Made by a program: the position numbers and the translations under genes
Part shown: in pieces, positions 1 to 64,000 of the stretch
Layout: every line of letters begins with the position of its first letter
How positions within the stretch are numbered: position 1 is the first letter of the stretch
Source: a virus
Taxonomy: Duplodnaviria > Caudoviricetes
Virus record (IMG/VR): IMGVR_UViG_3300021979_000004
Location: 96,001 to 160,000 of that record
Direction: 5' to 3' (one strand)
Length of the DNA stretch: 64,000 nucleotides
The notes under the pieces: model-generated
What the model was told of the DNA's origin: nothing
Databases searched by the model: none
What the model saw: the letters and a program-made list of their open reading frames with translations, nothing else

Positions 1-182
1 TGATAGTCATAGTAAGATTTCAAGCAACATGCAATGAAAAGCGTAGTAACGAACACAGTGTAGACTAGTGATAGGCCCGATACACCCAAAAATGTTATTG
101 ATCCACCAAATACACCGAAAGCATACCAAGGGATATAGCGCATGTTTCGATGTGTTATAATTTTATCAATTTGATCGCTCAT
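1..182 (-). CDS. membrane protein, partial (runs off window start)
   Basis: Read manually: ATG at 182 overlapping the upstream stop; MSDQIDKIITHRNMRYIPWYAFGVFGGSITFLGVSGLSLVYTVFVTTLFIACCLKSY..., two hydrophobic segments. Confidence 0.6.
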   Translation of the reverse strand, partial: MSDQIDKIITHRNMRYIPWYAFGVFGGSITFLGVSGLSLVYTVFVTTLFIACCLKSYYDY

Positions 183-939
183 CTAATTTCCTTTCTTCGT
201 TAAGTTCATCTGCACGTTCTTTCAGACTAGTAATTAAGTTTTCCTTAATACCAGCAAAATATATCACGATGGATTTGTACATTTTTCCTTGTGCCACAAA
301 GCATGATACCACTGTGATCAATAAAGCTAACGACGTGATGGAAACCGTGAGAGCTTGTGTCATGGCAATAAGCATCAAACACATAACACCCATAATGATT
401 ATAAATGGCATATGGTTTTTATGTTTGAGAATGACAGCACCTAGTAGCTGCTTGGAATTAAATATTGCCACAAACTTTGCAATTAATCCCAATGACTTAG
501 CAACCTCTTGGTCGTTTGAAGTCATGTATGATACATTAAGTGGCTGTGATTTGTCGCCAAAATCATTATGTTCATAAATGATTAAGTCACTATCAATAGC
601 ATGTTTTATATTAAGTATTGAGTTCATAACATTCTTGTATTCTTTTACAGAATTCAATCCCAACCAAATAAACAAAAGTTCAACCAGTGCGATATAAGCC
701 ACAACACCTATAGTACCAAAGATTGAATAACTGAGGGCACCAAATGCAAAGAACACAATGGCGATAATCCAAGAAACCAGAGTATGGGTTAGAAGATCGA
801 AATTCTTAGTAACCCCATACAGACTGGTTTTTAGGTGACCATCATTAAATGTAAGGACATTCATGAAATTGAGTTTTCCGCTTTTCTCAATTTCACTCAA
901 TGCCTTTATTTGCTCACTTAATGGAGTATCATTGTTCAT
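166..939 (-). CDS. multi-pass membrane protein (two pairs of TM helices)
   Basis: 257-aa ORF with hydrophobic hairpins; RBS (AGGAAGAG) upstream. Confidence 0.75.
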   Translation of the reverse strand: MNNDTPLSEQIKALSEIEKSGKLNFMNVLTFNDGHLKTSLYGVTKNFDLLTHTLVSWIIAIVFFAFGALSYSIFGTIGVVAYIALVELLFIWLGLNSVKEYKNVMNSILNIKHAIDSDLIIYEHNDFGDKSQPLNVSYMTSNDQEVAKSLGLIAKFVAIFNSKQLLGAVILKHKNHMPFIIIMGVMCLMLIAMTQALTVSITSLALLITVVSCFVAQGKMYKSIVIYFAGIKENLITSLKERADELNEERKLDERSN

Positions 940-1726
940 TTATCTCTTCCTTAGTCATACCCATACTTTTAAGTGATGCTTTAATCTCAACCTTGTAATC
1001 TACGCCAAGGTTAACAAGCTTAAGAACATTAATGAAACTCAGCTTATCAAATGAGATTTCAAAGCCGGTAATCTGCTCATCACCAAACGGGTGTCTCTGT
1101 GTAATAGTCTTGACATTTTCACCGCCAAACTTCTTTCCAAGTTGGATACGAACGTCAGAAATCTTCTCTTCCATTTGCTCACGATCCGGGCGACCAAACA
1201 TACTAACGCGCTGTAGGCCAATCTTGGCAAGGAAGTTTTTACCATTAAAGCTAAAACGGTTGCTATATGAAATATTATAGCTGTTACCGTCCACCGCATA
1301 AAACATGTCCCTTGACACAGATGGTAAGAAATGTACTACCACAATAAAAGACTTAGAACATGATTCAACATAGGATCGAACTTCGTCTGGGGTATCCATA
1401 ATCTTTTGTTCTACGCCAGCATCGTTAACATTCAAAACAAGACAATGCTCATCACATTCCTTGTCGTGAATTTCTTCGAAGTACGATTCAAATGCCTTGG
1501 CTAGTGGGCTTACATAACTAATGATAGGGCCATCGAAGCGTGAAGAAATAAAGTCACGGACTAGCTTTTCATTAGCAAATGACATAACACCACTGACTTT
1601 TTCTTTACCCATTGCATGATACTCGGGTACGATACCAAACAAAGATCGTACCATACAACGGTTTTCATCAGTGCTACGGTTGCATTCAGTGAAAGATTTT
1701 TTTACGTCACCTTTGGTAAATTTCAT
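929..1726 (-). CDS. hypothetical protein
   Basis: 265-aa ORF overlapping the next gene, downstream of a sigma70-like promoter. Confidence 0.75.
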   Translation of the reverse strand: MKFTKGDVKKSFTECNRSTDENRCMVRSLFGIVPEYHAMGKEKVSGVMSFANEKLVRDFISSRFDGPIISYVSPLAKAFESYFEEIHDKECDEHCLVLNVNDAGVEQKIMDTPDEVRSYVESCSKSFIVVVHFLPSVSRDMFYAVDGNSYNISYSNRFSFNGKNFLAKIGLQRVSMFGRPDREQMEEKISDVRIQLGKKFGGENVKTITQRHPFGDEQITGFEISFDKLSFINVLKLVNLGVDYKVEIKASLKSMGMTKEEINEQ

Positions 1727-1757
1727 AACAATAACCTGTGTCTGTAAGTTTTATACC

Positions 1758-1786
1758 ATTATAAAGCAATTATTTTGTAATTACAA
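1758..1786 (-). promoter_or_regulatory. sigma70-like early promoter
   Basis: TTGTAA-17nt-TATAAT on the minus strand upstream of 929..1726. Confidence 0.6.
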
Positions 1787-1791
1787 GTGCT

Positions 1792-1814
1792 AAAAAGAGC
1801 CTTTAAGGCTCTTT
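1792..1814 (-). terminator. intrinsic terminator
   Basis: Stem AAAGAGCCT/AGGCTCTTT followed by a T run on the minus strand, at the stop of 1803..2495. Confidence 0.65.
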
Positions 1815-2495
1815 GATTTCTTCGTCATCTTCGTTGGCGGCTTCGTTAAGGTCAGCTACAATACCAACCATAAGCCGTGTATACTTTAGCCGCACAACCT
1901 CATAGAGGAACCTAGAGGCAAAATATACATTAAATGCAATTGCGACTGCAAATGATGGTGTGTGGAAAACAATGAAACAAGTCACCAATACCAGAATAGC
2001 CATAGATGTAGTAAACGATGCCATGCTATTCTTTAACGAGTCATAAAGAACGTCGTCATAAAGGTAGTGTGAATATAGTATAAGTTGTTTAAACTTACTC
2101 TTAGCCTCTTCTGACTTCGCTACAATATATGGTGATTTAATTTCATAGTCACCGTTTTCAACAATCTTATGATACGGATATTCTTCATCAATCATAACTT
2201 TACGACGACGGTACATAGTATAGGCAGACCACAGAGTACCAAGTGTTAAAATACCATAAAGTACAATAAGTCCGCTTGCGCCATATATAAAGAAAACACC
2301 TAACATAAGGCCAACCAACAATACTGTGTTAATCTTATCAATACTATTCATACCCATAATGTCAAAATTAAAGGTAAGAATGTATCCACTTCGATCAAGT
2401 CTTTCTTGTGGAAGATTTTTAATAATATCACTATTAAGGCGTCCTTCTGACATATCTTCAGTAATAGCCTTAACTGAATTCATAAATTCTTTCAT
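1803..2495 (-). CDS. multi-pass membrane protein
   Basis: 230-aa ORF with two pairs of hydrophobic segments. Confidence 0.75.
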   Translation of the reverse strand: MKEFMNSVKAITEDMSEGRLNSDIIKNLPQERLDRSGYILTFNFDIMGMNSIDKINTVLLVGLMLGVFFIYGASGLIVLYGILTLGTLWSAYTMYRRRKVMIDEEYPYHKIVENGDYEIKSPYIVAKSEEAKSKFKQLILYSHYLYDDVLYDSLKNSMASFTTSMAILVLVTCFIVFHTPSFAVAIAFNVYFASRFLYEVVRLKYTRLMVGIVADLNEAANEDDEEIKEP

Positions 2496-2497
2496 AG

Positions 2498-3001
2498 TTA
2501 TTCACCGTTCTTCGAAATGTTGGTAACTTTCTCAAGTATACTCAACGCAGTTTTATCAGTCAATATCTCTTCTAGTCCATAATGAAGTGGGCTAGGCCAA
2601 TTACCAAACTCAAACCAGTGTGCGTCACTACTCTCCCAATTTAACACAGGAAGAAACTCATCACTAACGATTCCTACATAGGTTGTGTATTTGAATCCTT
2701 TGGATTCGTCAGTATAAGTATACAATACTTCTAAGCTTGAAGGATCAATTTTCTTACCTGCTTCTTCATGTACTTCACGCGCTACCGCCTGTTTTTCATT
2801 TTCTTCAGGGTCAACAGCACCCCCAAAAACTCCCCATGTTCCGGGTTCTAGTACTAGGGCAGATCGTTTAGGAATCAATATCTTACCAGTCTTCATGGAA
2901 ACCAGAAGGCATCCTGCACCTTTACTCCCCCAATATCCAGTTTTCTGCAATACCTTATCATGTACTTCATCATGATCGTGGTTCATCGTATACTTCCTCA
3001 T
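2498..3001 (-). CDS. NUDIX hydrolase
   Basis: Nudix box GGAVDPEENEKQAVAREVHEEAG (Gx5Ex7REUxEExG). Confidence 0.9.
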   Translation of the reverse strand: MRKYTMNHDHDEVHDKVLQKTGYWGSKGAGCLLVSMKTGKILIPKRSALVLEPGTWGVFGGAVDPEENEKQAVAREVHEEAGKKIDPSSLEVLYTYTDESKGFKYTTYVGIVSDEFLPVLNWESSDAHWFEFGNWPSPLHYGLEEILTDKTALSILEKVTNISKNGE

Positions 3002-3419
3002 TTACATTTGTATATATTTTTAATTCTTTAGTTTTTTCTTCGACATTTATTCTTAATGAAAAAGGGTCTAGTTCAAAACTGCTCATCATGTCGTCTATCA
3101 TATCTTTACTGATATAGGGTTTTTCAGATTCAAGTATGTCTTTGAATGTCATCACAAAAAAGGTCGTATGCTTCAACTCGTCCATTAACATATCATAATG
3201 GTTTTTGTGTTTAGAGTTCATAAAATAAATTATTTTGGCATTTCGACTTCGTATATGTCTTACATGAAATATTTCATTTACCTTATCAGGTATAACGTTG
3301 TTCACGTAGTTATCTACCTGCTCCGAAGTTCTTTCTGGTGTAAAACGGTATTCAAATAGTCTGAATACATTATATAACTTATCGACAAACTCTTTTGTTG
3401 AATAACACTCTTTACTCAT
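2970..3419 (-). CDS. hypothetical protein
   Basis: 149-aa ORF in a tightly packed operon. Confidence 0.7.
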   Translation of the reverse strand: MSKECYSTKEFVDKLYNVFRLFEYRFTPERTSEQVDNYVNNVIPDKVNEIFHVRHIRSRNAKIIYFMNSKHKNHYDMLMDELKHTTFFVMTFKDILESEKPYISKDMIDDMMSSFELDPFSLRINVEEKTKELKIYTNVNEEVYDEPRS

Positions 3420-3972
3420 ACTCTACACGGTCGTAAATGAACTTAACTAGTAATGCTTTCGCGTCACTTAATGCCTGCTCTTCAGTGACTGGCTTTTCAT
3501 AGTTCAATACTTCTTTATGATAGATGGTGTTCATGCTAACTTCAATTTGGGTTGTATCACCATGGCTCACAATTACACCGGAGTTGAAATTAAAAATCTC
3601 TTTTCGATTCTCAAACTCATATCCACCATAGTTAAATGTATAATGCTTCTCAAAAAGAAAGTTACTATCTTCGTCCTTTTCTTCCATGCGTTTAAATTCC
3701 CAAAATCCATTTTTAACAATGTACGACACAAACTTACCCGCCCATTGTAAGTATCCAAGCTTTCTATCAAGAGTCCATTCAGTGTCGTCGCGATCATCAC
3801 TCACGCTTTGAAGCTCGTTTCTAAGATCGGTGACCTCTTCCTGAAGTTCTTCCTGATTCTCATTCCAACGTGACACCAGAGCATTATATAATGGATCAGC
3901 AGAATGATCCCTTTCAATTTCAATCAACAGTTCATCAAATGAAAGATTTCTCAATAGTGGTTCTTTAATCAT
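3412..3972 (-). CDS. hypothetical protein with coiled coil
   Basis: 186-aa ORF with RBS GAGG. Confidence 0.7.
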   Translation of the reverse strand: MIKEPLLRNLSFDELLIEIERDHSADPLYNALVSRWNENQEELQEEVTDLRNELQSVSDDRDDTEWTLDRKLGYLQWAGKFVSYIVKNGFWEFKRMEEKDEDSNFLFEKHYTFNYGGYEFENRKEIFNFNSGVIVSHGDTTQIEVSMNTIYHKEVLNYEKPVTEEQALSDAKALLVKFIYDRVEYE

Positions 3973-3981
3973 AATAACCTC

Positions 3982-5139
3982 TTACAAGTACATATTCCAA
4001 GGATATCTATAAACCGGTTCCCCAGAAATTTCATCGTTTCTTGTTGTTTTTTCATGCAATCCCAATATCATTTCGGAAAGCTTTTGTGAGGTTAACATTT
4101 TTGCAACCGTATAAGCACTTTCCATCTTTCTCTTAGAATACACGTTTTTTATGATTTGTAAATCATTAAGTGTTATATCGTGACCATATACCTCTATTAA
4201 CTTTTTAAAGCGAAGTATGTGTGCATTGACATTTAGCTGACGATATACATCACTCTCTTCCTTGGAGAGTTTATAATTGTTTGGATACAGAACCATACTG
4301 TTAGGAACATTACTTAACTCTTTGGTATATCCTCGAACCTTCATATAGTTTTCTTCTTCTACATTAACATAGTCGTTTTTCTTTAACGCGACTTTGAAAT
4401 AAGTACCTGTACTTTTTATATCTCTGTTCTGATGGAAAGCACGTTGAGTGACTTCCATATATTTCATACCATAATCTTTAAGAACATAACCAGATGACGT
4501 ATAAAAGTTAGTTCCCTTAAAATTATAAATGGCATCCTCTTTGGTATTCGAAGCTTTTCTATAAAAGTCAACATAAAGATACTGTGCAGCAATTGCAGAT
4601 ACAATAGGGCTACAAATAGGATCAGTTCTGTTTAATCCAACTACCCTAGATGGTAAATATTCAATTTCATCAGGATCACTATCATACAGAATGCTATCTA
4701 CAAATTCTTTTAATAAAATCGGATAATCATATATCTCTTCAGTAGCAAATTCTGTTAAAATGGTCAGAATCATATTGTAGATATCACGGTGCATATTCCA
4801 GTCAGTATCATGACGAATTCCCGCTATCTTTGTTTTTCTTGAGCTTGAAGACACTGGATACGAAAGAGTGAAAAAGTTATGATATTCTAAACCGTTATAG
4901 AAATCATTACTGGCAAGAATTCTTTTGGTTGTTTCATGATCTACCGTTGTGTGTATAGTTCCTTCAAGACCATAAAACTTTTCAAAATTCCCATCATTAA
5001 TAGTTTTCATATCAATACCGTTACATTCTATGCGTGGGTATCGATAATCACCATCCTTCATAAAGAATTCAGATTTAATATTAATCTTTGAGTTTTCTAA
5101 TAGTTTAATAAGATTTGAAAGTTTTAAACGGTTAATCAT
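3982..5139 (-). CDS. hypothetical protein
   Basis: 385-aa ORF; start overlaps the upstream stop (ATGA). Confidence 0.75.
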   Translation of the reverse strand: MINRLKLSNLIKLLENSKINIKSEFFMKDGDYRYPRIECNGIDMKTINDGNFEKFYGLEGTIHTTVDHETTKRILASNDFYNGLEYHNFFTLSYPVSSSSRKTKIAGIRHDTDWNMHRDIYNMILTILTEFATEEIYDYPILLKEFVDSILYDSDPDEIEYLPSRVVGLNRTDPICSPIVSAIAAQYLYVDFYRKASNTKEDAIYNFKGTNFYTSSGYVLKDYGMKYMEVTQRAFHQNRDIKSTGTYFKVALKKNDYVNVEEENYMKVRGYTKELSNVPNSMVLYPNNYKLSKEESDVYRQLNVNAHILRFKKLIEVYGHDITLNDLQIIKNVYSKRKMESAYTVAKMLTSQKLSEMILGLHEKTTRNDEISGEPVYRYPWNMYL

Positions 5140-5930
5140 ACCATGCTCTTAAAGAGTTCCTTAATATCAATTCCTTTTTCTTTTGCTACCGATTCTGCCC
5201 ATGTGCTGTTAATAAGCACAAACTTTTCTGAATGGATATGAAGCTCTTCTTTTTTAACATCGCCAAGATTAACATTGTCAACGACGTTACCCTTAATCAT
5301 ACGATCAACGTGATTGAGGATTTCTTTTTTAACCAGTTTAACAAAGCTGTCGCTAAGAATCTTGTTTCTTAGGCTCTTAGACAGAAATTCACGATTAGCG
5401 AGAACAATACGCTGGCGGGTATCTTCCTCGTCAATTAGTTCAATATTATCACTAATGCTATCGATAAGGTGTGAAACATATACTGGTTCCATATCACCAA
5501 CATCAAGCTTAGATACGATAGAATCAGCAATCACATCAAGGTCTTGCAGGAGTTGAAGATAAAAGTCTGTGATGCCTTTAACATACATCATATCCAGATT
5601 ATCTCCTGCTGGAATAACATAGTACAAACCTTTAGTGGCATCATTCACGTTACGCACATAGGTAAACAGTGATTCAGAACGATACGCAACACCATACTGA
5701 TATTCATATACAGTATCGATATAGTCATGAATGAATTCAGGGGTATTAGTAGGTGTACGGTTTGACTTATTCTTGACGACAGAAAAAGTACTAACCGACA
5801 TTTTCTTACTATAGTGAACACCGATATTTCCAGAAGCAACTACATTTTTAAGGTAGGATGAAGAAACTGGTGATGCCTTTACAATAGACTTCAGTTCTTC
5901 ATAGCTCTTTACAATATCATCTACTTTCAT
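5136..5930 (-). CDS. hypothetical protein, possible ADP-ribosyltransferase-like fold; paralog of 37778..38458
   Basis: RTPTNTPEFIHDYIDTVYEYQYGVAYRSESLF..GLYYVIPAG aligns with RPKPMSMDAEDHQISNEWFKEKFNVAARTNTVF..SIHYVFPVG. Confidence 0.55.
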   Translation of the reverse strand: MKVDDIVKSYEELKSIVKASPVSSSYLKNVVASGNIGVHYSKKMSVSTFSVVKNKSNRTPTNTPEFIHDYIDTVYEYQYGVAYRSESLFTYVRNVNDATKGLYYVIPAGDNLDMMYVKGITDFYLQLLQDLDVIADSIVSKLDVGDMEPVYVSHLIDSISDNIELIDEEDTRQRIVLANREFLSKSLRNKILSDSFVKLVKKEILNHVDRMIKGNVVDNVNLGDVKKEELHIHSEKFVLINSTWAESVAKEKGIDIKELFKSMV

Positions 5931-5956
5931 TCTGTATCCTCTATAGTAAGGGTTAG

Positions 5957-5985
5957 AAAAGGGGCGAGGTTACCGAAGTAACCTC
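5957..5985 (-). terminator. hairpin/terminator with C(UUCG)G tetraloop
   Basis: GAGGTTAC-TTCG-GTAACCTC followed by GCCCCTTTTCT on the minus strand. Confidence 0.6.
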
Positions 5986-6002
5986 TCACTGGCAGTGTTG
6001 AA

Positions 6003-6146
6003 TTATTTACAAAAGTCTGCGTACATGACGTTGAGCTTGATCCATTGTTTACGGCTCATGACCAGAGGCGTAGTGTTCTTACCGATCCGCTCACACATAC
6101 GAGCAAGTTTTGATTCTTTGCGAGTATTGGCGTTTACAATTTTCAT
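6003..6146 (-). CDS. small basic protein (47 aa, below the ORF-track cutoff)
   Basis: MKIVNANTRKESKLARMCERIGKNTTPLVMSRKQWIKLNVMYADFCK with RBS GAGAGG. Confidence 0.6.
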   Translation of the reverse strand: MKIVNANTRKESKLARMCERIGKNTTPLVMSRKQWIKLNVMYADFCK

Positions 6147-6201
6147 AACAATGTCCTCTCTCAAGTGTTATAAACATTATAACATTAAAATTGAAAGAGG
6201 G

Positions 6202-6438
6202 TCAAGGATTATCTAGATTAATTGATAATGTTCTTGTAAAAAATTCACCTTCACGATCTTTATTCTGGTACTTAAGCTCAAACTCAAAGGTCGATCCTTC
6301 TTCGTTATAATGGGCTTTTACTCCAACAAGACCTTCTTCTTTATAGTTATTAACCAATCGTTCAATATCAGTTAAGGCTTCTTCCGTGACCAATACTTTT
6401 TTGATTCGGTAAGGGTTGCTCATATTGTCACCACTCAT
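6202..6438 (-). CDS. hypothetical protein
   Basis: 78-aa ORF. Confidence 0.65.
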   Translation of the reverse strand: MSGDNMSNPYRIKKVLVTEEALTDIERLVNNYKEEGLVGVKAHYNEEGSTFEFELKYQNKDREGEFFTRTLSINLDNP

Positions 6439-6646
6439 TAAATATCAAATCGTTTTTTAAATTCATTCCATGAAGCATGTGGATATTCGGACTCACAAAC
6501 CATATGAGTATCAGGAATATCTTTAAACGCCTTAAGTTTATTGTACTGACTACCAAATACACTTTCGTTTAGATAGTTAATCATATCATCATACTCAGAT
6601 TCAGGCAAGTTATAAACGATACAACCTTCTTCAGCAACGTTTTCAT

Positions 6647-6934
6647 TTACAACGTATTTTCGTAAACAGGATCATCGTTTTTGGTCATTTCTTTGAAGAA
6701 CTCTTCAGCATCTTCAACAGTGTCAAAGTCCATGCCTTCATATTCTTCAAAGCTAGGCTCAGCGTCACAGAACTCATACTGTCCATCTTCTTTCTTCTCA
6801 AGCTTACCAATACGAGTACCACCGTGAATAGTAACGGTATAATCGTCTTCATCTTTAATAACAGCAGCCACGTCTAATGGATTCTCACGTGTAGCATTTT
6901 CTACAAGCTGAATCATTTCTTTCATGTTTTTCAT
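6647..6934 (-). CDS. acidic late protein, candidate head-internal protein
   Basis: Start MKNMKEMIQLVEN at 6934; CTAAATA late-type element at 6962-6968. Confidence 0.65.
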   Translation of the reverse strand: MKNMKEMIQLVENATRENPLDVAAVIKDEDDYTVTIHGGTRIGKLEKKEDGQYEFCDAEPSFEEYEGMDFDTVEDAEEFFKEMTKNDDPVYENTL

Positions 6935-6950
6935 AATATTTTTTCCCTTG

Positions 6951-7454
6951 TTATGTACCATTATTTAGGGAATGTGTGAAATCTGACATTATTAATAGTC
7001 TTCCACCAAAGGCTTCAGACAAAAACTTATACATGCTACGATTAGAAATCTTAACACGGTTTAGTGCATCTTTGTTTACATTAAAAACAATTCTGGTCAC
7101 ATAGTATTCATCAAAGTGAATCTGATGCGTTACAGGGCATGAAGGATAACCAACCAATTCTGACGAAGATAATCCTAACTTAAAATCTTTCTTATCAATC
7201 TCTTGCTCAAGATAACATTGAAAGTTCACTAGGGCTTGATGCTCAAAATTAGAAAGATCATCCAGTGTATCATATCCCATACGCTTAACTTCGTTCGCAG
7301 ATGCACATAGAAAAAGAACTGAATGTTGGGCACTACGACTGTTTTTAGGTTTTACAATCTCAGGTTTACAATCCATATCATTCACCGTTAATAAGTTCAT
7401 CCAGAATATCTTCCAACCATTTTTCACGCTCTTGATATTCCTTTTCATGATCAC
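6951..7454 (-). CDS. hypothetical protein
   Basis: 167-aa ORF. Confidence 0.65.
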   Translation of the reverse strand: MIMKRNIKSVKNGWKIFWMNLLTVNDMDCKPEIVKPKNSRSAQHSVLFLCASANEVKRMGYDTLDDLSNFEHQALVNFQCYLEQEIDKKDFKLGLSSSELVGYPSCPVTHQIHFDEYYVTRIVFNVNKDALNRVKISNRSMYKFLSEAFGGRLLIMSDFTHSLNNGT

Positions 7455-7818
7455 TCAGGAAAGTCCAAAGGCGCTCAAATGGTTCAATTTCTTTAATAAT
7501 ACAACTACGGGTATACTCTTTCGTACCGACATATTTGATAATTGCTAACGTTGAGAAATTGTTTACATTATCAACGTAAAATACAAGTTCTGTACCTTTT
7601 ACTTTGTAAAGATAATAGTATCCTTTCTCAATGGTTCTATGTGAATACGGGTTAAGATCAAACCAAAGTTTATTCACTTTTGTAGGTGATCTTCCACTAA
7701 GGGCCTTGATAACTTTATCAACAATATTATTTTCTTTATAAAGATCAGAGCTTTCATACTTAACCTTCTGGTATAAACGCTCTGCTTCTTCTGTTGGGTC
7801 TACTGGTTTAAACGACAT
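7378..7818 (-). CDS. hypothetical protein
   Basis: 146-aa ORF with RBS GAGG; 3' end overlaps the next gene. Confidence 0.65.
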   Translation of the reverse strand: MSFKPVDPTEEAERLYQKVKYESSDLYKENNIVDKVIKALSGRSPTKVNKLWFDLNPYSHRTIEKGYYYLYKVKGTELVFYVDNVNNFSTLAIIKYVGTKEYTRSCIIKEIEPFERLWTFLSDHEKEYQEREKWLEDILDELINGE

Positions 7819-7827
7819 ATGCTATCC

Positions 7828-8910
7828 TCAGTACTCAGGAAATTCCCTTGAAATGTAATTACTACCATACTTCCAAAGCTGATCTACCGTTCGGGTCATG
7901 ATCAGGCATCCATGACCTCTTAGGTTGACTACAACAACCTCTTCATCCGGTGATGGGTAAAGCTCTACCACCTCATCAAACTCTTCTAGAAAGCCACATG
8001 GAACCTTGCTGGAAGTCATCTTAGCACCTTCGATGTATACATGCCCATGCACCATGTAATTAATGTTTGGATAATAATTGAACAACTTAACCTGAATCGG
8101 TGTGTCTACTGAAGGTTTACGATCACCATAGTAAAGAACTGACCCATTGAATTCAGGACTCACTTCTACAAACCCATCTGTTTCGATTAGTTTCTTATCG
8201 ATATTACGCTGTGTGACAAAGATACGATCTTGCTGTCTCTCAGCAGGAAACCCAAACATACAACGTGTACTTGCGTTACCCAATAGACGGTTAGGGTTAA
8301 CAGCGTTTACGTACTTAGTGAATTCATTAGCTGAATATTTAACAAACTCAATAAACTCTGGATCGATAGTGAACTCACGTTCTTCATCGATTTTTTTACT
8401 AGGCACACGAGTCATTGAGAACAATTGATTAATACGATTTAAGATAGTATCTGCCAATTCTTCGATTGAACAGGTATCAACATACAAGTTACCAAGAGGA
8501 TCAAGCAGTTTAAACTTATAAAGGTTCTTGGGCTTGGTAATCATGATTCCAAGGTTACTTTTTGATTTAAGTAGTCGGCCAATTACATCAGACTCTTTGT
8601 ATTCTTTTTCAACCACACGCTTAGAGCTAATAAGCAATGCTCTAGGTGCTTCTTCTTTAATTCTCGGAAGAATCTTATCTTCATCATTAGAAATATTTGG
8701 CATCCAGATAATAACATCGTAACGACTATACTTAAGGTCATCAGTAAGGATACTTAATGCACCACCATTGACCCAATCACATTCAAATCCTGAATGCTCA
8801 TCCATGTACTCAGTGAATTTTAAAATAACACTAGATACATTAGAGTCTTTATATTCATTTGGATCATCAAGGTGTTCAAATGTACCACCAACAATTAGCA
8901 TTTTTTTCAT
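7828..8910 (-). CDS. class II aldolase/adducin-domain protein
   Basis: C-terminal half has KPSVDTP.H-type segment, YMVHGHVY and NLRGHGCLI metal-binding motifs. Confidence 0.7.
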   Translation of the reverse strand: MKKMLIVGGTFEHLDDPNEYKDSNVSSVILKFTEYMDEHSGFECDWVNGGALSILTDDLKYSRYDVIIWMPNISNDEDKILPRIKEEAPRALLISSKRVVEKEYKESDVIGRLLKSKSNLGIMITKPKNLYKFKLLDPLGNLYVDTCSIEELADTILNRINQLFSMTRVPSKKIDEEREFTIDPEFIEFVKYSANEFTKYVNAVNPNRLLGNASTRCMFGFPAERQQDRIFVTQRNIDKKLIETDGFVEVSPEFNGSVLYYGDRKPSVDTPIQVKLFNYYPNINYMVHGHVYIEGAKMTSSKVPCGFLEEFDEVVELYPSPDEEVVVVNLRGHGCLIMTRTVDQLWKYGSNYISREFPEY

Positions 8911-9626
8911 ACATTATCTCCAAATCGTTTGCGATATTCTCTCATAATTTTACTGTGTCGGTTTTTATTGACATGATACCGCTCTAGGTTTATACCGTTG
9001 AGCTTGTCGTACATTGTACAAACAATGTAATCCATATGTCCATCATAAACTTTGTCAACAAACACTTTAGAAGGAATTGATTTGTTTAATCTGATTTTTT
9101 TGAAATCATAAGCCCTTCCTTCAGTAGTCTCAGTGACAACCGGACAGGATACTGAATAAGTATAGCGTGTGCCTTTTGTTACCTCACGCTTGTAAGCTAC
9201 CTTACTTGCAATTTTATTTTTATCTAAATCCCCAACCAAGCGGGTATAGATATGCATGATTCTTGGACTAACTTCGACAAGATTACCATGATAGCAATTC
9301 TTAGAATTACCATCTACATGTAAAATATTTCCAGTAGGCCAATCTCCATAAACCAAAAGCCAGATCAAACGACTTCGTAGCATTTTATATTGCTTACCAT
9401 TGAGTTTAAAATCTACTGTAAGGTATTCGTATGTTGCACCAGTTGGGGTAGTCATAACTTGTGAAGTTAGGGGTAAAGGACGATCAAAATACTTCTTACC
9501 TATAGCACTTACGGAGTATGGCGTGTTTTTATTATAAAACAAACTACCAGTTCCATCGTAATAATAATGCGCTAAACAAAATTGTTTCAGTCGTTCATTG
9601 TCTTCTTTATTCCTTAGTCGGGGCAT
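8907..9626 (-). mobile_element. HNH homing endonuclease-like gene (HNH_3 type)
   Basis: RSRLIWLLVYGDWPTGNILHVDGNSKNCYHGNL matches the HRLxW..G..P....HxdGxxxNNxxxNL pattern. Confidence 0.7.
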
Positions 9627-10123
9627 TATTCTATCCTCATAAGTTTATCAATCGTATATCCAGTAATCTTATGATACACATTTGGTATTTTAATTTTTAG
9701 ATAATTAAGATCATGTTTATTAATGGCAACCTTATAGCGAACGATTACCATATAAGAGTTCATGTTAACTTCTGTCTGTACTCGGTTTTCTAGAAAAGGA
9801 ATACCTTTCTTACAATAAGGCTTTATTACATCAATCATGCCATTTAGATGACCTCGGACAAATTCATCCAATTTATTAAAATGCTCATCCCTTCCTGTAT
9901 TATATGTTTCAGTCATGAACTGGTTATGAAAGGTGTACATTGTGCTTGTAACATGAATCGCAATACTAGTCCGATCTACCATCCAATCCTTTATATAAGA
10001 ATTAAATTCCTCACGGCTATGATTGGACATCAAATCATCTACGTTAAGATTTTCGATATCACCGGATTCTAGCTGTTGCCACGCTCTTTTAATTCTTTCT
10101 CTTTCTGAACTATTCTCCGACAT
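9626..10123 (-). CDS. hypothetical protein
   Basis: 165-aa ORF. Confidence 0.7.
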   Translation of the reverse strand: MSENSSERERIKRAWQQLESGDIENLNVDDLMSNHSREEFNSYIKDWMVDRTSIAIHVTSTMYTFHNQFMTETYNTGRDEHFNKLDEFVRGHLNGMIDVIKPYCKKGIPFLENRVQTEVNMNSYMVIVRYKVAINKHDLNYLKIKIPNVYHKITGYTIDKLMRIE

Positions 10124-10478
10124 TACAAAAAACCTTTTGATTGTATTGACCCGAAACTGTATCTAGATATTGTTCCATGCTTTTTAGTTTCCAAAAATTT
10201 GCTTCACGGCTTGATATGGATAAACTGACTCTTACTAACGTATGATTATCATCAACAATACCATCACCGTAAAACAGGTTATTTGAGGCATACTTCGCGA
10301 ATGATGAGAGATTTCTAACATCACGCTTGTAAATCCTAGACATTGATCTTTGCGCACGTACCTTTACACCATAAAACTTTAAAAATGATTTTTCAACACC
10401 ATCACAGGCTTTATTGATGATCATGTTACCATCTTTAGAAACAAGGTCTACGCGTACAATTACCTTAAACTCTTTCAT
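10110..10478 (-). CDS. hypothetical protein
   Basis: 122-aa ORF. Confidence 0.65.
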   Translation of the reverse strand: MKEFKVIVRVDLVSKDGNMIINKACDGVEKSFLKFYGVKVRAQRSMSRIYKRDVRNLSSFAKYASNNLFYGDGIVDDNHTLVRVSLSISSREANFWKLKSMEQYLDTVSGQYNQKVFCNVGE

Positions 10479-10762
10479 ACGTTAACTACAGTAAACACGT
10501 CAGGGTCTAAAAAATAGTTAAGAGGTTTTCCAGTATGGTAGTCAACACAAACGGTATCATAAAAATCGGCACTTGTTGAGTGTTTTGTGTGCGCAGCATA
10601 GCATATGTTTACTGAAACAAATCCATCTTCTTCTGATAGCTCGTCTACTTCAAACAACACAGCATCACCCGAAATACCAAGCATTTCAATATCTTTAGTC
10701 CAATCAATACTCATGTGTCCCTCAATCTTGCCCCAAGGCTTCACTTGATAATGGATGAACAT
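10475..10762 (-). CDS. hypothetical protein
   Basis: 95-aa ORF. Confidence 0.65.
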   Translation of the reverse strand: MFIHYQVKPWGKIEGHMSIDWTKDIEMLGISGDAVLFEVDELSEEDGFVSVNICYAAHTKHSTSADFYDTVCVDYHTGKPLNYFLDPDVFTVVNV

Positions 10763-11057
10763 CTAACGTATTATACGCTTCTAGTTCATCCTCAATAGTC
10801 ATAAATTCTGGATACTCATTTCGCATAGTATCGTAGAAGTACTCTTCGGAGATAGTACCATCATTAAATGCATCACACAAGTGCTGAAAACGACGTTCCT
10901 TGGAAAGTTTCGGTCGGCCACCGCACTTCTTAGCTTGTGCTTTCGCTTTACACGATTTACTGTAATACTTCCCCCAACCACGCTTTAGGTCTGCGGTGCG
11001 AACACTTTTTTGTCGTCCGCATCCACACGCACATGTTACCATTTGAGTTGATGCCAT
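10722..11057 (-). CDS. small Cys-rich (Zn-finger-like) protein
   Basis: Start MASTQ at 11057 (RBS GAGG); CACGCG...RGWGKYYSKSCKA motif. Confidence 0.65.
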   Translation of the reverse strand: MASTQMVTCACGCGRQKSVRTADLKRGWGKYYSKSCKAKAQAKKCGGRPKLSKERRFQHLCDAFNDGTISEEYFYDTMRNEYPEFMTIEDELEAYNTLDVHPLSSEALGQD

Positions 11058-11058
11058 T

Positions 11059-11481
11059 TTACACCTCTTTCTTTTTGAATTTTGCGATAAAAGTGAATAA
11101 CGAAATTGTAGTGAGTACGGTCCATGCAACAATAACCGTAGTGATCCACCATCCACTATAAATTGCAATACCAAGGATAGCCAGATTAATAGACACAATA
11201 GTAGTCAGTACTTTAAATGCTTGGGGGTCCATTGGATTTTTAGGATCGTAAACAATCTTATCATTATGTTGATCAAGGTACGATTTCGTAAAACGGTCTT
11301 TATTAATAACTACACTTGTTAGCCCAATAGCAAGAAAAGCATAAAGACACAGCGTAATGAAATGTACCGATTCTACTATAAACGTACCAACAGTCCCAAT
11401 AGCAACAGGGTTGACAAAAAGAAACAAGCTGGTAATCAAAGTGATGGTAGAAACATAACTAAGGTTAAAATTTAATTTCAT
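11059..11481 (-). CDS. membrane protein
   Basis: 140 aa with four hydrophobic segments; RBS GGAG. Confidence 0.75.
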   Translation of the reverse strand: MKLNFNLSYVSTITLITSLFLFVNPVAIGTVGTFIVESVHFITLCLYAFLAIGLTSVVINKDRFTKSYLDQHNDKIVYDPKNPMDPQAFKVLTTIVSINLAILGIAIYSGWWITTVIVAWTVLTTISLFTFIAKFKKKEV

Positions 11482-11507
11482 AGTCTATCTCCTAATTAAC
11501 TATACAT

Positions 11508-11537
11508 ATTATAATTGATATTGATATGCACAGTCAA
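11508..11537 (-). promoter_or_regulatory. sigma70-like early promoter
   Basis: TTGACT-18nt-TATAAT. Confidence 0.6.
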
Positions 11538-11542
11538 GGACT

Positions 11543-11962
11543 TTAAGTCAAAAATCTTGTATGTTTTAACTTAAAATGATTTTTCGTGTTATTGTTAGTG
11601 AATTCCAAATTTATCATAAAGTAAATATTTTTCACATTCATAGATGATCTTAACTGTTCAAGCAAATCATCAAAGTCTTCTTCAAAGTTATAAATTTTCT
11701 CAACCCAAGCATTATTTGATGTCATACTATCCGCAAGGGTTTCTACTAGAAAGCCACTATAGATATCCTCACGCTTAAACAACTCCATTGGTAGAAATTG
11801 AGTCATTGCAAACGTTGGCTCAACTGAAAGGTTTAGATTATTATCTTTAATAATTTGTTCCAACTCATAGGCATCAAAAAACAACATCAAGAAGTTTTTA
11901 TCTTCTTTCTCCCAGAGTTTAGTATACATAATACTATTTGTTATCTCATGATTATAAAGCAT
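11543..11962 (-). CDS. hypothetical protein
   Basis: 139-aa ORF with RBS GAGG. Confidence 0.7.
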   Translation of the reverse strand: MLYNHEITNSIMYTKLWEKEDKNFLMLFFDAYELEQIIKDNNLNLSVEPTFAMTQFLPMELFKREDIYSGFLVETLADSMTSNNAWVEKIYNFEEDFDDLLEQLRSSMNVKNIYFMINLEFTNNNTKNHFKLKHTRFLT

Positions 11963-11977
11963 AATGAGTCCTCACCG

Positions 11978-12145
11978 TCACACTAATCTAGCACGTGCCA
12001 ACCACGTTGTCCAATGCCCATTTACCCGAACATCGGCATACTGACCATCTGGCTTCTTATGGAGCCTAGCACCATACTTTGTGCATAGCTTTCTGGTTGA
12101 AATCCACTGCTCAAACAGTTTATGTTCTTTATCATAGTCGATCAT
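11978..12145 (-). CDS. small hypothetical protein (55 aa, not in the ORF track)
   Basis: MIDYDKEHKLFEQWISTRKLCTKYGARLHKKPDGQYADVRVNGHWTTWLARARLV; fills the gap, ATGA overlap. Confidence 0.6.
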   Translation of the reverse strand: MIDYDKEHKLFEQWISTRKLCTKYGARLHKKPDGQYADVRVNGHWTTWLARARLV

Positions 12146-12681
12146 ATATTTCCTAACGTTCCATCTGTAACAAATTCAGTAGTTTCTCTAAAATAATACG
12201 ATACCTTATCTGGCCCTAAATATACAACTCCATTAGCATATGAAAATCCATCTTCTTCCTCAACCATTTCATTTTCAATATACTTGGAATAAATTTCGTC
12301 AAATAGCTCAACAAAAGGATTGAGATTAATCATCAAATTGTTCTGATGTACATACTGTGCGTGTCTAAGAAAATTAATATTTCTATACCACGCTTTGTTA
12401 TAAGAATCTAAGGTTGCAAAGTTAAACCCACCATCTGAGCTTTCTACACATCGGAGATACGGCATAAAAACATTCTCTTCAGGAAGGTATACAATTTCAA
12501 TCCTTTTCTTAATTCCTTTTTCTGATTGATATTCCCAATACTCAAGGCGATGATCAACATGTTCGTATCCAAGGCACTTAGCATCTTTGTCAACTTCTAA
12601 GAACCTGATAACGGCACCTGATTGATTATAATAAATATGTTTTTCTTCCCAAGAATAGTAGGACCAACCTCGCTGTTCCAT
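12142..12681 (-). CDS. hypothetical protein
   Basis: 179-aa ORF. Confidence 0.7.
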   Translation of the reverse strand: MEQRGWSYYSWEEKHIYYNQSGAVIRFLEVDKDAKCLGYEHVDHRLEYWEYQSEKGIKKRIEIVYLPEENVFMPYLRCVESSDGGFNFATLDSYNKAWYRNINFLRHAQYVHQNNLMINLNPFVELFDEIYSKYIENEMVEEEDGFSYANGVVYLGPDKVSYYFRETTEFVTDGTLGNI

Positions 12682-12684
12682 GTA

Positions 12685-13035
12685 TCACCAACCCTTTACT
12701 TTATATTCTTTAAGCAATTTATTTTTATCTTCTAGTGCTTCAACTGATGGATCATCACTGAGAAATATCTTTTCGATGTGGACAAAGTTACAAAAGTCAG
12801 GTTCCTTCAAGTTAAAGTAATTAAGTATCTTGCTAACATTTTTCTGTAATTCATTTTGAGGAACACGTATACCTATAACCGACGTAAGAATTTTTTTCTT
12901 ATCAACAAAAGGGTAAAATTCTAGGATAGAAAATTCGTTATAAATCATACCATTATTTTTCACATACTTACGTAGACAGTGCTTTGCATCGTTTACTAAG
13001 CGTATCAGAATAAGGGTGCTTTTATCATCAGACAT
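12685..13035 (-). CDS. hypothetical protein
   Basis: Likely start MSDDK at 13035 (RBS GAGG). Confidence 0.65.
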   Translation of the reverse strand: MSDDKSTLILIRLVNDAKHCLRKYVKNNGMIYNEFSILEFYPFVDKKKILTSVIGIRVPQNELQKNVSKILNYFNLKEPDFCNFVHIEKIFLSDDPSVEALEDKNKLLKEYKVKGW

Positions 13036-13086
13036 TAGAATACCTCTAAAAATTACCATAGCTTAACATAATTTTTCTGATGTATC

Positions 13087-13115
13087 AAAAAAAGAGAGGC
13101 TAAGCCTCTCTTTTT
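13087..13115. terminator. bidirectional-type intrinsic terminator
   Basis: A7-GAGAGGC-TAA-GCCTCTC-T5. Confidence 0.75.
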
Positions 13116-13507
13116 CATTCCTGAATCCAATAATCGTATACCATCTTATTCGAACTGTCCCACACATCACACAAGTTGCCATCAACCACTGCCGCGAAGT
13201 GCTTTGCCATGTGAGCTACGATTCGACCTTTAGGAAGATCGTAGTAACGTGCTTTACGTCCTTCGATCTTAGGTGCTGATCTACGCACAAATCCATACTT
13301 CTTCAAAGCTGCTTCCATATCTTCTTTATAGATACCACGCGCAATTGCTGCACTGCCCATCTTGCCGTTCTTTGAAGCTTCTTTCAGAGCCTTACGTGCT
13401 TCAGTGTAAGGAATGTTACAGGCAATTGCCATAGCACGAATACCACAATCAGTTTTCGTCTTCATGCCTGCTTCTGCACGTCCACCATCAGTATAGATAT
13501 AAGTCAT
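13115..13507 (-). CDS. conserved phage hypothetical protein
   Basis: 130 aa; DCGIRAMAIA and HMAKHFAAVVDG motifs. Confidence 0.7.
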   Translation of the reverse strand: MTYIYTDGGRAEAGMKTKTDCGIRAMAIACNIPYTEARKALKEASKNGKMGSAAIARGIYKEDMEAALKKYGFVRRSAPKIEGRKARYYDLPKGRIVAHMAKHFAAVVDGNLCDVWDSSNKMVYDYWIQE

Positions 13508-13517
13508 GATAAGTTCC

Positions 13518-13895
13518 TTATGCGTTAGTCATTGAGTCTTCGCGTGTTACGAAGGATTCTTTTTTGCTTGCCAGTTCAGCCAGTGCATCAGGATCAAGAT
13601 GTGGGTTATAAATGCTACGACCTTTGTAGCGAAACCATTCATGAATCTCATGAAGTTCGGCATCTTTAATCAGTGCAAATACAACACCTACGATTTCCTG
13701 TTTACACATAAACTCACTCAAGTAGCGTTTACCACTGACCCAAGGTTGAGGCTTACCCGTTACAGAGCAAATGCCATTTGCATTGTATAGCTGAATGTAG
13801 ACACCTCGTTCATCATTATGCTTAACACGAATTTCCCATCCCGGCTTATAAGAGCAGAGTTGAGTAAGTTCTTTAACAGTGTCGATAAATGCCAT
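13518..13895 (-). CDS. hypothetical protein
   Basis: Likely start MAFIDT at 13895 (RBS GGAG). Confidence 0.7.
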   Translation of the reverse strand: MAFIDTVKELTQLCSYKPGWEIRVKHNDERGVYIQLYNANGICSVTGKPQPWVSGKRYLSEFMCKQEIVGVVFALIKDAELHEIHEWFRYKGRSIYNPHLDPDALAELASKKESFVTREDSMTNA

Positions 13896-13946
13896 AATGA
13901 TATCTCCATTTGATAATATCATTATAGCATACCTTTAAATTAAAAA

Positions 13947-14342
13947 TCAACTATGTCGCGGATATTTTTCATCAACCATTCCCAAAAACTGGTTCCGAAA
14001 GGTTCTTTTATAGCGTACATAAACTAAACGGTCCTTGCCATAGGTACACGTGCGCGAATATTCTTTAGATTTAGTTGTATTCACAAAACCTTTATCATTC
14101 TTCTTAATAATCCCATTTGATATTAAAATAGAATTAACATCACGTGGAGCCAACTCTAAACCACGCGACACATAAACAAACTCTGCTAATACTTTTGCAG
14201 TATCAGGGAATGAAGTGAATACATTATTTTTTGGTACATTATATTTCTTCAGCTTTTTATTTCTACGTTTCTTATGGGCATTACCCGACAAATGGTATTT
14301 CCATGTATCGGGCATCATCTTACTAGACATTAATCTTCCCAC
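13947..14342 (-). CDS. basic hypothetical protein
   Basis: 131-aa Lys/Arg-rich ORF. Confidence 0.6.
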   Translation of the reverse strand: MGRLMSSKMMPDTWKYHLSGNAHKKRRNKKLKKYNVPKNNVFTSFPDTAKVLAEFVYVSRGLELAPRDVNSILISNGIIKKNDKGFVNTTKSKEYSRTCTYGKDRLVYVRYKRTFRNQFLGMVDEKYPRHS

Positions 14343-14920
14343 TCTATTGAATTGTCAATTGTTTTTCTATCACAGTCGGTATATATCTCACCGTTAATCT
14401 CAATTAAAAAATATACATTTCCTGAAGCCATCGATGTATGACGGAATTGTTTAAATACACGGTCGTAATCTCTATATTCAACGCGTTCTACTAGATTACC
14501 ATTCATTGCTTGTTTCTTATTAATAGAATCGATAATAAGATATGTTAGCATTTTAGCTAACAGTAAATCATCAATTTCATAATAAAGATCAAATTTCACA
14601 TCTACTGGACCATAGTCTTGCTGTATAACAAGAATATCATTACGCGGTTCTTTTGTTGTGACAGGCAATACGCTATATCCATTGTTTTCATAGACAACTA
14701 CTTTTCTTTCACAAAATACATAACCACTGTGTAAGAAGTTAACCATGATAGTACGATAGCCTTCTTTATGTTGTGAGTATTCACCAACCGTACTATGACA
14801 TACTTTGTTAATGTCAACTTCCAACGTTATTCGGGGATCGTCAGTTAGGTAGAAATGATGCTTGAACTTATCATCAGGTATTCGGCCTACTTCCCAATCG
14901 TTTTCATCGAGACTTAGCAT
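14330..14920 (-). CDS. hypothetical protein
   Basis: 196-aa ORF. Confidence 0.7.
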   Translation of the reverse strand: MLSLDENDWEVGRIPDDKFKHHFYLTDDPRITLEVDINKVCHSTVGEYSQHKEGYRTIMVNFLHSGYVFCERKVVVYENNGYSVLPVTTKEPRNDILVIQQDYGPVDVKFDLYYEIDDLLLAKMLTYLIIDSINKKQAMNGNLVERVEYRDYDRVFKQFRHTSMASGNVYFLIEINGEIYTDCDRKTIDNSIEWED

Positions 14921-15242
14921 TGTTCAATTCCTCTTCCAACTGTTTTGCCTGCCTACGTAAAGACTCGGCTCTTTCTTTTATCTCTATCATATTGGTATGA
15001 ATCTGTCTGGTGTTCTGATGTATTTCATTCAAATCTTTGCTTATATTGTCCAACTCTTTCAAGTTATTTTCAAAGACTTCAAACTGTTGCTCATAGTGAG
15101 CATCCATTCGTTGAATACCATAATTAACCGATAAGGCTACGCCAGCAAGAAACAATAGAAAAATAACCATATAAACGTAAGGCAGATTATGTTCACCTAC
15201 CTTCTTAACAAACTTATCTATGGCACGTGTATAAAAGTTCAT
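14904..15242 (-). CDS. single-pass membrane protein with coiled coil
   Basis: One TM helix followed by a heptad-rich segment; RBS GAGG. Confidence 0.7.
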   Translation of the reverse strand: MNFYTRAIDKFVKKVGEHNLPYVYMVIFLLFLAGVALSVNYGIQRMDAHYEQQFEVFENNLKELDNISKDLNEIHQNTRQIHTNMIEIKERAESLRRQAKQLEEELNNAKSR

Positions 15243-15310
15243 AATTCCTCACATTGATTAACATTTTAAGATAGTGTATCATAGATCATAATTTAGACAA
15301 GGGTTAAAGA

Positions 15311-15571
15311 ATGAGTATTGAAAATATTTTGATTATGCTTGGCTATTCGCTAGGGAAGTGCTTTAAGGTATCGAGTCCTATCCTTGGACTACTAGTGTTT
15401 TGTTCCATGGTTGATCCGACACTGAGTGTTCAAACTGCCCTCAGTATCTATTCCTTGGTGTATGTTGTTATTCTATCAGGAGACGTGTTTGGGTATGCTT
15501 ACTCAGCAGCTATGTACTGGAAGTTTCATGGTAAGAATCTTCGTAAACTAATACTGGATGAAGACTGTTAA
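15311..15571 (+). CDS. small membrane protein
   Basis: 86-aa hydrophobic ORF. Confidence 0.55.
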   Translation: MSIENILIMLGYSLGKCFKVSSPILGLLVFCSMVDPTLSVQTALSIYSLVYVVILSGDVFGYAYSAAMYWKFHGKNLRKLILDEDC

Positions 15572-15960
15572 TCTTCATCCTCTTCTTCGCCCCAATAAGG
15601 GTTAATGTCTTTTCCAACGTAGGCTTTGATCTTAGTTTTGCCGATAAGGTTTAGTGCATTTGCTCTATGAGTACCATCAATTATAGAGCCATCATCTGGA
15701 TCGTATACAATAGGATGATAGCCTTCTTTTTCAATACGCTTGGAAAGTTCTTCAACAAAGTCTTCGTCTACTTCCCATTCGTCTAGATTAAGGTCATCGA
15801 TATCCATTACTGTTTTTTCGTAGGTATCAAACTTGTTTATGCGATGTACAAGATCACCTTCGTCAAAATCTTCAGGGCGTCCATGAATATCTTGGACCAT
15901 ATCTAGCACTGTTCGAGAATCTACTACCGTATTCTCGTTGAGGATGTGTTCGATTAACAT
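15568..15960 (-). CDS. ParB/Sulfiredoxin-fold protein, late
   Basis: PIVYDPDDGSIIDGTHRANAL (DGxHR) motif; TATAAATA upstream; MLIEHILNE leader. Confidence 0.75.
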   Translation of the reverse strand: MLIEHILNENTVVDSRTVLDMVQDIHGRPEDFDEGDLVHRINKFDTYEKTVMDIDDLNLDEWEVDEDFVEELSKRIEKEGYHPIVYDPDDGSIIDGTHRANALNLIGKTKIKAYVGKDINPYWGEEEDED

Positions 15961-15980
15961 AATATACTCCTATTTTAGTA

Positions 15981-15988
15981 TATTTATA
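15981..15988 (-). promoter_or_regulatory. T4-type late promoter
   Basis: Exact TATAAATA about 20 nt upstream of the ATG at 15960. Confidence 0.7.
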
Positions 15989-16240
15989 TCAATCCCATTC
16001 TGTCCAATCTTCTAAGTCTTCAGGAGTTGCGTTCGCTAATAGTTCACTACCCTTTTTAGCTATCTCTGCCAGCCTTTCCTTAGACGGTCTGAAGCTTCCT
16101 TTAAAGGTGACAACGCCAGACACCTTACGATAGACTCTCAGGTATTCTTCTCTCGTGCAGTTATCCAGACAATGAGAACGTACATGTTCCCTTGTTTTAG
16201 ATAATGGTATTCGTTGATAACAAATATGACAGAAAATCAT
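15989..16240 (-). CDS. small Cys/His (Zn-finger-like) protein
   Basis: CHIC..H...H motif. Confidence 0.6.
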   Translation of the reverse strand: MIFCHICYQRIPLSKTREHVRSHCLDNCTREEYLRVYRKVSGVVTFKGSFRPSKERLAEIAKKGSELLANATPEDLEDWTEWD

Positions 16241-16248
16241 AATAAAGA

Positions 16249-16602
16249 TTAATCCATTTCTAAAACAGTTACTGATGGTGTTTGTGGCAGGGGAGTAAAA
16301 TGTATTCCCTTTTCTTTAACGTAGGTTTGAAAACTATTAATATAATTTCCTTTTAAATCAAATGTTTGTACTTTGACTAGATAAACATCATCTTGTATAG
16401 CTTCGATTACTATATCTGACTCTATATTTACATCATCAAACATGTAAAGGTGATTACGGTTTACGGTTAATATAATGTAGTGAACTGGGTCTTGTCCTCG
16501 TAACCATACGTCATTTATTACTGATGGACTTCGTTCCTGAATGTATTTTCCATTTGGGTCTTTTTCAATTTTCCACGACAGAGTTCGTATATTCATTTTC
16601 AT
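16249..16602 (-). CDS. hypothetical protein
   Basis: 117-aa ORF with RBS AAGGA. Confidence 0.65.
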   Translation of the reverse strand: MKMNIRTLSWKIEKDPNGKYIQERSPSVINDVWLRGQDPVHYIILTVNRNHLYMFDDVNIESDIVIEAIQDDVYLVKVQTFDLKGNYINSFQTYVKEKGIHFTPLPQTPSVTVLEMD

Positions 16603-16685
16603 ATCCTTTCTATTTGCAATCGTGAAACATTATTGTATCATACCGTTGAATAATGTAAATGATAAATTGATTTTTCTAAGTCAAT

Positions 16686-16709
16686 AAAAAAGGGAGCCAA
16701 TTGGCTCCC
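16686..16709 (-). terminator. intrinsic terminator after the tail sheath gene
   Basis: GGGAGCCAATTGGCTCCC followed by T5 on the minus strand. Confidence 0.7.
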
Positions 16710-16734
16710 TAGTCTTTTCTTTATCTTCCAGCTA

Positions 16735-19608
16735 TTATAGTTCGCCAGTGTTAAGCAAACGTACTGGAATAAAGATGAATTCCACACTCTTAGTAGGAAT
16801 GATTGCTACGTCACACCATAGTTCGTTACGGTCGATACGTGCAGGGGTGTTGTTGCTCTCATCACAACGTACCACGAAATCTGTGATACCACGCTTCTGT
16901 ACGATATCCGCTAGGAACTTCTCAACAACGTTTACAACCGCTTGACGTGTCTGTGCATCGTTCTGTTCGAATAGGAACGGACGTGTGATGCGATCTAGCA
17001 TGTAGCGTAGATATGCAGTCAAACGAGATACGTTGATGCGATCCATTGAAGAGCTAACAGATGTTAGTGTCTTCTGACCCCAAACTTTAATACCTTCGTT
17101 AGGGAAGTTAATGATTGGGTTGATGTTGTTGATGTATAGAGTATCAACTAGTCCATCGTCAATTTGTGCAACACGGAACTCACCGTCTTCTACATAACCA
17201 ATCGCAGAGGTTGCAGGAACCAGACCACGAGTATCACCAGCAGGCGCATACCATGGATATGCAATACGGTCATTCTGAATTAGAACATCTAGAGCCATTA
17301 CGTCAGATGGTACAGAAACTAGGTTTCCATCAGCATCAGACTGTAGACCAGCGAATGCCCAAGTAGCAGACATGTTGTTGAAGGTCACTAGACCATCTTC
17401 ACCGTCTTGGAATGCACCAGCTTGGTTAGTAGCCCAATTCTGAACTGCGTTACCGTTAGCCTGTAGGCGCATTGGAGAAGAACCAACTACGAAAGCGGTT
17501 TGCTTCTTAGCTACGTTTAGGCTGTTTAGTTCAGGTAGTAGCTCAATGTAACCGGGAGCCGCGATTAGGTTAAAGTACTTGTCACGTGCACGAATCTCAG
17601 AAGAGTTAAGTACAGCACGTTTCATAGCACGTACAACCATTTGACGCTGTGCTTTACGGCCCATATATGGAGAACCATCTGGACGGTTGCCGGATACTGC
17701 TACCCATTCGCCATTGCCTTGATATTCTTTAACGTTATTAGTAGAATAGTCCATGTTGAAGAAAAGGATTCCTTCGGGATATTCTTGAGCATTAGGAACA
17801 ACGTTTTCTACAGTAGCGCTTGGACCTTCAGGACGTGCATTACCTTCGTCGTCATATGGTGCATCGTAATGATAGTTACCGAATACAACACCCATGTTTG
17901 TAACCTGATCAGTGTTATCTAGTAGAACCCACTGGTTGTTTACATACTTGTAAAGTGTTGGGTAATTTTCTTGGTCGTCGCTATCTAGCCAGATGTCACC
18001 AGCGCTTGGAGATTCAGGAGCAGATGAACGAATAGATAGCTTAGCGGTAAGCATTTCGTTAACATCTTCTGACCATGCGTAAGAGCGCCACTTCATTTCA
18101 TTATCTTGTGTGTCGAAGTAAGCTTCTAGAAGTTCAGCACGTAGATCAGTGTTGTACCATAGGGTATTAATTTCTGCTTCAGCAGTTGGTTCAGTAGTAG
18201 AAGCAACATACTCTAGAACTTCCCAATTGGAAGTACGGTGATAAGCAGACTGACCAGCACCAGCGTTTTTAGCAAAACCTAGTTGTGGTAGAACGTTGTT
18301 AGGATCGGAAGCAGGATAGTCGCCACCATTCTTAACAACAATGTCTAGACCCTGAGTATTGATGAAACGAATCTTCTTGCCAGCTAGTTCAGTACGGATG
18401 TTTGCCGCCTGTAGGTCTGGGTTACCCTGTAGGGCAATTACTATTTCTTCAACAGTTACTTTGTTAGGATCGGTAGACGCTGCATTTTGCATAGAAGCAT
18501 CAATAGTAATAACCACATCGTTTACGATGAAGTTGTAAGCAGCTTGGACGGATAGATCGAAGTCAACCACATCTTTATTACTTAGAGAAACAGTAGTAGA
18601 CTGACCGTTGAAACGCTTAAGGGTAAACGCAGCAACACCATCAGAAGCTTTTGGAGTACCAGCATTATAGTTATAATCTGGGTTTAGAGTACTGTCATTG
18701 TCGATCTGTGCATAAACCTGACCTTCGTCTAGTTCACCGATACCGTCAAAGTAGCGGGTAGCGTCATCGTTAGCCATGTAGAAAGGAACTTCTTTAGTTA
18801 CGAATTGACCAGAATCAGCGTTGTAAGAGCTAACGTCAAAGAATGCACCGTTACGTGGAACAGTAGTCTTAATGTATAGGTCGCCTTCTTCTAGGGCACT
18901 AGTACCATCGGCACGACGTGCAGGAACGCGGGTATGTGGAGCGAACTGGAAGTCACGGCTGGAACCGGTTTCAGCACCTAGCATGATCCAAGTACCACCA
19001 ACTTTCTCGTAAACAACGATTGGAGTCTGTACAGTAACAGCAGCGAAATCACCATTAACACCGATAGTGTCTTTAGGCTGTGCAACACCGTTTACTTGCT
19101 GTACGCTTTCCATGGAATTGATGATATCAACTTCAGCTTCTTCCCATGCAGAAGTAGTGCTGTTCCACATAAACAGACCAAAGTTAGAGCGAGAGATATC
19201 AAACCAATGAGTACCGGAATCAACAGCTTGTGTTGGTTCGTTGATCATAGGCTCTAGTTGCTCTAGGTCGATGTTTGCGTTTAGAATGTAAGCTTGGTTG
19301 GTTTGATTTAGTACGCGCCATGCAGCGTGTAGACCATATTCGTTGGTTTCGTCACCGTGGATTACAGTGCCATTGTTAACCTTGAACTGTGGCTTACCAA
19401 AACGAGATACCAGATCATTACGACTAGTAACTAGAGTTAGTGAATCGCCCATTTCTGGTAGAGTACCAGATGCAAGCTCACCTTGCTCGTTTAGTTTATT
19501 TTGTCGGGTTGCAGTTACAATTAGAGGAACCGTACCGCTTCCTGAAGGAGCGTAGATAGATTCATCTATTACTGTTACGCTAACACCCGGAGATTGTAAA
19601 GTAGCCAT
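16735..19608 (-). CDS. contractile tail sheath protein (T4 gp18-like)
   Basis: N-terminal MATLQSPGVSVTVIDES; C-terminal WGQKTL..DRINVSRL..FEQND..CDESNNTPARIDRNEL..PTKSVEFIFIP. Confidence 0.95.
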   Translation of the reverse strand: MATLQSPGVSVTVIDESIYAPSGSGTVPLIVTATRQNKLNEQGELASGTLPEMGDSLTLVTSRNDLVSRFGKPQFKVNNGTVIHGDETNEYGLHAAWRVLNQTNQAYILNANIDLEQLEPMINEPTQAVDSGTHWFDISRSNFGLFMWNSTTSAWEEAEVDIINSMESVQQVNGVAQPKDTIGVNGDFAAVTVQTPIVVYEKVGGTWIMLGAETGSSRDFQFAPHTRVPARRADGTSALEEGDLYIKTTVPRNGAFFDVSSYNADSGQFVTKEVPFYMANDDATRYFDGIGELDEGQVYAQIDNDSTLNPDYNYNAGTPKASDGVAAFTLKRFNGQSTTVSLSNKDVVDFDLSVQAAYNFIVNDVVITIDASMQNAASTDPNKVTVEEIVIALQGNPDLQAANIRTELAGKKIRFINTQGLDIVVKNGGDYPASDPNNVLPQLGFAKNAGAGQSAYHRTSNWEVLEYVASTTEPTAEAEINTLWYNTDLRAELLEAYFDTQDNEMKWRSYAWSEDVNEMLTAKLSIRSSAPESPSAGDIWLDSDDQENYPTLYKYVNNQWVLLDNTDQVTNMGVVFGNYHYDAPYDDEGNARPEGPSATVENVVPNAQEYPEGILFFNMDYSTNNVKEYQGNGEWVAVSGNRPDGSPYMGRKAQRQMVVRAMKRAVLNSSEIRARDKYFNLIAAPGYIELLPELNSLNVAKKQTAFVVGSSPMRLQANGNAVQNWATNQAGAFQDGEDGLVTFNNMSATWAFAGLQSDADGNLVSVPSDVMALDVLIQNDRIAYPWYAPAGDTRGLVPATSAIGYVEDGEFRVAQIDDGLVDTLYINNINPIINFPNEGIKVWGQKTLTSVSSSMDRINVSRLTAYLRYMLDRITRPFLFEQNDAQTRQAVVNVVEKFLADIVQKRGITDFVVRCDESNNTPARIDRNELWCDVAIIPTKSVEFIFIPVRLLNTGEL

Positions 19609-19662
19609 TGAAATAATTCTCCTTGTTTTTTGAATATTTTCAGTTAAAATTCTTTATATAGT

Positions 19663-19670
19663 TATTTATA
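19663..19670 (-). promoter_or_regulatory. T4-type late promoter
   Basis: TATAAATA upstream of the tail sheath gene. Confidence 0.8.
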
Positions 19671-19695
19671 GGTAATCATATTATGCATTTATTCT

Positions 19696-20325
19696 TTAGC
19701 GATTTATGATTGTTCTCTCAACATTTATCGCTAGATCGGAGAAGCTACCCGTATTTTCGATTTCAGATTCATAGTTGCAGGACAACCATGCCCATTCAGA
19801 TTCATGTACTTCCATATCATCCAAAGTAACAATAGCATCTTGATCACCATAAGCCGCTTTGATACCAATGTTTTCCCACTCAGGTGTAAAGCGTCGTACA
19901 CGATATATAGATGAGTTTTCAAACTTTTCTATATAACGATGTTCATTTGGGAAGCGGATATCAGTTACCACTACATTCCCCTTTATATTATTTATTTTAT
20001 TTACTAGAGCATATACCCAGATATTCTCATCGAAATGTTTGCGAAATAAATCTGTACCGATCTTGGTCATTGCTAATCTAGGTGTGAAATTAGGAATACC
20101 AAGTTTTTCAGCCCACCAGTGATCCACTTCATCACGCCATTTACGTGACTCGGGGGTATGACCGTTTATCATTTCCATGTCCCAACCAAAAATCACACAA
20201 AGACATTGCTTTAGTGTTTCGGCATATGATAGAATAGAGTAATCGTATTCAGATAGGATATTAGCAACAGTGTCTTTACCACTGCCTTTGAAGCCCATAA
20301 GGCCGACAATTTTTTTATTATTCAT
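19696..20325 (-). CDS. deoxynucleoside monophosphate kinase (T4 gp1-like)
   Basis: GFKGSGKDT P-loop; TPRLAMTKIGTD; VVTDIRFPNE; HESE. Confidence 0.9.
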   Translation of the reverse strand: MNNKKIVGLMGFKGSGKDTVANILSEYDYSILSYAETLKQCLCVIFGWDMEMINGHTPESRKWRDEVDHWWAEKLGIPNFTPRLAMTKIGTDLFRKHFDENIWVYALVNKINNIKGNVVVTDIRFPNEHRYIEKFENSSIYRVRRFTPEWENIGIKAAYGDQDAIVTLDDMEVHESEWAWLSCNYESEIENTGSFSDLAINVERTIINR

Positions 20326-20388
20326 TGTTGTTATTCTCCAAAATTAAAACTTTATCATAAAACCTTTATCCGTCAAGGGAGACAGTAC

Positions 20389-20949
20389 ATGACACCGGGA
20401 TATATTATCGTAAAATACCCATCAGGAAATTCAGTAGTTAATATCTATCTGAAAGACAGTGCTATGGTACAGAATGTTTGTGATTTCTTTGCAGAGCATT
20501 TTGGTCAGTCTGTTAAAATGCCACGAGACTTATTTCATGATCTTTGTAGTGATCGATATAAGGGAACTCTCAGTCCAGAAGAACGACCAAAAACCATGCA
20601 AGATTATATGAATTTTACTATTCCCGAATCAGAACGTTATGCTGAATATTATCGTAACGATTACGATGAAGATTTCATCATCGTGCGTAATTCATTTGAT
20701 AATATTAATTCTCTGGCGGCTAACATTGTTCATAAATTGTTTAGTGAATATAATAATGTTCTCAATGGTGATGCGGTAAGAATTGTACCTGAAGTTGATA
20801 TTAAGCTTGTGCCTTATGTTTATACTGTAGAAGTTTTCAGGGATCAAGATCGTCTCGAACGCCCATACCTCACGGCAAAGTCATCTGATGGTATTGAGTT
20901 TGCAGGGTTTGTATCTAAAATTAAAGTTGTTGAGGAAGACGATGAGTAA
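20389..20949 (+). CDS. hypothetical protein
   Basis: 186-aa ORF with RBS GGGAG. Confidence 0.7.
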   Translation: MTPGYIIVKYPSGNSVVNIYLKDSAMVQNVCDFFAEHFGQSVKMPRDLFHDLCSDRYKGTLSPEERPKTMQDYMNFTIPESERYAEYYRNDYDEDFIIVRNSFDNINSLAANIVHKLFSEYNNVLNGDAVRIVPEVDIKLVPYVYTVEVFRDQDRLERPYLTAKSSDGIEFAGFVSKIKVVEEDDE

Positions 20950-22087
20950 AATTACCCCTACATTCAATTCCAAGATGTCTCAAAGAATTGATAAAATGGT
21001 TCGGTGTCTCGATCCTAAAAACCAAACATCGGTTGTTTCTGGTGAATACCGCGCAATTTTATTAGAAATTGGTAGTGCTATGCTGTCGGGAACTGACGTT
21101 GACCCCAGAGTTAAAAATTTTGTTCAAGACCATATGACGTACTTTCGTAGACATGTACCAGAAATGCACTACATTCTTCTTCTGATTCTTTCTCTTCGTG
21201 ATGATGATATTTCCAAAAATATCACAGATACACATATTCAGGATGCAGCAACGGAAGCTTTTATTTCATTATCTAAAAGACATAGCCTGATTCTGTCAAC
21301 CAAGCTTCGAGATATTTTATTACAGCAATATCAAGCTACCTTGAGTTACCTGACACATACCGTTTTATCATTTACCATTGATATCAAAGATGCATTTCCA
21401 ATATCAAGCATTGATAATTCAGAAAGGTTTATAATGATCAATAAAGCAAAAGTATTCACAGTTAACGCTTTTAAATATATGATCGAAAACAACATTCCTT
21501 ACCTGTTGAATATTCTAGATAATATTCCGATAACATGGGAAAGTGCACCTATACATCATTCCATGTTCGAACAAAAAAATAATAACGAAGACATAAGCAA
21601 ATATCAGAAAAAATTTAATTACAAGAATGATTGTAAAAACTATTCAACGGTCAACCCTAATTGTGTTGAGGCTGTGTCTCATAGAACTACATCATACAAC
21701 GATATGATTGAAGAAATTAACAAGTACGTCACAACTGAGTATGCCGTTATTGATATTCATTCTATGTTTATGATTCAAAAGCATATTGATTCATGCTCTA
21801 CCGATAAGCCCACGACACACCAAACACTGTCATGCTCATACCATGTTGGACTTTCCATCGTGTATTATTATGAAGTGCTTGGAGTAGATATATCAGAAAT
21901 GCTTACAGAAGAATATATTAAATTTATATTCAAGATGAATGGCAATACCAAGAATGATGCTAACGACAACTTTATTACAGTACACAACTGTATCGCGTAT
22001 CTGGATAGGAAGTTTGGGTATGATCAGGAAGTAATGAAGGCTTTAAACAAATATCGTAACTACTTGAAACTAGCAAAATTAATTTAA
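20942..22087 (+). CDS. hypothetical protein
   Basis: Long ORF; likely start MSKIT at 20942. Confidence 0.7.
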   Translation: MSKITPTFNSKMSQRIDKMVRCLDPKNQTSVVSGEYRAILLEIGSAMLSGTDVDPRVKNFVQDHMTYFRRHVPEMHYILLLILSLRDDDISKNITDTHIQDAATEAFISLSKRHSLILSTKLRDILLQQYQATLSYLTHTVLSFTIDIKDAFPISSIDNSERFIMINKAKVFTVNAFKYMIENNIPYLLNILDNIPITWESAPIHHSMFEQKNNNEDISKYQKKFNYKNDCKNYSTVNPNCVEAVSHRTTSYNDMIEEINKYVTTEYAVIDIHSMFMIQKHIDSCSTDKPTTHQTLSCSYHVGLSIVYYYEVLGVDISEMLTEEYIKFIFKMNGNTKNDANDNFITVHNCIAYLDRKFGYDQEVMKALNKYRNYLKLAKLI

Positions 22088-22109
22088 GAGGGCCTAAGCC
22101 CTCTTTTTT
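22086..22109. terminator. intrinsic terminator between convergent genes
   Basis: AAGAGGGC-CTAA-GCCCTCTT plus T run. Confidence 0.75.
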
Positions 22110-22431
22110 ATAGATTCAGCAAACGTCTAGCATATGACTCAGCTTCGTTCTTATTGGCCTTAAAGTAGAAATAGCTCTGCTCACGACCAGTATCCAACCT
22201 CGTTTTATACTCAGGTTTTAAAATACCATCTTTAACAAGATTGTTCAGTGCTTGAACTACTTGTCTGTGTGGTGCATTGAAGCGCTTCACATATTGTTCT
22301 GGTGTGACGAAATATTTCCCTTTTGATGGGGAGAGAATTTCTACCAGAACTTGCTCAGTCACCTGTGCTTTTAGTTCTTTGAAATTTTTCTTGCTCAGTA
22401 CTGTACCTGCAAATGATTGTACGTGTTGCAT
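22108..22431 (-). CDS. possible winged-helix DNA-binding protein
   Basis: Start MQHVQ (RBS GGAGGG); APHRQVVQALNNLVKDGILK resembles a wHTH recognition helix and wing. Confidence 0.5.
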   Translation of the reverse strand: MQHVQSFAGTVLSKKNFKELKAQVTEQVLVEILSPSKGKYFVTPEQYVKRFNAPHRQVVQALNNLVKDGILKPEYKTRLDTGREQSYFYFKANKNEAESYARRLLNL

Positions 22432-22461
22432 ATGAATTCCCTCCATAACTTAAAAATATGA

Positions 22462-22491
22462 ATTATATCAATGGTTGTTTCTCTCTGTCAA
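22462..22491 (-). promoter_or_regulatory. sigma70-like promoter with extended -10
   Basis: TTGACA-18nt-TATAAT with TGn. Confidence 0.65.
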
Positions 22492-22551
22492 GTGAATTCG
22501 AAGAATTCATAGTGAGGTGTTTACGCCTCACTAATAACAATAGAGAAATTA

Positions 22552-22559
22552 TATTTATA
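22552..22559 (-). promoter_or_regulatory. T4-type late promoter
   Basis: Exact TATAAATA in intergenic DNA. Confidence 0.5.
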
Positions 22560-22684
22560 GGAGTTATATGTATAGATAACTTTTATTATCTGTATTCCAT
22601 TTCATTCCATACAGATATGAAATATCATTCTGATATTTCTATTACATAACTCTTACTTTTTCTTTATAAAGAAATATAAGAACT

Positions 22685-22711
22685 AGGTTAGAGTTTTGAG
22701 GTTAGAGTTTT
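22685..22711. repeat. 13-bp direct repeat x2
   Basis: AGGTTAGAGTTTT at 22685-22697 and 22699-22711. Confidence 0.8.
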
Positions 22712-22776
22712 CGAGTACCTAGACAAATTCAATATCTATGGTAGATTTGATTAATTACAAAAACAGGAGATAAGTA

Positions 22777-23502
22777 ATGACAGTAGAACGTAAAGAACTG
22801 CAACCGCTAATTGAGAACGTATATGATATGGATGCAGCAGGACAGGTTTATTTCATTAATGAGATATTTGGTAATAAGTTTGGTGGAAACACTCAAGATA
22901 AAGTTATTGCACAAACCGAAAACATCTATGATGAAGCAGAAGAGTTTGTAAAAGATGGACTTGAGCATAACAATCGTAAGGAAGTTATTGATGCTATCGG
23001 TGATCTTCTAACCTTTGGGTATGGTATTGGGTATCTACTTGGCCTAGATAGTAAGGTTGTATATAACTATGATTACTATGAGAATCGTCCTGATATTACA
23101 AATGAACAGATGATTAGACTTGTTGTGTATCAAACAGATGAATTGATTGATGCATTAAATTTAAAAGATGGTAAGGATTATTTGAAAGAGTATGAAAAGC
23201 TCATGGGATTGATCAAGACACTTTGTACTCTCAATGATGTTGGTGAAGATCGTTTGATGACAAGAATCACTGTTAGTAATCTAACTAAAATCTGTTCTAC
23301 CTTTGATGAGTGTCAGGCTACCATAGATAAGTATACAGATATTGGCGTAGATGTTTATTCTAAATACTTTAAAGTGCAAGGTAACTGGATTCACGTTGTA
23401 TATTCTTCAAAAGAACAGGTAGTTAAAGGCAAAATGTATCGCCCACATAAGTTCTTGAAATGCATTTATTTCAAAGAGCCAGTTCTTGATGACCTTGTAT
23501 AA
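22777..23502 (+). CDS. MazG-like / all-alpha NTP pyrophosphohydrolase
   Basis: DEAEEF...EVIDAIGDL acidic motif; second degenerate helical repeat. Confidence 0.7.
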   Translation: MTVERKELQPLIENVYDMDAAGQVYFINEIFGNKFGGNTQDKVIAQTENIYDEAEEFVKDGLEHNNRKEVIDAIGDLLTFGYGIGYLLGLDSKVVYNYDYYENRPDITNEQMIRLVVYQTDELIDALNLKDGKDYLKEYEKLMGLIKTLCTLNDVGEDRLMTRITVSNLTKICSTFDECQATIDKYTDIGVDVYSKYFKVQGNWIHVVYSSKEQVVKGKMYRPHKFLKCIYFKEPVLDDLV

Positions 23503-23505
23503 ATA
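23498..23505 (+). promoter_or_regulatory. T4-type late promoter
   Basis: TATAAATA upstream of 23527. Confidence 0.7.
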
Positions 23506-23526
23506 TAAGTAAATGAGGAATCTATC

Positions 23527-24225
23527 ATGGCAGTGAAAATATATAATGTAATCAATAAAGGTGTACGTATTAGTGATGGTGTATTTACTGGACCGTCTCT
23601 GATAACAGACGCAGGGCTGTACATTGAAAGTGCTGGTGGATACTATGCAGGTGGAAATATTTTAGTAGATGGTACTGAATATAAGGTCATTGTCGCACCT
23701 AAAGAACTAGGTGAAGCAGTGAGTACTGAATGGAAAGTAAATAATACGACATCTGGCACTTTTAGTAAATATGACGGTAAGTCAAATATGCAAACAATTA
23801 TAAACTCTGGTGGGATTACCTCTCATCCAGCGTTTAATTTTTGTAACAACTTGAATATAAATGGATTTAGTGATTGGCACTTACCGTCGCCGGATGAATT
23901 AGAGCTATGTTATAGGTTTCTTAAGCCGAACACAATTGATAATTACGTAAGTTCAAGGCCGTTGCATAATGAAACTAATGGTTTTAATCCAAACTCTAAT
24001 CCATTGGGTGGTGGATATACCGTTTCGTCCCCAACACTAACAGTCTCTTCAGAATTCCAATCTGGTAACTCACAGGCGTTCATTGGGGGCGCATATTGGA
24101 CTTCATACGAGCCAGATAGTGTTTCGACTGCTGCATATTATCAGCGTTTTAGTGATGGTCTACAAAATACAACTCTGAAAGATGGAAATTATTATGTGAG
24201 AGCCGTTAGGTGGGTAGAAGTATAA
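23527..24225 (+). CDS. DUF1566/Lcl C-type-lectin-fold virion protein
   Basis: GFSDWHLPSPDEL, YWTS and YVRAVR motifs. Confidence 0.8.
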   Translation: MAVKIYNVINKGVRISDGVFTGPSLITDAGLYIESAGGYYAGGNILVDGTEYKVIVAPKELGEAVSTEWKVNNTTSGTFSKYDGKSNMQTIINSGGITSHPAFNFCNNLNINGFSDWHLPSPDELELCYRFLKPNTIDNYVSSRPLHNETNGFNPNSNPLGGGYTVSSPTLTVSSEFQSGNSQAFIGGAYWTSYEPDSVSTAAYYQRFSDGLQNTTLKDGNYYVRAVRWVEV

Positions 24226-24226
24226 T

Positions 24227-24607
24227 ATGATTTTATTTGAATACGATTATGACATGTGTAACTTACCACTCAATGAGAGTATCCAACAGTTAAATGAAGA
24301 AGATTTGGAACGCTTATTCGTAAGTAGTTCCAATGTACATAGTTTCTGGTTTAAAGATAGTGGTAATGGTATTGGTACTTTAACAATAGAATTCAACAAC
24401 GGTGCTGAGTATGAGTATTATCAAGTTCCCTATACTTTAGTCAAATACTTTACAGTAGCACCATCATTTGGTCGATTTGTATGGAAAAACATTCGTGGAC
24501 GTTTCCCATACAAACGTGTAGATGTAAAAGGATATCCATTGATCAAACCACGAGTTAAAGTCAGTACCTCTGGAAAAGAGAAACGCTGGCGTAAGAAGAA
24601 AAAATAA
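24227..24607 (+). CDS. KTSC-domain protein
   Basis: SSNVHSF..TLTIEFNNGAEYEYYQVP..F..APSFGRFVWKNIRGRFPY. Confidence 0.85.
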   Translation: MILFEYDYDMCNLPLNESIQQLNEEDLERLFVSSSNVHSFWFKDSGNGIGTLTIEFNNGAEYEYYQVPYTLVKYFTVAPSFGRFVWKNIRGRFPYKRVDVKGYPLIKPRVKVSTSGKEKRWRKKKK

Positions 24608-24630
24608 AATCTCTCCGAAGAGAGATTTTT
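24606..24630. terminator. intrinsic terminator
   Basis: AAAATCTCTC-CGAA-GAGAGATTTT. Confidence 0.7.
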
Positions 24631-24678
24631 CATTTCTAGAAATCCATAAATATTCTTAAAGATAAAAAGGATATTATA

Positions 24679-26418
24679 ATGACTAAAAAGATTTTCGAAG
24701 GCGTTAAGTTTGGGGATAAAGAAAAAGCTCTGATACTTAAGAATGCCAAAGATTTTAATGTTGGTATAGAATATGAAATGCATTACCGACCTCCCATTGA
24801 TTTTCATGAGTTAGCTTCAGAAGGGTATGAATTTCTTGTTGCAAAAATGGAAGACAATGACCTTCGTGAAGAAATGGAAGATATATATAACTCGGCATTA
24901 GATAGTGATAGTTACCTTACCAATATCACCGCTGACTTTCCAACCATTTTAAAGATGATGTATGCATTGTATGATTATGAGCAGTTTGTTAAGAAAAATG
25001 TAAGACCTGATATTGATGTTGATGCAGCATTCGGTGGTGAGCAAGATGAACTTATTGATGACGAGAAAACACCTGAACTATTTCTAAGGGCTTTGAAGAA
25101 AACCTTTGAAGATCATGAAATAAAATGGGAAGATGCCAAAGAAGTACTTACCAACCTTAAATCTAATTCTCCACAGTACGAAGACATTATACTATTAATG
25201 GATGCGTACTTTGATGGTGATCTGTTTGACGACGATGGCTCTATGGGTATGTATTCGGATTACCTTATGATATTAACCAACGTTGTTACTTCTGATGATG
25301 AGAAGACGATTGCTGGTATGGTCGATAGTATGGCGAACACTGAAATAGGTCCGCCTACCCCTGAAGAAGAGCTTGACTTTACAATGGGAAAGGTTAGTTC
25401 AGATACAATAAAGTACGAGGATTATAATTCATATCGCTTAAGTAAAGAGCCAATCGAAGTCATTGAAGAAATAGTATTAGATTATTTCCGAGAACATGGT
25501 AGTGATTACGTACATGAAATGACCGGTGACGATGAGGGTATACCTACGGAAGGTAACCTTGCTGACAATGGTGTAGATACTACTGTAATAAATGCTATAT
25601 CTACTGATCATGGTGGGCAAGCTGAAGTTATTACAGAACAGATGGATGTCATTGAAGCGTTTGAAAATATATCACAGATGTTTTATTTTATCGAAAACCA
25701 TGCAGAAACTAGTAACATATCTGGTATGCACGTTTCGATTTCAACAAACAAGTATGATCTTGATGATTTCAACATGATGAAATATGTAGCAATGCTTGAT
25801 ATGGATCACATTTTAGAAATGTTTCCAGAAAGACAATATGTATATGACTTAAGTGGGATAATCAATGGTGCTATACAAGATGAAATGGCAGGAACCATTG
25901 AAGAAGAATATATAAACAGTAAAGGTAGAATGTCCGCTGCGAACTTAGTTAAAAGTCTTGCACGTGCAGCAAAATATATGATCGACACTGAGAAATACCA
26001 ATCTATAAAGTTTGGTGACTATCGTATTATGGATGGGCGTATTGAATTAAGGTTCTTTGGTGGCGAAGATTACCATACAATGGAAAACGAAATTAAACAC
26101 CATATTCTTAGAGCATTGTATCTATTAAATTTTGCATACACTGATGAATACAATAATGTTTATTATAAAAAGATTGCAAAGATGGTCAATAGTAATATAA
26201 AAGATCAGTATGGTGTATCTATAAGTACGCTGGTTTCAGCAATTGAGAAAGTAAACAAGATGTTCCCTGAGAAGATAACAGGAATGTATGAGCGATATGT
26301 TGATAGCCTTGGTGGTTATCAATCTGATGATTTGAAAATGTTTGACAGATTTATGAAAAAGACCTTCGGCAACGAATGGTATAGGAAGTTAGATTTTTTA
26401 AGGGGTTTATATGACTAA
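24679..26418 (+). CDS. putative amidoligase (glutamine-synthetase-like COOH-NH2 ligase), copy 1
   Basis: VGIEYE, EVIT, GMHVSIS, KYQSIKF, GRIELRFFGG; CATAAATA at 24645-24652. Confidence 0.8.
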   Translation: MTKKIFEGVKFGDKEKALILKNAKDFNVGIEYEMHYRPPIDFHELASEGYEFLVAKMEDNDLREEMEDIYNSALDSDSYLTNITADFPTILKMMYALYDYEQFVKKNVRPDIDVDAAFGGEQDELIDDEKTPELFLRALKKTFEDHEIKWEDAKEVLTNLKSNSPQYEDIILLMDAYFDGDLFDDDGSMGMYSDYLMILTNVVTSDDEKTIAGMVDSMANTEIGPPTPEEELDFTMGKVSSDTIKYEDYNSYRLSKEPIEVIEEIVLDYFREHGSDYVHEMTGDDEGIPTEGNLADNGVDTTVINAISTDHGGQAEVITEQMDVIEAFENISQMFYFIENHAETSNISGMHVSISTNKYDLDDFNMMKYVAMLDMDHILEMFPERQYVYDLSGIINGAIQDEMAGTIEEEYINSKGRMSAANLVKSLARAAKYMIDTEKYQSIKFGDYRIMDGRIELRFFGGEDYHTMENEIKHHILRALYLLNFAYTDEYNNVYYKKIAKMVNSNIKDQYGVSISTLVSAIEKVNKMFPEKITGMYERYVDSLGGYQSDDLKMFDRFMKKTFGNEWYRKLDFLRGLYD

Positions 26419-28186
26419 GAAGTTATGGGAAGGTATTAAGTTTGGTGATCGTGAGAAGAAAGTAGTTCTCCAAAACTCTGAGGATTACTATGTTGGTATC
26501 GAGTATGAGTTTAATATCAACGAAGAAGAACCTAAATCAGTACGCGACCTTGTTGATTTTGAGCAAGACCCAGATGATATCATTCGTGACATGGTTAGTG
26601 TCAGTGAAGATAATGACGTAGACTTAGATTCGGACTATGCATCATATATGATAAACTATTTGGAATCCACGTTTAATATTGAAGATTATGTACCAAGTGT
26701 CTGCATGGACTTGTTTTATGTTATAAGACACCTTACAGAAAAACTAACCGATAGTGAACCAGAAGATACAGAAACAGAAGATATGTTTCCTGATGAGAAA
26801 AAGGACGCATACTTTAAAATCTATCGTGACCTTTTCTTTGAACAATCCAAACAGGGTGAAATAGATTTAAATAATATCTATGAGTTGTTTAACTCTGAAG
26901 CTATAGGCACACATGCGTTCTATGCGATATGTAAAGTACTAGACGTGTATTACGATGGTAATTTATTTGAAGGTCAGACAACCCTTATGGAAGACTTCTA
27001 TGAATTCTATAGTTTGAACTTAGAATTAAACCCTGAATTCTTCGATATTAGAAATTCTGAAGATAATATAAGAGAACTAGAAGATATAGACAGTACCAAT
27101 AAAACAATAATTCAAATAGTTGACCATCTTAGAAAGTCTTCCTTAAAAAACTTTTTCACAAAAGATGATGAGTTATCATATACAGTCGATGAGAATGGAT
27201 TTAGTTTAAGTGATTTTGATATTAGTGATTATATAAAGTACGTAGAAGAGTACGGTAATATCCCTGACGTAACTAATTTCTTGGTTGATTCTTTTACTGA
27301 CTATGTTGATGGTGGGTATTTTGAAAATGAAACCCCAGACTTAGATGAAGATGAGTTACATTCTCAGGTTGCGTTCATAGATCGTATAGTAGATGAACAT
27401 GACGATATGAAAGAAGTTATAACTGAAAAGATGACTGTTATGGATGCAATCGAAAACATTCAGGATATGTTTAGGTTTATGAGTAACAACACCCACGTGG
27501 AGCATTATGCAGGAATGCATATTTCCATATCAACAACTAAGTATGATCTTGATGATTTTAATCTAGCTAAGTTTATCACAATAATGGATATCGACCATAT
27601 CCGTGATTATTTCCCAGACCGTGGACATGTGTCTGACCTCCAAGAAATAGTGATGAATATTATTAATGAAAATATTCATGGTGTTATATTACGTCATGTC
27701 GATAGAAAAGAGAAGTCTATGGTGGGAGTTATTAAGGACATTGAATATGGTATTGACAAAGGAACGTCTGAACATAAGTATCAAACTATAAACTTCGGGG
27801 ATTATAAATTTCATGATGGTCGTATAGAGCTAAGATTCTTTGGTGGTGAAAATTACCATGAACGATATGAAGACATACTGACCCATTTGCTACGCGCACT
27901 GTATCTACTTAACTTCGCATATACTGATGAGCATAACAAGGATTACTATAAGAAGATAACCAAAATGGTTAATGCTGTAGTAAAAGAAAAGTATAACTTT
28001 TCGTTTTCATATATGTATAGCTCTTTGATGAAAATATCCGAACAGATTGATATTTTGGAATTCTTAAATGATCTTGGTTTAGGTGATCATGATCCTAAAC
28101 ACTTCGATTTGTTTAAAAGGTACTTTAAAAACAATACGGTTGATATATTAGATAAGCTTTATGTAGCAGCACGATATAGTATGTAA
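26411..28186 (+). CDS. putative amidoligase, copy 2 (tandem paralog)
   Basis: VGIEYE, EVIT, GMHISIS, KYQTINF, GRIELRFFGG. Confidence 0.8.
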   Translation: MTKKLWEGIKFGDREKKVVLQNSEDYYVGIEYEFNINEEEPKSVRDLVDFEQDPDDIIRDMVSVSEDNDVDLDSDYASYMINYLESTFNIEDYVPSVCMDLFYVIRHLTEKLTDSEPEDTETEDMFPDEKKDAYFKIYRDLFFEQSKQGEIDLNNIYELFNSEAIGTHAFYAICKVLDVYYDGNLFEGQTTLMEDFYEFYSLNLELNPEFFDIRNSEDNIRELEDIDSTNKTIIQIVDHLRKSSLKNFFTKDDELSYTVDENGFSLSDFDISDYIKYVEEYGNIPDVTNFLVDSFTDYVDGGYFENETPDLDEDELHSQVAFIDRIVDEHDDMKEVITEKMTVMDAIENIQDMFRFMSNNTHVEHYAGMHISISTTKYDLDDFNLAKFITIMDIDHIRDYFPDRGHVSDLQEIVMNIINENIHGVILRHVDRKEKSMVGVIKDIEYGIDKGTSEHKYQTINFGDYKFHDGRIELRFFGGENYHERYEDILTHLLRALYLLNFAYTDEHNKDYYKKITKMVNAVVKEKYNFSFSYMYSSLMKISEQIDILEFLNDLGLGDHDPKHFDLFKRYFKNNTVDILDKLYVAARYSM

Positions 28187-28241
28187 TCTCTATCTAAAAA
28201 TAGGAAACTATGTTATACTGGATTCTTTTAGGAGGTCCAGT

Positions 28242-28487
28242 ATGTTTTTTATTGAAGTACTAGGTTTGATTGCAACTGCGTTTGTAGTTCTAAGCTTTAC
28301 CTTTAAGAAATTAAGAACCGTGAGAATTGTTAACCTTGTTGGTTCGATTCTCTTTATAGTCTATGGTGTTCTTCTAGCGATGAATGCCGGAACCATCGTA
28401 GGGTTTGTTTCGATCATCTTAGTAAATGCCATTCTTCTTATGATCAACGGTACACATCTATTGCGTAAAACTGATCAAGCTTATTAA
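28242..28487 (+). CDS. small inner-membrane protein (YgjV-like)
   Basis: IEVLGLIATAFVVLSF..KKLRTVRIVNLVGSILFIVYG; RBS GGAGG. Confidence 0.65.
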   Translation: MFFIEVLGLIATAFVVLSFTFKKLRTVRIVNLVGSILFIVYGVLLAMNAGTIVGFVSIILVNAILLMINGTHLLRKTDQAY

Positions 28488-28502
28488 CAAAACCTATTAG
28501 AT

Positions 28503-28551
28503 TTTCTCCGTTTATTAAGATATTCTATACTAAATATAATAAACGGAGAAA
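28503..28551 (+). promoter_or_regulatory. RBS-sequestering 15-bp hairpin with late-type promoter in the loop
   Basis: TTTCTCCGTTTATTA (28503-28517) / TAATAAACGGAGAAA (28537-28551); CTAAATA at 28530-28536. Confidence 0.7.
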
Positions 28552-28556
28552 TGATT

Positions 28557-28775
28557 ATGCTTATTAAATACGAAAGCTTTTTTAAGACACTTACATTTTG
28601 CGTCATACATTTCATTGTAGGGTTTACAGTAGCCTATATGTTTACCGGCTCTATAGCTATTGCTGGTGGGATAGCACTAGTGGAGCCTATGGCAAATACA
28701 GTAGTCTACTATTTCCACGAGAAGGTGTGGAAGAAGATTAATAAGCAGGCAAAGAACTCTTTTACTATCGCTTGA
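28557..28775 (+). CDS. DUF2061-family membrane protein
   Basis: KTLTF..IHF.VGF.VAY.FTGS...AGGIALVEP..NT..YYFHEKVW; the second ATG gives better spacing from GGAG. Confidence 0.8.
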   Translation: MLIKYESFFKTLTFCVIHFIVGFTVAYMFTGSIAIAGGIALVEPMANTVVYYFHEKVWKKINKQAKNSFTIA

Positions 28776-28917
28776 ATTTTTCTTTAAACGAAGAAAGACA
28801 CTTCTTACAACCAGAACAAATTTCATAGTCTGTTGCAAGTTGCTTCAGACTTTTTTGTTCTTTCTTGTATTGCTCAACTGTGTTATCATTTATGTTTTTA
28901 CAGATACAAATGATCAT
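28765..28917 (-). CDS. Bfd-like [2Fe-2S] protein (50 aa, missed by the ORF track)
   Basis: MIICICKNINDNTVEQYKKEQKSLKQLATDYEICSGCKKCLSSFKEKFKR: CxC...CxxC; RBS AGGA. Confidence 0.7.
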   Translation of the reverse strand: MIICICKNINDNTVEQYKKEQKSLKQLATDYEICSGCKKCLSSFKEKFKR

Positions 28918-28944
28918 AAATAATCCTATAAGTTGGAGTAATAT

Positions 28945-29136
28945 ATGTATACCGTACTAGTTACATTTATACTAATTTTCATAATTAAGTTATTATATCA
29001 TAGTAATAAAATAAATCAAATAAAACGTGCAGGCGGTAAAGGTGACTTCCACCAGTTTGTTGTTAATGGTTCTTATAAGAAAAACCTTGAACGCGAACGT
29101 CGAGCAAGAGGAAAGAATAAACGTAAGCGTAGGTAG
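28945..29136 (+). CDS. small membrane-anchored basic protein
   Basis: N-terminal TM and Arg/Lys-rich tail; RBS GGAG. Confidence 0.6.
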   Translation: MYTVLVTFILIFIIKLLYHSNKINQIKRAGGKGDFHQFVVNGSYKKNLERERRARGKNKRKRR

Positions 29137-29137
29137 C

Positions 29138-29165
29138 TTGACATAATTCATTTTGTATGTATTAT
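29138..29165 (+). promoter_or_regulatory. sigma70-like promoter
   Basis: TTGACA-16nt-TATTAT. Confidence 0.55.
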
Positions 29166-29190
29166 CTTTCTTAAAGAATAGGGGAAAATT

Positions 29191-29667
29191 ATGCCCAAAA
29201 TAAGAGAAGACAATAAAGGGAAATATTTTGTTTCCGAAGGTCGAATTGTTAGACCAGTAGAAAATACAAGCTTTGAATCGGATACATCAGTCGATGCGTC
29301 ACAATGTAAAGGCACACCTATCTATGGTGTAGGCAAAGATGATAGTTGTGGACGTGGCGAGTATCTTGAAGCATGGTTTGATACCGGTCTTGAAAGTAGT
29401 GTACATTCATCCTTAGTTGAGGGGAAAATTAACGAAGATGATCCTTTACTAAAGGTAGAAGATGTTCAACGTATGATTTTAGAAGATTATCCAATATCTT
29501 ATGTTGACAACAAGGTATCTTTTGTTACCATCAAGAATAATCATAAAGAAGTCGTTGATAATGGCAATTCCAGTATTGCGAAAGCTCTTAAGGAATCCTT
29601 ATCAAACGAAATGGGAGATATCCCACCATTGAATATTTTTGATGATAACGGTGAAGATAATGTTTAA
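29191..29667 (+). CDS. hypothetical protein
   Basis: 158-aa ORF. Confidence 0.7.
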   Translation: MPKIREDNKGKYFVSEGRIVRPVENTSFESDTSVDASQCKGTPIYGVGKDDSCGRGEYLEAWFDTGLESSVHSSLVEGKINEDDPLLKVEDVQRMILEDYPISYVDNKVSFVTIKNNHKEVVDNGNSSIAKALKESLSNEMGDIPPLNIFDDNGEDNV

Positions 29668-29929
29668 GACTTTGAATGATAAAGACAGATATAGTGAAGT
29701 ACCTGAATTTCTGAAAGACGCAATCCGTAATCTTCTATTCGAAGGCCAATCGGTTGTATATGACTTTGATGCACATTACTCACCCGCAAGGGCACAGAGA
29801 AAAGCGCATATTATTAGTGATGAAAAGCCGGATGGCACAGTAACTATTAAGCGATACATCGTTAATTACGTAACTAACTGTGGTGTAGTCGAAGTATTCA
29901 ATATTACAGAAGATAAAAATACTTGGTGA
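29660..29929 (+). CDS. hypothetical protein
   Basis: Likely start MFKTL at 29660. Confidence 0.6.
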   Translation: MFKTLNDKDRYSEVPEFLKDAIRNLLFEGQSVVYDFDAHYSPARAQRKAHIISDEKPDGTVTIKRYIVNYVTNCGVVEVFNITEDKNTW

Positions 29930-29935
29930 ATTATA

Positions 29936-31291
29936 ATGAAAAATGTTTATGACGCTATTCAAGCAATGGCTTCAACCACTAAAAGAAAAGAAAAAGAATC
30001 AATCCTTGAGGATATTAAAGCATCCTCTCTTAATGACACATTTAAACGTGTAGCCTTTCTTGCACTAGACCCCAGACATAACTTCAACATCGTTGAGTAT
30101 GATCAACAGGAATTCCTTGCAGAAAGCTCTAGTGAATCATGTACGTTGGACGAAGCTCTAGATATTCTTGAAGACAAGATTCTCAATGAAGGTGTTCGTG
30201 GGAATGCTGCAAAAGATTTACTATTTGATTTATCAGGTAAGCTATTACCAGAAGATCAGTACGTTCTAAAATGTATTATTGATAGAACCCTACGTTGTGG
30301 TGTTAGTGATAAGACCGTGAATAAAATTTGGGGTGACTTAATCTATATTCATCCATATCGTCGCTGCTCGTCATTCTCTGAGAAAAATATAAAGAGTATC
30401 AATCTACCTGCCATTTCTCAATTAAAAGAAGATGGTATGTATGTTGATATTGTAGTGCACGATGGCAAAGTGGAATACCGTTCTCGTAGTGGTGGTTACT
30501 TCGCTTGGCATACAGAAGAGAATGATACCCTTCTTAAGTCAAACTGCGAAGGTAATGTTCTTATGGGCGAAGCATTGGTTAAGGACGAAGACGGTAATAT
30601 CATGGAGCGTCAAGCTGGTAATGGTTACTTGAACGGCGATGAGGTTGATCCTAAGCGAATTATCTTTAGTCTATGGGATATCATACCCTATGATGAATGG
30701 CGCAATGGTAAGTCTACACAGCCCTATTCAAAGACATATGATAGACTGCTTGATATAGTACCAAAGCTGAACTATGCGTTTCGTATTGTTGATACACGCA
30801 TTGTTGAAACTGTTGATGATATCATTCAGCATTTTAAATCAAACATTGCTCAAGGTCTTGAAGGTAGTGTTATTAAGAACCTAGATAGTGTTTGGAAAGA
30901 TGGAACCAGTAACGACCAAGTAAAAGTTAAGCTAATCTTCGAGGTGGAACTTGAAGTAGTCTCAGTTTATGAAGGTGAGAAAGGCCGTAAGTATGAAGGT
31001 AAGCTAGGTGGTGTTACTGCGAAAACATCTGATGGACTACTTATGTCCGATGTTGGTGGTGGTTGGAAAGACGCAGAGCGTGAAAAATACTTCAATAATC
31101 CTGAACTGATTGAAGGTAAAATTATTACAGTTAAGGCATGTGATATTTCTAAGAGTGATGACAATGAATACTTTGCTTTAAGTAATCCACGTTTCATAGA
31201 AATACGTAGTGATAAGTCTGAATCTGATTCATTTGAACGTGTCAAAGAACAAAAGCAGGCATCAGTAGAAAGCTTGAATATTATTACATAA
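29936..31291 (+). CDS. ATP-dependent DNA ligase (T4 gp30-like)
   Basis: Motif I QLKEDG; GEAL; EGSVIKN; KVKL; PRFIEIRSDK. Confidence 0.95.
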   Translation: MKNVYDAIQAMASTTKRKEKESILEDIKASSLNDTFKRVAFLALDPRHNFNIVEYDQQEFLAESSSESCTLDEALDILEDKILNEGVRGNAAKDLLFDLSGKLLPEDQYVLKCIIDRTLRCGVSDKTVNKIWGDLIYIHPYRRCSSFSEKNIKSINLPAISQLKEDGMYVDIVVHDGKVEYRSRSGGYFAWHTEENDTLLKSNCEGNVLMGEALVKDEDGNIMERQAGNGYLNGDEVDPKRIIFSLWDIIPYDEWRNGKSTQPYSKTYDRLLDIVPKLNYAFRIVDTRIVETVDDIIQHFKSNIAQGLEGSVIKNLDSVWKDGTSNDQVKVKLIFEVELEVVSVYEGEKGRKYEGKLGGVTAKTSDGLLMSDVGGGWKDAEREKYFNNPELIEGKIITVKACDISKSDDNEYFALSNPRFIEIRSDKSESDSFERVKEQKQASVESLNIIT

Positions 31292-31300
31292 GGAAAATAT

Positions 31301-31633
31301 ATGGATTGGATTACTATTGTCGGTATTATAGCTGCTTCATTTACTATTATTTCAACTGTATATCTAGTCGTTTCTAAGGTTCGCCGCTTTATGAAAGCGG
31401 TGGATACCCGACTTGTTGCACTAGAAGATAGTTTTAAAATAAGAGAAGAGCTTATATTAACCGAAGAAATTGTTGTTCTCAATGAAGATAATAATAGAAC
31501 ATACACATTAAGAGAAGGTACGGTAGTTATAGTTTACAATATCGTAGATGACATTGTAGAGTTTGTAACTAAAGATCGTCTTATAACCGCAAAAGCAAAT
31601 ATTAAAAATTTTAGACAAGAGGAAATAAAATGA
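31301..31633 (+). CDS. single-pass membrane protein
   Basis: N-terminal TM helix. Confidence 0.7.
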   Translation: MDWITIVGIIAASFTIISTVYLVVSKVRRFMKAVDTRLVALEDSFKIREELILTEEIVVLNEDNNRTYTLREGTVVIVYNIVDDIVEFVTKDRLITAKANIKNFRQEEIK

Positions 31634-32175
31634 CTTGTATTGTAGGTGTTGAAGTTGGAAATAAAGTAGTATTAGCTGGTGACATTCAAGGTAGTGGCGG
31701 AAACAATAAAATTGTCCACACGCAACCCAAAGTGTTTAAGAATGGAGAAATGGGTTTTGGTTACACAACCTCATACCGTTTTGGTCAGCTAATCGAACAC
31801 TCAGTTACTAAAGAATTTGTTCCACAAAGTGAAGACATGATTTATCCATGGCTTATCAAAGAGTTTGTGCCACACTGTAAGAAGACTCTACAGGAAGGTG
31901 GTTATGATGGTGGTGGTATGTGTCTAATCGGTGTTAAAGGCCAACTCTGGGAGCTACAAAGTGAGTTTTCCATTCTACGTAGCACTAAAGGATTTAATGC
32001 GGTAGGCAGTGGTTATGAATATGCCCTCGGTGCTATGGACACTATCTTTTCTAAGCGTGATCGTAATCTTATGTCAGTAGAAGAAGTGGTTGCAGTACTG
32101 AAAGATGTAATGGTTACTGTTTCAACGTACTGCCCAACTGTTGGTAGCGATTGCGTAGCAATTGTTGTAGAATAA
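31630..32175 (+). CDS. HslV/proteasome-beta-like Ntn hydrolase
   Basis: N-terminal MTCIVG..AGD; K33-equivalent PKVF; AVGSGYEYALGAM. Confidence 0.8.
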   Translation: MTCIVGVEVGNKVVLAGDIQGSGGNNKIVHTQPKVFKNGEMGFGYTTSYRFGQLIEHSVTKEFVPQSEDMIYPWLIKEFVPHCKKTLQEGGYDGGGMCLIGVKGQLWELQSEFSILRSTKGFNAVGSGYEYALGAMDTIFSKRDRNLMSVEEVVAVLKDVMVTVSTYCPTVGSDCVAIVVE

Positions 32176-32177
32176 TA

Positions 32178-32202
32178 AAATAGGACTCAATGAGTCCTAT
32201 TT
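32178..32202. terminator. terminator between convergent genes
   Basis: AAATAGGACTCA-A-TGAGTCCTATTT. Confidence 0.7.
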
Positions 32203-32823
32203 CTTTTCTGGTTTATTGTATTCTCCAAGTAACGCATTCCTATCAAATACTTCACTTGTATCGTCTTCGTCGTCTCCCGACTCATCATAACCATCATTTG
32301 AACCATAACCTATATCTTTTGTTTTAGGTTTATTCATATCGTAGTCTTGCTTTTCTTTTCTAAGTTGAAGCTTAGCCATTTCTATTTCACGATCCATAGC
32401 AGAATTTTTAGCATTAAGTGCAATATCTAGAAGCTTAGTAGCACTGGCTAGATACTTTGAACCAGCATTTGCTTCCATAGTCATTGCCACGGTCATAATT
32501 TCGTCAAACTTATTCATTGCGGTTTGGTGAATATTATCAACATCGGTGTGGTATTTCTTAAGACTCTTAAGTTGACGCTTCTGCTCTTCCAGTTCATCTA
32601 GCTTTCTTTGTGTTTCAGCTATTTGTTTTTTAAGAGCTTCAGGGTTTTCTATTTCATCCTCATCCCAATCAGAGTTTTCTATCTCAGCAAGATAATCTTT
32701 CATATCATCTAACTCTTCAGTTTCATCTTTAGAGTTTTCGATATTCTCATTACTGAATTCTTTATTGATATCATCTATTGAAGGAAGGTTGAACGTTTCT
32801 TCCAACGGAGTTTTATTTGACAT
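32197..32823 (-). CDS. helical protein, possible small terminase subunit
   Basis: Acidic N-terminus, long coiled coil and C-terminal VFDRNALL; next to the head completion gene. Confidence 0.4.
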   Translation of the reverse strand: MSNKTPLEETFNLPSIDDINKEFSNENIENSKDETEELDDMKDYLAEIENSDWDEDEIENPEALKKQIAETQRKLDELEEQKRQLKSLKKYHTDVDNIHQTAMNKFDEIMTVAMTMEANAGSKYLASATKLLDIALNAKNSAMDREIEMAKLQLRKEKQDYDMNKPKTKDIGYGSNDGYDESGDDEDDTSEVFDRNALLGEYNKPEKK

Positions 32824-32830
32824 GTTTCAC

Positions 32831-33313
32831 CTATCGTCTTCTTTGTTTCGGACGGTTCTTTTTAATACCTTTACTATATTTAGTATTGCGATATATGTCT
32901 GCTTCTGTGATTATACGAAACTTGATACCACGTTTTTTACAAAATATTTTGGCAGCTTCCCATTTAGCCTGATTGATAACAAATGCTTCTTTGTCTTTTT
33001 TACTTCTAGCATACTTAGGGTTTGCCTGTTCCATCGGTTTAACTTCTACTATCTCAGTGAATTTTCTACCACGAGCATCCATATAAATTATAAAGAAGTC
33101 AGGAACATAGTTTGAAATCTTCTTAGTAAAAGGATGGCGATATTTTATTGATAATGACTCTGATGCCCAAAATACAACGTTAGGATGTTGGTCGCACATT
33201 TCGCACATTTTGAGTTCCCAACTAGAACGGTATGTTATTTTGTTTATATTATCGCCAATATATTTTTCTTTGTTCTGAGGGTAGAATCTACCCTTGTGCC
33301 ATTTATTAGCCAA
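32831..33313 (-). CDS. head completion nuclease (T4 gp4-like, TnsA-type PD-(D/E)xK)
   Basis: YRSSWE, WASE, YVPDF, EVKP, NQAKWEAA; TTG start. Confidence 0.9.
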   Translation of the reverse strand: MANKWHKGRFYPQNKEKYIGDNINKITYRSSWELKMCEMCDQHPNVVFWASESLSIKYRHPFTKKISNYVPDFFIIYMDARGRKFTEIVEVKPMEQANPKYARSKKDKEAFVINQAKWEAAKIFCKKRGIKFRIITEADIYRNTKYSKGIKKNRPKQRRR

Positions 33314-33584
33314 TTATGGACCTCCGAATAAATTTATTCGGTATCATCTGTTTGCGTCTCTTAGTTACAAAAGACGTATTTGGTCTGTTCTCGTTTATTA
33401 CATCAACCATTTCTTTTGTAATCTTTTCGCCATCGATACCTTTTTCAAGAAACTCAATAGCATTAAGACCATTTTTATTACAATAGTTTATGACCGCAAC
33501 AACTCGACTATCAATGTCATATGAATTGAACCCTTGCTTAAGAAGAATTCCTTTTATTTGATCATGATATTTTTTGTTTTCCAT
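33306..33584 (-). CDS. hypothetical protein
   Basis: 92-aa ORF within the late operon. Confidence 0.7.
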   Translation of the reverse strand: MENKKYHDQIKGILLKQGFNSYDIDSRVVAVINYCNKNGLNAIEFLEKGIDGEKITKEMVDVINENRPNTSFVTKRRKQMIPNKFIRRSIIG

Positions 33585-34798
33585 TAGAATAAACCTCCCA
33601 AGAATCCACCGACACCACCAGCAGCGCCTGTGGCTACGTTTACGCCCTGTTCTGCAACCGCACGTTCTAGTGGGTTATCAGAGTTCAAAGAGTCTTCAGC
33701 GACTTCGATAGCCTCTATCTCGGCCAATCTAATCATGCTTTGTGCAGCAGCATTGTCTAGATCAATGTCACGTCCTCCATCAACAGGTCTAGCTCCCGGT
33801 TTCAATTCATCAGCGTTTGCATATGGGTTTGAAACATCAGTATCTTGAAGACCACGGCTTAAGTTATTTAAAACTTTTTCTGCTTGGTTTAAGAAGTCGT
33901 CATATGTCATGTTTATATTAGTCATGTCAATGTGTTCATATTCTATATTACAGGTTGCATTTAACTGTTCATCATTTTCATAACTTAGTTCATCGTAAAC
34001 AAATGATTTAATCATTGGGTTTACTACTCGTATTTTCTTAGCACCATCTGCCCAGAAAAAGTATATAGATATAGCGTTAATAAACTGCTTTTCATCACGG
34101 TCACTGTTATGACCAAAATGATAATTTGTTTCAGATACTTCAAAATCATTGTAGTAATATGACATGTACTCTTTATATAAGTCCATGATACTAATTTTAT
34201 CGTCATCTTCTTTATAGTTTCTATATATGTCACCAAACCTACACGTTATTGGTGTATATATTATTCTACGTGGTACGTTACGGTGATGATTATATTGGTT
34301 TACTTTTTCCAACTCTATTTCAGCACTAGGAAATGTCATATTTTTTAGCAAGTAAGATGTACTTCTTGGGTACTTAGAACCAAGCCGTTTGCTATTAGGA
34401 ACAATGGCCGTATTGAATTCAAAGTCCACAAGAAATAAGCTTTTAGTCATTGGATGACTAGTATTATACTTATATTGTGCGTCTTGAACTACTGTGTTGA
34501 AAAATTCGTCATTACCATAAGAATATGAATCTAAGAACTTTTTCTCTTCACGCAAGGAAGCTACGTTGCCGTTGTATTGCGGCGGAACAATCTGTTCGCC
34601 CGTTCCTAGAAACGAATCGACAATACTGTTTACACCGGATAGACCAACCGCAACCAAGGCATTTTCTCTCGCACCGTCCGCACGACGTGTTGCTTGATCA
34701 GCAGCACCCTTGGCGATACCACCAAATATGTTACCACCTCTCTCTGATACTCTGGATAGAAAGTCACGATTGCCATCGTCTTGTTGAAAATATGCCAT
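33584..34798 (-). CDS. tail-tube-fold / baseplate-tube junction protein
   Basis: LLKNMTFPS..NQYN..YTPITCRFGD..VNPMIKSFVYDELSYE...CNIEYE gp19-like pattern. Confidence 0.6.
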   Translation of the reverse strand: MAYFQQDDGNRDFLSRVSERGGNIFGGIAKGAADQATRRADGARENALVAVGLSGVNSIVDSFLGTGEQIVPPQYNGNVASLREEKKFLDSYSYGNDEFFNTVVQDAQYKYNTSHPMTKSLFLVDFEFNTAIVPNSKRLGSKYPRSTSYLLKNMTFPSAEIELEKVNQYNHHRNVPRRIIYTPITCRFGDIYRNYKEDDDKISIMDLYKEYMSYYYNDFEVSETNYHFGHNSDRDEKQFINAISIYFFWADGAKKIRVVNPMIKSFVYDELSYENDEQLNATCNIEYEHIDMTNINMTYDDFLNQAEKVLNNLSRGLQDTDVSNPYANADELKPGARPVDGGRDIDLDNAAAQSMIRLAEIEAIEVAEDSLNSDNPLERAVAEQGVNVATGAAGGVGGFLGGLF

Positions 34799-34815
34799 CT
34801 AATTCTCCTAAAATA

Positions 34816-35712
34816 TTATGGTAAGTAATCTGTATAAATGCTAGAGTTTGATTCGTCGGAATCATCGTCTGATGAAAAGAAACTAGAAGCACCAGATTTA
34901 ACTTTGTCTAACAGTTGTCCGCCTGCATCTGTAGCACTATCTACAAAACCACCTACGGTATCCCCTATGTCATCAAATAGTCCGCTTTCTTCAGCAGGTC
35001 TACCACCACCGGGGGTATTATTGCCTCGTCTTCCATCGTTACCATCGTCATATGCATATGTTGATGGAAGGATTAAACGTTGTTCTTGAGAAACATCAAA
35101 ATAGTCAAACGCACAGCTTATTGTTAATTTAGCAACACCAGCCCCATCATCATAAGAGTTAGCAACGTTTTCTATGTTATCAATTGTACAACCATAAAAA
35201 GTCCAAGTTTCTAAAGACTTATGGTTGGTACGTCCATCCATTACTTGCATTACACAAGTAAACTTAGTATCTATACCAAGGTATGGAGATTTTTCAAATC
35301 TCTGTGTAATTGGATGGAATTTGTAAGTTTGCTTTTTAGCTTGAGCATATACTTTAGATATTACTGAGTTGGTAATATCGTCACGAATAACCATAGTAAA
35401 GTTTTCATGCTTTAATCGACCGGAGTATTTTGCTCTACCAATAAAGCTGTTGGTTTCTTGTGTTCCAAAATTCAATGTTGGTCTGGTAAAAGATTCGACC
35501 ATGCTGGTAAGAACAGAAGAAGGTAAAACAACATCTTTATCAACATTACTAAGGCCATCTTCATTATTAACCGCAGCAGTTGATCTAAGGTCACCAAAAT
35601 CTAATAAAAATACTCTGAATCTACTATTAAACTTTGGTTGTATTAATGCACCACGCTCATCATCTGTGGTACTTATTGGAACACCATACTTATCTAACTT
35701 ACCAAAGCTCAT
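34816..35712 (-). CDS. tail-tube-fold paralog
   Basis: QPKFNSRFRV, FTRP, RDD, WTFYGC, FDY. Confidence 0.7.
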   Translation of the reverse strand: MSFGKLDKYGVPISTTDDERGALIQPKFNSRFRVFLLDFGDLRSTAAVNNEDGLSNVDKDVVLPSSVLTSMVESFTRPTLNFGTQETNSFIGRAKYSGRLKHENFTMVIRDDITNSVISKVYAQAKKQTYKFHPITQRFEKSPYLGIDTKFTCVMQVMDGRTNHKSLETWTFYGCTIDNIENVANSYDDGAGVAKLTISCAFDYFDVSQEQRLILPSTYAYDDGNDGRRGNNTPGGGRPAEESGLFDDIGDTVGGFVDSATDAGGQLLDKVKSGASSFFSSDDDSDESNSSIYTDYLP

Positions 35713-36473
35713 TATTCGTCTCCATCGCCATCAAAGAATCCTCTTACACTATTCGTAACACTATTTACACCTGAACTAATTGCGTTAGTTGCTTGGTCTG
35801 TAAGTTGTGATAGTGCGCCGGGACCATCGTTTGGAATGATAGATGGTGGTGGCGTTGCCATTGTAGAAGCGTTGCTTGTGACATACCAGAATAATTGTTG
35901 TGCAGATTCAATACCGTTTACTTCAGAGTAGTATCCACCAAGATAGTCATATGAAATAACCAGAGGAATTTCATTAAAAGTACCTTCAGCGTAATTCAAT
36001 GATCCGAAGTCTGCGCTTTCTATAAAGCAACCTTCTAATCTAAAAGCGTCAACGGCTCTTATTTCATTTACACCATCTAGGGTTTCTATAACCATAGTGA
36101 ATTTTGAAGCACCACCACTCACAGCAAAACGTCCTTCATTGAAGTCATATTGCTTTTGAAGTTGTGCAGCAACAGCGCTACTTAGAGTGTTTGCGATATC
36201 GTCTCTAAAAGTAACCGTGATATTTTCAAATTTAGGTTTATTGAAAACTTTTATTGATCCAGCATATGTACCTAGTTCAGTAGATTCAAAGGTTATCTTT
36301 GGTCTACCTACACTTATTACTTGTTGTGTGGAATCAAACGAATAGGAGGCTGATTCCAGCCCCCCAAAGTTTACAAATCTAACTCTAAATTTAAACCTAA
36401 GTTTAGGCTGTATTGTTACATCCCTTGGGCTTAAACCATCCATCGGGATTCCATATTTAGCATATAGTGCCAT
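35712..36473 (-). CDS. tail-tube-fold paralog
   Basis: QPKLRFKFRV, GRP, FRDD, LEGCFI..DFGSLNYA, ISYDY. Confidence 0.75.
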   Translation of the reverse strand: MALYAKYGIPMDGLSPRDVTIQPKLRFKFRVRFVNFGGLESASYSFDSTQQVISVGRPKITFESTELGTYAGSIKVFNKPKFENITVTFRDDIANTLSSAVAAQLQKQYDFNEGRFAVSGGASKFTMVIETLDGVNEIRAVDAFRLEGCFIESADFGSLNYAEGTFNEIPLVISYDYLGGYYSEVNGIESAQQLFWYVTSNASTMATPPPSIIPNDGPGALSQLTDQATNAISSGVNSVTNSVRGFFDGDGDE

Positions 36474-36487
36474 TTATGACCCCTTAA

Positions 36488-37159
36488 TTATACAGCAGAG
36501 TTATTACCATCAACCGCGTCTTGGAATTCGAAGCTCTCAAGTGCTGTAGAGTTAGTGTAGCTAACGTCTTGACTTGAACCCATTGCATTAGTAATGTGGA
36601 ACACGTTGTCTGGACGTAGTGTTAGTGCTATCTGTACAGGCTCACTTGTAGCATAGTTTAGTGAACCCCACTCTACGTTTGTTAGCCAGCAGCCAGTAAT
36701 GAACCATGCTTCGATAATCTCAGCACCAGAACCACCACCTTGAGGCCAATCGGCATCGCCGTTTGAACCGTTAAGCATCATGATTTTAGTGTTAAATTTA
36801 ATTGCACCAGCACTTGGAGCATGACTTTGATGAAATGCGTTGTGCTGACGATCAAGCTGTGCTTGGATTAGACCACTCACAGTATTATTAGCATCGTTAC
36901 GTAGGTTTACGTTGAATGTACCTAGAGTATGCTTGCCAGCTACATAGTAACGGGAAACATAGCTTTCAATTGGTACTGCTTCTTGTTCGAATGTTGGAAT
37001 GGTCACATCGATAACGTTCTTAGTTGCAGCGAACGTATCAGTAACACCACCCATACCGTCAAACTCAATTTTGAAGCGGTATTGTAGTTTTGGTTGAATC
37101 TGGGATTCCATTTGACTGTTGTCGTTAGGAACACCATACTTATCAAATACACTAGCCAT
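36488..37159 (-). CDS. tail tube protein (T4 gp19-like)
   Basis: QPKLQYRF, AGKH, LRND, GCWL..VEWGSLNYATSEPVQIALTLRPD; own late promoter; biased codon usage. Confidence 0.85.
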   Translation of the reverse strand: MASVFDKYGVPNDNSQMESQIQPKLQYRFKIEFDGMGGVTDTFAATKNVIDVTIPTFEQEAVPIESYVSRYYVAGKHTLGTFNVNLRNDANNTVSGLIQAQLDRQHNAFHQSHAPSAGAIKFNTKIMMLNGSNGDADWPQGGGSGAEIIEAWFITGCWLTNVEWGSLNYATSEPVQIALTLRPDNVFHITNAMGSSQDVSYTNSTALESFEFQDAVDGNNSAV

Positions 37160-37195
37160 ATTTAAAATTCTCCATTTTGTAATCTATTATATTGT

Positions 37196-37203
37196 TATTT
37201 ATG
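37196..37203 (-). promoter_or_regulatory. late promoter (CATAAATA)
   Basis: Upstream of the tail tube operon. Confidence 0.7.
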
Positions 37204-37215
37204 CTTGAAAACGTA

Positions 37216-37764
37216 TTATCGATTATTACGAATATCTTCTTCCAAGCGCTGTAATCTGTCTTGCATTCTTTTCAAACTGTAATCAATGTCTTTCTTGTAC
37301 AGTTCATAATCCTGTCTGTTTTGATAAACATCGCTTAAATCTTTGGTTATTTCATTAAGCTGTACGTTTATATTTAAAAGCTTTTGTTGTAGCTCAGCAT
37401 CACCAATGCGCTTATCTGTATCATAGGTGCTTTCTAAATCTTCTATACCAGACTCAAGTTCACGAATATTTTCATAAAGTGTTTTGTTGTTTAAGTCTTG
37501 GTCTGACTTTATGTTTTCATAAAAGGTGACCAATTCATTTTGTGTATTTTCCAAACTGTCTAGCCTTCCATTGACACTAGACCACCATAGCGTACCGACC
37601 ACAATAACCGTAATTATTGCGCCAATAACACTTGTTGCTGTACTAGGAGTGAATACAGCATTCTTATCACCTTCAAACAAGCTTATAAGGCTAGCTCTAG
37701 TGCTTTCGTTGTTCCTCTCGTCTTTTATTTCATCGAGAAGGTCTTTATCTTTGTCGTATGACAT
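37216..37764 (-). CDS. single-pass membrane protein with long coiled coil
   Basis: TM VIGAIITVIVVGTLWW followed by heptads. Confidence 0.7.
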   Translation of the reverse strand: MSYDKDKDLLDEIKDERNNESTRASLISLFEGDKNAVFTPSTATSVIGAIITVIVVGTLWWSSVNGRLDSLENTQNELVTFYENIKSDQDLNNKTLYENIRELESGIEDLESTYDTDKRIGDAELQQKLLNINVQLNEITKDLSDVYQNRQDYELYKKDIDYSLKRMQDRLQRLEEDIRNNR

Positions 37765-37777
37765 GGTTTCCTATGTC

Positions 37778-38458
37778 CTAAATAAATATATCATCCCAAA
37801 TGAAGTCGTTGATGAAATCTTTAATTCTTTCGTCTTCTCCGTTGATTATGTAAAATGAATTACATTTCAACATGATTTCATTACCATTTCGGAATGCTTC
37901 TTTGAAATTGTTTTTTTCGTAATCACCATTTTCTAATATAGCTAATACTATCTCTTTATATTTAGAAGGACTTTCTGCTTTTACATCTTCTAAAAATTTC
38001 TTTACACCTTTGTATGATTCGAGGTCATATCCTTCTGGGATACCAAACTTCTTTTTATATATTTCAGCTTTTTGCATCCATCCCATTTCTAGGAATAAGT
38101 CTGTGTAATTATTACTATTGATTATGCTAAACTTACCTACTGGAAATACGTAATGGATTGAACCATACTTACTTGCCAATCCCCTATTGGTAGTGACGAA
38201 TACAGTATTTGTTCTTGCTGCTACATTAAACTTCTCTTTGAACCACTCGTTAGAAATTTGATGGTCTTCTGCATCCATACTCATTGGCTTAGGACGTTGT
38301 TCTACTTTTATTTTTGTCAACGTGTCATATGGTTGTGCTGATCCTCTTAATAGCGGCCTTTTAATACCATTACGTGCAAGCTCTTTGAGTAATGTCAAAT
38401 AAGGTTTGCATTTATTTAAGAGAATTTCTTCAATCAGGATATCGTCGTCATCGAACAT
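37778..38458 (-). CDS. possible ADP-ribosyltransferase-like protein
   Basis: LLRG...VFVTT..LASKYG..HYVFP pattern; paralog of 5136..5930. Confidence 0.55.
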   Translation of the reverse strand: MFDDDDILIEEILLNKCKPYLTLLKELARNGIKRPLLRGSAQPYDTLTKIKVEQRPKPMSMDAEDHQISNEWFKEKFNVAARTNTVFVTTNRGLASKYGSIHYVFPVGKFSIINSNNYTDLFLEMGWMQKAEIYKKKFGIPEGYDLESYKGVKKFLEDVKAESPSKYKEIVLAILENGDYEKNNFKEAFRNGNEIMLKCNSFYIINGEDERIKDFINDFIWDDIFI

Positions 38459-38468
38459 TATAAGTACC

Positions 38469-38476
38469 TATAAATA
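38469..38476 (+). promoter_or_regulatory. T4-type late promoter
   Basis: TATAAATA upstream of 38497. Confidence 0.75.
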
Positions 38477-38496
38477 GTTGTTAAGGAGATAAATCT

Positions 38497-39906
38497 ATGC
38501 GTCTATCAAAATTATTACTAGAAACCCAAGTATCAGATGTCTTTTCAGACACATTTGAAACTTTTATTTCTGACTATAATGTTATTTATTCGAGAAACTT
38601 GTTTGTGGTTTTCAGCAACAAAGAAGTTTCTGACCCTTCAGATTTGATGGTTGATTCAGGTACAAACCTACCAATAGCGTTCCCTCTACAATCCGTAGTT
38701 GATAATCCTTCTCAATATGTGGATTATGCAGAGTACAAATACTTATACGTTATTCAGATTGAAGGTAGTGTGTTCCATTTAAAGAATATTAAACTATCTC
38801 ATGTAAAAGAAATTTCTAAGAGAATAGGTCTTTCTAAAGAAGATTTTGATTTTATGATTTCTAAGTTTAGCGACAACTACAAAACATCTAACCCAAGCAT
38901 AGAGAGTTACATGTTTAGTAAATTATTGTTTAACGATGTCGAAATAAAAGATGAAGAAATTAAGTTAACAAAAGTTAGTAACAATACTGTTGTTAGACGC
39001 TTAAAGAAGCTAGGTATATCTGCACTTGTACAAGATCAGGACTCGGGAAGTAATTTGATTTCAACAACACATAAGAACGTTGCTGTAGTAAGTGGTAAGT
39101 CTTTTAATGTGAAGTCTGAATATCTATTGCAAAAAGAACCGAAAGAAGAAATTCAAAAACGAATCAATGACGATTCATACCTATACTTCAGAGACAACAA
39201 ATATATGCGAGGTGTGGCTGAGCAGATTGCTAAAGGGTTAGGAACCAAGCTAAACTCCGATCCTGCATACACACTATTCTTGGATTATTATTTCTGGACT
39301 GTCGATGGTATTGAAATAGTAATCACAGTAGCTTTCGGTAAAGAAGAAGAGTCTGATGATCACGACAATGTTTATTATGTGATAGAAGCTGACACACCTT
39401 ATGGTGTTTTGGTACACAGGGTCCATACTGACGACAGTCTTGATAGTATTGAGAAAGAGATTGCGAACGTATACAGTTCACATGTTGTTCCTAACGACGA
39501 TTGGGAACCTACTAACAGAGACATATTCCTTGATACTGAGCGAAGAGAATATAAACTGTTTGATGTACACTACGATGACGTTGTTAGTGTTGTCGATGAG
39601 TTCTACCCGATTATTCAAAGTTTAGGCAGACAGTATTCAATAGCATTGCCTGCACTAACATACTTTGGTAATTTTGATAAAATCTTTATTCATCAGTTTA
39701 TAGAGTTCATTGCTTCAAACCCTACGCCTCCTGTACAGTTGATGAAAGAACTTGAAGAAAAGGATTATGATTTCAACCAACTGTTCTTCATGCCTATGCC
39801 AAAGAAGATGTCTGTGGATATTTTGAAGAATATTGCTATGATCTATTCAATTGTTAAGGAAAGACGACCCAACTCCAACGGCTGGCACTTATTTAAAGAC
39901 AAGTAA
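38497..39906 (+). CDS. late acidic protein, candidate head-internal protein
   Basis: 469 aa; MRLSKLLLE leader. Confidence 0.75.
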   Translation: MRLSKLLLETQVSDVFSDTFETFISDYNVIYSRNLFVVFSNKEVSDPSDLMVDSGTNLPIAFPLQSVVDNPSQYVDYAEYKYLYVIQIEGSVFHLKNIKLSHVKEISKRIGLSKEDFDFMISKFSDNYKTSNPSIESYMFSKLLFNDVEIKDEEIKLTKVSNNTVVRRLKKLGISALVQDQDSGSNLISTTHKNVAVVSGKSFNVKSEYLLQKEPKEEIQKRINDDSYLYFRDNKYMRGVAEQIAKGLGTKLNSDPAYTLFLDYYFWTVDGIEIVITVAFGKEEESDDHDNVYYVIEADTPYGVLVHRVHTDDSLDSIEKEIANVYSSHVVPNDDWEPTNRDIFLDTERREYKLFDVHYDDVVSVVDEFYPIIQSLGRQYSIALPALTYFGNFDKIFIHQFIEFIASNPTPPVQLMKELEEKDYDFNQLFFMPMPKKMSVDILKNIAMIYSIVKERRPNSNGWHLFKDK

Positions 39907-39909
39907 ATC

Positions 39910-39938
39910 TTGACAGTTTCCAAACCTAACGGTAGACT
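39910..39938 (+). promoter_or_regulatory. sigma70-like promoter
   Basis: TTGACA-17nt-TAGACT. Confidence 0.65.
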
Positions 39939-39968
39939 ATCTCCTAACTCAACATTAGGAGATTTTTT

Positions 39969-40319
39969 ATGAGTAAAGCATATCAAGAAAAAGTACGGCA
40001 TATTCGGGGATTCAAAGTATCTGGTGAGTTCGGCATTCAGAATACTTACTTTACTGTGGTTTCCCGTAAATTGGATGAAAATACAGTTCAGTACCAAGTA
40101 GCGTATTGTTCTCCACATGATACTTTCGTAAAGAAAGAAGGCATTCGTATTGCACGAGACAGCGAAAAGGTCTATACTGTTGATATCAACGATGGGGCAA
40201 CCTTCAAGGATATTAACTTTGCTATTATTGTAGACATGGTTAAGAACCGTGAAGATGCACCAAAAGCTCACCGTTCCTACCTTGAAACAATCTTTGATTC
40301 ACTGGTAGAGGGATTCTAA
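39969..40319 (+). CDS. hypothetical protein
   Basis: 116-aa ORF with RBS GGAG. Confidence 0.75.
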   Translation: MSKAYQEKVRHIRGFKVSGEFGIQNTYFTVVSRKLDENTVQYQVAYCSPHDTFVKKEGIRIARDSEKVYTVDINDGATFKDINFAIIVDMVKNREDAPKAHRSYLETIFDSLVEGF

Positions 40320-40331
40320 ACGAGGTAATTT

Positions 40332-40577
40332 ATGCTAACAACTGCACTGACATATATCATTCTGGCCGCAGCATTGTTTGTTGTGTATACGTATATGACT
40401 AGTCCAATGAGCTTAAGCTTTATGGGTAAGCCAAAATACAAAGGCTTGGGATACTTGGCAGTCTTTGCTGTATCGTTAATAACAATTGTGCTTATTGAAT
40501 GTATCAGTGCAGTGCTTAGTCTCTTTGGGATCAAAGAAGATTTGGCTCAAGAAATTTACGATCATAAGAAGGACTAA
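40332..40577 (+). CDS. small membrane protein
   Basis: Two TM segments; RBS GAGG. Confidence 0.7.
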   Translation: MLTTALTYIILAAALFVVYTYMTSPMSLSFMGKPKYKGLGYLAVFAVSLITIVLIECISAVLSLFGIKEDLAQEIYDHKKD

Positions 40578-41369
40578 TCAGTCCTTCTTTCTTTTCTGTC
40601 CTTCCCCTCTACTTAAGAGGTTCCATTTTATATTTGATTTATCGAATGTACCTAACTTAGTTTTAAATTTTTCAACACCATCGTCGTCTAGCATCTGTTT
40701 GTATCTAGCTTTCCTATTTGATAGCTCATCATTAGTAAACTTACCAATGTTATCAAAGTCGATACCTTTCATTATAGCAACTTTATTATCAGTATAATCA
40801 CCGGTAGTGAAGTAAGTACATATTTGTCCTACGATTTCAGTAAAAAATACTGGCTTTAGTCGTTTAGGTAAAAGCTTGGTGTGTGATAGATATGTGTTCA
40901 TTTCGCCACGCACGGTAAAACTATTTTTACTAAAGCGATAGTCTTTATAATTAGGAGTCTTTTCATAATTATTTTTCGCTAACATCTTAGCAAACTCTTT
41001 TTCATTTGGAAGATGGTGTCCAACAAAGTCATGCACTGCACGAAGAATGTCATTTTCAACACCTGTTAAACCGGGATGGTCATCATCTGATGGAGTTTTG
41101 AAAATCTTCATCCTATTATTGACAATAATATCATACATCATTTCTTTTTGATTTTTGTATGGATCGCGTGAAGTATATTGGATATCAACCTTTTTCATTA
41201 TTTTACCAAGCATCTTTTCGTTATGTCTGGCTACTTCTTTCCAAAGGCTTGCAACATTTTCATCATATGTTGGCAACTCTTGGTATTCTTCGGCAACGAC
41301 AATGCAATATGCAACTAAATCATTACCGTTTGTTACTATTGATTCGTTAAGTACGTCATTTATTCTCAT
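40578..41369 (-). CDS. late protein with HDxxGH putative metal site
   Basis: MRINDVLNE leader; ILRAVHDFVGHH..FTVRGE. Confidence 0.7.
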   Translation of the reverse strand: MRINDVLNESIVTNGNDLVAYCIVVAEEYQELPTYDENVASLWKEVARHNEKMLGKIMKKVDIQYTSRDPYKNQKEMMYDIIVNNRMKIFKTPSDDDHPGLTGVENDILRAVHDFVGHHLPNEKEFAKMLAKNNYEKTPNYKDYRFSKNSFTVRGEMNTYLSHTKLLPKRLKPVFFTEIVGQICTYFTTGDYTDNKVAIMKGIDFDNIGKFTNDELSNRKARYKQMLDDDGVEKFKTKLGTFDKSNIKWNLLSRGEGQKRKKD

Positions 41370-41797
41370 GGTGTGTTCTTATACCTTTCTACTATACCCT
41401 CAAGAATATGATACTTTGTTTCGAGGGTTTTCTTTAATCCTTGGTGAATATCTATTTTTCCAATGCAATTCAAAGGTAACCATATAAAATCATTTGTCTC
41501 TCTACTGGATATCTTGAAGTCGTCAAACTTCTCAACAACCATAACAAATGAGTAATAAACAAATTTCCTATCGTCACTTAGAAAAACATCTAATGGAAAG
41601 AGCTTGTCAAATTCAGGGTAAGTACCAAGCTCTTCTTTTATTTCTCGTTTTAAGCCTTGGGCGAAGTTCTCACCTCTTTCGAGCTTTCCGCCCCAGAATC
41701 CCCACTTCAGAGGGTGTGATGATGTTTTTGAGCGTTGCTGCAACAAAAACATATCTTTATCTTTGTCGTAAATTAAACATCCTACACATTTAATCAT
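41366..41797 (-). CDS. NUDIX hydrolase
   Basis: WGGKLERGENFAQGLKREIKEELG. Confidence 0.9.
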   Translation of the reverse strand: MIKCVGCLIYDKDKDMFLLQQRSKTSSHPLKWGFWGGKLERGENFAQGLKREIKEELGTYPEFDKLFPLDVFLSDDRKFVYYSFVMVVEKFDDFKISSRETNDFIWLPLNCIGKIDIHQGLKKTLETKYHILEGIVERYKNTP

Positions 41798-41806
41798 GTT
41801 ACCTTC

Positions 41807-42565
41807 TTAGCCAAAGTAGATGTTATAACCCTCATCATCAGTTACAGAGTTCTGTAATTGTTCATCGAGTTTTTCCATCTCAGCTTGAGCTTCCTGTTTC
41901 AATTCGCTTCCGTTCAGTGTAACACCACCTTGTGGTCCTGCCAAGGTCTGGAATTTACTACGGGCTTCACCCATAATCATCTTGGCTTTTGCAGCAGCGT
42001 ATGAAATTATCCATGGGCGAATATACACATCACCTAGAAGCTCTTCATCACTTCTATAGGACTCAGTGACCAGAAGGAAAACTTCATCACGGCCAATCTT
42101 ATTGAATATCTGTAGAATCTTAGTACTAGGGTTCCAAGAATAATCAATACGACCAGCAACGATTTGTTCCAGTGTCTTTATGTAGTTGTGTTGAATATGC
42201 ACTGTGGCAATACTACCGTATGTCATATTCTGGTTTAGAGCGTGCATCATCTGGTTCATATACATCATCAAGAATGGGTCTTGTGTGTAGTCAGTTGCGG
42301 CACTTGAACCGATAGTATTTCTTTTTATTTCTTTTATATCAACAATATCAGTATCACTTAGATCATACTGTTGAGTAAACTTTTTATATTTAAAAATAGT
42401 ACCAGTTTCGGCAGTGGCATTTGAGGCACGTTGTCTATAAACTTTCATTGCAAAGTCAAGGCAATAGTTGATATGTTCTTTCTTAAGGTCTACATCAACA
42501 ATTCCATCGCCTAGCGTAAGTCTTACCTCTTGTACAGCTTGTTTCATTACTTTTGATTCAGGCAT
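41807..42565 (-). CDS. neck protein (T4 gp13-like)
   Basis: LGDGIVDVDL, WIISYAAAKAKMIMGEARSKF..GPQGGVTLNG..LKQEAQ. Confidence 0.85.
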   Translation of the reverse strand: MPESKVMKQAVQEVRLTLGDGIVDVDLKKEHINYCLDFAMKVYRQRASNATAETGTIFKYKKFTQQYDLSDTDIVDIKEIKRNTIGSSAATDYTQDPFLMMYMNQMMHALNQNMTYGSIATVHIQHNYIKTLEQIVAGRIDYSWNPSTKILQIFNKIGRDEVFLLVTESYRSDEELLGDVYIRPWIISYAAAKAKMIMGEARSKFQTLAGPQGGVTLNGSELKQEAQAEMEKLDEQLQNSVTDDEGYNIYFG

Positions 42566-42618
42566 AGTGTTTTATCCTTTTAGTTTATAGTATTTATTGA
42601 CGAACAGTATGTTTATGA

Positions 42619-42626
42619 TATAAATA
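42619..42626 (+). promoter_or_regulatory. T4-type late promoter
   Basis: TATAAATA upstream of the terminase fragment; AATAAATA on the opposite strand at 42591-42598 faces gp13. Confidence 0.75.
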
Positions 42627-42652
42627 ATATGTACATAAAAAAGGATAATAAG

Positions 42653-42997
42653 ATGAGTGAAAAGTTTACAGACTCTTTTGTAGTTGAAGATTGGGAAGTA
42701 CTAACGCCGGTCGGATACCGAGATATAATGAGCTTTCATAAAACAATTGAGTTTGATGTATGGGAAATATCAACTGATAGCTTCACCCTGAAGTGTGCTG
42801 ATGATCATATTGTTATGAAGCATGGGGTAGTTGAGACATTTGTTAAAAATATCAACGTAGGTGATAAAATCTTGACGGATAACGGACTTGAAACTGTTAT
42901 CGAAGTCAAAGACTTGGGTTACAAAGAACCGATGTATGATATTCAAGTAAATGATTTCTCTCAGCTATATTACAGTAATGGTATTGTAAGTCATAAT
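42653..42997 (+). mobile_element. split intein C-terminal half (115 aa, atypically long IntC)
   Basis: Block B-like CADDH, block F MYDIQV, block G NGIVSHN followed by Thr +1; no N-terminal Cys/Ser block A. Confidence 0.9.
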
Positions 42998-43546
42998 ACT
43001 GCTTGTGCATCGCTTTATCTATTGTGGTATGCGATGTTCGTACCTGATACAAACATTCTAGTAGCGGCTCACAAAGGCAGTGGTGCGGCAGAAATCATGG
43101 ATCGTATACGTTATGCGTATGAAGAATGTCCAGATCATATACGTTGTGGTGTCACCACTTATGCTAGTGGACGTATCGTATTTGACAACAAGTCTTCTAT
43201 AGTTGCACAAACCACTACAGAAAATACAGGACGTGGTTTATCTATTTCCTTGCTTTACTGTTTGGATGCTGGTACTATGGTTCGGGTCAGAGATAAGGAA
43301 ACTAAAGAAGAGAAAGACGTTTCTTTGGAAACCTTATACACTGAGCTTAATGGCGATGAGTTCATTGAGTTTAAGAAGCAAGCCATGCTCAGAGTAGTAT
43401 TTGAAGACGATTATTATGTGGATGTCCCTGAGTCGTACATGTTTACCGTGAATGACATAAAGACAACCATAGAGAACATTACACATGGTGATGAAATATT
43501 GATCGGAAACGAATACTTTAAAGTTGTTGATATACAAGCAATTTAA
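42653..43546 (+). CDS. terL: terminase large subunit middle fragment: IntC(1)-TerL extein-IntN(2)
   Basis: Start MSEKF (RBS AAGGA); extein AHKGSGAAEIMDRI..VFDNKSSI..NTGRGLSISLLY matches the T4 gp17 ATPase between Walker A and Walker B. Confidence 0.9.
   Translation: MSEKFTDSFVVEDWEVLTPVGYRDIMSFHKTIEFDVWEISTDSFTLKCADDHIVMKHGVVETFVKNINVGDKILTDNGLETVIEVKDLGYKEPMYDIQVNDFSQLYYSNGIVSHNTACASLYLLWYAMFVPDTNILVAAHKGSGAAEIMDRIRYAYEECPDHIRCGVTTYASGRIVFDNKSSIVAQTTTENTGRGLSISLLYCLDAGTMVRVRDKETKEEKDVSLETLYTELNGDEFIEFKKQAMLRVVFEDDYYVDVPESYMFTVNDIKTTIENITHGDEILIGNEYFKVVDIQAI
43259..43543 (+). mobile_element. split intein N-terminal half (95 aa)
   Basis: Block A CLDAGTMVRV..VSLETLY; ends at a stop with no block F/G. 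Confidence 0.85.
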
Positions 43547-43562
43547 ATTTTAAAAAAGTGTG

Positions 43563-43590
43563 TTGACAAAATTTCTGAAGCTGGTAATCT
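43563..43590 (+). promoter_or_regulatory. sigma70-like early promoter
   Basis: TTGACA-16nt-(TGG)TAATCT. Confidence 0.55.
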
Positions 43591-43656
43591 GTAAACAGAT
43601 CGAAACAAACGATCTACTAAACAAACTAAACAAACTTACTTTTGAGGTAATTAATT

Positions 43657-43956
43657 ATGGCACAGCAAGACTTTAACCGTAACCGTCAGCGTAACCCACG
43701 TCGCAACGATAATCGTCGTAACGAAAATCGTATGCCTCTGGACCCACTGGTGCTTCAGGCGCTAGACTTCATCAACCTTCACGCTGACAATAGTCGTGTT
43801 TATAAGTGCTTCCATAAGAGCAAGAAAACTGGCACTCTGGAAACTTTCGGTGTGTATAACAGCGTGACTAAGAAACACGCTATCTTCTACACCACGAATT
43901 TCTTCCCGCAAGATTTCATGGAAATCAAGCTGGTCACTCTTGAGAAAGATAGCTGA
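43657..43956 (+). CDS. hypothetical protein with Arg/Asn-rich N-terminus
   Basis: NRNRQRNPRRNDNRRNENR; A-rich leader and RBS GAGG. Confidence 0.8.
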   Translation: MAQQDFNRNRQRNPRRNDNRRNENRMPLDPLVLQALDFINLHADNSRVYKCFHKSKKTGTLETFGVYNSVTKKHAIFYTTNFFPQDFMEIKLVTLEKDS

Positions 43957-43990
43957 TAAGGTGTGGGGGTTTATCCCCCACAATAAACTT

Positions 43991-44341
43991 ATGCTTAGAT
44001 TTTTAATCATAGCCCTCTTAGTGATTAATATTGGTGCAAATGCCAATGAAGTCCATCATCGCGAATGGACTATACCAAGCAAAGGTAATGTGGAGTATAA
44101 CAAAAGCTTTTCCTTTTGTACTGTAGCTTCAGATGAAGCTTTTCTACAAATGGTAGAAAGCAAAAGGATAGATGACAACAAAGAGATTGTAGTAAGGTTT
44201 GTGAATAACAACTTTTCTAATACGTTGTTTTATGAATTTTACATGGGTATGGCAAACTATGTTTTCTCAACAAATGAATTGAATATTGATGAAGACTCTG
44301 CTATATTCTTTAAGAAATGTATGAACATGGCTTACGAGTGA
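43991..44341 (+). CDS. exported protein (signal peptide-like N-terminus)
   Basis: MLRFLIIALLVINIGANA-NE. Confidence 0.6.
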   Translation: MLRFLIIALLVINIGANANEVHHREWTIPSKGNVEYNKSFSFCTVASDEAFLQMVESKRIDDNKEIVVRFVNNNFSNTLFYEFYMGMANYVFSTNELNIDEDSAIFFKKCMNMAYE

Positions 44342-44352
44342 GGATAAATTGT

Positions 44353-44751
44353 ATGGCTGATGATAAAGACAAAAATCTAGAACATGAAATGGAGTATGAC
44401 GAGGAAGGTAATCTCAAAAAGATGCGCCTTAGTCGTGAGAAAATGTTTCGTGATCGTTGGGATGGAGTAATGGAAATTCGATTCTATTCAAAGCAGCACG
44501 TTCAACGTATTTCAATCGCTTGTAAGAAAGCACTTGGCGAAGCAGGTATTGATTGGGATACATACGTAAGTGGACACGCTCGTGTATCTGATATCATTCG
44601 ACACAATGCCGAGAGTGAAGATGAAATGAAAGATCAAATCTTCTTGATCGGATACAAGAACAACGGTAAGAATGATGTTGAAGATTTCGAGAAACGTATC
44701 AAACGTCTCAAGCTAAAATATCTGTTCTCAGGTGTGACACGACGTTCATGA
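44353..44751 (+). CDS. hypothetical protein
   Basis: Start MADDK (RBS GAGGA). Confidence 0.7.
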   Translation: MADDKDKNLEHEMEYDEEGNLKKMRLSREKMFRDRWDGVMEIRFYSKQHVQRISIACKKALGEAGIDWDTYVSGHARVSDIIRHNAESEDEMKDQIFLIGYKNNGKNDVEDFEKRIKRLKLKYLFSGVTRRS

Positions 44752-44837
44752 TTTAAATTTAGGAGCTAATTAGTATCATCCTTCTAATACTTTTACTGCA
44801 AATAAAACCGAATCGATACTTAAACTTCTCCTATCAT

Positions 44838-44863
44838 AATCTCCCTTCGGGGAGATTTTTTTT
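44838..44863 (+). terminator. intrinsic terminator with UUCG loop
   Basis: AATCTCCC-TTCG-GGGAGATT plus T run. Confidence 0.85.
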
Positions 44864-44873
44864 GTTTATAGAC

Positions 44874-44902
44874 TTGCAACCCTTCCCAAACTAGCCTATA
44901 AT
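44874..44902 (+). promoter_or_regulatory. sigma70-like early promoter
   Basis: TTGCAA-17nt-TATAAT. Confidence 0.75.
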
Positions 44903-44933
44903 AGTATTATAAATTGAGACAGGGGATTTGATT

Positions 44934-45785
44934 ATGAATATTCCAGAGAACGAAGTATCAGCTTTCATTTCATACGGTGAGAAGAAGTGCATGTATACCC
45001 TTTGGGTAATCGTAGATCGTATCTACACTGTCGGCAAGATGCAGCGCAAAGAGCGTTATTCTCGCTACGTCAAAAACCTTTCTACTGATAAAGAAACTGC
45101 TATTGATAAAGCTGTTGAGTACGCTTCTGAACATGGTATTGAGTTTGTTTCCACTACCAATGCTGATGCTCTTCTGAATGAAATCGAGCGCCGTACTGCC
45201 GAAGAAATGGAAGCTGTACGCGCCAAAGCACAACAGGAAGCGGAAGAAGCCGAACAACGTGCTATCGAAGAGCGTGACCGTAAGATTGAAGAAATGGTTG
45301 TTATCTTCGAAGAGCAGTTTGATAGTGACAAGTTTACCTTTGGTAAGCATCAAGGCTCTACCTTCGAAGAAGTTATGCAGAAAGATTCCCAATACATTCG
45401 CTTCATTCTGGATAACAACGAAGAGTGCCCGTTTGAGTTTCCCCGTACTCTTACTGAAATGTGCATCAACAGCCTTTATGCATATGTTCAGGAAAACGGT
45501 TACCCTAAGAATCCTCTGGATGATTCCGAATACGTTGGTAACTACAAAGAGCGTATTGAAATCAAAGTAAAGGTTATTGGTAAGAGTGTATTTCAAACAC
45601 AGTTTGGCTTTACCACTCTGTACAAGTTCATGGACGACGAAAACAACCTGTTGGTTACTTTTTACTCAGGTTCTACTTGGAGTCTGGACCGCGATGAGGA
45701 AGCTTTCATTGTGGGTACTGTAGATAAGCACGAGGTTTATAACAACGTTAAACAAACAACGTTGAAAAGGGTAAAAGTAAAATAA
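44934..45785 (+). CDS. early protein with FGKH-type small domain and C-terminal OB-like fold
   Basis: FTFGKHQGSTFEEV..YIRFI; C-terminal beta-rich GTVDKHEVYNNVKQTTLKRVK. Confidence 0.7.
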   Translation: MNIPENEVSAFISYGEKKCMYTLWVIVDRIYTVGKMQRKERYSRYVKNLSTDKETAIDKAVEYASEHGIEFVSTTNADALLNEIERRTAEEMEAVRAKAQQEAEEAEQRAIEERDRKIEEMVVIFEEQFDSDKFTFGKHQGSTFEEVMQKDSQYIRFILDNNEECPFEFPRTLTEMCINSLYAYVQENGYPKNPLDDSEYVGNYKERIEIKVKVIGKSVFQTQFGFTTLYKFMDDENNLLVTFYSGSTWSLDRDEEAFIVGTVDKHEVYNNVKQTTLKRVKVK

Positions 45786-45807
45786 AGGGGCCTAAGCCCC
45801 TTTATTT
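45781..45807. terminator. bidirectional terminator
   Basis: AATAAAGGGGC-CTAA-GCCCCTTTATT. Confidence 0.8.
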
Positions 45808-45808
45808 A

Positions 45809-47164
45809 TTATTGCTTTTCACTTCTTACTTCAGTTAGGTTGATAGTATTGAATGTGAAAGATGTATTGTTCATCGTAGTAGAAAACGCAGCTTCTGATA
45901 ATTGAGTTGGATCAGAAAACGTATGTGTTTCGTTAGCTGAACTTAGTGACACGCTACCCCAAGATAATGCACTATGGTTAGTAGCTGATCCAGTAACGTT
46001 AGTAAAATCACTGGATATTTTAATAGTTGCTGCATCAAAAGTTCCTGATCCAGTACTACTTACAGGGGCACTTCCGCCTATTAAATAAGAACCGTCTGAA
46101 GCCTTTGTTATATGATATAAAAGCACACCACTGTCTAACTCTACTGAAGAAGTTATATTTAAGCTCCCATCAAGCTTTAACACAAAACCAGTGCTTACAT
46201 ATACTTGTGGGTCTTTTTGATAACCTCCTAAGACCACCAATCCATTGTCATAATAGACACTTTGTATTGATAATGGCAACACACCATTATATAATCTTTT
46301 TTGAGATAGTGTGTTTAAGTCTTTATCTAACTCAAAAATTAATCCTTCGTCATGATCTGTATAATAACCGCGTCCAACAATAGCAACACCATTAGGAGTT
46401 GTACAAATGTCAGCGAATTGTGATCTTATCATACTCGCGGTAGAATTTAAATACTTCTTACTAACTAAGTTTAGTGTATTATCAAACTTAGCGATAAATC
46501 CATACCCAGATGTGTTTTCAGAGTCGTCAGTACCAATAGCAATATAGCCATCGGATACTTGAACTACTTTAAAAAGCTCATTCGCATTTGGACCGGATAA
46601 GAGGTTTGTATTAAGAACGTTTAGGTTTTGATCAAACTTCATGATAAGGGCATCAAAACCATCAACGAATGCTGTACCAACCGCTACATAGCTGTTATTG
46701 TCGCCTTGGATAACATCATAAAATCTTTTACCACCACTTCCACTTGTTACCTTTTGTGTTATAATATTAAGATTACCATCACTATCGCATATAAATGCTT
46801 CGCTTGAGTCAGTAGCAGTATAAACTTGACCCACAGCTACAAACTCATTATTGTAACTTGGAATAACAGAATCAAATGTTGAAATCTGGCCGGTGTCGGT
46901 ACTTAGATGTGTTTGTTGGGTAATATTTAACGCACTATCATACTTAACCATTAATGGCATTTTTGCCGGACTGTTGGTAGTATATTCATACCCAACAGAG
47001 AAAATACTTCCTCCTGAGCTTTCGTAGACACTCGCTATTTGATCATTACTAGTTGTTCCACCACCCAAGGTAGATATGACCCATGATTGAAAATCAGCAA
47101 CAGAAACCGCTTTAGGGATACGTATACCATTAAAATCGGCTGTGTATATTTTTATTCCACCCAT
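45809..47164 (-). CDS. beta-propeller-like repeat protein, likely virion/tail-associated
   Basis: About 50-aa repeats (VAVG..KFDQNLN, IAIG..KFDNTLN, VLGG..KLDGSLN); GATAAATA at 47204-47211. Confidence 0.65.
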   Translation of the reverse strand: MGGIKIYTADFNGIRIPKAVSVADFQSWVISTLGGGTTSNDQIASVYESSGGSIFSVGYEYTTNSPAKMPLMVKYDSALNITQQTHLSTDTGQISTFDSVIPSYNNEFVAVGQVYTATDSSEAFICDSDGNLNIITQKVTSGSGGKRFYDVIQGDNNSYVAVGTAFVDGFDALIMKFDQNLNVLNTNLLSGPNANELFKVVQVSDGYIAIGTDDSENTSGYGFIAKFDNTLNLVSKKYLNSTASMIRSQFADICTTPNGVAIVGRGYYTDHDEGLIFELDKDLNTLSQKRLYNGVLPLSIQSVYYDNGLVVLGGYQKDPQVYVSTGFVLKLDGSLNITSSVELDSGVLLYHITKASDGSYLIGGSAPVSSTGSGTFDAATIKISSDFTNVTGSATNHSALSWGSVSLSSANETHTFSDPTQLSEAAFSTTMNNTSFTFNTINLTEVRSEKQ

Positions 47165-47252
47165 AATTTATAATTCTCCTATTATTATTATTATCAGTTG
47201 TAATATTTATCAATAATTTATTTTCGAAAACTTAATGGTTATTTGTTATCTA

Positions 47253-47280
47253 TTGACAAGTGCTGCTTTTGTGATAAGTT
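47253..47280 (+). promoter_or_regulatory. sigma70-like promoter
   Basis: TTGACA-16nt-TAAGTT. Confidence 0.5.
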
Positions 47281-47326
47281 TTAAAGACCGTAATTTATAG
47301 ATACAACAATACGAAAGGGCAAAATA

Positions 47327-47812
47327 ATGAACACATGGGATAGAAGGTTTTTAGGATTGGCACTGTTTTACTCATCCTTTTCTAAAGACCCTTCCACTAA
47401 GGTTGGTTGTGTACTTGTTAATGATAAGAACGTACCAGTCGGCCTTGGTTATAATGGTTTTTCACGTCATTCAAAAGACCTACCAGAAATACTTAATGAT
47501 CGTCCTGAAAAATATAAAAGAACCATTCACGCAGAAGAGAATGCCATCTACAATAGAACTGGTGATATTGAAGGATCGATTGCTTACCTTACCCATCCAC
47601 CTTGTGTGCCTTGTGTAAATCGCTTAAGCCAGAACGGTATTAAGGATGTTAGATTTATTCAAGGAACCGATGAAGACTTTTATGAACGATGGAATCTAGG
47701 CGAATCAGTATCTGAAATTGAAGAACTCAAAATGACTTATCAATCATATGTTATGAATGATGATGAAAAAGATAAAATATTCATGGAAGTGATGAAATCA
47801 TGGCGAAGCTAA
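47327..47812 (+). CDS. cd: dCMP deaminase
   Basis: SKDPSTKVGC, GYNG, HAEENA, PCVPC. Confidence 0.92.
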   Translation: MNTWDRRFLGLALFYSSFSKDPSTKVGCVLVNDKNVPVGLGYNGFSRHSKDLPEILNDRPEKYKRTIHAEENAIYNRTGDIEGSIAYLTHPPCVPCVNRLSQNGIKDVRFIQGTDEDFYERWNLGESVSEIEELKMTYQSYVMNDDEKDKIFMEVMKSWRS

Positions 47813-48402
47813 AATTTGTCTACTCAGTAATGAACGCTGGAAAAAGTACTCACTTGTTACAACTTGCACATAACTATAGTGTCTTTCACAATAAGACACT
47901 ATTGATAACCTCAGACCTTGATACGCGTTCAAAGGTTGGTGATCAGTATTATGTAGAGTCTAGATTGGGTATAAAACATGAAGCAATACCATATAGTAGA
48001 GAACAAGACATTCAGGAAATTCTTGAAAGTATAGACTATACTCCATCATGTATTGTTGTCGATGAGGCACAATTCCTTAGCCCATATAACGTACAACAAC
48101 TTACAGACTTGGTAGACTTCATGAATATTCCAGTTGTTTGCTATGGTCTGAGGACTGATTCGTTTGGTAACTTATTTGAAGGTAGTGAAGAGCTTTTTAA
48201 ACATGCCGACAAAATAGAAGAGATAAAACAACTGTGTTTCTGTATGTCAAAAGCAACACATATTTTACGTTATGATGATGATTTTAATGTTGTAAAAAAA
48301 GGGAACCAAGTTGAAATTGGTTCCGAGGATAAGTATGTCTCTGTGTGCCGTAAGCACTGGAAAACATTAAAGAGTGTTAAGTTTTTGAAAACCAATGATT
48401 AA
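47800..48402 (+). CDS. tdk: thymidine kinase
   Basis: SVMNAGKST, VDEAQF, YGLRTD, CFC, VSVCRKHW. Confidence 0.95.
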   Translation: MAKLKFVYSVMNAGKSTHLLQLAHNYSVFHNKTLLITSDLDTRSKVGDQYYVESRLGIKHEAIPYSREQDIQEILESIDYTPSCIVVDEAQFLSPYNVQQLTDLVDFMNIPVVCYGLRTDSFGNLFEGSEELFKHADKIEEIKQLCFCMSKATHILRYDDDFNVVKKGNQVEIGSEDKYVSVCRKHWKTLKSVKFLKTND

Positions 48403-49192
48403 GGGCTTCTATAGCTTCTTTGTTCCAACCTTTATCTGTCTTAAGGGTTAGATACTTGAAGTCCTTAACTGTTTTACCATCATCATAGTATTGTGTAAGC
48501 AACGAGGTATTGATTACTACCCAGAAGTTACCGTCAATATATGTATTCAAAATACCCGCGTCTTTTGATATAAACTTTTTCATATTACTGACAGTACTAG
48601 CATAATTCTGATTTAGATAGTCACCTTTAACAGACCTTTCACGCGAAGCGTTTCTAGCCATAGATTCTTCTTTAGTGGTTAAAACCCAGAGAAGATGAAT
48701 ATTTTCTTTCTTGTATCCATTATCCAATAAAACATCAATTTTATTTTTAATGTTATCTATATTACCAAACGTAGTGTTAAGAACAATATTCGGCAATCTA
48801 TCTTTATTCTTCTGTGTCTTTAAGAAAACACCCAAGCGTGTTTGTGGAATTTTATTTAGGGTCATGAAGTCATAGATGGTATCAACAAATTCGCTATCTT
48901 TAAACATAGCATCATCTTTCAAGTCTTGATCACTATAATCTGCATACGGTGAATCAATCTTTTCAAGGAACTGTCTGAACCTTTTAAAAATAATATTACT
49001 CTTCAATACTAGTTTCTGAATTTCATCGATATCTAAAACTTTAAACTTATTGCCAATGTCGGTAAAGTTATCAATAGCAAAATTTTTGCCTGATCCAGCA
49101 GAACCGGCCATAACAATAACCTGACCCTCATTAGGTGTGTTAGGTGGTGTTTGTATTAGTTTCTCATCTAGTTTATGGTTGTTCATTTTCAT
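48377..49192 (-). CDS. P-loop kinase (zeta-toxin/AAA_33-like)
   Basis: VMAGSAGSGKNF; LDID; RNASRERSV; co-transcribed with the gp14-like gene. Confidence 0.7.
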   Translation of the reverse strand: MKMNNHKLDEKLIQTPPNTPNEGQVIVMAGSAGSGKNFAIDNFTDIGNKFKVLDIDEIQKLVLKSNIIFKRFRQFLEKIDSPYADYSDQDLKDDAMFKDSEFVDTIYDFMTLNKIPQTRLGVFLKTQKNKDRLPNIVLNTTFGNIDNIKNKIDVLLDNGYKKENIHLLWVLTTKEESMARNASRERSVKGDYLNQNYASTVSNMKKFISKDAGILNTYIDGNFWVVINTSLLTQYYDDGKTVKDFKYLTLKTDKGWNKEAIEALNHWFSKT

Positions 49193-50201
49193 CTTCGTCA
49201 TCATTATCAACTATAGGATTAATTGGATTGCTAATATAGGTTTCTTCCTGACGTTCTCCCCTGTCACCATCATCAAACGTCTTGTCATTTTCAATAAAGG
49301 ACTCATGATGTTCATGACCGGGAGTCCATTTACGATAGTATTTCTGATCAACTAGTTCCCATTTATCATCACGGTACACAAAAATCTGTGCAGGCTTATA
49401 ATCAATACGGATTACATAATCTCCCTCTTCTGCGTCTACAGGGAAAGAAGTTCGTTTGGGAATATCTTCAAGATTAAGGCTATCATCCATTTGTTCAGCG
49501 CCATCAAGTTCAGGTCTATAGATATAATCATCCACGTAATCATTGTATGGTACTTCTTCTTCGGCTTCACTAACCGCAGCTTCGTTTGCTTGTGTCGCTT
49601 TATTATGATTGGAAATGATATCTAGCAAATCATCATCTTCAGCATCTTCATCAAGATTGCCAAGAACATCGTTGTATTCGCGGCTATCGAATATCTTTTT
49701 GATCCTGACACGCCATACGTGAGGTAACCATGTTGGCCCATAACCTTCAGCAGCACGACGCCCTTCTTCAATAACATAGTAAGCGTTGATTGCTCCTTCT
49801 TCACCTTCAACCAAATCATCGCGTAAGTGCGTCAACTCTATAACATCGCCAGTAGAAAGTTTACGACCTATCTTTGCTGCCATAGAATTGATATGGAAAT
49901 CTAGGTACAGTGTATCAGACATGAAGAAACCGAATTGAGATAGTTCAAAGTCGTTATCAGATACTTGGTATATACCCCACATTTCTACAACGTCTTTGTC
50001 GTATTTTCTGTCTCTGGACTCCATGAATAGAAGGTCTTGAATTTTAATATCTTCATTCACATTCCCATCTTCATCAATTACACCAACGTAGCGATGTACA
50101 TAAACTTGGGTTCCAGATATATCGAAGAATTCACCAATGATTTTATCTTGAAATTTATAATCATTGGTTTTATTATTTCGCCAGAGTTTCATTCTGCTCA
50201 T
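49173..50201 (-). CDS. neck protein (T4 gp14-like)
   Basis: Start MSRMKLW; QDLLFMESRDRKY, LSQFGFF, GDVIEL; CATAAATA at 50228-50235. Confidence 0.8.
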   Translation of the reverse strand: MSRMKLWRNNKTNDYKFQDKIIGEFFDISGTQVYVHRYVGVIDEDGNVNEDIKIQDLLFMESRDRKYDKDVVEMWGIYQVSDNDFELSQFGFFMSDTLYLDFHINSMAAKIGRKLSTGDVIELTHLRDDLVEGEEGAINAYYVIEEGRRAAEGYGPTWLPHVWRVRIKKIFDSREYNDVLGNLDEDAEDDDLLDIISNHNKATQANEAAVSEAEEEVPYNDYVDDYIYRPELDGAEQMDDSLNLEDIPKRTSFPVDAEEGDYVIRIDYKPAQIFVYRDDKWELVDQKYYRKWTPGHEHHESFIENDKTFDDGDRGERQEETYISNPINPIVDNDDEDENEQP

Positions 50202-50249
50202 GTATAGATAGCCTCTTATTATACATTTATTTATGGATGAATATAAACC

Positions 50250-50277
50250 TTGACACAAGTTCTATCCTCATTATAAT
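50250..50277 (+). promoter_or_regulatory. sigma70-like early promoter
   Basis: TTGACA-16nt-TATAAT. Confidence 0.7.
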
Positions 50278-50298
50278 ACATCAGGTGGAGGTATAGTT

Positions 50299-51213
50299 GT
50301 GGAACATATTCGAAGTAATGCAAAAATGTTTGGTGAAATAGTGAGCGATGAGACTATTGTGGAGTATCTTCTAAGTATTCCAGATCAAACCCTTCGCTAT
50401 GCTACAGAGAATTGTGCGTCTGAAAGTCCTTATGTCTTTGAAATGTATGGAATGTACAATGATCGATTTTATGATTTCTCATTGAATGTTGATAATTTGT
50501 TACGCCATATGAAGATGCAACTGTTTAGTTACGAAAAAAACTTCTATCATTATTTCAGAGAAAAAGATTTGGTAATTCTAAACTTTATTCTTTCATCGGA
50601 TAAGATTGAATATCCACAAACAATACCAATGTTAGAGACTTATGATTTCGATACTTCTAAAGCATTGATGGGATGGGCTGTAAGTACTAATAGAACATCT
50701 GAAACTGTTTTAAACATGATTGGTGATGAGTATAACTTTTTCAGAGACATAGATGCACAAGACCGTGTAGAATTGAAACAGTATTTTTGGAAATCAGCAT
50801 ATTCAAGAAACAGTTCTCAAACACCAGCGTTTCACTGTTTCCCTCGTGGTGATCACAGTATAATGTTACTGTGTAACACCCTTCCATTACATGATCGTTA
50901 TAATTGTTTGTTCGGTAAAGAAAGAATTGAAAGTGATGGCTGGACAGATGAAGACGTTGATGTTATGGTAGACTTTGTTAAAGAGTATGAAATATCACCT
51001 TACTTCATTGCCCATGACCTTAGAGGTAAAAAGCTTTATGGGCGAGAAAGAGTTTATCAAGCGGCACTTGAAGCTGGTGATAATTATTTAAAATACCTTG
51101 AAGTCAAGAAAAGCAGTTCGTTTATTAATTGGAAAATTCCTGATGATGTTTTTGAGAATAGGGATTTTGCGAACTTCATTAATAAAATGAAGTTGAAGCA
51201 CGGAGTTGAGTAA
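50299..51213 (+). CDS. hypothetical protein
   Basis: 304 aa; GTG start with RBS GGAGG. Confidence 0.75.
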   Translation: MEHIRSNAKMFGEIVSDETIVEYLLSIPDQTLRYATENCASESPYVFEMYGMYNDRFYDFSLNVDNLLRHMKMQLFSYEKNFYHYFREKDLVILNFILSSDKIEYPQTIPMLETYDFDTSKALMGWAVSTNRTSETVLNMIGDEYNFFRDIDAQDRVELKQYFWKSAYSRNSSQTPAFHCFPRGDHSIMLLCNTLPLHDRYNCLFGKERIESDGWTDEDVDVMVDFVKEYEISPYFIAHDLRGKKLYGRERVYQAALEAGDNYLKYLEVKKSSSFINWKIPDDVFENRDFANFINKMKLKHGVE

Positions 51214-52100
51214 TGAGTTACAGTCAAAGATTACACAGAGATAAAATTGTTAAAAATATAGAACCATACATCCTTGAAAACGTTCAGTATGAAACGGTAA
51301 TGGGAAGTCAGGCTTATGGTGTGTCTAATAACAACTCAGACCTAGACATTTATGGCTTCACTATTCCACCAAAACGTATTGTGTTTCCACATACAGTAGG
51401 GCATATCTACGGCTTTGGTAAGCAAGGCCCTGAAACTTTCAAGCAGTTTCAAAAACATCACATTGATGCATATGAGAAAGAAATTGACTTGAACATTTTC
51501 AGTATTGTGACATACTTTACATTGTTGATGGATAACAACCCGAACATGCTAGACTCTATCTTTACACGTCAGCAGTCGGTAACCCATGCTACTAAGATTG
51601 GTCAAATGGTCAAAGATCGCCGCCATATGTTTTTACATAAAGGTGCATGGCACCGTTATCGTGGGTATGCTTATTCACAGCTTCAAAAGATTAGAACTAA
51701 AAAAGCGGAAGGAAAACGTAAAGAGCTTGTTGAAAAATATGGTTTTGATGTAAAGTTTGGATACCATGTTGTGCGCTTAATCAATCAAGTTGAAGACATT
51801 CTTATGCATGGTGACTTTGACCCTATGGCTCATCGTGAAATGCTAAAGTCTATTCGACGTGGTGATTGGAAACTAGAAGATGTAGAAGATTTTTTCAAGC
51901 GTAAAGAAAAGCTACTTGATGATCTTTATATCAATTCTAGCTTGCAAGAATATCCAGATGAAGGTAAGATAAAACAGTTGTTGCTTGATTGCTTAGAAGA
52001 GTTCTACGGAACTATTGATAGCAATGATATTCAAACTACGAATCAGTTTGAACAGGCGCTACTTGAAATTAAGAGAATAACTGATAAGGTGATCAAATGA
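51213..52100 (+). CDS. Pol-beta-type nucleotidyltransferase (RlaP/Nuc-transf-like)
   Basis: GSQAYG..SDLDIYG; NNPNMLDS; GFDVKFGYHVVRL. Confidence 0.85.
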   Translation: MSYSQRLHRDKIVKNIEPYILENVQYETVMGSQAYGVSNNNSDLDIYGFTIPPKRIVFPHTVGHIYGFGKQGPETFKQFQKHHIDAYEKEIDLNIFSIVTYFTLLMDNNPNMLDSIFTRQQSVTHATKIGQMVKDRRHMFLHKGAWHRYRGYAYSQLQKIRTKKAEGKRKELVEKYGFDVKFGYHVVRLINQVEDILMHGDFDPMAHREMLKSIRRGDWKLEDVEDFFKRKEKLLDDLYINSSLQEYPDEGKIKQLLLDCLEEFYGTIDSNDIQTTNQFEQALLEIKRITDKVIK

Positions 52101-52318
52101 GTAAGCATCTTCCTGTTGTATACACATTGTATAAAGATGACCCCGAGCATTGGCATTACAAGCACCATGGTACATTGGAACAAATCTACACTCAAAACAG
52201 TGCACTTTGTACCCAATCTACTATGGAACAGGTTGCCAAGTCAGTTACGGAACAGGGCAGGTACATCTATATCGATGACCTGCTAGGATTTACGCATATT
52301 GTAGAGAAAGAACTATAA
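52097..52318 (+). CDS. hypothetical protein
   Basis: 73-aa ORF with ATGA overlap. Confidence 0.65.
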   Translation: MSKHLPVVYTLYKDDPEHWHYKHHGTLEQIYTQNSALCTQSTMEQVAKSVTEQGRYIYIDDLLGFTHIVEKEL

Positions 52319-52330
52319 GGATAATATTGT

Positions 52331-54262
52331 ATGAATGATGGTATGTACCCAAGTCAAGCTATTAACACAGTTCCCGATTCGCGAGAAAAAGGAAATGTGG
52401 AATCAAAGAAAAAACCAAAAGTGAATGTTTCTATGACCAACGATAAAGATTTCAAAAATATTCTTACTATTGTGGCGAACAATCTAACCATGGATTTTGA
52501 CCTACCAGAAGGATATGATGAAAGTGTACTGGAAGGTTTTACAACAAATCTTTATACCAGCTTTGTTGATCGTATTACACTAACTGACGAAAAGACTGGT
52601 AGTGAACGTCATTGGTTGGTTTTTAGTGACGATGGCTATATCAAGCCTATGCGTAAAACTCTGCCTAACATTAACAAGCGTCAAAACGAAGATACTTACA
52701 TCGTTCTAAATCCTAACGATAAAGATAATGATGCGGTTATGATTGAAGAAACTTTTCTTCAAAAGCATTTTTATGAAATTGTGAATGACGCTCTTATGAA
52801 CTTTGGTAGTGATGAAGACATTACTAACTTTGTGATTGCCTATGTTAAAGACGGTTTCATTGGCGTTCCTGAAATTTTCGACAAGGAAACTTTTTCTTTT
52901 TCTGAGTACTTTGCATATCTGGTTGATGCGTATCACAAAGAAAAGGTTCTGTATTACAAAGATGCTGATATGTACAGTGATCGTCGTCTAGGAAATTCTC
53001 AGCTTAACATTCATGTAGTTCAGCCATTTGCACAACCACCATATCTGGTTATTGGTATTCCGGTTAACTTTGAAATCAATGGTGAGTTTGTTCTACGTCG
53101 TATTAATCAGGTAGTTCCTATTATGTCTGAGTACGAAGTAGATGATTGTGGTGTTGAACGCCCATCTAAGCGTGAAATTGAAAATCGTATTGCTGAAAAC
53201 CAAGAATACATGAAGAACCTTGATCGTTACCAAGTGTATGAAGGTCTGGCACAAGTTCCGGGCTTCATGAAAGTTCGCGAACTTTATGTAAACACTCGTG
53301 TAATGGTTGACATGGGTGCGCTATACTTTGTCGATCCAGATCGCCTTGGTGGCCTTCTAAATATCATCAATTCTAATCTTGATGGGGCGCAGATTGATAG
53401 TAAGGTTTCTAAAAAGAGTAAAGGATATTCTGAAAAAGAATACATGGCTCTTAGTAAGAATGTGGTTTGTTATGACCTAACTAAGAAGCAATGGTTCATT
53501 GGTCATCGTGATAACCTACGCGAAATCAATTTCCGTAAAGATGCTTTTGAAAAGCTACAGATGGATGCTGCGAAAAAGAACATTATTCGTAAAATCTGTT
53601 CATCAGATAACGTAGAAAAGGGTAATAACATCGACTTCATTGATTCAAAAGGTGGTGGTAACATCTTCCTACTACACGGTGTTCCCGGTACTGGTAAGAC
53701 TCTTACCGCCGAAGCTATCTCTGAGCTTCTAGAACGCCCACTGTACAAAGTTAATATCAGTGAGTTCGATAGCCTAAGCGAACTTGAGCAGGGCATTGAA
53801 ACGTCTCTGAGGTACGCTGAGCGCTGGAATGCAACACTTCTAATCGATGAGGCTGATGTGGCATTGGAAAAGCGCGACAGCACTAACATTGAGCGTAATG
53901 CTATCGTAGCTGTATTCCTTCGTCTGATTGAATACTACTCCGGTACTATGTTCCTGACTTCAAACCGTGCAAATGAGTTTGATGATGCGTTCAAATCTCG
54001 TATCACGTTTGCTATTCATTATCAGAGTCCAAGTACAGAGGTTAAGACCGCAATCTGGACTAATATTCTTGAAGGTGTTGAAACTGACATGACTAAAGAA
54101 CAGATCAAGGAAGTTGCTGGATATGATATCAACGGTCGCCAGATCAAGAATATCATCAATACTGCAACCTTTATGAGTGATGATGGTTCTGCACGTTTTG
54201 AAGATGTAATGGTTGTTCTTGAACAAACCATGGAATTTGAAAACTTTCTTAAGAAGGAATAA
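52331..54262 (+). CDS. AAA+ ATPase
   Basis: Walker A GVPGTGKT, Walker B LLIDEAD, sensor TSNR, arginine finger DDAFKSR, NGRQI. Confidence 0.92.
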   Translation: MNDGMYPSQAINTVPDSREKGNVESKKKPKVNVSMTNDKDFKNILTIVANNLTMDFDLPEGYDESVLEGFTTNLYTSFVDRITLTDEKTGSERHWLVFSDDGYIKPMRKTLPNINKRQNEDTYIVLNPNDKDNDAVMIEETFLQKHFYEIVNDALMNFGSDEDITNFVIAYVKDGFIGVPEIFDKETFSFSEYFAYLVDAYHKEKVLYYKDADMYSDRRLGNSQLNIHVVQPFAQPPYLVIGIPVNFEINGEFVLRRINQVVPIMSEYEVDDCGVERPSKREIENRIAENQEYMKNLDRYQVYEGLAQVPGFMKVRELYVNTRVMVDMGALYFVDPDRLGGLLNIINSNLDGAQIDSKVSKKSKGYSEKEYMALSKNVVCYDLTKKQWFIGHRDNLREINFRKDAFEKLQMDAAKKNIIRKICSSDNVEKGNNIDFIDSKGGGNIFLLHGVPGTGKTLTAEAISELLERPLYKVNISEFDSLSELEQGIETSLRYAERWNATLLIDEADVALEKRDSTNIERNAIVAVFLRLIEYYSGTMFLTSNRANEFDDAFKSRITFAIHYQSPSTEVKTAIWTNILEGVETDMTKEQIKEVAGYDINGRQIKNIINTATFMSDDGSARFEDVMVVLEQTMEFENFLKKE

Positions 54263-54285
54263 GGGGGGTTATCCCCCTTTATTTT
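54260..54285 (+). terminator. intrinsic terminator
   Basis: AAGGGGG-GTTAT-CCCCCTT plus TATTTT. Confidence 0.65.
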
Positions 54286-54296
54286 AAAGGTGACTA

Positions 54297-54770
54297 ATGA
54301 TTATTTTAGATGTTGAAGCCAGTGGATTACATGAAGACTCTTACCCAATACAGGTAGCGTGGTTGAATACTGACACTGGTGAAGAAGATAGTTTTTACAT
54401 AAAACCAGAAGAAGAGTGGACATATTGGGATATTAACGCAGAAGACATTCATAATATTCCAAGAAAGCTTCTAGATGATGTGGGAATCCCCGCTGATCTA
54501 GCTGTAAAGCGACTACTTTCCTCACTTGGCAAAAAGGTGGATATCTATACTGATGCACCTGACTTCGATGGCTTTTGGTTGTCCAAGCTTTTTGGTGCGG
54601 TGTTGGTCGATCCTGAAGTAAATGTTAAAGTTCGTTCAGTGTATGAAGTGTGCCAATATCAAGAAGACTTTTACGCTCTTCAGGAAATTATGCACAGTCA
54701 AGAAAGACCGCACGACGCGCTAGAAGACTGTCGTATGATATGGCAAGCAATTAAAGAAGTCGTTGGTTAA
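54297..54770 (+). CDS. DEDDh 3'-5' exonuclease
   Basis: ILDVEASG, DAPDFD, HDALED. Confidence 0.88.
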   Translation: MIILDVEASGLHEDSYPIQVAWLNTDTGEEDSFYIKPEEEWTYWDINAEDIHNIPRKLLDDVGIPADLAVKRLLSSLGKKVDIYTDAPDFDGFWLSKLFGAVLVDPEVNVKVRSVYEVCQYQEDFYALQEIMHSQERPHDALEDCRMIWQAIKEVVG

Positions 54771-54775
54771 TAATC

Positions 54776-54783
54776 TATAAATA
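54776..54783 (+). promoter_or_regulatory. T4-type late promoter
   Basis: TATAAATA upstream of 54806. Confidence 0.75.
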
Positions 54784-54805
54784 AGTTTATACGGAACATA
54801 AACTT

Positions 54806-55573
54806 ATGAGACTAGAACAACTTTTCGAAGATATACATTCAGACCAAGGAAAATTATCAAGTGCTAAAAAGGCATTTGATGATCTTATGTTTGAAATTAA
54901 AGGACATGTAGAGCTACTTGGTCTTGATGAATTTGATACCTTCGAAAAGTCGTACCTTGAAATAATGTCTAAGCTTTATACGTACACCTTTAAGTTAAAG
55001 TACAAAGATGAACCCATAACCGTTCGTATCCTTCCACAAACCAACTTAGATCGTAATAGGCTTGGTGTGTTAAACACAACAAGTATTGATGATGGAAGTG
55101 GCGTAAAATATCAGTATCAAATTACTATCTTTGTAAATCCTCATGACGATTTTGATTTGATTAGTGCAACAGATTTTTACAGAACGTTTGCTAAGAGTTA
55201 CCAGAAAGTTTTTATTCATGAGTTTGTACATTTTATCGACGCGGTTGAAAGTGACAACCAAGATAATTATACGCAAACAAAAAGAAAGCTTAGACAGAAA
55301 GGCAAGTACATCAATACCCCACAGGAGTACAATGCATTTTACATTCAGATGATGAGTGAAATAGATGATGCATTCGAAGACTCTGCCGTTATGAATATAT
55401 TCAAACAAGACCCCTCATTTGATAAGTTTCTATCCCTCATAAACGTCGAAACACATGCAGGAGAAATGCTAAAGGATTTGGAAGGGAAGTATAAAAAGGC
55501 GTTTAAGAAGAGGTTATATCAATTATACAACCACTACTTGGAAAGAATAAAAGATCAAGCCAACGAAAAGTAA
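54806..55573 (+). CDS. zincin-like metallopeptidase, candidate head-internal protein
   Basis: MRLEQLFE leader; HEFVH...YINTPQE. Confidence 0.7.
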   Translation: MRLEQLFEDIHSDQGKLSSAKKAFDDLMFEIKGHVELLGLDEFDTFEKSYLEIMSKLYTYTFKLKYKDEPITVRILPQTNLDRNRLGVLNTTSIDDGSGVKYQYQITIFVNPHDDFDLISATDFYRTFAKSYQKVFIHEFVHFIDAVESDNQDNYTQTKRKLRQKGKYINTPQEYNAFYIQMMSEIDDAFEDSAVMNIFKQDPSFDKFLSLINVETHAGEMLKDLEGKYKKAFKKRLYQLYNHYLERIKDQANEK

Positions 55574-56004
55574 TCTCTTCTATCGGCGTGATTATTTAAC
55601 TTATTTAAAAGCTTTGTTAAGTTCCCTTTTAACTTAAAAGTGTTCTTGCTCTTACTATCTTCGAAGAAGAGTTTAACATCAAACCCCTTACAAACAAAAG
55701 AATAGCCAACATGTTCTTCTCTCTCTTCCCAATCTCTGTTGAAGAAAGTTTCAATTTCCTCATCTACATCTAGATATGATTCAGAGCAAACTACTTGGAT
55801 ATCAAGTACAGAATCAAAAATTTCAGAATTATACAATATGTTTTTGATACGGTTTTTAATTATCAGGCTTAGAGAATTTATAGAAGTGATTTTCGCACGT
55901 TCAGTTTTTCCATCTTTCATTCGCCTAGATGATGAGCGTATGCCACTTTTTGATAGTAATGTGAATTCAAGAGTTTCCATTATAAAATTCTTCCAACTTT
56001 TCAA
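55555..56004 (-). CDS. hypothetical protein
   Basis: 149-aa ORF downstream of cheW. Confidence 0.6.
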   Translation of the reverse strand: MKSWKNFIMETLEFTLLSKSGIRSSSRRMKDGKTERAKITSINSLSLIIKNRIKNILYNSEIFDSVLDIQVVCSESYLDVDEEIETFFNRDWEEREEHVGYSFVCKGFDVKLFFEDSKSKNTFKLKGNLTKLLNKLNNHADRRDYFSLA

Positions 56005-56386
56005 TCGAAATGTTATTGTATAAAACCTTTTCGTGATTGATTATATAATCAATAAAATCAGAACCTTTCCCTAATACTTGCTTAGTATCAAGGATTTCAT
56101 TACCTTCAACGTCAATTATTTCGCGAACACTATCTACTGTTAGACCTATATAACCACCATCGCTCATTTCTAATATGATGATGTGACTAGGCATGTCGCC
56201 TATGACATTGAACATCTTCTTTGAGTCGAGGATAGTTATTACCGTGTCTCGTAGGTCAATCATCCCTTCTACACATGTGTTGCTTGAAAAGAATCTTGAA
56301 GGTTCTCGGTATTTTATTATTTCCTTTATCTTTAATACAGGTAATGTGAAATCCATATCACATACTTTAAATGAAAAATATTGCAT
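55967..56386 (-). CDS. cheW: CheW-like chemotaxis coupling protein
   Basis: QYFSF..DFTLPVLKIKEII, VEGMIDLRDTVITILD, IIILE..YIGLTVDSVREII, FIDYII. Confidence 0.88.
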   Translation of the reverse strand: MQYFSFKVCDMDFTLPVLKIKEIIKYREPSRFFSSNTCVEGMIDLRDTVITILDSKKMFNVIGDMPSHIIILEMSDGGYIGLTVDSVREIIDVEGNEILDTKQVLGKGSDFIDYIINHEKVLYNNISIEKLEEFYNGNS

Positions 56387-56387
56387 T

Positions 56388-56828
56388 TTATCTTTCCAGT
56401 TTTATAATTTTATAACAATCTCTAGTACCTTTATTTACTCGATTATAGTCTTCTAGAAAACGATCATACGAGTCTTTAATAATAAAAATTCTAGGATCAA
56501 TATCTTTGCTATATCTAAGCTCAACCACAAACTTTGAGCTTTCAATCTCTCCGCAACCTATAGGGAACCTTCGCCAGTCGAAGGGACTTTTCTGAACTTC
56601 ATCCAGCTTTCTACAGATTTCTAGGTTATCTTTATCCAAGCATTCATCGGTAACCTTAACCGTAAAATTATCAGGCTTGAAGTGCTTCTTTACATGTGGG
56701 TTCACACGGTTAAGCATAAACACAGACAAAGAGCTTTTCGCTTCTTTAGATGTCAAATTCTTATGTCTATAGGTTGATGCATGGATTCGCTTGTCGATCT
56801 GAACCATGAATTGAACTACCGTTGGCAT
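56388..56828 (-). CDS. hypothetical protein
   Basis: 146-aa ORF with RBS GGAG. Confidence 0.7.
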   Translation of the reverse strand: MPTVVQFMVQIDKRIHASTYRHKNLTSKEAKSSLSVFMLNRVNPHVKKHFKPDNFTVKVTDECLDKDNLEICRKLDEVQKSPFDWRRFPIGCGEIESSKFVVELRYSKDIDPRIFIIKDSYDRFLEDYNRVNKGTRDCYKIIKLER

Positions 56829-56928
56829 AATACTCTCCTAATTTATGATAGTCTACCATTCAGTCACCTACTGATCAACAGTTTAATATTCTAATGCTAT
56901 GTGTTATAATGCAGAAAAAGAGGTAGTT

Positions 56929-57735
56929 ATGAATATTCAAATTGAAGATGAAAACATACTGAACGTTCTAAACGAGAGTGTCATTGATCGCTTTGAGTTC
57001 GGATCGAAAATATATGGACTTGAGACTGAAAAGTCTGATGCTGATGACATTGCTGTGATCAAACAAAACGATTTCTTTGCCAATACCTTTCTATGGGAAC
57101 ATCATACTATTCAAAGGGCTAGTGAAGAACGTGACACCATCTATACTACCTTGCAGTTGTTGGTAAGGAACCTTATGACTGGTGACTCCACAGCATACTT
57201 TGAAACGCTTCATAGCAATCAGTGTGACGGTACTATACTTGAATTCCTAGCTGACAGGAAATCATGGTTTTATAACTTCACTACCATTCGATCTTTTGTT
57301 GGGTATGCACGTCGAGATATCAAGCACTCTAAGGATAATGGTAAGCGTTTTGCACATGCGGTACGTTGTTACTATGCCGCCAAGATGTTGTTTGATGATC
57401 ATTTTTATACCAATGACTATCGTGAGTATGATACTAACGTGTATGAATACATCCGTTCAATGAAATTGGGTACACATGGTCTAAGTAAGTATGAACTGTC
57501 TCAAGAGATTCAGTATTATAAAAAATCTATTGATGACTTGAGGAAACAGGTTAGTGAGAGCTTTAATAGTAATCAACGGAAGTATGACCGTTATATGTCG
57601 GCTGAGCGTCTTAGAGAGATAGATGCTTATGTTATAGACAAAAACAAGACATTGTGGTATGATTTGGAAGATGAAGAGAATTTTTACATTTATCAAATGT
57701 ACCACGCACTAGAAAACGGTATTGAATATGGATAA
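56929..57735 (+). CDS. second Pol-beta-type nucleotidyltransferase
   Basis: FGSKIYG..SDADD; SFVGYARRD; KRFAHAVR. Confidence 0.75.
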   Translation: MNIQIEDENILNVLNESVIDRFEFGSKIYGLETEKSDADDIAVIKQNDFFANTFLWEHHTIQRASEERDTIYTTLQLLVRNLMTGDSTAYFETLHSNQCDGTILEFLADRKSWFYNFTTIRSFVGYARRDIKHSKDNGKRFAHAVRCYYAAKMLFDDHFYTNDYREYDTNVYEYIRSMKLGTHGLSKYELSQEIQYYKKSIDDLRKQVSESFNSNQRKYDRYMSAERLREIDAYVIDKNKTLWYDLEDEENFYIYQMYHALENGIEYG

Positions 57736-58024
57736 CAACTTACTATATCGAGCAATGTGTAAAGAAGAATTCGAACGCACTATCAAAGAAGGTAGTGCTG
57801 TTTTTTATAAAAGGTTCAAGTGGTTCACACCTAATATTGATTTTCTTCTGAGCCGTGTTCGCGATGGCAAGTTCAACAACAGTCATATTGAGAAGAACAG
57901 GTATGATTATATAGTGTGCTTTGAAGCGGATATTTCCAAGGCACGAGTTTTAAACAGTAATGAAATTCAATTTGATAGGAGGCGAAACCCATCTATCAAA
58001 GTAAAAGAGGTTATACTTAAATGA
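57728..58024 (+). CDS. hypothetical protein (weak ART-like YR..E..G..KWF pattern)
   Basis: LLYRAMCKEEF..FKWFTPN. Confidence 0.55.
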   Translation: MDNNLLYRAMCKEEFERTIKEGSAVFYKRFKWFTPNIDFLLSRVRDGKFNNSHIEKNRYDYIVCFEADISKARVLNSNEIQFDRRRNPSIKVKEVILK

Positions 58025-58443
58025 TTAAATCACCCCAAACGGCAGTTAGACTAGCAACAAACAATCCGTACCAGTCAGATGCATGTCGCATTTTATGTGT
58101 ATGTAGTGTAGGTATGTTGCGTTCACCAACCTTGGCAAATGAGTTGCATAAAAGGTACGGATACAATACCCGTTCTTGTGGGGTATCGATGGAACATGCA
58201 CTTGTGCCTATTTCTACTGCTCTTATTCATTGGGCAGATGAAATTGTATTCATGGATTTTGGTGCGTTCAACGAATTCGTTGATATTGAAGAAAATATGG
58301 AATTGATTAAAAAGGTAAAAAATGCATCTACTGATGTGTTTATTTTAAGCATACCGGATGAGTACGATTGGAATGATCCCAAGTTGAGAGATATTTCGGT
58401 CATGCAATACCTTGAAAAACGAAAATTTAACGATATGGAATAA
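58021..58443 (+). CDS. low-molecular-weight protein tyrosine phosphatase-like protein
   Basis: CX5R P-loop ILCVCSVGMLRSPT; WADEIV; IPDEY. Confidence 0.85.
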   Translation: MIKSPQTAVRLATNNPYQSDACRILCVCSVGMLRSPTLANELHKRYGYNTRSCGVSMEHALVPISTALIHWADEIVFMDFGAFNEFVDIEENMELIKKVKNASTDVFILSIPDEYDWNDPKLRDISVMQYLEKRKFNDME

Positions 58444-58445
58444 TT

Positions 58446-58997
58446 ATGGGATTAGTTTATCATACATCAGATTGGCACCTTGGGCATAAGAATATAAGTA
58501 AGTTCAGGGGCCAAGATGGATTTAAAGGCGAATACGATTCGTCATGGACTCAGATTAACAATTACTCAAACATCATCAGAAAGAATGACCTTGTTTGGTT
58601 TCATGGTGATATTATTTTTGATCCTAACTACCTTCAGGTAGTAAAGGACTTACCGGGTATCAAAAAACTTATCATGGGCAACCATGATACTGAGAAGAAG
58701 CGCAATATTTCAATAAGTGATCTTGTTGAAGTATTTGATGAGATTCATTCCTTGGTTAAGTATAAAGGATCATGGTTGTCTCATGCGCCTATTCACCCTG
58801 AAGAACTTCGTGGATGTGTAAATATACATGGACATACACATTATCATGTGATCAATGACCATCGGTATATTAATGTTTGCTCTGAGCAAACAAACTACAC
58901 ACCTATACGAAGAGAGAAACTTTTGGAAAACAATAAAGCGTTTCAAGAATTTCTTCGTATGCGTGAAGAACAGAAACGGCAACGAAATGGAAAATGA
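58446..58997 (+). CDS. calcineurin-like metallophosphoesterase
   Basis: SDWHLGH, HGD, GNHD, SHAP, HGHTH. Confidence 0.92.
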   Translation: MGLVYHTSDWHLGHKNISKFRGQDGFKGEYDSSWTQINNYSNIIRKNDLVWFHGDIIFDPNYLQVVKDLPGIKKLIMGNHDTEKKRNISISDLVEVFDEIHSLVKYKGSWLSHAPIHPEELRGCVNIHGHTHYHVINDHRYINVCSEQTNYTPIRREKLLENNKAFQEFLRMREEQKRQRNGK

Positions 58998-59319
58998 AAA
59001 ATATATAAAAACACTTTTTAAGAAAAACACTAATATACAAGCCACGGACGATAGCGGTAAAGATGTTATCTTTGTTGTATCTAAAGGGCAGAGTGAGCTT
59101 TTTAATATTGTGCGAGACTGTTTACTTGAGAACGTAAGCGGCTCATGTATATATTGTTCCAGAGATAATGAAGTATACTTTACTGTTTCAAAAAGTGATA
59201 TGAATGTGTTAGAAGTTATATCTAAGAAGATCAAGAAAGATCGTCGGATAGAGATTTCAAAAGTTCTTATCAACTCAAGGAAAGTTCGTAGCTATCTAGA
59301 AAAGAAAGAAAAACGGTAA
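58987..59319 (+). CDS. hypothetical protein
   Basis: Likely start MENEK at 58987. Confidence 0.6.
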   Translation: MENEKYIKTLFKKNTNIQATDDSGKDVIFVVSKGQSELFNIVRDCLLENVSGSCIYCSRDNEVYFTVSKSDMNVLEVISKKIKKDRRIEISKVLINSRKVRSYLEKKEKR

Positions 59320-59907
59320 TCATTCTACCGTTTTTCTAATTTCACGATACCATACAGGTTCTATATAGAAGTCTGTATTCACAGCCCTTTTACCCATTTC
59401 TGGGTATTTCTCCCATAGTAATATCTTATCCACGATGAAATGTTTGTACGTCCATGTCACGGATTTGCACTGATCGTAGATTTCAACAATACGATCAGGC
59501 GCACATACTGGTGGTTCAGTAAAGTTTCCTGTCGGTATGTTTCTAGGTAGCTCCATTAGCCATGGTAGGACACACCATTCAACCTTTTGTGGCTTACCCT
59601 TATGTATCCTGTAGTTTTCACAAAGCTGCATTAGAACGGTCAGCAACCATTCGTAGTTAGCTGATGATTCTCTAACCCATTGTGCTGACGGATGGTTAAC
59701 ATGAGTAGCTTTATAGATATTAGTGTCATACTCGCCTTCCAGACGGTATTCCAGACGGTTCTTTTTGTTCCTGAATGGAATACCATCTAGGACACGATGT
59801 GTCGTTGACAAAAGCTGCGCATACTCTGTGATCATTTTGTTAGTATGTGTGATGCAATGTTCATCCGCACATACTATGGGGTCTTCGTTTGTGTAAAATA
59901 AATTCAT
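59320..59907 (-). CDS. pyrimidine-dimer DNA glycosylase-like (DenV/Pyr_excise family)
   Basis: MNLFY..H..KMITEYAQLLST, YKATHVNHPSAQWVRES..NYEWL. Confidence 0.8.
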   Translation of the reverse strand: MNLFYTNEDPIVCADEHCITHTNKMITEYAQLLSTTHRVLDGIPFRNKKNRLEYRLEGEYDTNIYKATHVNHPSAQWVRESSANYEWLLTVLMQLCENYRIHKGKPQKVEWCVLPWLMELPRNIPTGNFTEPPVCAPDRIVEIYDQCKSVTWTYKHFIVDKILLWEKYPEMGKRAVNTDFYIEPVWYREIRKTVE

Positions 59908-60194
59908 TGTTCAACCCAATTGCTGTTTTCTACGGAAACCGGAAGGTTCATATCATAGAGGAAGTCAAACAGTTCTTCAACGCTTTGATTGTCGTAAGAG
60001 CCTTCGTTGATGGACAGGAACAGAGTTGGGTCTTCCTGACGATGGTAAATATAGTATTCAACTACGTTACCAGCCGAGTCAACAAACTTCCGATCTTGGA
60101 AGGTGTACTTTTTGATTTCAGAGTCGTTACCGTACATAGGATTCCCCTCAATGTTTAAGATATACATACATGGTAAACAATTTTGACCGATCAT
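59904..60194 (-). CDS. hypothetical protein
   Basis: ORF overlapping the next gene; start uncertain. Confidence 0.55.
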   Translation of the reverse strand: MIGQNCLPCMYILNIEGNPMYGNDSEIKKYTFQDRKFVDSAGNVVEYYIYHRQEDPTLFLSINEGSYDNQSVEELFDFLYDMNLPVSVENSNWVEQ

Positions 60195-60226
60195 GCAAGC
60201 TATAAATATAAAAAAACGAGGTTAAA

Positions 60227-60634
60227 ATGTCATTCTTAGATATGCTAGATATTCGGGAAATTACCAGAGCGCATTTTATGATATACCATGAAATGGACAA
60301 CACGTATGAATTCATAACTACCTTAGATTTCAAAGACTGTTACTCCAACGATCCATTTCTCAATAGTATGTCTAAGAAAGATGCATTGAAATACCTTATT
60401 GAAGAAATAACAATAGAAATGTCTCGCTACGGTGTATCCAACATCTATCGCTTTGTTGAGCTAGATAACGATACTAATATTGAAATCAGAGACAAAAATT
60501 ACATCCCTAGTGCCATCTTCCTTTCTATGAAGTTCAACACAAGCCAAGATTTGAACAAATTTAAAATATCACAACCTGACCTTTATAACTATTATAAGAA
60601 AAATTCAAGGTTCTTATATGAGGATTGTGAATAA
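60227..60634 (+). CDS. hypothetical late protein
   Basis: TATAAATA at 60201-60208; RBS GAGG. Confidence 0.7.
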   Translation: MSFLDMLDIREITRAHFMIYHEMDNTYEFITTLDFKDCYSNDPFLNSMSKKDALKYLIEEITIEMSRYGVSNIYRFVELDNDTNIEIRDKNYIPSAIFLSMKFNTSQDLNKFKISQPDLYNYYKKNSRFLYEDCE

Positions 60635-60671
60635 TCCACTTATGGTGTATAATCCTCTCAGGAGGTGAGAT

Positions 60672-60938
60672 ATGACCAGATACGTTGAATTGATGACATG
60701 TCCGAAGAAAGAAAGTCTATTGCTTGGTATTATAGGTGGACTAGGAAATACATTTGGAATAAAACCAGAACTTCTAAGATTAATCTTTAGCGTTATTTTA
60801 ATAGCTAACTTTGTACTCGGAACAAATGCATTTTGGTTTTTTATTATTTTTTACTTCGTAAGCTTCTTTTTAATTCCCCGATATGAAGAAATGTACGACA
60901 GAGCTATTAACCCTGACGCACAACCACCCGAGTTTTAA
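60672..60938 (+). CDS. PspC-domain membrane protein
   Basis: LLGIIGGLGNTFGIKPELLRLIF...YFVSFFLIP matches PspC GVCxGLAxYFxxxxxxVR...Y...W..lP. Confidence 0.7.
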   Translation: MTRYVELMTCPKKESLLLGIIGGLGNTFGIKPELLRLIFSVILIANFVLGTNAFWFFIIFYFVSFFLIPRYEEMYDRAINPDAQPPEF

Positions 60939-61771
60939 AAGTTTTCGCGATACTGTTGGATCATTACCTTGACAGCTTTCTTCCAAAGATCAGGGTTTTG
61001 ATCCTTTATACCACTTAGAACTGGTGAAGAGAAATCATCCAAGAATTCAGTAAACCTTTCAACTCTAGCTGAATCATCGCCAACAAAGTAGCGCATTAGT
61101 TGCATACGGTCATTGTTATTGATATGCAATGATTTGGAAAGGAATTTTATTTTATTTCTAAATGTATTGAACTCAGACTTAAGGGTAGGTAATAGCTCAA
61201 CTGCCGACGTTGCATATTTGATATATTCTTCCTGCGAACCATCTTTGGCTTTATGGTTTTGAACTTGTCTAGGATCGACTTTAGAAAATGCTTTGAATTG
61301 AACAAAATGCATAAGCTCATGCTCAACTGTGTTTTCAAATTCGTGTAGTGTGTAATTAATAAAGGATTCTTTTGGTTCTTGGTCTGCCATCATCATTTTG
61401 AGATTGTGAACGTTTAAAGTTAACATGTTTGTATCGTCATCATACCCACCGTAATAATGATCGTTTGTATCAACGATACGAATATTGATGAACTTATCTT
61501 CCTCAGCAATATTGTATTTAAATTGGTAAGAACCTAACCCAACTTTAGCATTCATGATAACGTTAGAGGTATGGGAAAATTTTAAACGCTTATGAAGTTC
61601 TGGGTATTTTGGATGAATATCGATGGTGCTTAGAAATACATGTCCACTATGCTCGTCATCATTCTTGACCGCCATGAAATCTATAACATACGCATAAACG
61701 AATTCCATGATATCACTGGTTAGTGTTTCTGGTAAACGAATCATGGATTCAAATAACTGTGTTAAACGCAT
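60935..61771 (-). CDS. zincin-like metallopeptidase, candidate head-internal protein
   Basis: MRLTQLFE leader; HELMH...YATSAVE; TATAAATA at 61806-61813. Confidence 0.7.
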   Translation of the reverse strand: MRLTQLFESMIRLPETLTSDIMEFVYAYVIDFMAVKNDDEHSGHVFLSTIDIHPKYPELHKRLKFSHTSNVIMNAKVGLGSYQFKYNIAEEDKFINIRIVDTNDHYYGGYDDDTNMLTLNVHNLKMMMADQEPKESFINYTLHEFENTVEHELMHFVQFKAFSKVDPRQVQNHKAKDGSQEEYIKYATSAVELLPTLKSEFNTFRNKIKFLSKSLHINNNDRMQLMRYFVGDDSARVERFTEFLDDFSSPVLSGIKDQNPDLWKKAVKVMIQQYRENF

Positions 61772-61889
61772 TGTAAAAATCCTTAAACATTAATATTATA
61801 TGTATTATTTATAGTTTGCAAAATTTTTTATTTGCATATAATATGATGTTGTGTTAGTATATACAGGTAAATTGAAATAAGGTGAAATT

Positions 61890-62300
61890 ATGAGCAACGA
61901 AAATCTTGTTTTTGTGTATGGAAGCTTGAAGCAAGGCTACCACAACCATGAAGTTATTTCTTTCGATTTTGATACCCACACTAAGAATAAAGGGTATGAT
62001 TATCTGGGTAAAGCAAAAACAGTTGATAAGTTCGCGATGTACGATATGGGATCATTCCCTGCTATCTCATTTGATGAAAACGGTAAGCAGGTTTCTGGTG
62101 AGCTATACGCGCTTGATGATGCGACATTTGATCTTCTGGATACTCTGGAAGGATACCCTGAGCATTATAACCGTAAGCTGGTTAAGCTTGATGTTGATGA
62201 AGACATCGAAGCATGGATTTATTTTTATGATCCTGAGAGTGTCGATGACACAATGGAAATTATCGACATTGAATCTGATGTGTATGAGTGGGAATATTAA
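61890..62300 (+). CDS. gamma-glutamylcyclotransferase (AIG2-like)
   Basis: VFVYGSLKQG, VSGELY, LDTLEGYP.HYNR, AWIYF. Confidence 0.9.
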   Translation: MSNENLVFVYGSLKQGYHNHEVISFDFDTHTKNKGYDYLGKAKTVDKFAMYDMGSFPAISFDENGKQVSGELYALDDATFDLLDTLEGYPEHYNRKLVKLDVDEDIEAWIYFYDPESVDDTMEIIDIESDVYEWEY

Positions 62301-62307
62301 TTCCCAC

Positions 62308-63237
62308 TTACTTTATTAGGTCTTCAACTCGCTTGTAGAAGTCTTTTACGACTTTCATATAAAGCTTTGGTGTATCTTGCTTTAGTGCTGAGAAATAATT
62401 CTTAGGTGGTATAGTTACAGGCATTGAATGATTGTCTCCCAATTTTATATCAAAACCCTTATCACTTAACGCCACAAACATACGGAAAAACTCTTTCTTC
62501 TGTTCTTTATCAAACTTCTGCCACCAGTCGTCACCTTCAACGAAACTTCTAAAGTCTTGCTCAAGGTTGGCTAGTTGTGGACGAATCTCTGCCGCAGAAG
62601 TAAAATAGTCATTGTGTACTTTATCTTCAGAGCGTTCACCTGATCCATAATTCTTTTTCGTAGCTGATTGGTCTTTGTGCAGCCCAATATCCTGAACCAA
62701 GTGCTGAAGCTCATGGTCGATAACACTCTTTAGTTTATTGAATTCAATTTTTACTTTCTTATCACTTTTACCACTTTCATCGAACCATGCACTTAATACT
62801 TCCCCTGAAAGGTCAAAAGCATTAATTAAAACATGGGGAACGCCATCTTTCATTCTGTAAGATGACACATCTTTTTCTCGCACCATTACTGAAACATCTA
62901 TCACAATAGCATCATTCTTAGTAAAGGAATCAACATTGTTTCTAACAAGCTGTGAGCTATGATAGTAAGGAACTTCTTCTGGACTCAAAACTGCAATCCC
63001 ATAATAGTCACGATTTGCTGACATACTACGCTTGAATCTTCCACTAAATTCCATTTCTAACGCATCAACATCGAGTCCCGTAGTATCTTCTATGACTTCT
63101 TTAAATTCGTTAACATCCTTCTCATTGCCACCACGTGCATGAAAATGATATACTGCAAAAACAGCCATACGGAGAACATCTTCTTTTAGTTCCTCGGGAA
63201 CTTTGATGGTTCTCTCAAATAGTTGATATAGTTTCAT
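62308..63237 (-). CDS. zincin-like metallopeptidase, candidate head-internal protein
   Basis: MKLYQLFE leader; HELQH...YFTSAAE; CATAAATA at 63259-63266. Confidence 0.7.
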   Translation of the reverse strand: MKLYQLFERTIKVPEELKEDVLRMAVFAVYHFHARGGNEKDVNEFKEVIEDTTGLDVDALEMEFSGRFKRSMSANRDYYGIAVLSPEEVPYYHSSQLVRNNVDSFTKNDAIVIDVSVMVREKDVSSYRMKDGVPHVLINAFDLSGEVLSAWFDESGKSDKKVKIEFNKLKSVIDHELQHLVQDIGLHKDQSATKKNYGSGERSEDKVHNDYFTSAAEIRPQLANLEQDFRSFVEGDDWWQKFDKEQKKEFFRMFVALSDKGFDIKLGDNHSMPVTIPPKNYFSALKQDTPKLYMKVVKDFYKRVEDLIK

Positions 63238-63301
63238 TAATTATACTCCATTTTATAATATTTATGAAAAACATAAATACAAAAGATTAAGGAGACTTGT
63301 T

Positions 63302-63661
63302 ATGTTTGATCGACTAATCGCCTTTCAAGAAAATGGCGAATGTTTATATTTTTTCGTACCATTGAATCTTTCTTTAGAACAGTTCCTAGAGAATGTGAAA
63401 ATAGAGATAGTATCCAAGAAACGATATAATACTGAGATAAAACATATCAAAAGACAACTGGATAAAGAACAACAAACAATGGAAAACAAAAGCAATCCAG
63501 AAGTAACAAGCGAACAAGCCAAAGTCCTAATAAAAACCTTCGTATCAAATCATCCCTTAGACAATCGATCACCATCAGAAATACTTAAAGACGCAGGAGC
63601 CGTTGAGCTTATTTCAAAAATACCACCAAGCAACATTCTTAAATCAGACGAATTGGATTAA
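63302..63661 (+). CDS. hypothetical late protein
   Basis: CATAAATA at 63272-63279; RBS GGAG. Confidence 0.65.
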   Translation: MFDRLIAFQENGECLYFFVPLNLSLEQFLENVKIEIVSKKRYNTEIKHIKRQLDKEQQTMENKSNPEVTSEQAKVLIKTFVSNHPLDNRSPSEILKDAGAVELISKIPPSNILKSDELD

Positions 63662-64000
63662 TACCACTCTTCCATACCAAGCTGTTTGAGTATTATTCTC
63701 ACAATATTGTTAACATAGCGTTCAAGCTGGTATGATGAAAGATCACGGTTAACTAAATCATGGTGGAACTCTAACGCTTCCTCTGGGATAGCATCATAGC
63801 GATATAGTCCAAATAGTAAGTTACGTAATATCATTTTAACATTATCGCGATCACCACCGAATGGTGCTAAGTCAAGCTCACTGCCGCCACGTAGCAAGTC
63901 TACCAGAATTCTTATTCTATCTCGGTTGGCCTTTAAGAATCTTACCTTCTCTTCTTTTTTCTTTATGATTTCCCACTTAGATTTTATGTCTTCGATAAAA
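63658..64000 (-). CDS. hypothetical protein, partial (starts beyond window end)
   Basis: Frame open from the window edge (FIEDIKSKWEII...) through the TTG called by the track. Confidence 0.65.
   Translation of the reverse strand, partial: FIEDIKSKWEIIKKKEEKVRFLKANRDRIRILVDLLRGGSELDLAPFGGDRDNVKMILRNLLFGLYRYDAIPEEALEFHHDLVNRDLSSYQLERYVNNIVRIILKQLGMEEWY

Follow-up and report, generated by a model that had tools for sequence, protein, structure and literature searches.

A leader resembling the T4 capsid-targeting sequence on dispersed proteins of a jumbo phage of the SCTP-2/PA5oct lineage

Within a 218 kb fragment of a jumbo phage genome (372 ORFs, 36% GC), 13 ORFs open with the pattern M-x-[LIVM]-x-x-[LIVM]-[LFIVM]-(x)-E, which was defined post hoc from this same genome, where 0.94 would be expected, and six of the 13 carriers lie inside the 64 kb stretch of this fragment presented here (the window). 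The best reading of this leader, with a probability of roughly 60%, is that it represents a prohead-targeting propeptide similar to the capsid-targeting sequence (CTS) of T4, as suggested by sequence, structure models and analogy. By the same analogy, the carriers would be packaged into the phage head and cleaved after the Glu residue of the leader.

The leader motif and its carriers

We searched with the regular expression M.[LIVM]..[LIVM][LFIVM].?E, and obtained the expected number by shuffling residues 2–31. The same expression matched at 2 of the 1613 internal Met positions, while a stricter form starting with M[RK][LI].. opened 10 ORFs (0.07 expected) and occurred at a single internal Met position out of 1613. 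In two genomes outside the derivation of the expression, Salicola phage SCTP-2 and a 239 kb relative from IMG/VR (G002), there were 18 and 8 matching ORFs versus 1.2 and 0.77 expected, respectively. The leader has the consensus M-[KRL]-[LI]-x-x-[LIV]-[LF]-(x)-E and a length of 8–9 residues, and all 13 leaders finish in [LIVF]-x-E or [LF]-E at residue 8–9(10). Junctions between polyprotein modules were not observed here. Codons vary synonymously at the conserved Leu, Ile, Glu, Arg and Lys residues, and thus the leader is conserved at the protein level.

The tight class in the window consists of six leaders, three of which are found on proteins with an HExxH motif. These are a 255 aa protein with HEFVH (54806–55573, plus strand, leader MRLEQLFE at 54806–54829), a 278 aa protein with HELMH (60935–61771, minus strand, phrog_38692, leader MRLTQLFE at 61748–61771) and a 309 aa paralogue of the latter with HELQH (62308–63237, minus strand, leader MKLYQLFE at 63214–63237). 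The proposed zincin label is supported by H151, E152, H155 and E192, which are invariant across the 60935 family, but the fold matches are weak, with metallopeptidases as best Foldseek matches at E above 0.7 and no Pfam match, and 54806 resembles 60935 and 62308 only at the HExxH helix. Homologues of 54806 down to 50% identity have invariant M1, R2, L3, L6, F7, E8 and D9, and the XacN1 homologue of 60935 begins with MKTSFRQFLAE/S (a slash marks the end of the leader-like part).

The other three leaders of the tight class are MRLSKLLLE (38497–38523) on a 469 aa protein (38497–39906, plus strand), for which the SCTP-2 orthologue has MRLTNLIE/S at the aligned start, MRINDVLNE (41343–41369) on a 263 aa protein of phrog_3170 (40578–41369, minus strand), and MLIEHILNE (15934–15960) on a 130 aa ParB/Srx-like protein (15568–15960, minus strand). 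The ParB-like designation of the latter finds some support in its DGTHR motif and a match with phrog_18056, but that match is weak (E = 6e-5), and there was no Pfam match. Carrier family A, located mostly beyond the window, has conserved [RH]G, R-NLIF[SA] and E-x-M columns and is a candidate Alt-like ADP-ribosyltransferase (ART), an enzyme type with an R/H-S-E triad; a comparison with the ART fold gave nothing in Foldseek and VIA matches confined to a helical insert, and the only leads in the Atlas were DUF2441 and DUF3841, with scores below 0.85.

The carriers had been described as otherwise unrelated, which is correct for at least six groups without mutual relation in BLAST and hhalign, but 60935 is a paralogue of 62308, and a single superfamily of distant paralogues (family A plus g194300) accounts for five or six carriers beyond the window. 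This paralogy, as well as the frequent MK- starts in a genome of 36% GC, would fit an explanation without any signal, in which paralogue descent is combined with the usual Lys-rich, AT-rich starts of well-translated genes. We consider such an explanation very improbable, as enrichment persists when one carrier is counted for each of the at least six unrelated groups (Poisson p = 4e-4), and the near-absence of the strict pattern at internal Met positions, the synonymous codon variation and the existence of leaderless paralogues also argue against it. Furthermore, 54806 and its SCTP-2 orthologue (which starts with MKLEQLFED) have 8 of 9 leader residues in common versus 26% identity overall.

The original prediction listed ten N-termini in the window, all of which are indeed present, and six of them constitute the tight class described above. 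Two others, MTKKIFE/G and MTKKLWE/G, are short extensions on the tandem paralogues at 24679–26418 and 26411–28186 (plus strand, phrog_33777), and their SCTP-2 homologues have extensions of 13 and 16 aa with h-x-E followed by a conserved G[VI][KR][FY]G. Judged by sequence, these extensions possibly represent a second propeptide class, distinct from the main leader. With respect to the proposed amidoligase function, which probably refers to these two proteins, no Pfam family was found at E ≤ 0.01 and there was no PDB sequence match, with a VGIEYE motif being the sole feature visible. A small acidic protein (6647–6934, minus strand), starting with MKNMKEMIQLVE at 6934, has a loose likeness to the leader, falls outside the top PSSM class and is without an SCTP-2 homologue. 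Finally, the KTSC-domain protein (24227–24607, plus strand; PF13619, E = 2e-11) starts with MILFE, which aligns within the conserved body of its SCTP-2 orthologue (MLLYEYDY, 59% identity), and we therefore rejected it as a leader.

Late-type promoter boxes and separability of the leader

A T4-type NATAAATA box precedes 9 of the 13 carriers. The sequence ATAAATA is present ≤70 nt upstream of these nine carriers versus 39 of the 359 other genes (odds ratio 18, Fisher p = 2e-6), and conversely the motif was found in 9/48 genes with a late box versus 4/324 others, so this comparison did not refute the prediction by an equal frequency of the motif among early genes. In the window, TATAAATA or CATAAATA is located 27–41 nt upstream of the genes starting at 54806, 61771, 63237, 38497, 15960 and 24679, with the boxes at 54776–54783 (plus strand, TATAAATA), 61806–61813 and 63259–63266 (both minus strand), 38469–38476 (plus strand), 15981–15988 (minus strand) and 24645–24652 (plus strand), respectively. 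A further box at 42591–42598 (minus strand) heads an operon of which the gene at 40578–41369 is the third, another is located at 23498–23505 (plus strand), and CTAAATA is present at 6962–6968, upstream of the gene starting at 6934. The genes starting at 41369, 26411 and 24227 are positioned behind box-bearing genes, and hence the predicted arrangement, with a (T/C)ATAAATA or CTAAATA element upstream or a preceding gene that has one, holds for the window. An identical box is also found ahead of the genes for the tail sheath, tail tube and head-tail adaptor, and we infer from the promoter sequences that the carriers would be expressed late, alongside the head genes.

The leader is a separable module outside the predicted fold, as indicated by structure models and sequence comparison. 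In two AlphaFold models, residues 1–8 and 1–9 have a pLDDT <50 and are directly followed by a confident fold; in the AF2 model of 60935, residues 1–9 are below 50 and the adjoining block reaches 88–97. Within the zincin family, a conserved [SG]xIxx[VLI]P is preceded by 0, 7, 8 or 11 aa, and the SCTP-2 paralogue of 62308 (22088–22954), which has stop codons upstream, starts with MSKIMKVP, aligned where MKLYQLFE ends (RTIKVP). In family A the late box and the leader occur together, with two paralogues having neither (37778–38458, phrog_11975/15932, and 5136–5930, both on the minus strand). All three leaderless paralogues are also without a late box.

Head proteins of relatives and the proposed fate of the carriers

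The source phage was placed in the SCTP-2/PA5oct/XacN1 jumbo clade, of which the members encode a T4-type portal, S77 (gp21) protease and gp23 capsid protein. Both SCTP-2 and G002 have the gp20 portal (PF07230), S77/gp21 protease (PF03420) and gp23 (PF07068), and the protease is present in SCTP-2, PA5oct, XacN1 and G002 as well as at 359 IMG/VR loci. On the 218 kb fragment, which has a CheckV completeness of 73%, we did not find an S77/gp21-like prohead protease, a gp23 capsid protein or a gp55-like late sigma factor, with the whole head module missing from it, so that for the source phage itself we only infer a prohead protease.

N-termini similar to the leader were found on head proteins of the relatives, among them the small core protein encoded beside the portal. 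The PA5oct gp333 protein, which adjoins the portal and was detected by mass spectrometry (MS), starts with MKINDIITE/G, while in G002 the post-portal protein and the protease start with MKLGDLTE/S and MRPSQILTE/H, respectively. The IMG/VR set includes core proteins with MKLFEMFD and MKLIDMINE and a capsid protein with MSKVLLE/S, and the capsid proteins of the clade retain L-x-E/S, T or N at the column of LTE/A of T4 gp23 and LRE/S of gp24. Against the propeptide reading, in many core proteins of relatives the motif terminates in Asp instead of Glu, a replacement which in T4 blocks processing and not targeting (PMC9026906). The proposed analogy with T4 is supported by the head module of the clade, the matching spacing of the leader and these head-core N-termini, but the protease and capsid genes are off the contig. 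Also counting against the reading, carrier homologues are absent from PA5oct, the sole relative for which a virion proteome has been annotated, and only two of its N-termini are leader-like, one of which (gp213) was undetected by MS; none of the enzymes reported for XacN1 virions (chitinase, lipase and M23 peptidase) has the leader.

The tag might alternatively be recognised by other machinery, such as a phage chaperone or protease, a modifying enzyme (for instance of the radical-SAM type) or a site of tail or baseplate assembly. Phages of the PA5oct type do carry ClpS, ClpA and ClpX, but the M-K or M-R N-termini differ from ClpS N-degrons, no radical-SAM gene was found on the 218 kb fragment, and the tail sheath, tube and adaptor proteins encoded there are all without the motif. 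As the motif also finishes in a gp21-type h-x-E and is present on head-core proteins of relatives, we regard recognition by such machinery as improbable.

If the leader functions as a prohead-targeting propeptide, it would attach the carriers to the scaffolding core during prohead assembly late in infection, after which a gp21-like S77 prohead protease would cut behind the Glu, and the mature zincin-like, ParB/Srx-like and other carriers would remain in the head beside the DNA. The tag may then define the packaged cargo of this jumbo lineage, with 13–20 proteins per genome and turnover between relatives, and zincin-like proteases and possibly Alt-like enzymes may be delivered with the DNA for host takeover or counter-defence, a suggestion we offer tentatively; injection of the carriers as an anti-host or anti-defence toolkit is speculation. 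A rather unlikely alternative is that the tag does target the prohead core, with the carriers being assembly or scaffold components that are degraded or structurally retained instead of acting as effectors. In T4, gp24, gp21, gp22 and gp68 have the same kind of N-terminus and are not injected (PMC5694885), similar N-termini in the relatives are located on core and capsid proteins, and an anti-host function of the carriers is putative. However, the carriers are 130–469 aa in size, scattered away from structural modules and differ between relatives, with an intact HExxH in three of them, a pattern resembling the internal proteins (IPs) and Alt of T4 and not conserved scaffold genes.

Should the tag function as it does in T4, genome sequence would suffice to read off the proteins carried inside the virions of a large, mostly uncultured jumbo clade, to which the 359 IMG/VR loci encoding this protease belong. 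It would also flag protein families, such as the zincin-like proteins, as candidates for first-minute effectors, and would provide a short handle for the packaging of foreign proteins into large capsids.

Comparison with known systems

In phiKZ-like phages, the propeptides of inner-body or ejection proteins (SPN3US gp245, phiKZ gp175) are cut by an S80 protease (PMC5694885, PMC10052503). As proposed here, the head receives many proteins and a protease related to gp21 cleaves behind Glu within a short motif, but these giant phages belong to another lineage with a virion RNA polymerase and a head module that is not T4-like, and their propeptides are mostly 80–130 residues long with an A/S/G-x-E motif and no common tag of 8–9 residues.

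The closer likeness is with the T4 CTS on IPI, IPII, IPIII and Alt and with the gp24 propeptide, which are removed by prohead protease gp21 (PMC9026906, PMC3012670, PMC5694885). Both the CTS and the leader are short amphipathic peptides starting at Met1 of late or putatively late, otherwise unrelated proteins, and terminate in hydrophobic-x-Glu. In the 9-residue leader, hydrophobic residues are at positions 3, 6 and 7 with the Glu at 9, which is the T4 pattern (MKTYQEFIAE, and MAKINELLRE of gp24) shifted by one residue, as the corresponding T4 positions are 4, 7, 8 and 10, which were mapped for targeting and processing (PMC9026906). Relatives of the source phage have the same module of S77 protease, gp23 and gp20, and their putative cargo varies as do the IPs of T-even phages. 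Unlike the CTS of 10 residues, the leader has 8–9 residues with the consensus M-K/R-I/L-x-x-L-L/F-(x)-E, and it is present on at least 13 mostly 250–470 aa carriers (18 in SCTP-2), versus about 4–7 in T4, most of them small and basic. The source phage also differs in belonging to the jumbo myoviruses of the SCTP-2/PA5oct lineage, and its contig has no protease gene. The T4 capsid-targeting sequence was reportedly described by Mullaney and Black in 1996, and the targeting principle has thus been known since then; the novelty here concerns the lineage, the consensus and how large the repertoire is.

The N-terminal leader motif

An N-terminal peptide of 8–9 residues ending in Glu is, judged from sequence, best read as a T4-type capsid-targeting propeptide, to which we give a probability of about 0.6. 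All ten N-termini quoted in the original prediction were found in the sequence. ORFs were called on the whole 217,982 bp IMG/VR record (n = 372; completeness 73% according to CheckV), and ORF starts were searched with the pattern M.[LIVM]..[LIVM][LFIVM].?E, which matched 13/372 starts versus 0.94 expected from shuffling of residues 2–31, and 2/1613 internal Met positions. The stricter form M[RK][LI].. was present in 10 ORFs versus 0.07 expected, and a PSSM left a clear gap between the 13 carriers (score ≥11) and all other ORFs (<9). Six carriers are located in the window (54806, 60935, 62308, 38497, 40578 and 15568). As the pattern had been fitted on this record itself, it was subsequently run unchanged on two other genomes, with 18 matches in the cultured Salicola phage SCTP-2 (1.2 expected) and 8 in the 239 kb IMG/VR contig G002 (0.77 expected). 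The codons of the conserved leader residues vary synonymously, which indicates that the constraint acts on the peptide and not on a nucleotide element. Orthologue pairs conserve the leader better than the body, with 8/9 leader residues kept in the 54806 pair versus 26% identity overall, and with residues 1–3 and 6–9 invariant in closer homologues of 54806.

Other candidates are weaker. The N-terminus at 6934 fits, but only loosely, and MILFE on 24227 (KTSC, PF13619) was discarded as a leader, as it aligns as conserved body with its SCTP-2 orthologue. The tandem paralogues 24679 and 26411 carry the short extensions MTKKIFE/G and MTKKLWE/G (slash, end of the extension), and their SCTP-2 homologues have extensions of 13–16 residues, always ending in h-x-E directly before a conserved G[VI][KR][FY]G, plausibly representing a second kind of propeptide. 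A longer class of 11–12 residues, also ending in L-F-E, was noted as MMKITDLILFE/SYKDA at 37615–38208 (−) of the whole record, and as MKVKHITQYLFE/SYKDAQ on four SCTP-2 paralogues (29525–30931, 31619–32416, 37422–38756 and 41732–42463).

Lineage and late-type promoter boxes

The window spans bases 96001–160000 of the record, has a GC content of ~36% and carries tail genes, encoding a head-tail adaptor, a head-closure protein, a 957 aa sheath and four tube paralogues in tandem. Based on sheath identities of 54.5% to SCTP-2 (440 kb) and ~38% to the group around Pseudomonas phage PA5oct, and with Rak2-like phages and XacN1 still more distant, we assign the window to the SCTP-2/PA5oct lineage of jumbo myoviruses, in which it represents an uncultured member. 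When 40 kb of it were compared with the phage collection by megablast, there were zero matches, and the sheath protein gave no match as a bridge between the IMG/VR contigs G001 and G002 and this record. G002 has the same GC content and contains a head module while lacking a sheath, but was rejected as the missing part of this genome, since the two have only 8 proteins in common at a mean identity of 39%. It is thus, on sequence comparison, a relative with largely complementary content, and the two seem to complement each other as parts of similar genomes. The tube genes at window 33584–37159 (−) follow each other in succession and each match tail-tube PHROGs (phrog_4542 and related); three of the four begin with M[AS].[FY][AG]K[LY][DG].P, and such four-fold tube paralogy is unusual.

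The originally proposed association with a late-type box was borne out, as ATAAATA is located ≤70 nt upstream of 9/13 carriers versus 39/359 other genes (odds ratio 18, p = 2e-6), with two further carriers inside operons behind such a box. The same element, the T4 late-promoter consensus, is also located ahead of the genes for sheath, tube and adaptor. A homologue of the gp55-like late sigma factor known from PA5oct and XacN1 is present in SCTP-2; none was found in the 73% complete record, and hence late timing of the carriers is what we infer. A second N-terminus is common to late genes (MAVKI[FY]N, MAAKIFN, MGIKFYG, MGVRFYG and MGGIKIYT), at window 23527–24225 (+) and 45809–47164 (−) and at 73735, 79384, 85066, 186770 and 188398 of the whole record, all behind ATAAATA boxes, and is probably an N-terminal strand or docking module that fibre/baseplate-type proteins have in common.

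Relationships and predicted functions of the carriers

The carriers had been described as otherwise unrelated. BLAST after removal of the first 12 residues and hhalign showed that several are in fact paralogous, yet at least six groups without detectable relation are left (Poisson p = 4e-4 for at least six mutually unrelated groups). BLAST united g16858, g19836, g57542 and g58414, all outside the window, in a family A (phrog_15932), 60935 and 62308 in a zincin-like pair (phrog_38692), and g180997 with a neighbour not matching the leader pattern. Using hhalign, g194300 was joined to family A, and a link between 54806 and the 60935 family was confined to the HExxH helix.

As to the functions proposed originally, HExxH is present in three window carriers and H151, E152, H155 and E192 are invariant in the 60935 family, but Foldseek with the zincin model gave weak rows, mostly metallopeptidases, and we regard these carriers as zincin-like but unproven. 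The putative ParB-like protein 15568 contains a DGTHR motif and has a weak PHROG match, and the putative amidoligase lacked HMM support in Pfam. Pfam gave no match for 9/10 window proteins or for 10 carriers outside the window, a PDB sequence search gave none, Atlas searches for function were uninformative, and neither 38497 nor 40578 could be assigned to a family. Family A, for which no clear fold emerged from Foldseek and VIA, has conserved [RH]G, R-NLIF[SA] and C-terminal E-x-M columns; these could be an ART-like triad, and if so would form an attractive parallel to T4 Alt. At SCTP-2 364793–366325 (−), the longest ORF has 44 residues ahead of an internal MRLTNLIE/S, which aligns with Met1 of 38497 and is probably the true start.

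The leader is modular. In AlphaFold predictions, exactly residues 1–8 of a family A member (mean pLDDT 75.5) and residues 1–9 of the 60935 protein (mean pLDDT 83.3) scored <50, with a confident fold directly after. Within the zincin-like family, the start of the conserved body ([SG]-x-I-x-x-[VLI]-P) is preceded by 8 residues in 60935, 62308 and SCTP-2 243350, 7 in SCTP-2 47818 (MKVILNE/G), 11 in XacN1 ORF117 (MKTSFRQFLAE/S) and none in SCTP-2 22088 (MSKIMKVP), with stop codons upstream. Paralogues without a leader (SCTP-2 22088, window 37778–38458 and 5136–5930) also lack the late box. Likeness through common descent combined with MK-rich starts is highly improbable, as this would leave the synonymous codon variation, the leaderless paralogues and the six unrelated groups unexplained.

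Head genes of relatives and comparison with T4

The head genes of PA5oct match PF07230 (gp20 portal), PF03420 (S77, gp21 protease) and PF07068 (gp23), the protease and capsid protein are present in SCTP-2 at 53–60% identity, with the SCTP-2 protease at 81165–81803, and the protease is encoded at 359 IMG/VR loci. Neither PF03420 and PF07068 nor the portal, protease, scaffold and capsid proteins of PA5oct gave a match in searches of the 73% complete record, which for an incomplete contig is absence of data and not evidence of absence. PA5oct gp333, a 73 aa protein adjoining the portal and detected in virions by ESI-MS/MS, starts with MKINDIITE/G; comparable N-termini were found on the G002 post-portal protein (MKLGDLTE/S), protease (MRPSQILTE/H) and capsid protein (MATNLFE/G), and in the IMG/VR set on the post-portal protein (MKLFEMFD or MKLIDMINE/G) and capsid protein (MSKVLLE/S). 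The highest-rated alternative, still unlikely, is that the carriers use the same mechanism as core components and not as delivered effectors; their ejection into the host and an anti-defence role, as originally proposed, are speculation.

Capsid proteins of the clade, aligned with T4 gp24 and gp23, have L-x-E followed by S, T or N at the column of LTE/A and LRE/S, the known maturation sites of gp23 and gp24, which argues that protease specificity is conserved in the clade. Counting against a T4-type reading, the core-protein motif ends in Asp in many relatives; in the T4 capsid-targeting sequence (CTS), targeting remains possible with Asp but cutting is blocked (PMC9026906). No carrier homologues were found among PA5oct proteins, only two PA5oct ORFs fit the leader regex (gp333, MS-positive, and gp213, which is not), the text of the PA5oct virion proteome paper contains no cleavage analysis, and the three enzymes reported in XacN1 virions (chitinase ORF272, lipase ORF279 and M23 ORF322) have no leader. 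In gp213 (NC_071039.1, 179881–180267), translation from an in-frame Met 5 codons past the annotated start would begin with MKIKEIILE, which fits the leader pattern.

A role as a tag for some other machinery, either Clp/HslV-type proteolysis or a modifying enzyme such as a radical-SAM protein, is unlikely: the motif is on no tail protein, similar N-termini are on head-core proteins of relatives, and no radical-SAM gene was found in the record. The ORF at window 31630–32175 (+) starts with MTCIVGVEVG, the N-terminal Thr signature of HslV/proteasome-like Ntn hydrolases.

Both the CTS principle and the notion that T4-like phages can use it to package diverse proteins are already published (PMC9026906, PMC3012670). 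Our literature search turned up no publication in which it is applied to the SCTP-2/PA5oct/XacN1 lineage, in which the leader consensus is distinctive and the carrier repertoire unusually large. In the T4 CTS, targeting depends on residues 4 and 7, and processing on residues 8 and 10 (PMC9026906). The T4 sequence itself gives MKTYQEFIAE for IPII and IPIII, MELITELFDE for Alt, MAKINELLRE/S for gp24 and MNEPQLLIE for gp21. The 9-residue leaders (M-R-I-N-D-V-L-N-E), with hydrophobic residues at 3, 6 and 7 and Glu at 9, have the same spacing as the T4 CTS but are one residue shorter, and because of this offset the T4 CTS is missed by the leader regex but caught by a looser pattern.

Follow-up and report, generated by a model that had tools for sequence, protein, structure and literature searches.

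Split inteins are known from the large terminase (TerL) genes of phages, and single split TerL inteins already serve as protein-engineering tools. According to the part of PMC11766414 that describes them, AceL-TerL has an N-half (IntN) of 25 aa and a C-half (IntC) of 104 aa with Cys1 and Cys+1, and GOS-TerL has halves of 37 and 115 aa with Ser1 and Cys+1. Another described system is the “fractured gene”, in which a split intein breaks the gene of a conserved phage enzyme and an endonuclease gene lies between the halves on the same strand (PMC2677866, in the portion considered here). Engineered tandem trans-splicing, as presented in the relevant section of PMC12707363, ligates a middle segment of the form IntC-X-IntN to two flanks, and the gene analyzed here has that same form. 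As far as those descriptions go, AceL-, GOS- and Cat-TerL share with this phage a T4-type TerL as host, a short IntN (25-37 aa) and a long IntC (104-122 aa) containing block B. AceL-TerL and GOS-TerL are described there as splitting TerL once, whereas here two split inteins appear to distribute it over three genes and a cis intein is present in addition; at the first of the two sites (site a) the +1 residue is Thr or Ser, compared with the +1 Cys of the TerL inteins published in that part (PMC11766414). Unlike the three-segment ligations with orthogonal inteins in the section cited above (PMC12707363), the arrangement here is natural and both inteins belong to one atypical family. T4 gp17 (3ezk, 2o0h, 3cpe), to whose residues 167-253 the TerL segment of our gene aligns, is a single chain without inteins. 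Our literature search turned up TerLs with a single split intein and engineered ligations of three pieces, and neither a natural three-piece TerL nor a mention of the split terL of Salicola phage SCTP-2; an enzyme that would need two trans-splicings (three in the relative L268) and one cis-splicing seems, as far as we found, to be undescribed.

We analyzed bases 96001-160000 of a 217,982-bp linear IMG/VR virus record that CheckV estimates to be 73% complete. This whole stretch of 64 kb is called the window, and its GC content is 35.5%. Our reading, to which we assign a probability of about 85%, is that one gene of the window (Table 1) is the middle piece of a TerL ATPase encoded in three unlinked genes and joined by split inteins. 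The boundaries of IntC1, extein and IntN2 had been proposed in a sequence-only reading of the window and proved exact when each was re-read base for base. That reading had also noted an upstream, divergently transcribed neighbour like gp13, which is borne out by its match to phrog_211 and by the orthologs in the relatives L265 and L266, which match PF26809 (Phage_T4_gp13). An alternative in-frame start, the ATG at 42629, was rejected because the homologs begin at MSEK instead. We give practically no credence to an assembly or sequencing artefact that made a false start and stop, an error that the sequence-only reading had named as something that would refute it: in independent assemblies of other samples the protein recurs with 297-298 aa, at 78-95% identity and between the same neighbours, and ENA, Logan and JGI assemblies and a GenBank isolate agree on boundaries and synteny.

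Table 1. Features of the middle TerL gene and its upstream neighbour (positions in the window)
Feature	Position	Strand	Basis or remark
ORF of the middle gene, 297 aa, ATG at 42653	42653-43546	+	
TATAAATA, T4-type late-promoter-like motif	42619-42626	+	27 nt 5' of ATG; putative promoter
RBS AAGGA	42641-42645	+	7 nt before ATG; read from sequence
IntC1, 115 aa, ends NGIVSHN; block B A49..H52	42653-42997	+	PDB match, fold, invariant residues
TerL extein, 87 aa, TACASLYLLWYAMF...GRGLSISLLY, begins TACASLY	42998-43258	+	gp17 alignment, fold, intein-free TerLs
IntN2 whole, 95 aa, begins CLDAGTMVRV	43259-43543	+	followed by TAA stop
IntN2a, ~38 aa, predicted functional short N-half at site b, from Cys203 (block A)	43259-43372	+	conservation of C203/L204/D205
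IntN2 tail, 57 aa, predicted degenerate HINT-core duplicate (block B to N4)	43373-43543	+	hhalign, fold search
TAA stop ending the middle fragment	43544-43546	+	same end in 39 homolog clusters
gp13-like neck/adaptor gene, divergently transcribed; context, outside TerL	41807-42565	-	phrog_211, E 5e-36

The identity of the segment between the two intein halves follows from three kinds of comparison. A phmmer search of the PDB aligns residues 115-206 of the protein with T4 gp17 166-257 (3ezk), and by that alignment T116 corresponds to T167 of the GKT and Y202 to Y253, which lies just before I254-D255-E256. The extein is 70-75% identical to intein-free TerLs from IMG/VR, which read ...RQTGK/TT.AAG...SISLLY/CDEFAFVRP (a slash marks each splice junction throughout); because these homologs read through both junctions, the segment spans the Walker A Lys+1 to the residue before Walker B. 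In the AF2 model of the 297-aa protein (pLDDT 80.5) the match to the gp17 ATPase domain (2o0j) has a Z of 9.7 and an rmsd of 1.2 over 91 aa, and the extein also matches the PHROG TerL families 5989 and 36964. The sequence-only reading had taken the +1 Thr for the Thr of the Walker A GK-T and had the segment stop at LLY before Walker B, and the 3ezk alignment and the intein-free homologs agree with it on both points. Its more general claim likewise stands: the gene holds an isolated middle part of TerL, flanked on either side by half of a different split intein, with junctions at GK/T and LLY/CDE.

Both flanking segments are recognizable as parts of inteins. IntC1 retrieves VidaL (6vgv, E 1.9e-5) and CatC (6dsl_B, E 7e-5) from the PDB with phmmer. 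In the structural comparison residues 7-117 of the AF2 model match VidaL 6vgv best (Z 14.3, rmsd 2.5 over 110 aa, chain residues 28-143), at 26% identity and with the first ~27 residues, the IntN part, missing from IntC1; the Cat IntC 6dsl_B follows at Z 13.2, and with dozens of inteins at Z >10 the HINT fold is present. VidaL itself we take to reside in a host protein other than TerL. IntC1 has the block B His, the terminal His-Asn and the +1 nucleophile Thr/Ser of an intein, and among 58 homologous middle fragments H52, S113, H114, N115, Y202 and C203 are invariant, while T116 is conserved in at least 90% and replaced by Ser in the remainder. C203, L204 and D205, the start of IntN2, are invariant or nearly so in the homologs.

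The gene that would continue the protein was found in the same record, outside the window. The sequence-only reading had predicted a partner headed by an IntC and followed by Walker B and the nuclease domain, and such a C piece is present at 71579-73663 of the record (G000), 65 kb upstream of the middle gene. It consists of a 110-aa IntC2, then CDELAFVNKRIALEFWTSVFPTLS with the Walker B CDELAFV, a cis intein, and the remainder of the ATPase with the nuclease domain; it matches phrog_36964 (E 1e-67) and PF17289 (Terminase_6C), and an RBS AGGAG precedes it. The extein equivalent to gp17 167-253 and a C piece with a nuclease domain characterize the protein as a large terminase of the T4 type. IntC2 reads MKSNEKYEILTPTGW...VCTPEHKL...NDLISSN, and the cis intein has 224 aa (CVTYDT...GILGSN) followed by TGGSCIITSTP. 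Site b is thus a naturally split intein whose halves lie on separate genes, 65 kb apart, and flank adjacent extein residues; the Cys1, the block B T..H, the block F Asp, the terminal Asn/Gln and the +1 Cys are all there. Across 19 clusters of C pieces IntC2 keeps H46 and D89 without exception and shows at least 90% conservation of T43; its last residue is N in 15 of them and Q in the other four, and in this phage IntC2 ends in SSN, without a penultimate His. Every one of the 19 begins with a 107-116-aa IntC2 ending in N or Q, followed by an invariant CDELAF. With 115 and 110 aa, each including block B, the two IntCs of this phage fit the AceL-TerL/Cat type of split.

The N piece, to which the Walker A part of TerL up to GK belongs, is absent from this partial record by every search we made of its 218 kb: a regular expression G[KR][CS], tblastn with the N pieces of SCTP-2 and of Vibrio phage vB_VmeM-32, profiles of PHROG 36964, 2 and 5989 and of PF03237, and an HMM of eight N pieces (--max). 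Neither does it lie beside the thymidine kinase gene as in SCTP-2, for nothing TerL-like adjoins that gene here (47800-48402). How much of the genome the record holds bears on this result. C pieces with an IntC2 85-87% identical to ours occur on contigs of 457,965 and 461,710 bp, so that the record may contain considerably less than three quarters of the genome. A search of the metagenome gave one N piece (L185), which comes from a related phage different from this one. The partner foreseen in the sequence-only reading, a TerL N-terminal gene ending RQxGK with a short IntN, is real in SCTP-2, L182, L185, L267 and L268 but is not in this record. Such genes are widespread: when the N-piece profile was searched against 1.84 billion representatives of 50%-identity clusters, 76 of the best 147 cluster representatives were stand-alone N pieces, each with RQxGK/C, 25-68 aa more and then a stop.

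The most informative relative is SCTP-2 (MF360958), a cultured phage with a complete genome of 440 kb that holds three TerL pieces, at about 429, 256 and 216 kb, and no intact TerL. Its N piece has 130 aa (...NMLARQLGK/CVDYETNITVRHKETGEEQTLPIGEFFEK..., with a 43-aa IntN1), its gp267 is the ortholog of our middle gene (56.6% identity, 100% coverage), and its C piece starts with an IntC2 (...NVSQ/CDEFAFV) and contains a cis intein too. Profile searches of our own record (PF03237, phrog_36964, phrog_5989 and phrog_2) likewise matched the middle gene and the C piece, with no third TerL match in the whole record and no further piece in the window, as the sequence-only reading had reported for the latter. 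It had also named an intact terL elsewhere in the genome, lacking partner fragments, as the finding that would speak against it; no intact TerL was found in the 218 kb, and the C partner is there.

These data bear on the idea that the pieces are decaying remnants beside an intact, functional terL in the unsequenced part of the genome, to which we would give only the slightest chance. The record is incomplete and lacks the N piece, as that idea would have it, yet SCTP-2, whose genome is complete, possesses its three pieces and lacks an intact TerL; frames and boundaries are preserved in dozens of lineages, and the catalytic residues are invariant. Comparison of the gene with that of L265 gave dN values of 0.151 for IntC1, 0.031 for the extein, 0.034 for IntN2a and 0.045 for the tail of IntN2 with dS saturated; every segment is under purifying selection, dN being far below the saturated dS, which also argues against decay.

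Middle fragments like ours are carried by at least ~75 protein clusters, and a three-piece layout is common in a clade of large phages. Among the 120 best matches in a set of 5.8 billion proteins, ~39 clusters have the long-tailed form (296-314 aa, full coverage, 49-95% identity) and ~35 a short-tailed form, class S (233-261 aa), in which IntN2 measures 36-40 aa. TerLs that are split at site b only also end IntN2 after 36-40 aa, and vB_VmeM-32 is split at site a only and carries an unsplit, contiguous intein that begins three residues past site b. IntN1 is ~25-70 aa long in the relatives. Two contigs, L182 (ENA, 282 kb) and L267 (JGI, 335 kb), have the three pieces ordered and co-oriented: N piece, an ORF of 429-444 aa, middle piece, an ORF of 426-436 aa and C piece, with overlapping stops and starts. 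Both ORFs that separate the pieces of L182 match phrog_22677 and are paralogs of each other; in L185 the N piece is followed by an ORF with a T5orf172 domain, which is related to the GIY-YIG nucleases. L268 has its TerL in four pieces, with a third split intein at FRREFN/CEFLV (site d); its pieces 3 and 4 abut, the TAA being followed directly by the ATG. In this genome, SCTP-2, L265 and L266 the middle gene stands alone beside the gp13-like gene.

Taken together, the pieces suggest how a complete TerL would arise. An N piece outside the partial record would supply ~87 aa of TerL ending in RQxGK and the IntN1, which would complete the HINT fold of IntC1; splicing through Cys1, Asn115 and the +1 Thr116 would restore the Walker A GK-T. 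At site b the first ~38 residues of IntN2 would complete IntC2, and Cys203, the terminal Asn and the +1 Cys would restore LLY-CDE of Walker B. The third intein would be removed in cis, so that maturation would require this splice besides the two in trans, three splicing events in all, and the product would be a TerL of about 534 aa. The exteins total 87 + 87 + 360 = 534 aa, compared with stop-to-stop frames of 523-541 aa in the intein-free homologs. Splicing itself and its order we infer from the sequences. In SCTP-2 the two N-halves, IntN1 and IntN2, share 45% identity over 36 aa, and IntC1 and IntC2 within one phage are 27-33% identical; the halves being similar, cross-reaction of IntN1 and IntN2 or circularisation of the middle piece may be possible, and the orthogonality of the pair supposed in the sequence-only reading would be no more than a possibility.

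A different role for the HINT halves would be that of non-covalent docking modules, with an ATPase that is active without a peptide bond at one or both sites. The IntC2 without penultimate His, the four clusters of 19 with a terminal Gln and the module of IntN2 predicted to be catalytically dead (see below) would suit such a role, which we nevertheless consider very improbable, since Cys1, the block B His, the block F Asp, the terminal Asn/Gln and the +1 Thr/Ser or Cys are near-invariant even in distant homologs, and since the P-loop fold would probably be disrupted by a HINT domain of ~140-200 aa inside Walker A or B. Inteins with a terminal Gln or lacking the penultimate His do splice.

In addition to its N-half proper, IntN2 contains a tail that needs a separate explanation. 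The sequence-only reading had taken the 95 aa for a plain N-half; its start and length were right, but the extra 57 aa appear to be a duplicate of the HINT core. We also considered a canonical N-half of ~100 aa and discarded it, as the stretch from block B to N4 is supplied by IntC2 and 36-40 aa suffice in class-S relatives. Because IntC2 has blocks B to G and the class-S relatives need those 36-40 aa, the tail is surplus to the HINT fold. A Pfam search of the tail gave nothing significant. Alignment of the tail with IntC2 residues 25-79 by hhalign gave a probability of 94% (E 1.2e-7), and its AF2 model (pLDDT >90) was compared with 48,161 PDB representatives, of which the top 27 were all intein or HINT-fold chains aligned at the core; the best fold matches were 5bkh (Z 8.8) and 6riz (Z 8.4), with an rmsd of 1.6 over 56 aa. 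The catalytic T..H of IntC2 is replaced by P..Y in the tail, which keeps an 11-residue block, VNDIKTTIENI, identical in SCTP-2. Judged by these alignments and the model, the tail duplicates, in degenerate form, the HINT core also present in IntC2, and it is predicted to be catalytically dead. The 57-aa dead HINT module was not found in any described split intein. Purifying selection on the tail is as strong as on the extein. Among the few phages compared, those with dispersed pieces (this genome, SCTP-2, L265 and L266) have the tail, and those with ordered, adjoining pieces (L182, L267 and L268) lack it. The role that we favour, speculatively, is that of a decoy or cage: as a dead copy of the IntC2 part to which IntN2a binds, the tail might fold back on IntN2a and block pairing with other partners and with the IntC1 of its own chain, and hence circularisation, until IntC2 displaces it, thereby enforcing orthogonality or order, though we find this rather unlikely.

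The sequence-only reading had also described the middle gene as a late gene with a motif and an RBS. Both the motif and the AAGGA are present, but TATAAATA shows no enrichment across the window (9 occurrences against 8.6 expected), and because of this late expression is only something that we infer. The same motif stands 25 nt before the ATG of the C piece, so that it sits 25-27 nt upstream of both TerL pieces in this record, a position that is suggestive, and [TC]ATAAATA is found upstream of all three SCTP-2 pieces. With one and the same late-promoter-like motif before both pieces of this record, there is no sign of differential control. This weighs on the boldest claim of that reading, a three-input AND gate on packaging, for which we found no support. 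Adaptive control, by which the three-way split would be kept as a post-translational AND gate or timer for the packaging ATPase, does gain from the position of both splice sites within catalytic motifs, so that each unspliced piece would be inert, from the age of the arrangement and its conservation across many lineages, and from the dispersal of the pieces, each with its own upstream signals. Yet motif and spacing are the same on both pieces here, the SCTP-2 pieces share theirs, and insertion at conserved motifs is usual for inteins generally. The co-oriented block with overlapping ORFs in the ordered relatives is moreover a signature of invasion by selfish inteins and endonucleases, as such invasion is described in the portion of PMC2677866 considered here. 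We therefore regard the AND gate as quite improbable, and the legacy of a selfish element is the more parsimonious origin.

Under the preferred origin, terL would have been broken by two invasions of the “fractured gene” kind, in which split inteins came together with free-standing endonuclease genes; the intervening genes would afterwards have been lost and the pieces dispersed, with the ordered layout persisting in relatives. L182, L267 and L268 match the layout of fractured genes as set out in the cited portion (PMC2677866), the nuclease identity of their intervening ORFs being only putative. In this genome, in contrast, the neighbours of the middle gene are the gp13-like gene and small ORFs. 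Compared with that description, the intervening genes have gone from this window and from SCTP-2, where the pieces lie tens to hundreds of kb apart, and the fracture is double within one gene here and triple in L268.

The precedent invoked in the sequence-only reading, split TerL inteins of the AceL/GOS type, applies to the topology, which has the same short IntN and long IntC, but probably not to the site: the published inteins most resemble the one at site d, and site d (FRRE../CEF) is empty in this phage. CatC (6dsl_B) scores 25 bits with IntC1, 36 with IntC2 and 46 with the site-d IntC of L268, and the CatC chain continues C-E like the site-d extein CEFLV. From the best score and this continuation, the published TerL inteins would occupy site d. 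We had earlier placed them at site b, where the +1 residue is Cys too, and revised this after L268 site d proved the best CatC match. Sites a and b are then probably non-allelic to the published TerL inteins, judging from these comparisons, and their inteins further members of the same atypical family.

Several consequences follow for the study of such phages. Annotation pipelines label fragments of this kind “terminase large subunit” or “hypothetical”, and completeness estimates and TerL phylogenies of giant phages may be affected by a fragmented TerL. The sites offer natural intein pairs with very short IntN for ligation of three or four segments, and the dead HINT module may serve as a built-in specificity or solubility device. 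Two related split inteins in the Walker A and B motifs of an essential motor raise the question of how mis-ligation and circularisation are avoided. Finally, the relatives form a series from the intact gene, through fractured but ordered pieces, to pieces scattered over the genome, and this series documents how selfish elements can break and scatter an essential gene.

The terminase large subunit (TerL) is divided further in L268, a metagenomic relative's contig (JGI 3300020198, Ga0194120_10000834), where four TerL pieces lie in consecutive order at L268:4537-9528 and the last two abut, the ATG of piece 4 immediately following the TAA stop of piece 3. Among the predicted split sites of L268, the third (FRREFN/CEFLV) is, by its sequence, the one that most closely resembles the published Cat/AceL TerL intein.

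Positions and composition of the TerL pieces and of the promoter-like sequence
Feature	Position	Length	Remarks
TerL C piece	G000:C1:71579-73663 (= L001:409-2493)		not in the window, which begins 24.4 kb further on
L268 N piece		122 aa	
L268 middle piece		249 aa	
L268 piece 3		246 aa	IntC2, then CDEFSY...FRREFN, then IntN3 (32 aa)
L268 piece 4		365 aa	IntC3 ...ILSSN, then CEFLV...
Putative sigma-70-like promoter	window:43563-43590		TTGACA, 16 nt, TAATCT

The C piece of our record (G000) carries a cis intein of 224 aa (CVTYDT...GILGSN, followed by TGGS) just 24 residues past the trans-splice site; this cis intein is also present in the C piece of Salicola phage SCTP-2 and absent from that of L182, another metagenomic contig. 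Gln replaces Asn at the end of IntC2, the intein half heading the C piece (...VSQ, then CDE), in 4 of the 19 C-piece clusters compared (P0134-P0137) and in SCTP-2.

The neighbor following the TerL fragment had been called an early gene in the sequence-only reading, and the promoter-like sequence located between the end of the fragment and this small basic ORF (43657-43956) fits that assignment.

Vibrio phage vB_VmeM-32 has a 161-aa ORF (L013:2145-2630) immediately upstream of its TerL N piece. This ORF, whose Walker A is degenerate (RQLGLTT), gives a match to the ATPase core of TerL at phrog_2 positions 286-374; it may have arisen by duplication of the TerL middle segment and then decayed. A 535-aa ATPase-like gene of SCTP-2 (L014:1204-2811; Walker A GSAGSGKT), which by eye we take to be PhoH-like, matches the intein part of phrog_36964 and appears to contain an intein-like insertion.

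A stretch of ~390 bp with a 92-aa ORF occurs twice in G000, at C1:56867-57259 and, near the record's end, at C1:217299-217641; it shares 82-84% DNA identity with L185:2765-3146, a stretch that precedes the N piece of that related contig by 0.85 kb.

A clamp-loader-like AAA+ gene located outside the window (G000:C1:209975-212978) looks fractured at its Walker A too: GPPGTGK runs into CLDGSEYIDV... and then a stop. Because this gene looks fractured and the ORF at G000:C1:209975-211153 matches the IntC2 profile (i-E 4e-6), this phage would appear to carry several atypically split inteins.

Follow-up and report, generated by a model that had tools for sequence, protein, structure and literature searches.

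What use would a virus have for CheW, the protein that couples chemoreceptors to the kinase CheA in chemotaxis signalling, the best-understood sensory pathway of bacteria? The question is raised by a CheW-like gene in a 64,000-nt stretch of viral DNA (the window), which corresponds to bases 96001–160000 of a 217,982-bp IMG/VR record with an estimated completeness of 73%. A first-pass annotation of the window had described the gene as a full-length, apparently intact ORF with a ribosome-binding site, placed in an operon between phage hypothetical genes, whose GxxxLRG motif reads GMIDLRD. The gene and its surroundings are organised as follows:

56929–57735, plus strand: RlaP-like nucleotidyltransferase gene, divergent from the CheW operon (phrog_388, E 2.7e-13)
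56850–56878, minus strand: sigma-70-type promoter of the three-gene operon, with -35 TTGATC (56878–56873), a 17-nt spacer and an extended -10 TG-n-TAGACT (56858–56850)
56388–56828, minus strand: gene for a 146-aa protein of no known family, upstream of CheW and co-transcribed with it (an AGGAGAG ribosome-binding site precedes the ORF)
55967–56386, minus strand: gene for a 139-aa CheW-like protein, one CheW domain in which both beta-barrel subdomains are present (Pfam, AlphaFold2, Foldseek, dN/dS)
55555–55980, minus strand: downstream gene, 141 aa, no known family (gene calls in relatives)
54806–55573, plus strand: gene for a 255-aa HExxH protein, convergent on the CheW operon (TATAAATA late element 22 nt upstream of the ATG)

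Both sequence matches and predicted structure indicate that the product of 55967–56386 is a complete stand-alone CheW and not a fragment. The ORF begins with ATG and encodes 139 aa, of which residues 2–118 match the Pfam CheW family PF01584 at 67.4 bits (E 1.3e-18; cut-off 23.5 bits), and the sequence also matches the solved CheWs of Thermoanaerobacter and Escherichia coli. The AlphaFold2 (AF2) model, built from an input alignment of 35 sequences, has a mean pLDDT of 88.7 and a pTM of 0.84 and comprises two intertwined five-stranded beta-barrel subdomains and a C-terminal helix. Foldseek aligned this model with the CheWs of E. coli (6S1K_C) and Thermotoga (2CH4_Y) at TM scores of 0.84–0.87 and an rmsd of 1.8–2.6 Å across 139 columns, whereas CheA P5 chains matched it more weakly (E 1e-7 to 3e-5). 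A profile of the phage clade described below recovers only CheW chains from the PDB at E ≤ 1e-3 (positions 4–135), and all members of that clade score 49–87 bits against PF01584. The intactness claimed at first pass is borne out by this Pfam match, far above the cut-off in the HMM search that had been proposed as a check, together with the full-length predicted fold, a dN/dS of 0.12, synteny and a homologue in the cultured phage SCTP-2 (gp489); the motif reading also holds, as G41-M-I-D-L-R46-D47.

The phage protein has the PF01584 family and fold in common with CheV and with the P5 domain of CheA, and both identities were considered and ruled out. CheV is rejected because the protein is 139 aa long and has no receiver domain (nor is there a Response_reg domain in the record), and a piece of CheA because it has none of the P1–P4 domains and a stand-alone single-domain architecture. 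Like bacterial CheWs (E. coli 2HO9/6S1K/8C5V; T. maritima 1K0S/2CH4), which are single domains of about 140–165 aa, it consists of two SH3-like barrels, but it is encoded by a virus, lies outside any che operon and has no N-terminal tail, and the phage clade carries an L-Y-N motif in the last strand. The window protein scores 25.4 bits against the enterobacterial CheW equivalog NCBIfam NF007903, far from the 260-bit cut-off of that model.

The carrier of the gene is an uncultured marine jumbo myophage of about 400 kb. Other products of the window are tail-tube-like proteins, an ATP-dependent DNA ligase and a contractile tail sheath that scores 889 bits against phrog_10581. This sheath has 54.5% identity with its counterpart in Salicola phage SCTP-2 (440 kb) and 32–40% with those of the PA5oct, Phosso and Rak2-like jumbo phages. 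The identical CheW protein is encoded by six independently sampled contigs (a seventh was also read); one is a 401,220-bp Tara Oceans scaffold, and an 80%-identical orthologue is found on contigs of up to 458 kb. Gene order around CheW is the same on the contigs whose flanks were read. Host contamination, a concern raised at first pass, is therefore excluded by the phage flanks, by the recurrence of the same protein on independent ocean assemblies of up to 401 kb and by the conserved gene order. The arrangement of nucleotidyltransferase, CheW and HExxH genes is maintained down to 34% CheW identity: on contig L030 a 45%-identical nucleotidyltransferase homologue is divergent from CheW, as is also the case on L008, and a 35%-identical homologue of the 255-aa protein is convergent on it.

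The gene is an orphan. A domain search of the whole 217,982-bp record found no MCPsignal, Response_reg or HATPase_c domain, which extends to the entire record the first-pass observation that the window has no cheA, cheY or MCP gene; the window CheW is thus encoded without any of these three chemosensory partners. Similarly, the complete SCTP-2 genome has exactly one CheW and no MCP or receiver domain above cut-off. A survey of related jumbo phages, as had been suggested at first pass, located CheW in SCTP-2 and found none in PA5oct, Phosso, A4, GAP32 or XaC1. Jumbo coliphage A4 (Escherichia phage A4) encodes an MCP signalling domain instead (131.6 bits, ON286972.1 51970–52431). A4 is a related jumbo myophage (its tail sheath is 33% identical), and its MCP resembles the window CheW in being a chemosensory-array part without accompanying che genes. 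The A4 protein differs in being a receptor and not an adaptor; A4 has no CheW, and the SCTP-2-like phages have no MCP.

An exhaustive HMMER search of 1.84 billion representatives at E ≤ 0.001 returned 2,428 CheW-domain proteins, and the one match below 1e-30 was a fragment belonging to the phage clade. Cellular CheW domains in this search are about 23–31% identical to the window CheW, which is about 25–36% identical to the cellular CheWs that we sampled and 18–26% identical to solved CheWs. The highest scoring cellular matches (e.g., P0012, P0013, and P0016) are proteins of 500–650 aa with three or four tandem CheW domains. All closer single-domain matches are in phage-like contexts. They include CheWs 54% identical to that of the window on two IMG/VR contigs; P0014, adjoining a T4-type RNA ligase gene on the short contig L026; P0035 (L028:3258–3680), on a 64-kb contig with ClpP and TnpB genes; and P0106, flanked by homologues of the window nucleotidyltransferase (45%), of the 255-aa HExxH protein (35%) and of the window's 183-aa protein (66%). 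Searches of the phage collection with the window CheW by blastn and tblastn gave no match at E ≤ 1e-3, and it was with P0106 and P0014 as queries that SCTP-2 gp489 was found, a 139-aa CheW scoring 64.9 bits against Pfam CheW and 26% identical to the window protein. The only viral structure in BFVD that matches the model is a 139-aa protein at 26% identity, the same length and identity as gp489.

The nine phage-context CheWs range from 100% down to 26% identity among themselves, and they form one group (UFboot 93, SH-aLRT 87, 92% of bootstrap trees) in a maximum-likelihood tree of 43 sequences, the cellular part of which is a biased sample of top metagenomic matches and Bacillota and Myxococcota MAGs with no Gammaproteobacteria. 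The phylogeny proposed at first pass thus gathers the phage sequences apart from the cellular CheWs sampled. Against its 80%-identical orthologue, the window CheW has a dN/dS of about 0.12, an approximate ratio given a near-saturated dS of about 1, which indicates purifying selection; neighbouring genes compared with the same orthologous region give 0.02–0.10. The monophyly of the phage group, its depth to 26% identity and the dN/dS ratio show CheW to be an old, vertically inherited and constrained part of a lineage of SCTP-2-like jumbo myophages from the ocean and salterns, and not a recent pick-up. Gp489 (ASV44504.1) resembles the window CheW in being a 139-aa orphan CheW of a jumbo myophage, here of 440 kb, in belonging to the same tree group and in having a sigma-70-type promoter. 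It differs in lacking the clade histidine described below, in reading YFRQ where the window protein reads DLRD, in its neighbouring genes and in the setting of its phage, whose host is a hypersaline Salicola as opposed to the oceanic setting of the window phage.

CheW is the middle of three tightly coupled genes on the minus strand. The upstream 146-aa gene has a strong ribosome-binding site (AGGAGAG), and its TAA stop lies one base before the CheW ATG, which is itself preceded only by a weak GGAAAG; translation of CheW is therefore probably coupled to that of the 146-aa gene. The operon described at first pass, with its neighbours of no known family, thus stands, and its CheW ribosome-binding site is reduced to this weak element. 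The most likely start of the 141-aa gene is the ATG at 55980, giving a 14-nt overlap with the end of CheW, and the same gene calls are seen in relatives. Neither flanking protein has a match in Pfam, PHROG or PADLOC or a detected paralogue elsewhere in the record, and a protein atlas gave low-confidence leads only. One of five AF2 models of the 141-aa protein reached a pLDDT of 82.8, and fold searches with it gave only generic ferredoxin-like or SEA-like matches; its predicted fold is probably ferredoxin-like alpha/beta. The two proteins have in common a weak N-terminal motif, E/K-A-K ... S-L-S ... N-R (BLASTP E 0.03), and their genes may be distant paralogues of each other.

The 146-aa gene, which has a dN/dS of 0.03, is confined to the closest marine relatives among CheW-bearing phages, being absent from L008, L030, and SCTP-2. 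The 141-aa gene has a 29%-identical counterpart following CheW in L008 and is absent from L030 and SCTP-2. Comparison of the relatives indicates that both flanking genes are younger additions than CheW.

In four marine relatives the -35 TTGA and the extended -10 TG-n-TAGA(C/A)T of the operon promoter are conserved while the sequence of the 17-nt spacer varies freely, which is the footprint expected of a sigma-70-type promoter. More distant members have such promoters directly upstream of CheW itself, namely TTTAGA-17-TGgTATAAT in L008, TTGTAT-17-TATAAT in L030, and TTGATA-16-TATAAT in SCTP-2. The phage has T4-like TATAAATA elements, mostly 15–36 nt before the start codons of late genes, structural ones among them; the tail sheath and 255-aa genes are examples. 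No well-placed element of this kind is found upstream of the CheW operon. The candidate CATAAATT upstream of the operon was rejected as its main (late) promoter, being imperfect, overlapping the ribosome-binding site and lying 11 nt from the ATG as against mostly 15–36 nt elsewhere. From the sigma-70-type promoter and the placement of the late motif, and by analogy with T4-like phages, we infer that the CheW operon is transcribed by the host RNA polymerase early or in the middle of infection. The probably early operon abuts the late gene for the 255-aa protein, the N-terminus of which is MRLEQLFE. A boxA-like TGTTCTTTAACA occurs once in the 217,982-bp record.

To the extent that function can be read from residues, the phage CheWs retain a core and depart from it at defined places. 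The clade was aligned to E. coli CheW (from NC_000913.3), the interface residues of which have been mapped experimentally and compiled (PMC13098124). Common to phage and cellular CheWs are F22, Y29, E38, I39, G57, R62, and G99 (E. coli numbering), and the receptor-groove positions V36, V88, V105, and V108 are still hydrophobic in the phage clade. E38, R62, G57, and G99 correspond to E22, R46, G41, and G81 of the window protein and are invariant or present in eight of the nine phage sequences. E38 and R62 have been linked as a salt bridge in the literature, and the loss of both in P0035, which has R and N instead, is consistent with the two residues working as a pair.

The canonical N-L-R-G-x-x-x-P segment is not kept. 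N60, G63, and P67, found in 32, 30, and 31, respectively, of the 34 cellular CheWs sampled, are replaced in the phage clade by D or Y, by D or E and by T. A proline at the E. coli A49 position, near-invariant in cellular CheWs, is phenylalanine in the marine clade, and the near-invariant Arg/Lys at the V87 position is histidine in eight of nine phage sequences. Residues conserved specifically in the clade are Y26, H68, E97, and a Y123–N124 pair in the last strand. The alignment thus indicates a CheW with an intact core and some remodelled canonical positions, and the replacements at N60, G63, P67, the A49-position proline and the V87-position Arg/Lys could reflect a loss of the canonical partners altogether.

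Phage and cellular CheWs resemble each other more at receptor-contact positions than at randomly chosen ones (P = 0.003), but normalising each position by its cellular conservation leaves no interface with selective retention or loss (P about 0.4–0.9). On the strength of the normalised test, we dropped the proposition that the receptor interface is kept and the CheA interface lost. We also discarded a charge reversal from R117 to D at interface 2, which vanished in a second alignment and concerns a residue that is not conserved among cellular CheWs either. The divergent CheW-family protein FrzB of Myxococcus xanthus, a modulator of array formation and not a core coupler, offers a comparison. 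FrzB is without the CheA-interacting region, whereas the window CheW has no gap relative to E. coli CheW residues 44–67, only substitutions, and is accordingly not a FrzB-type CheW with the CheA-contact strands deleted. FrzB is moreover chromosomal and lies inside its own che operon.

In chemosensory arrays, CheW joins the tips of receptors to the P5 domain of CheA and assembles into rings (PMC13098124). According to PMC4718596, which cites earlier work, high levels of CheW block the assembly of trimers of dimers and of polar clusters and abolish swarming. Jamming or reprogramming of host chemotaxis by the phage CheW is therefore plausible, fitting both these published over-expression effects and the sigma-70-type, probably early, promoter. 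We predict that the phage CheW would be made by the host RNA polymerase early or in the middle of infection and would dock on host chemoreceptor tips, on CheA P5 or on both via the conserved surfaces (the E38–R62, G57, and G99 equivalents and the hydrophobic groove). Arrays depend on CheW stoichiometry, so the most likely effect of a foreign CheW, its N60/G63/P67 segment altered and bearing a histidine peculiar to the clade, would be to uncouple or disorganise them. As a result, chemotactic control of the flagella, or of another output such as type IV pili, would be switched off or biased, and the phage might gain from a cell that is arrested or kept in a favourable place, or from a block on an envelope-linked response. 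The gains suggested at first pass, namely steering of hosts, saving of energy and a block on flagellotropic phages, are likewise conjectural.

We rate the chances that the phage protein docks on host arrays and disturbs them as about even. The fuller proposal, in which a CheW subfamily peculiar to viruses serves early in host takeover by inserting into or capping the arrays, so that the swimming of infected cells is stopped or redirected, is put forward tentatively and with somewhat less than even confidence. In favour of docking and disturbance we also count the MCP of A4, which places another component of the signalling machinery in a second phage of the wider group.

The CheW fold might alternatively have been re-used outside chemotaxis as a small module that binds RecA, some other protein of the host or the products of the two co-transcribed genes (141 and 146 aa). 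The changes at several canonical positions and the clade-specific conservation of Y26, H68, E97, and Y123–N124 would suit such a role, as would the lack of any other che gene near this orphan CheW and, in the marine clade, its translational coupling to two proteins of no known family. These operon partners, however, are not conserved with CheW, being absent from L030, L028, and SCTP-2, and therefore cannot be what it generally binds. Receptor-contact residues are also among the positions at which phage and cellular CheWs agree best. RecA aside, we know of no CheW-domain protein that functions elsewhere than in chemosensory arrays. An interaction of RecA with CheW has been documented for the Salmonella protein (PMC4718596), and we regard re-use of the fold as unlikely on balance, though deserving of some weight.

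The retained features could instead be those of a working CheW, supplied by the phage so that chemotaxis is kept up or boosted and the infected cell continues to find nutrients, or hosts not yet infected, even with its own protein synthesis shut off. Such a protein would be expected to have the full-length fold, the conserved coupling residues E38, R62, G57, and G99 with the hydrophobic groove, the undeleted region that is missing in CheA-blind FrzB and the purifying selection that we observe. CheW is nevertheless structural, stable and stoichiometric, and when auxiliary genes stand in for host proteins they usually remain near the host versions. An identity of about 25–30% to cellular CheWs, with N60, G63, and P67 replaced, is unlike a drop-in replacement, and extra CheW inhibits rather than helps, according to the work cited in PMC4718596. 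We consider maintenance of chemotaxis improbable.

That the gene is a neutral passenger, or an artefact of assembly or host contamination, might be suspected from its small size, its orphan state without partner che genes and the perhaps bacterial origin of some other CheW matches on short unannotated contigs of the phage collection, but is effectively refuted and merits next to no credence given the identical protein on six independent-sample contigs (one of 401 kb), synteny down to 34% identity, the gene's presence in the complete genome of a cultured phage, the dN/dS of 0.12 and the single phage group.

Returning to disturbance of host arrays as the preferred explanation, the comparative evidence suggests that the SCTP-2-like phage lineage probably tampers with the sensing and swimming of the cells it infects. 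That ocean and saltern phages have retained CheW for so long implies a gain from controlling host navigation or array integrity during infection. If the host-takeover proposal is correct, the phage CheW would be the first example of viral manipulation of bacterial chemotaxis signalling by means of a copy of the array's own scaffold and, taken with the A4 MCP, would mean that jumbo phages target the chemosensory array repeatedly. In the ocean, infected cells whose swimming is altered by phages could meet particles, nutrients and other cells differently. The idea is directly testable since SCTP-2 and its Salicola host are in culture, and a naturally diverged CheW that is predicted to fold correctly would be a useful probe of the surfaces needed for array assembly.

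The phage CheW is a new, virus-borne variant of a known family. Our literature searches found no paper on a phage CheW or on a virus carrying a core part of chemotaxis signalling, in agreement with the first-pass annotation, which knew of no characterised phage CheW, and a survey of 224 jumbo phage genomes that names SCTP-2 mentions neither CheW nor chemotaxis. Gp489 is annotated in GenBank as a "hypothetical protein," and one clade member has already been labelled "chemotaxis signal transduction protein" automatically by pipelines.

Several records encountered in these searches carry features of their own. CheW-like matches occur on short unannotated records named "Listeria phage" (4–6 kb) and human-faecal "Bacteriophage sp." (7–21 kb) (collection hits H27–H30, H33, H34, H37, and H43), which may be bacterial DNA mislabelled as phage. 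On the 64-kb phage-like contig, a TnpB/IS605 OrfB-type gene (Cas12f-like; L028:768–1841) lies about 1.4 kb from CheW. The contig of P0014 carries a ribosomal protein L7/L12-like gene (PF00542; L026:3023–3481) adjoining the T4-type RNA ligase 1 gene (L026:2110–3018), and this looks like a phage-borne ribosomal protein.
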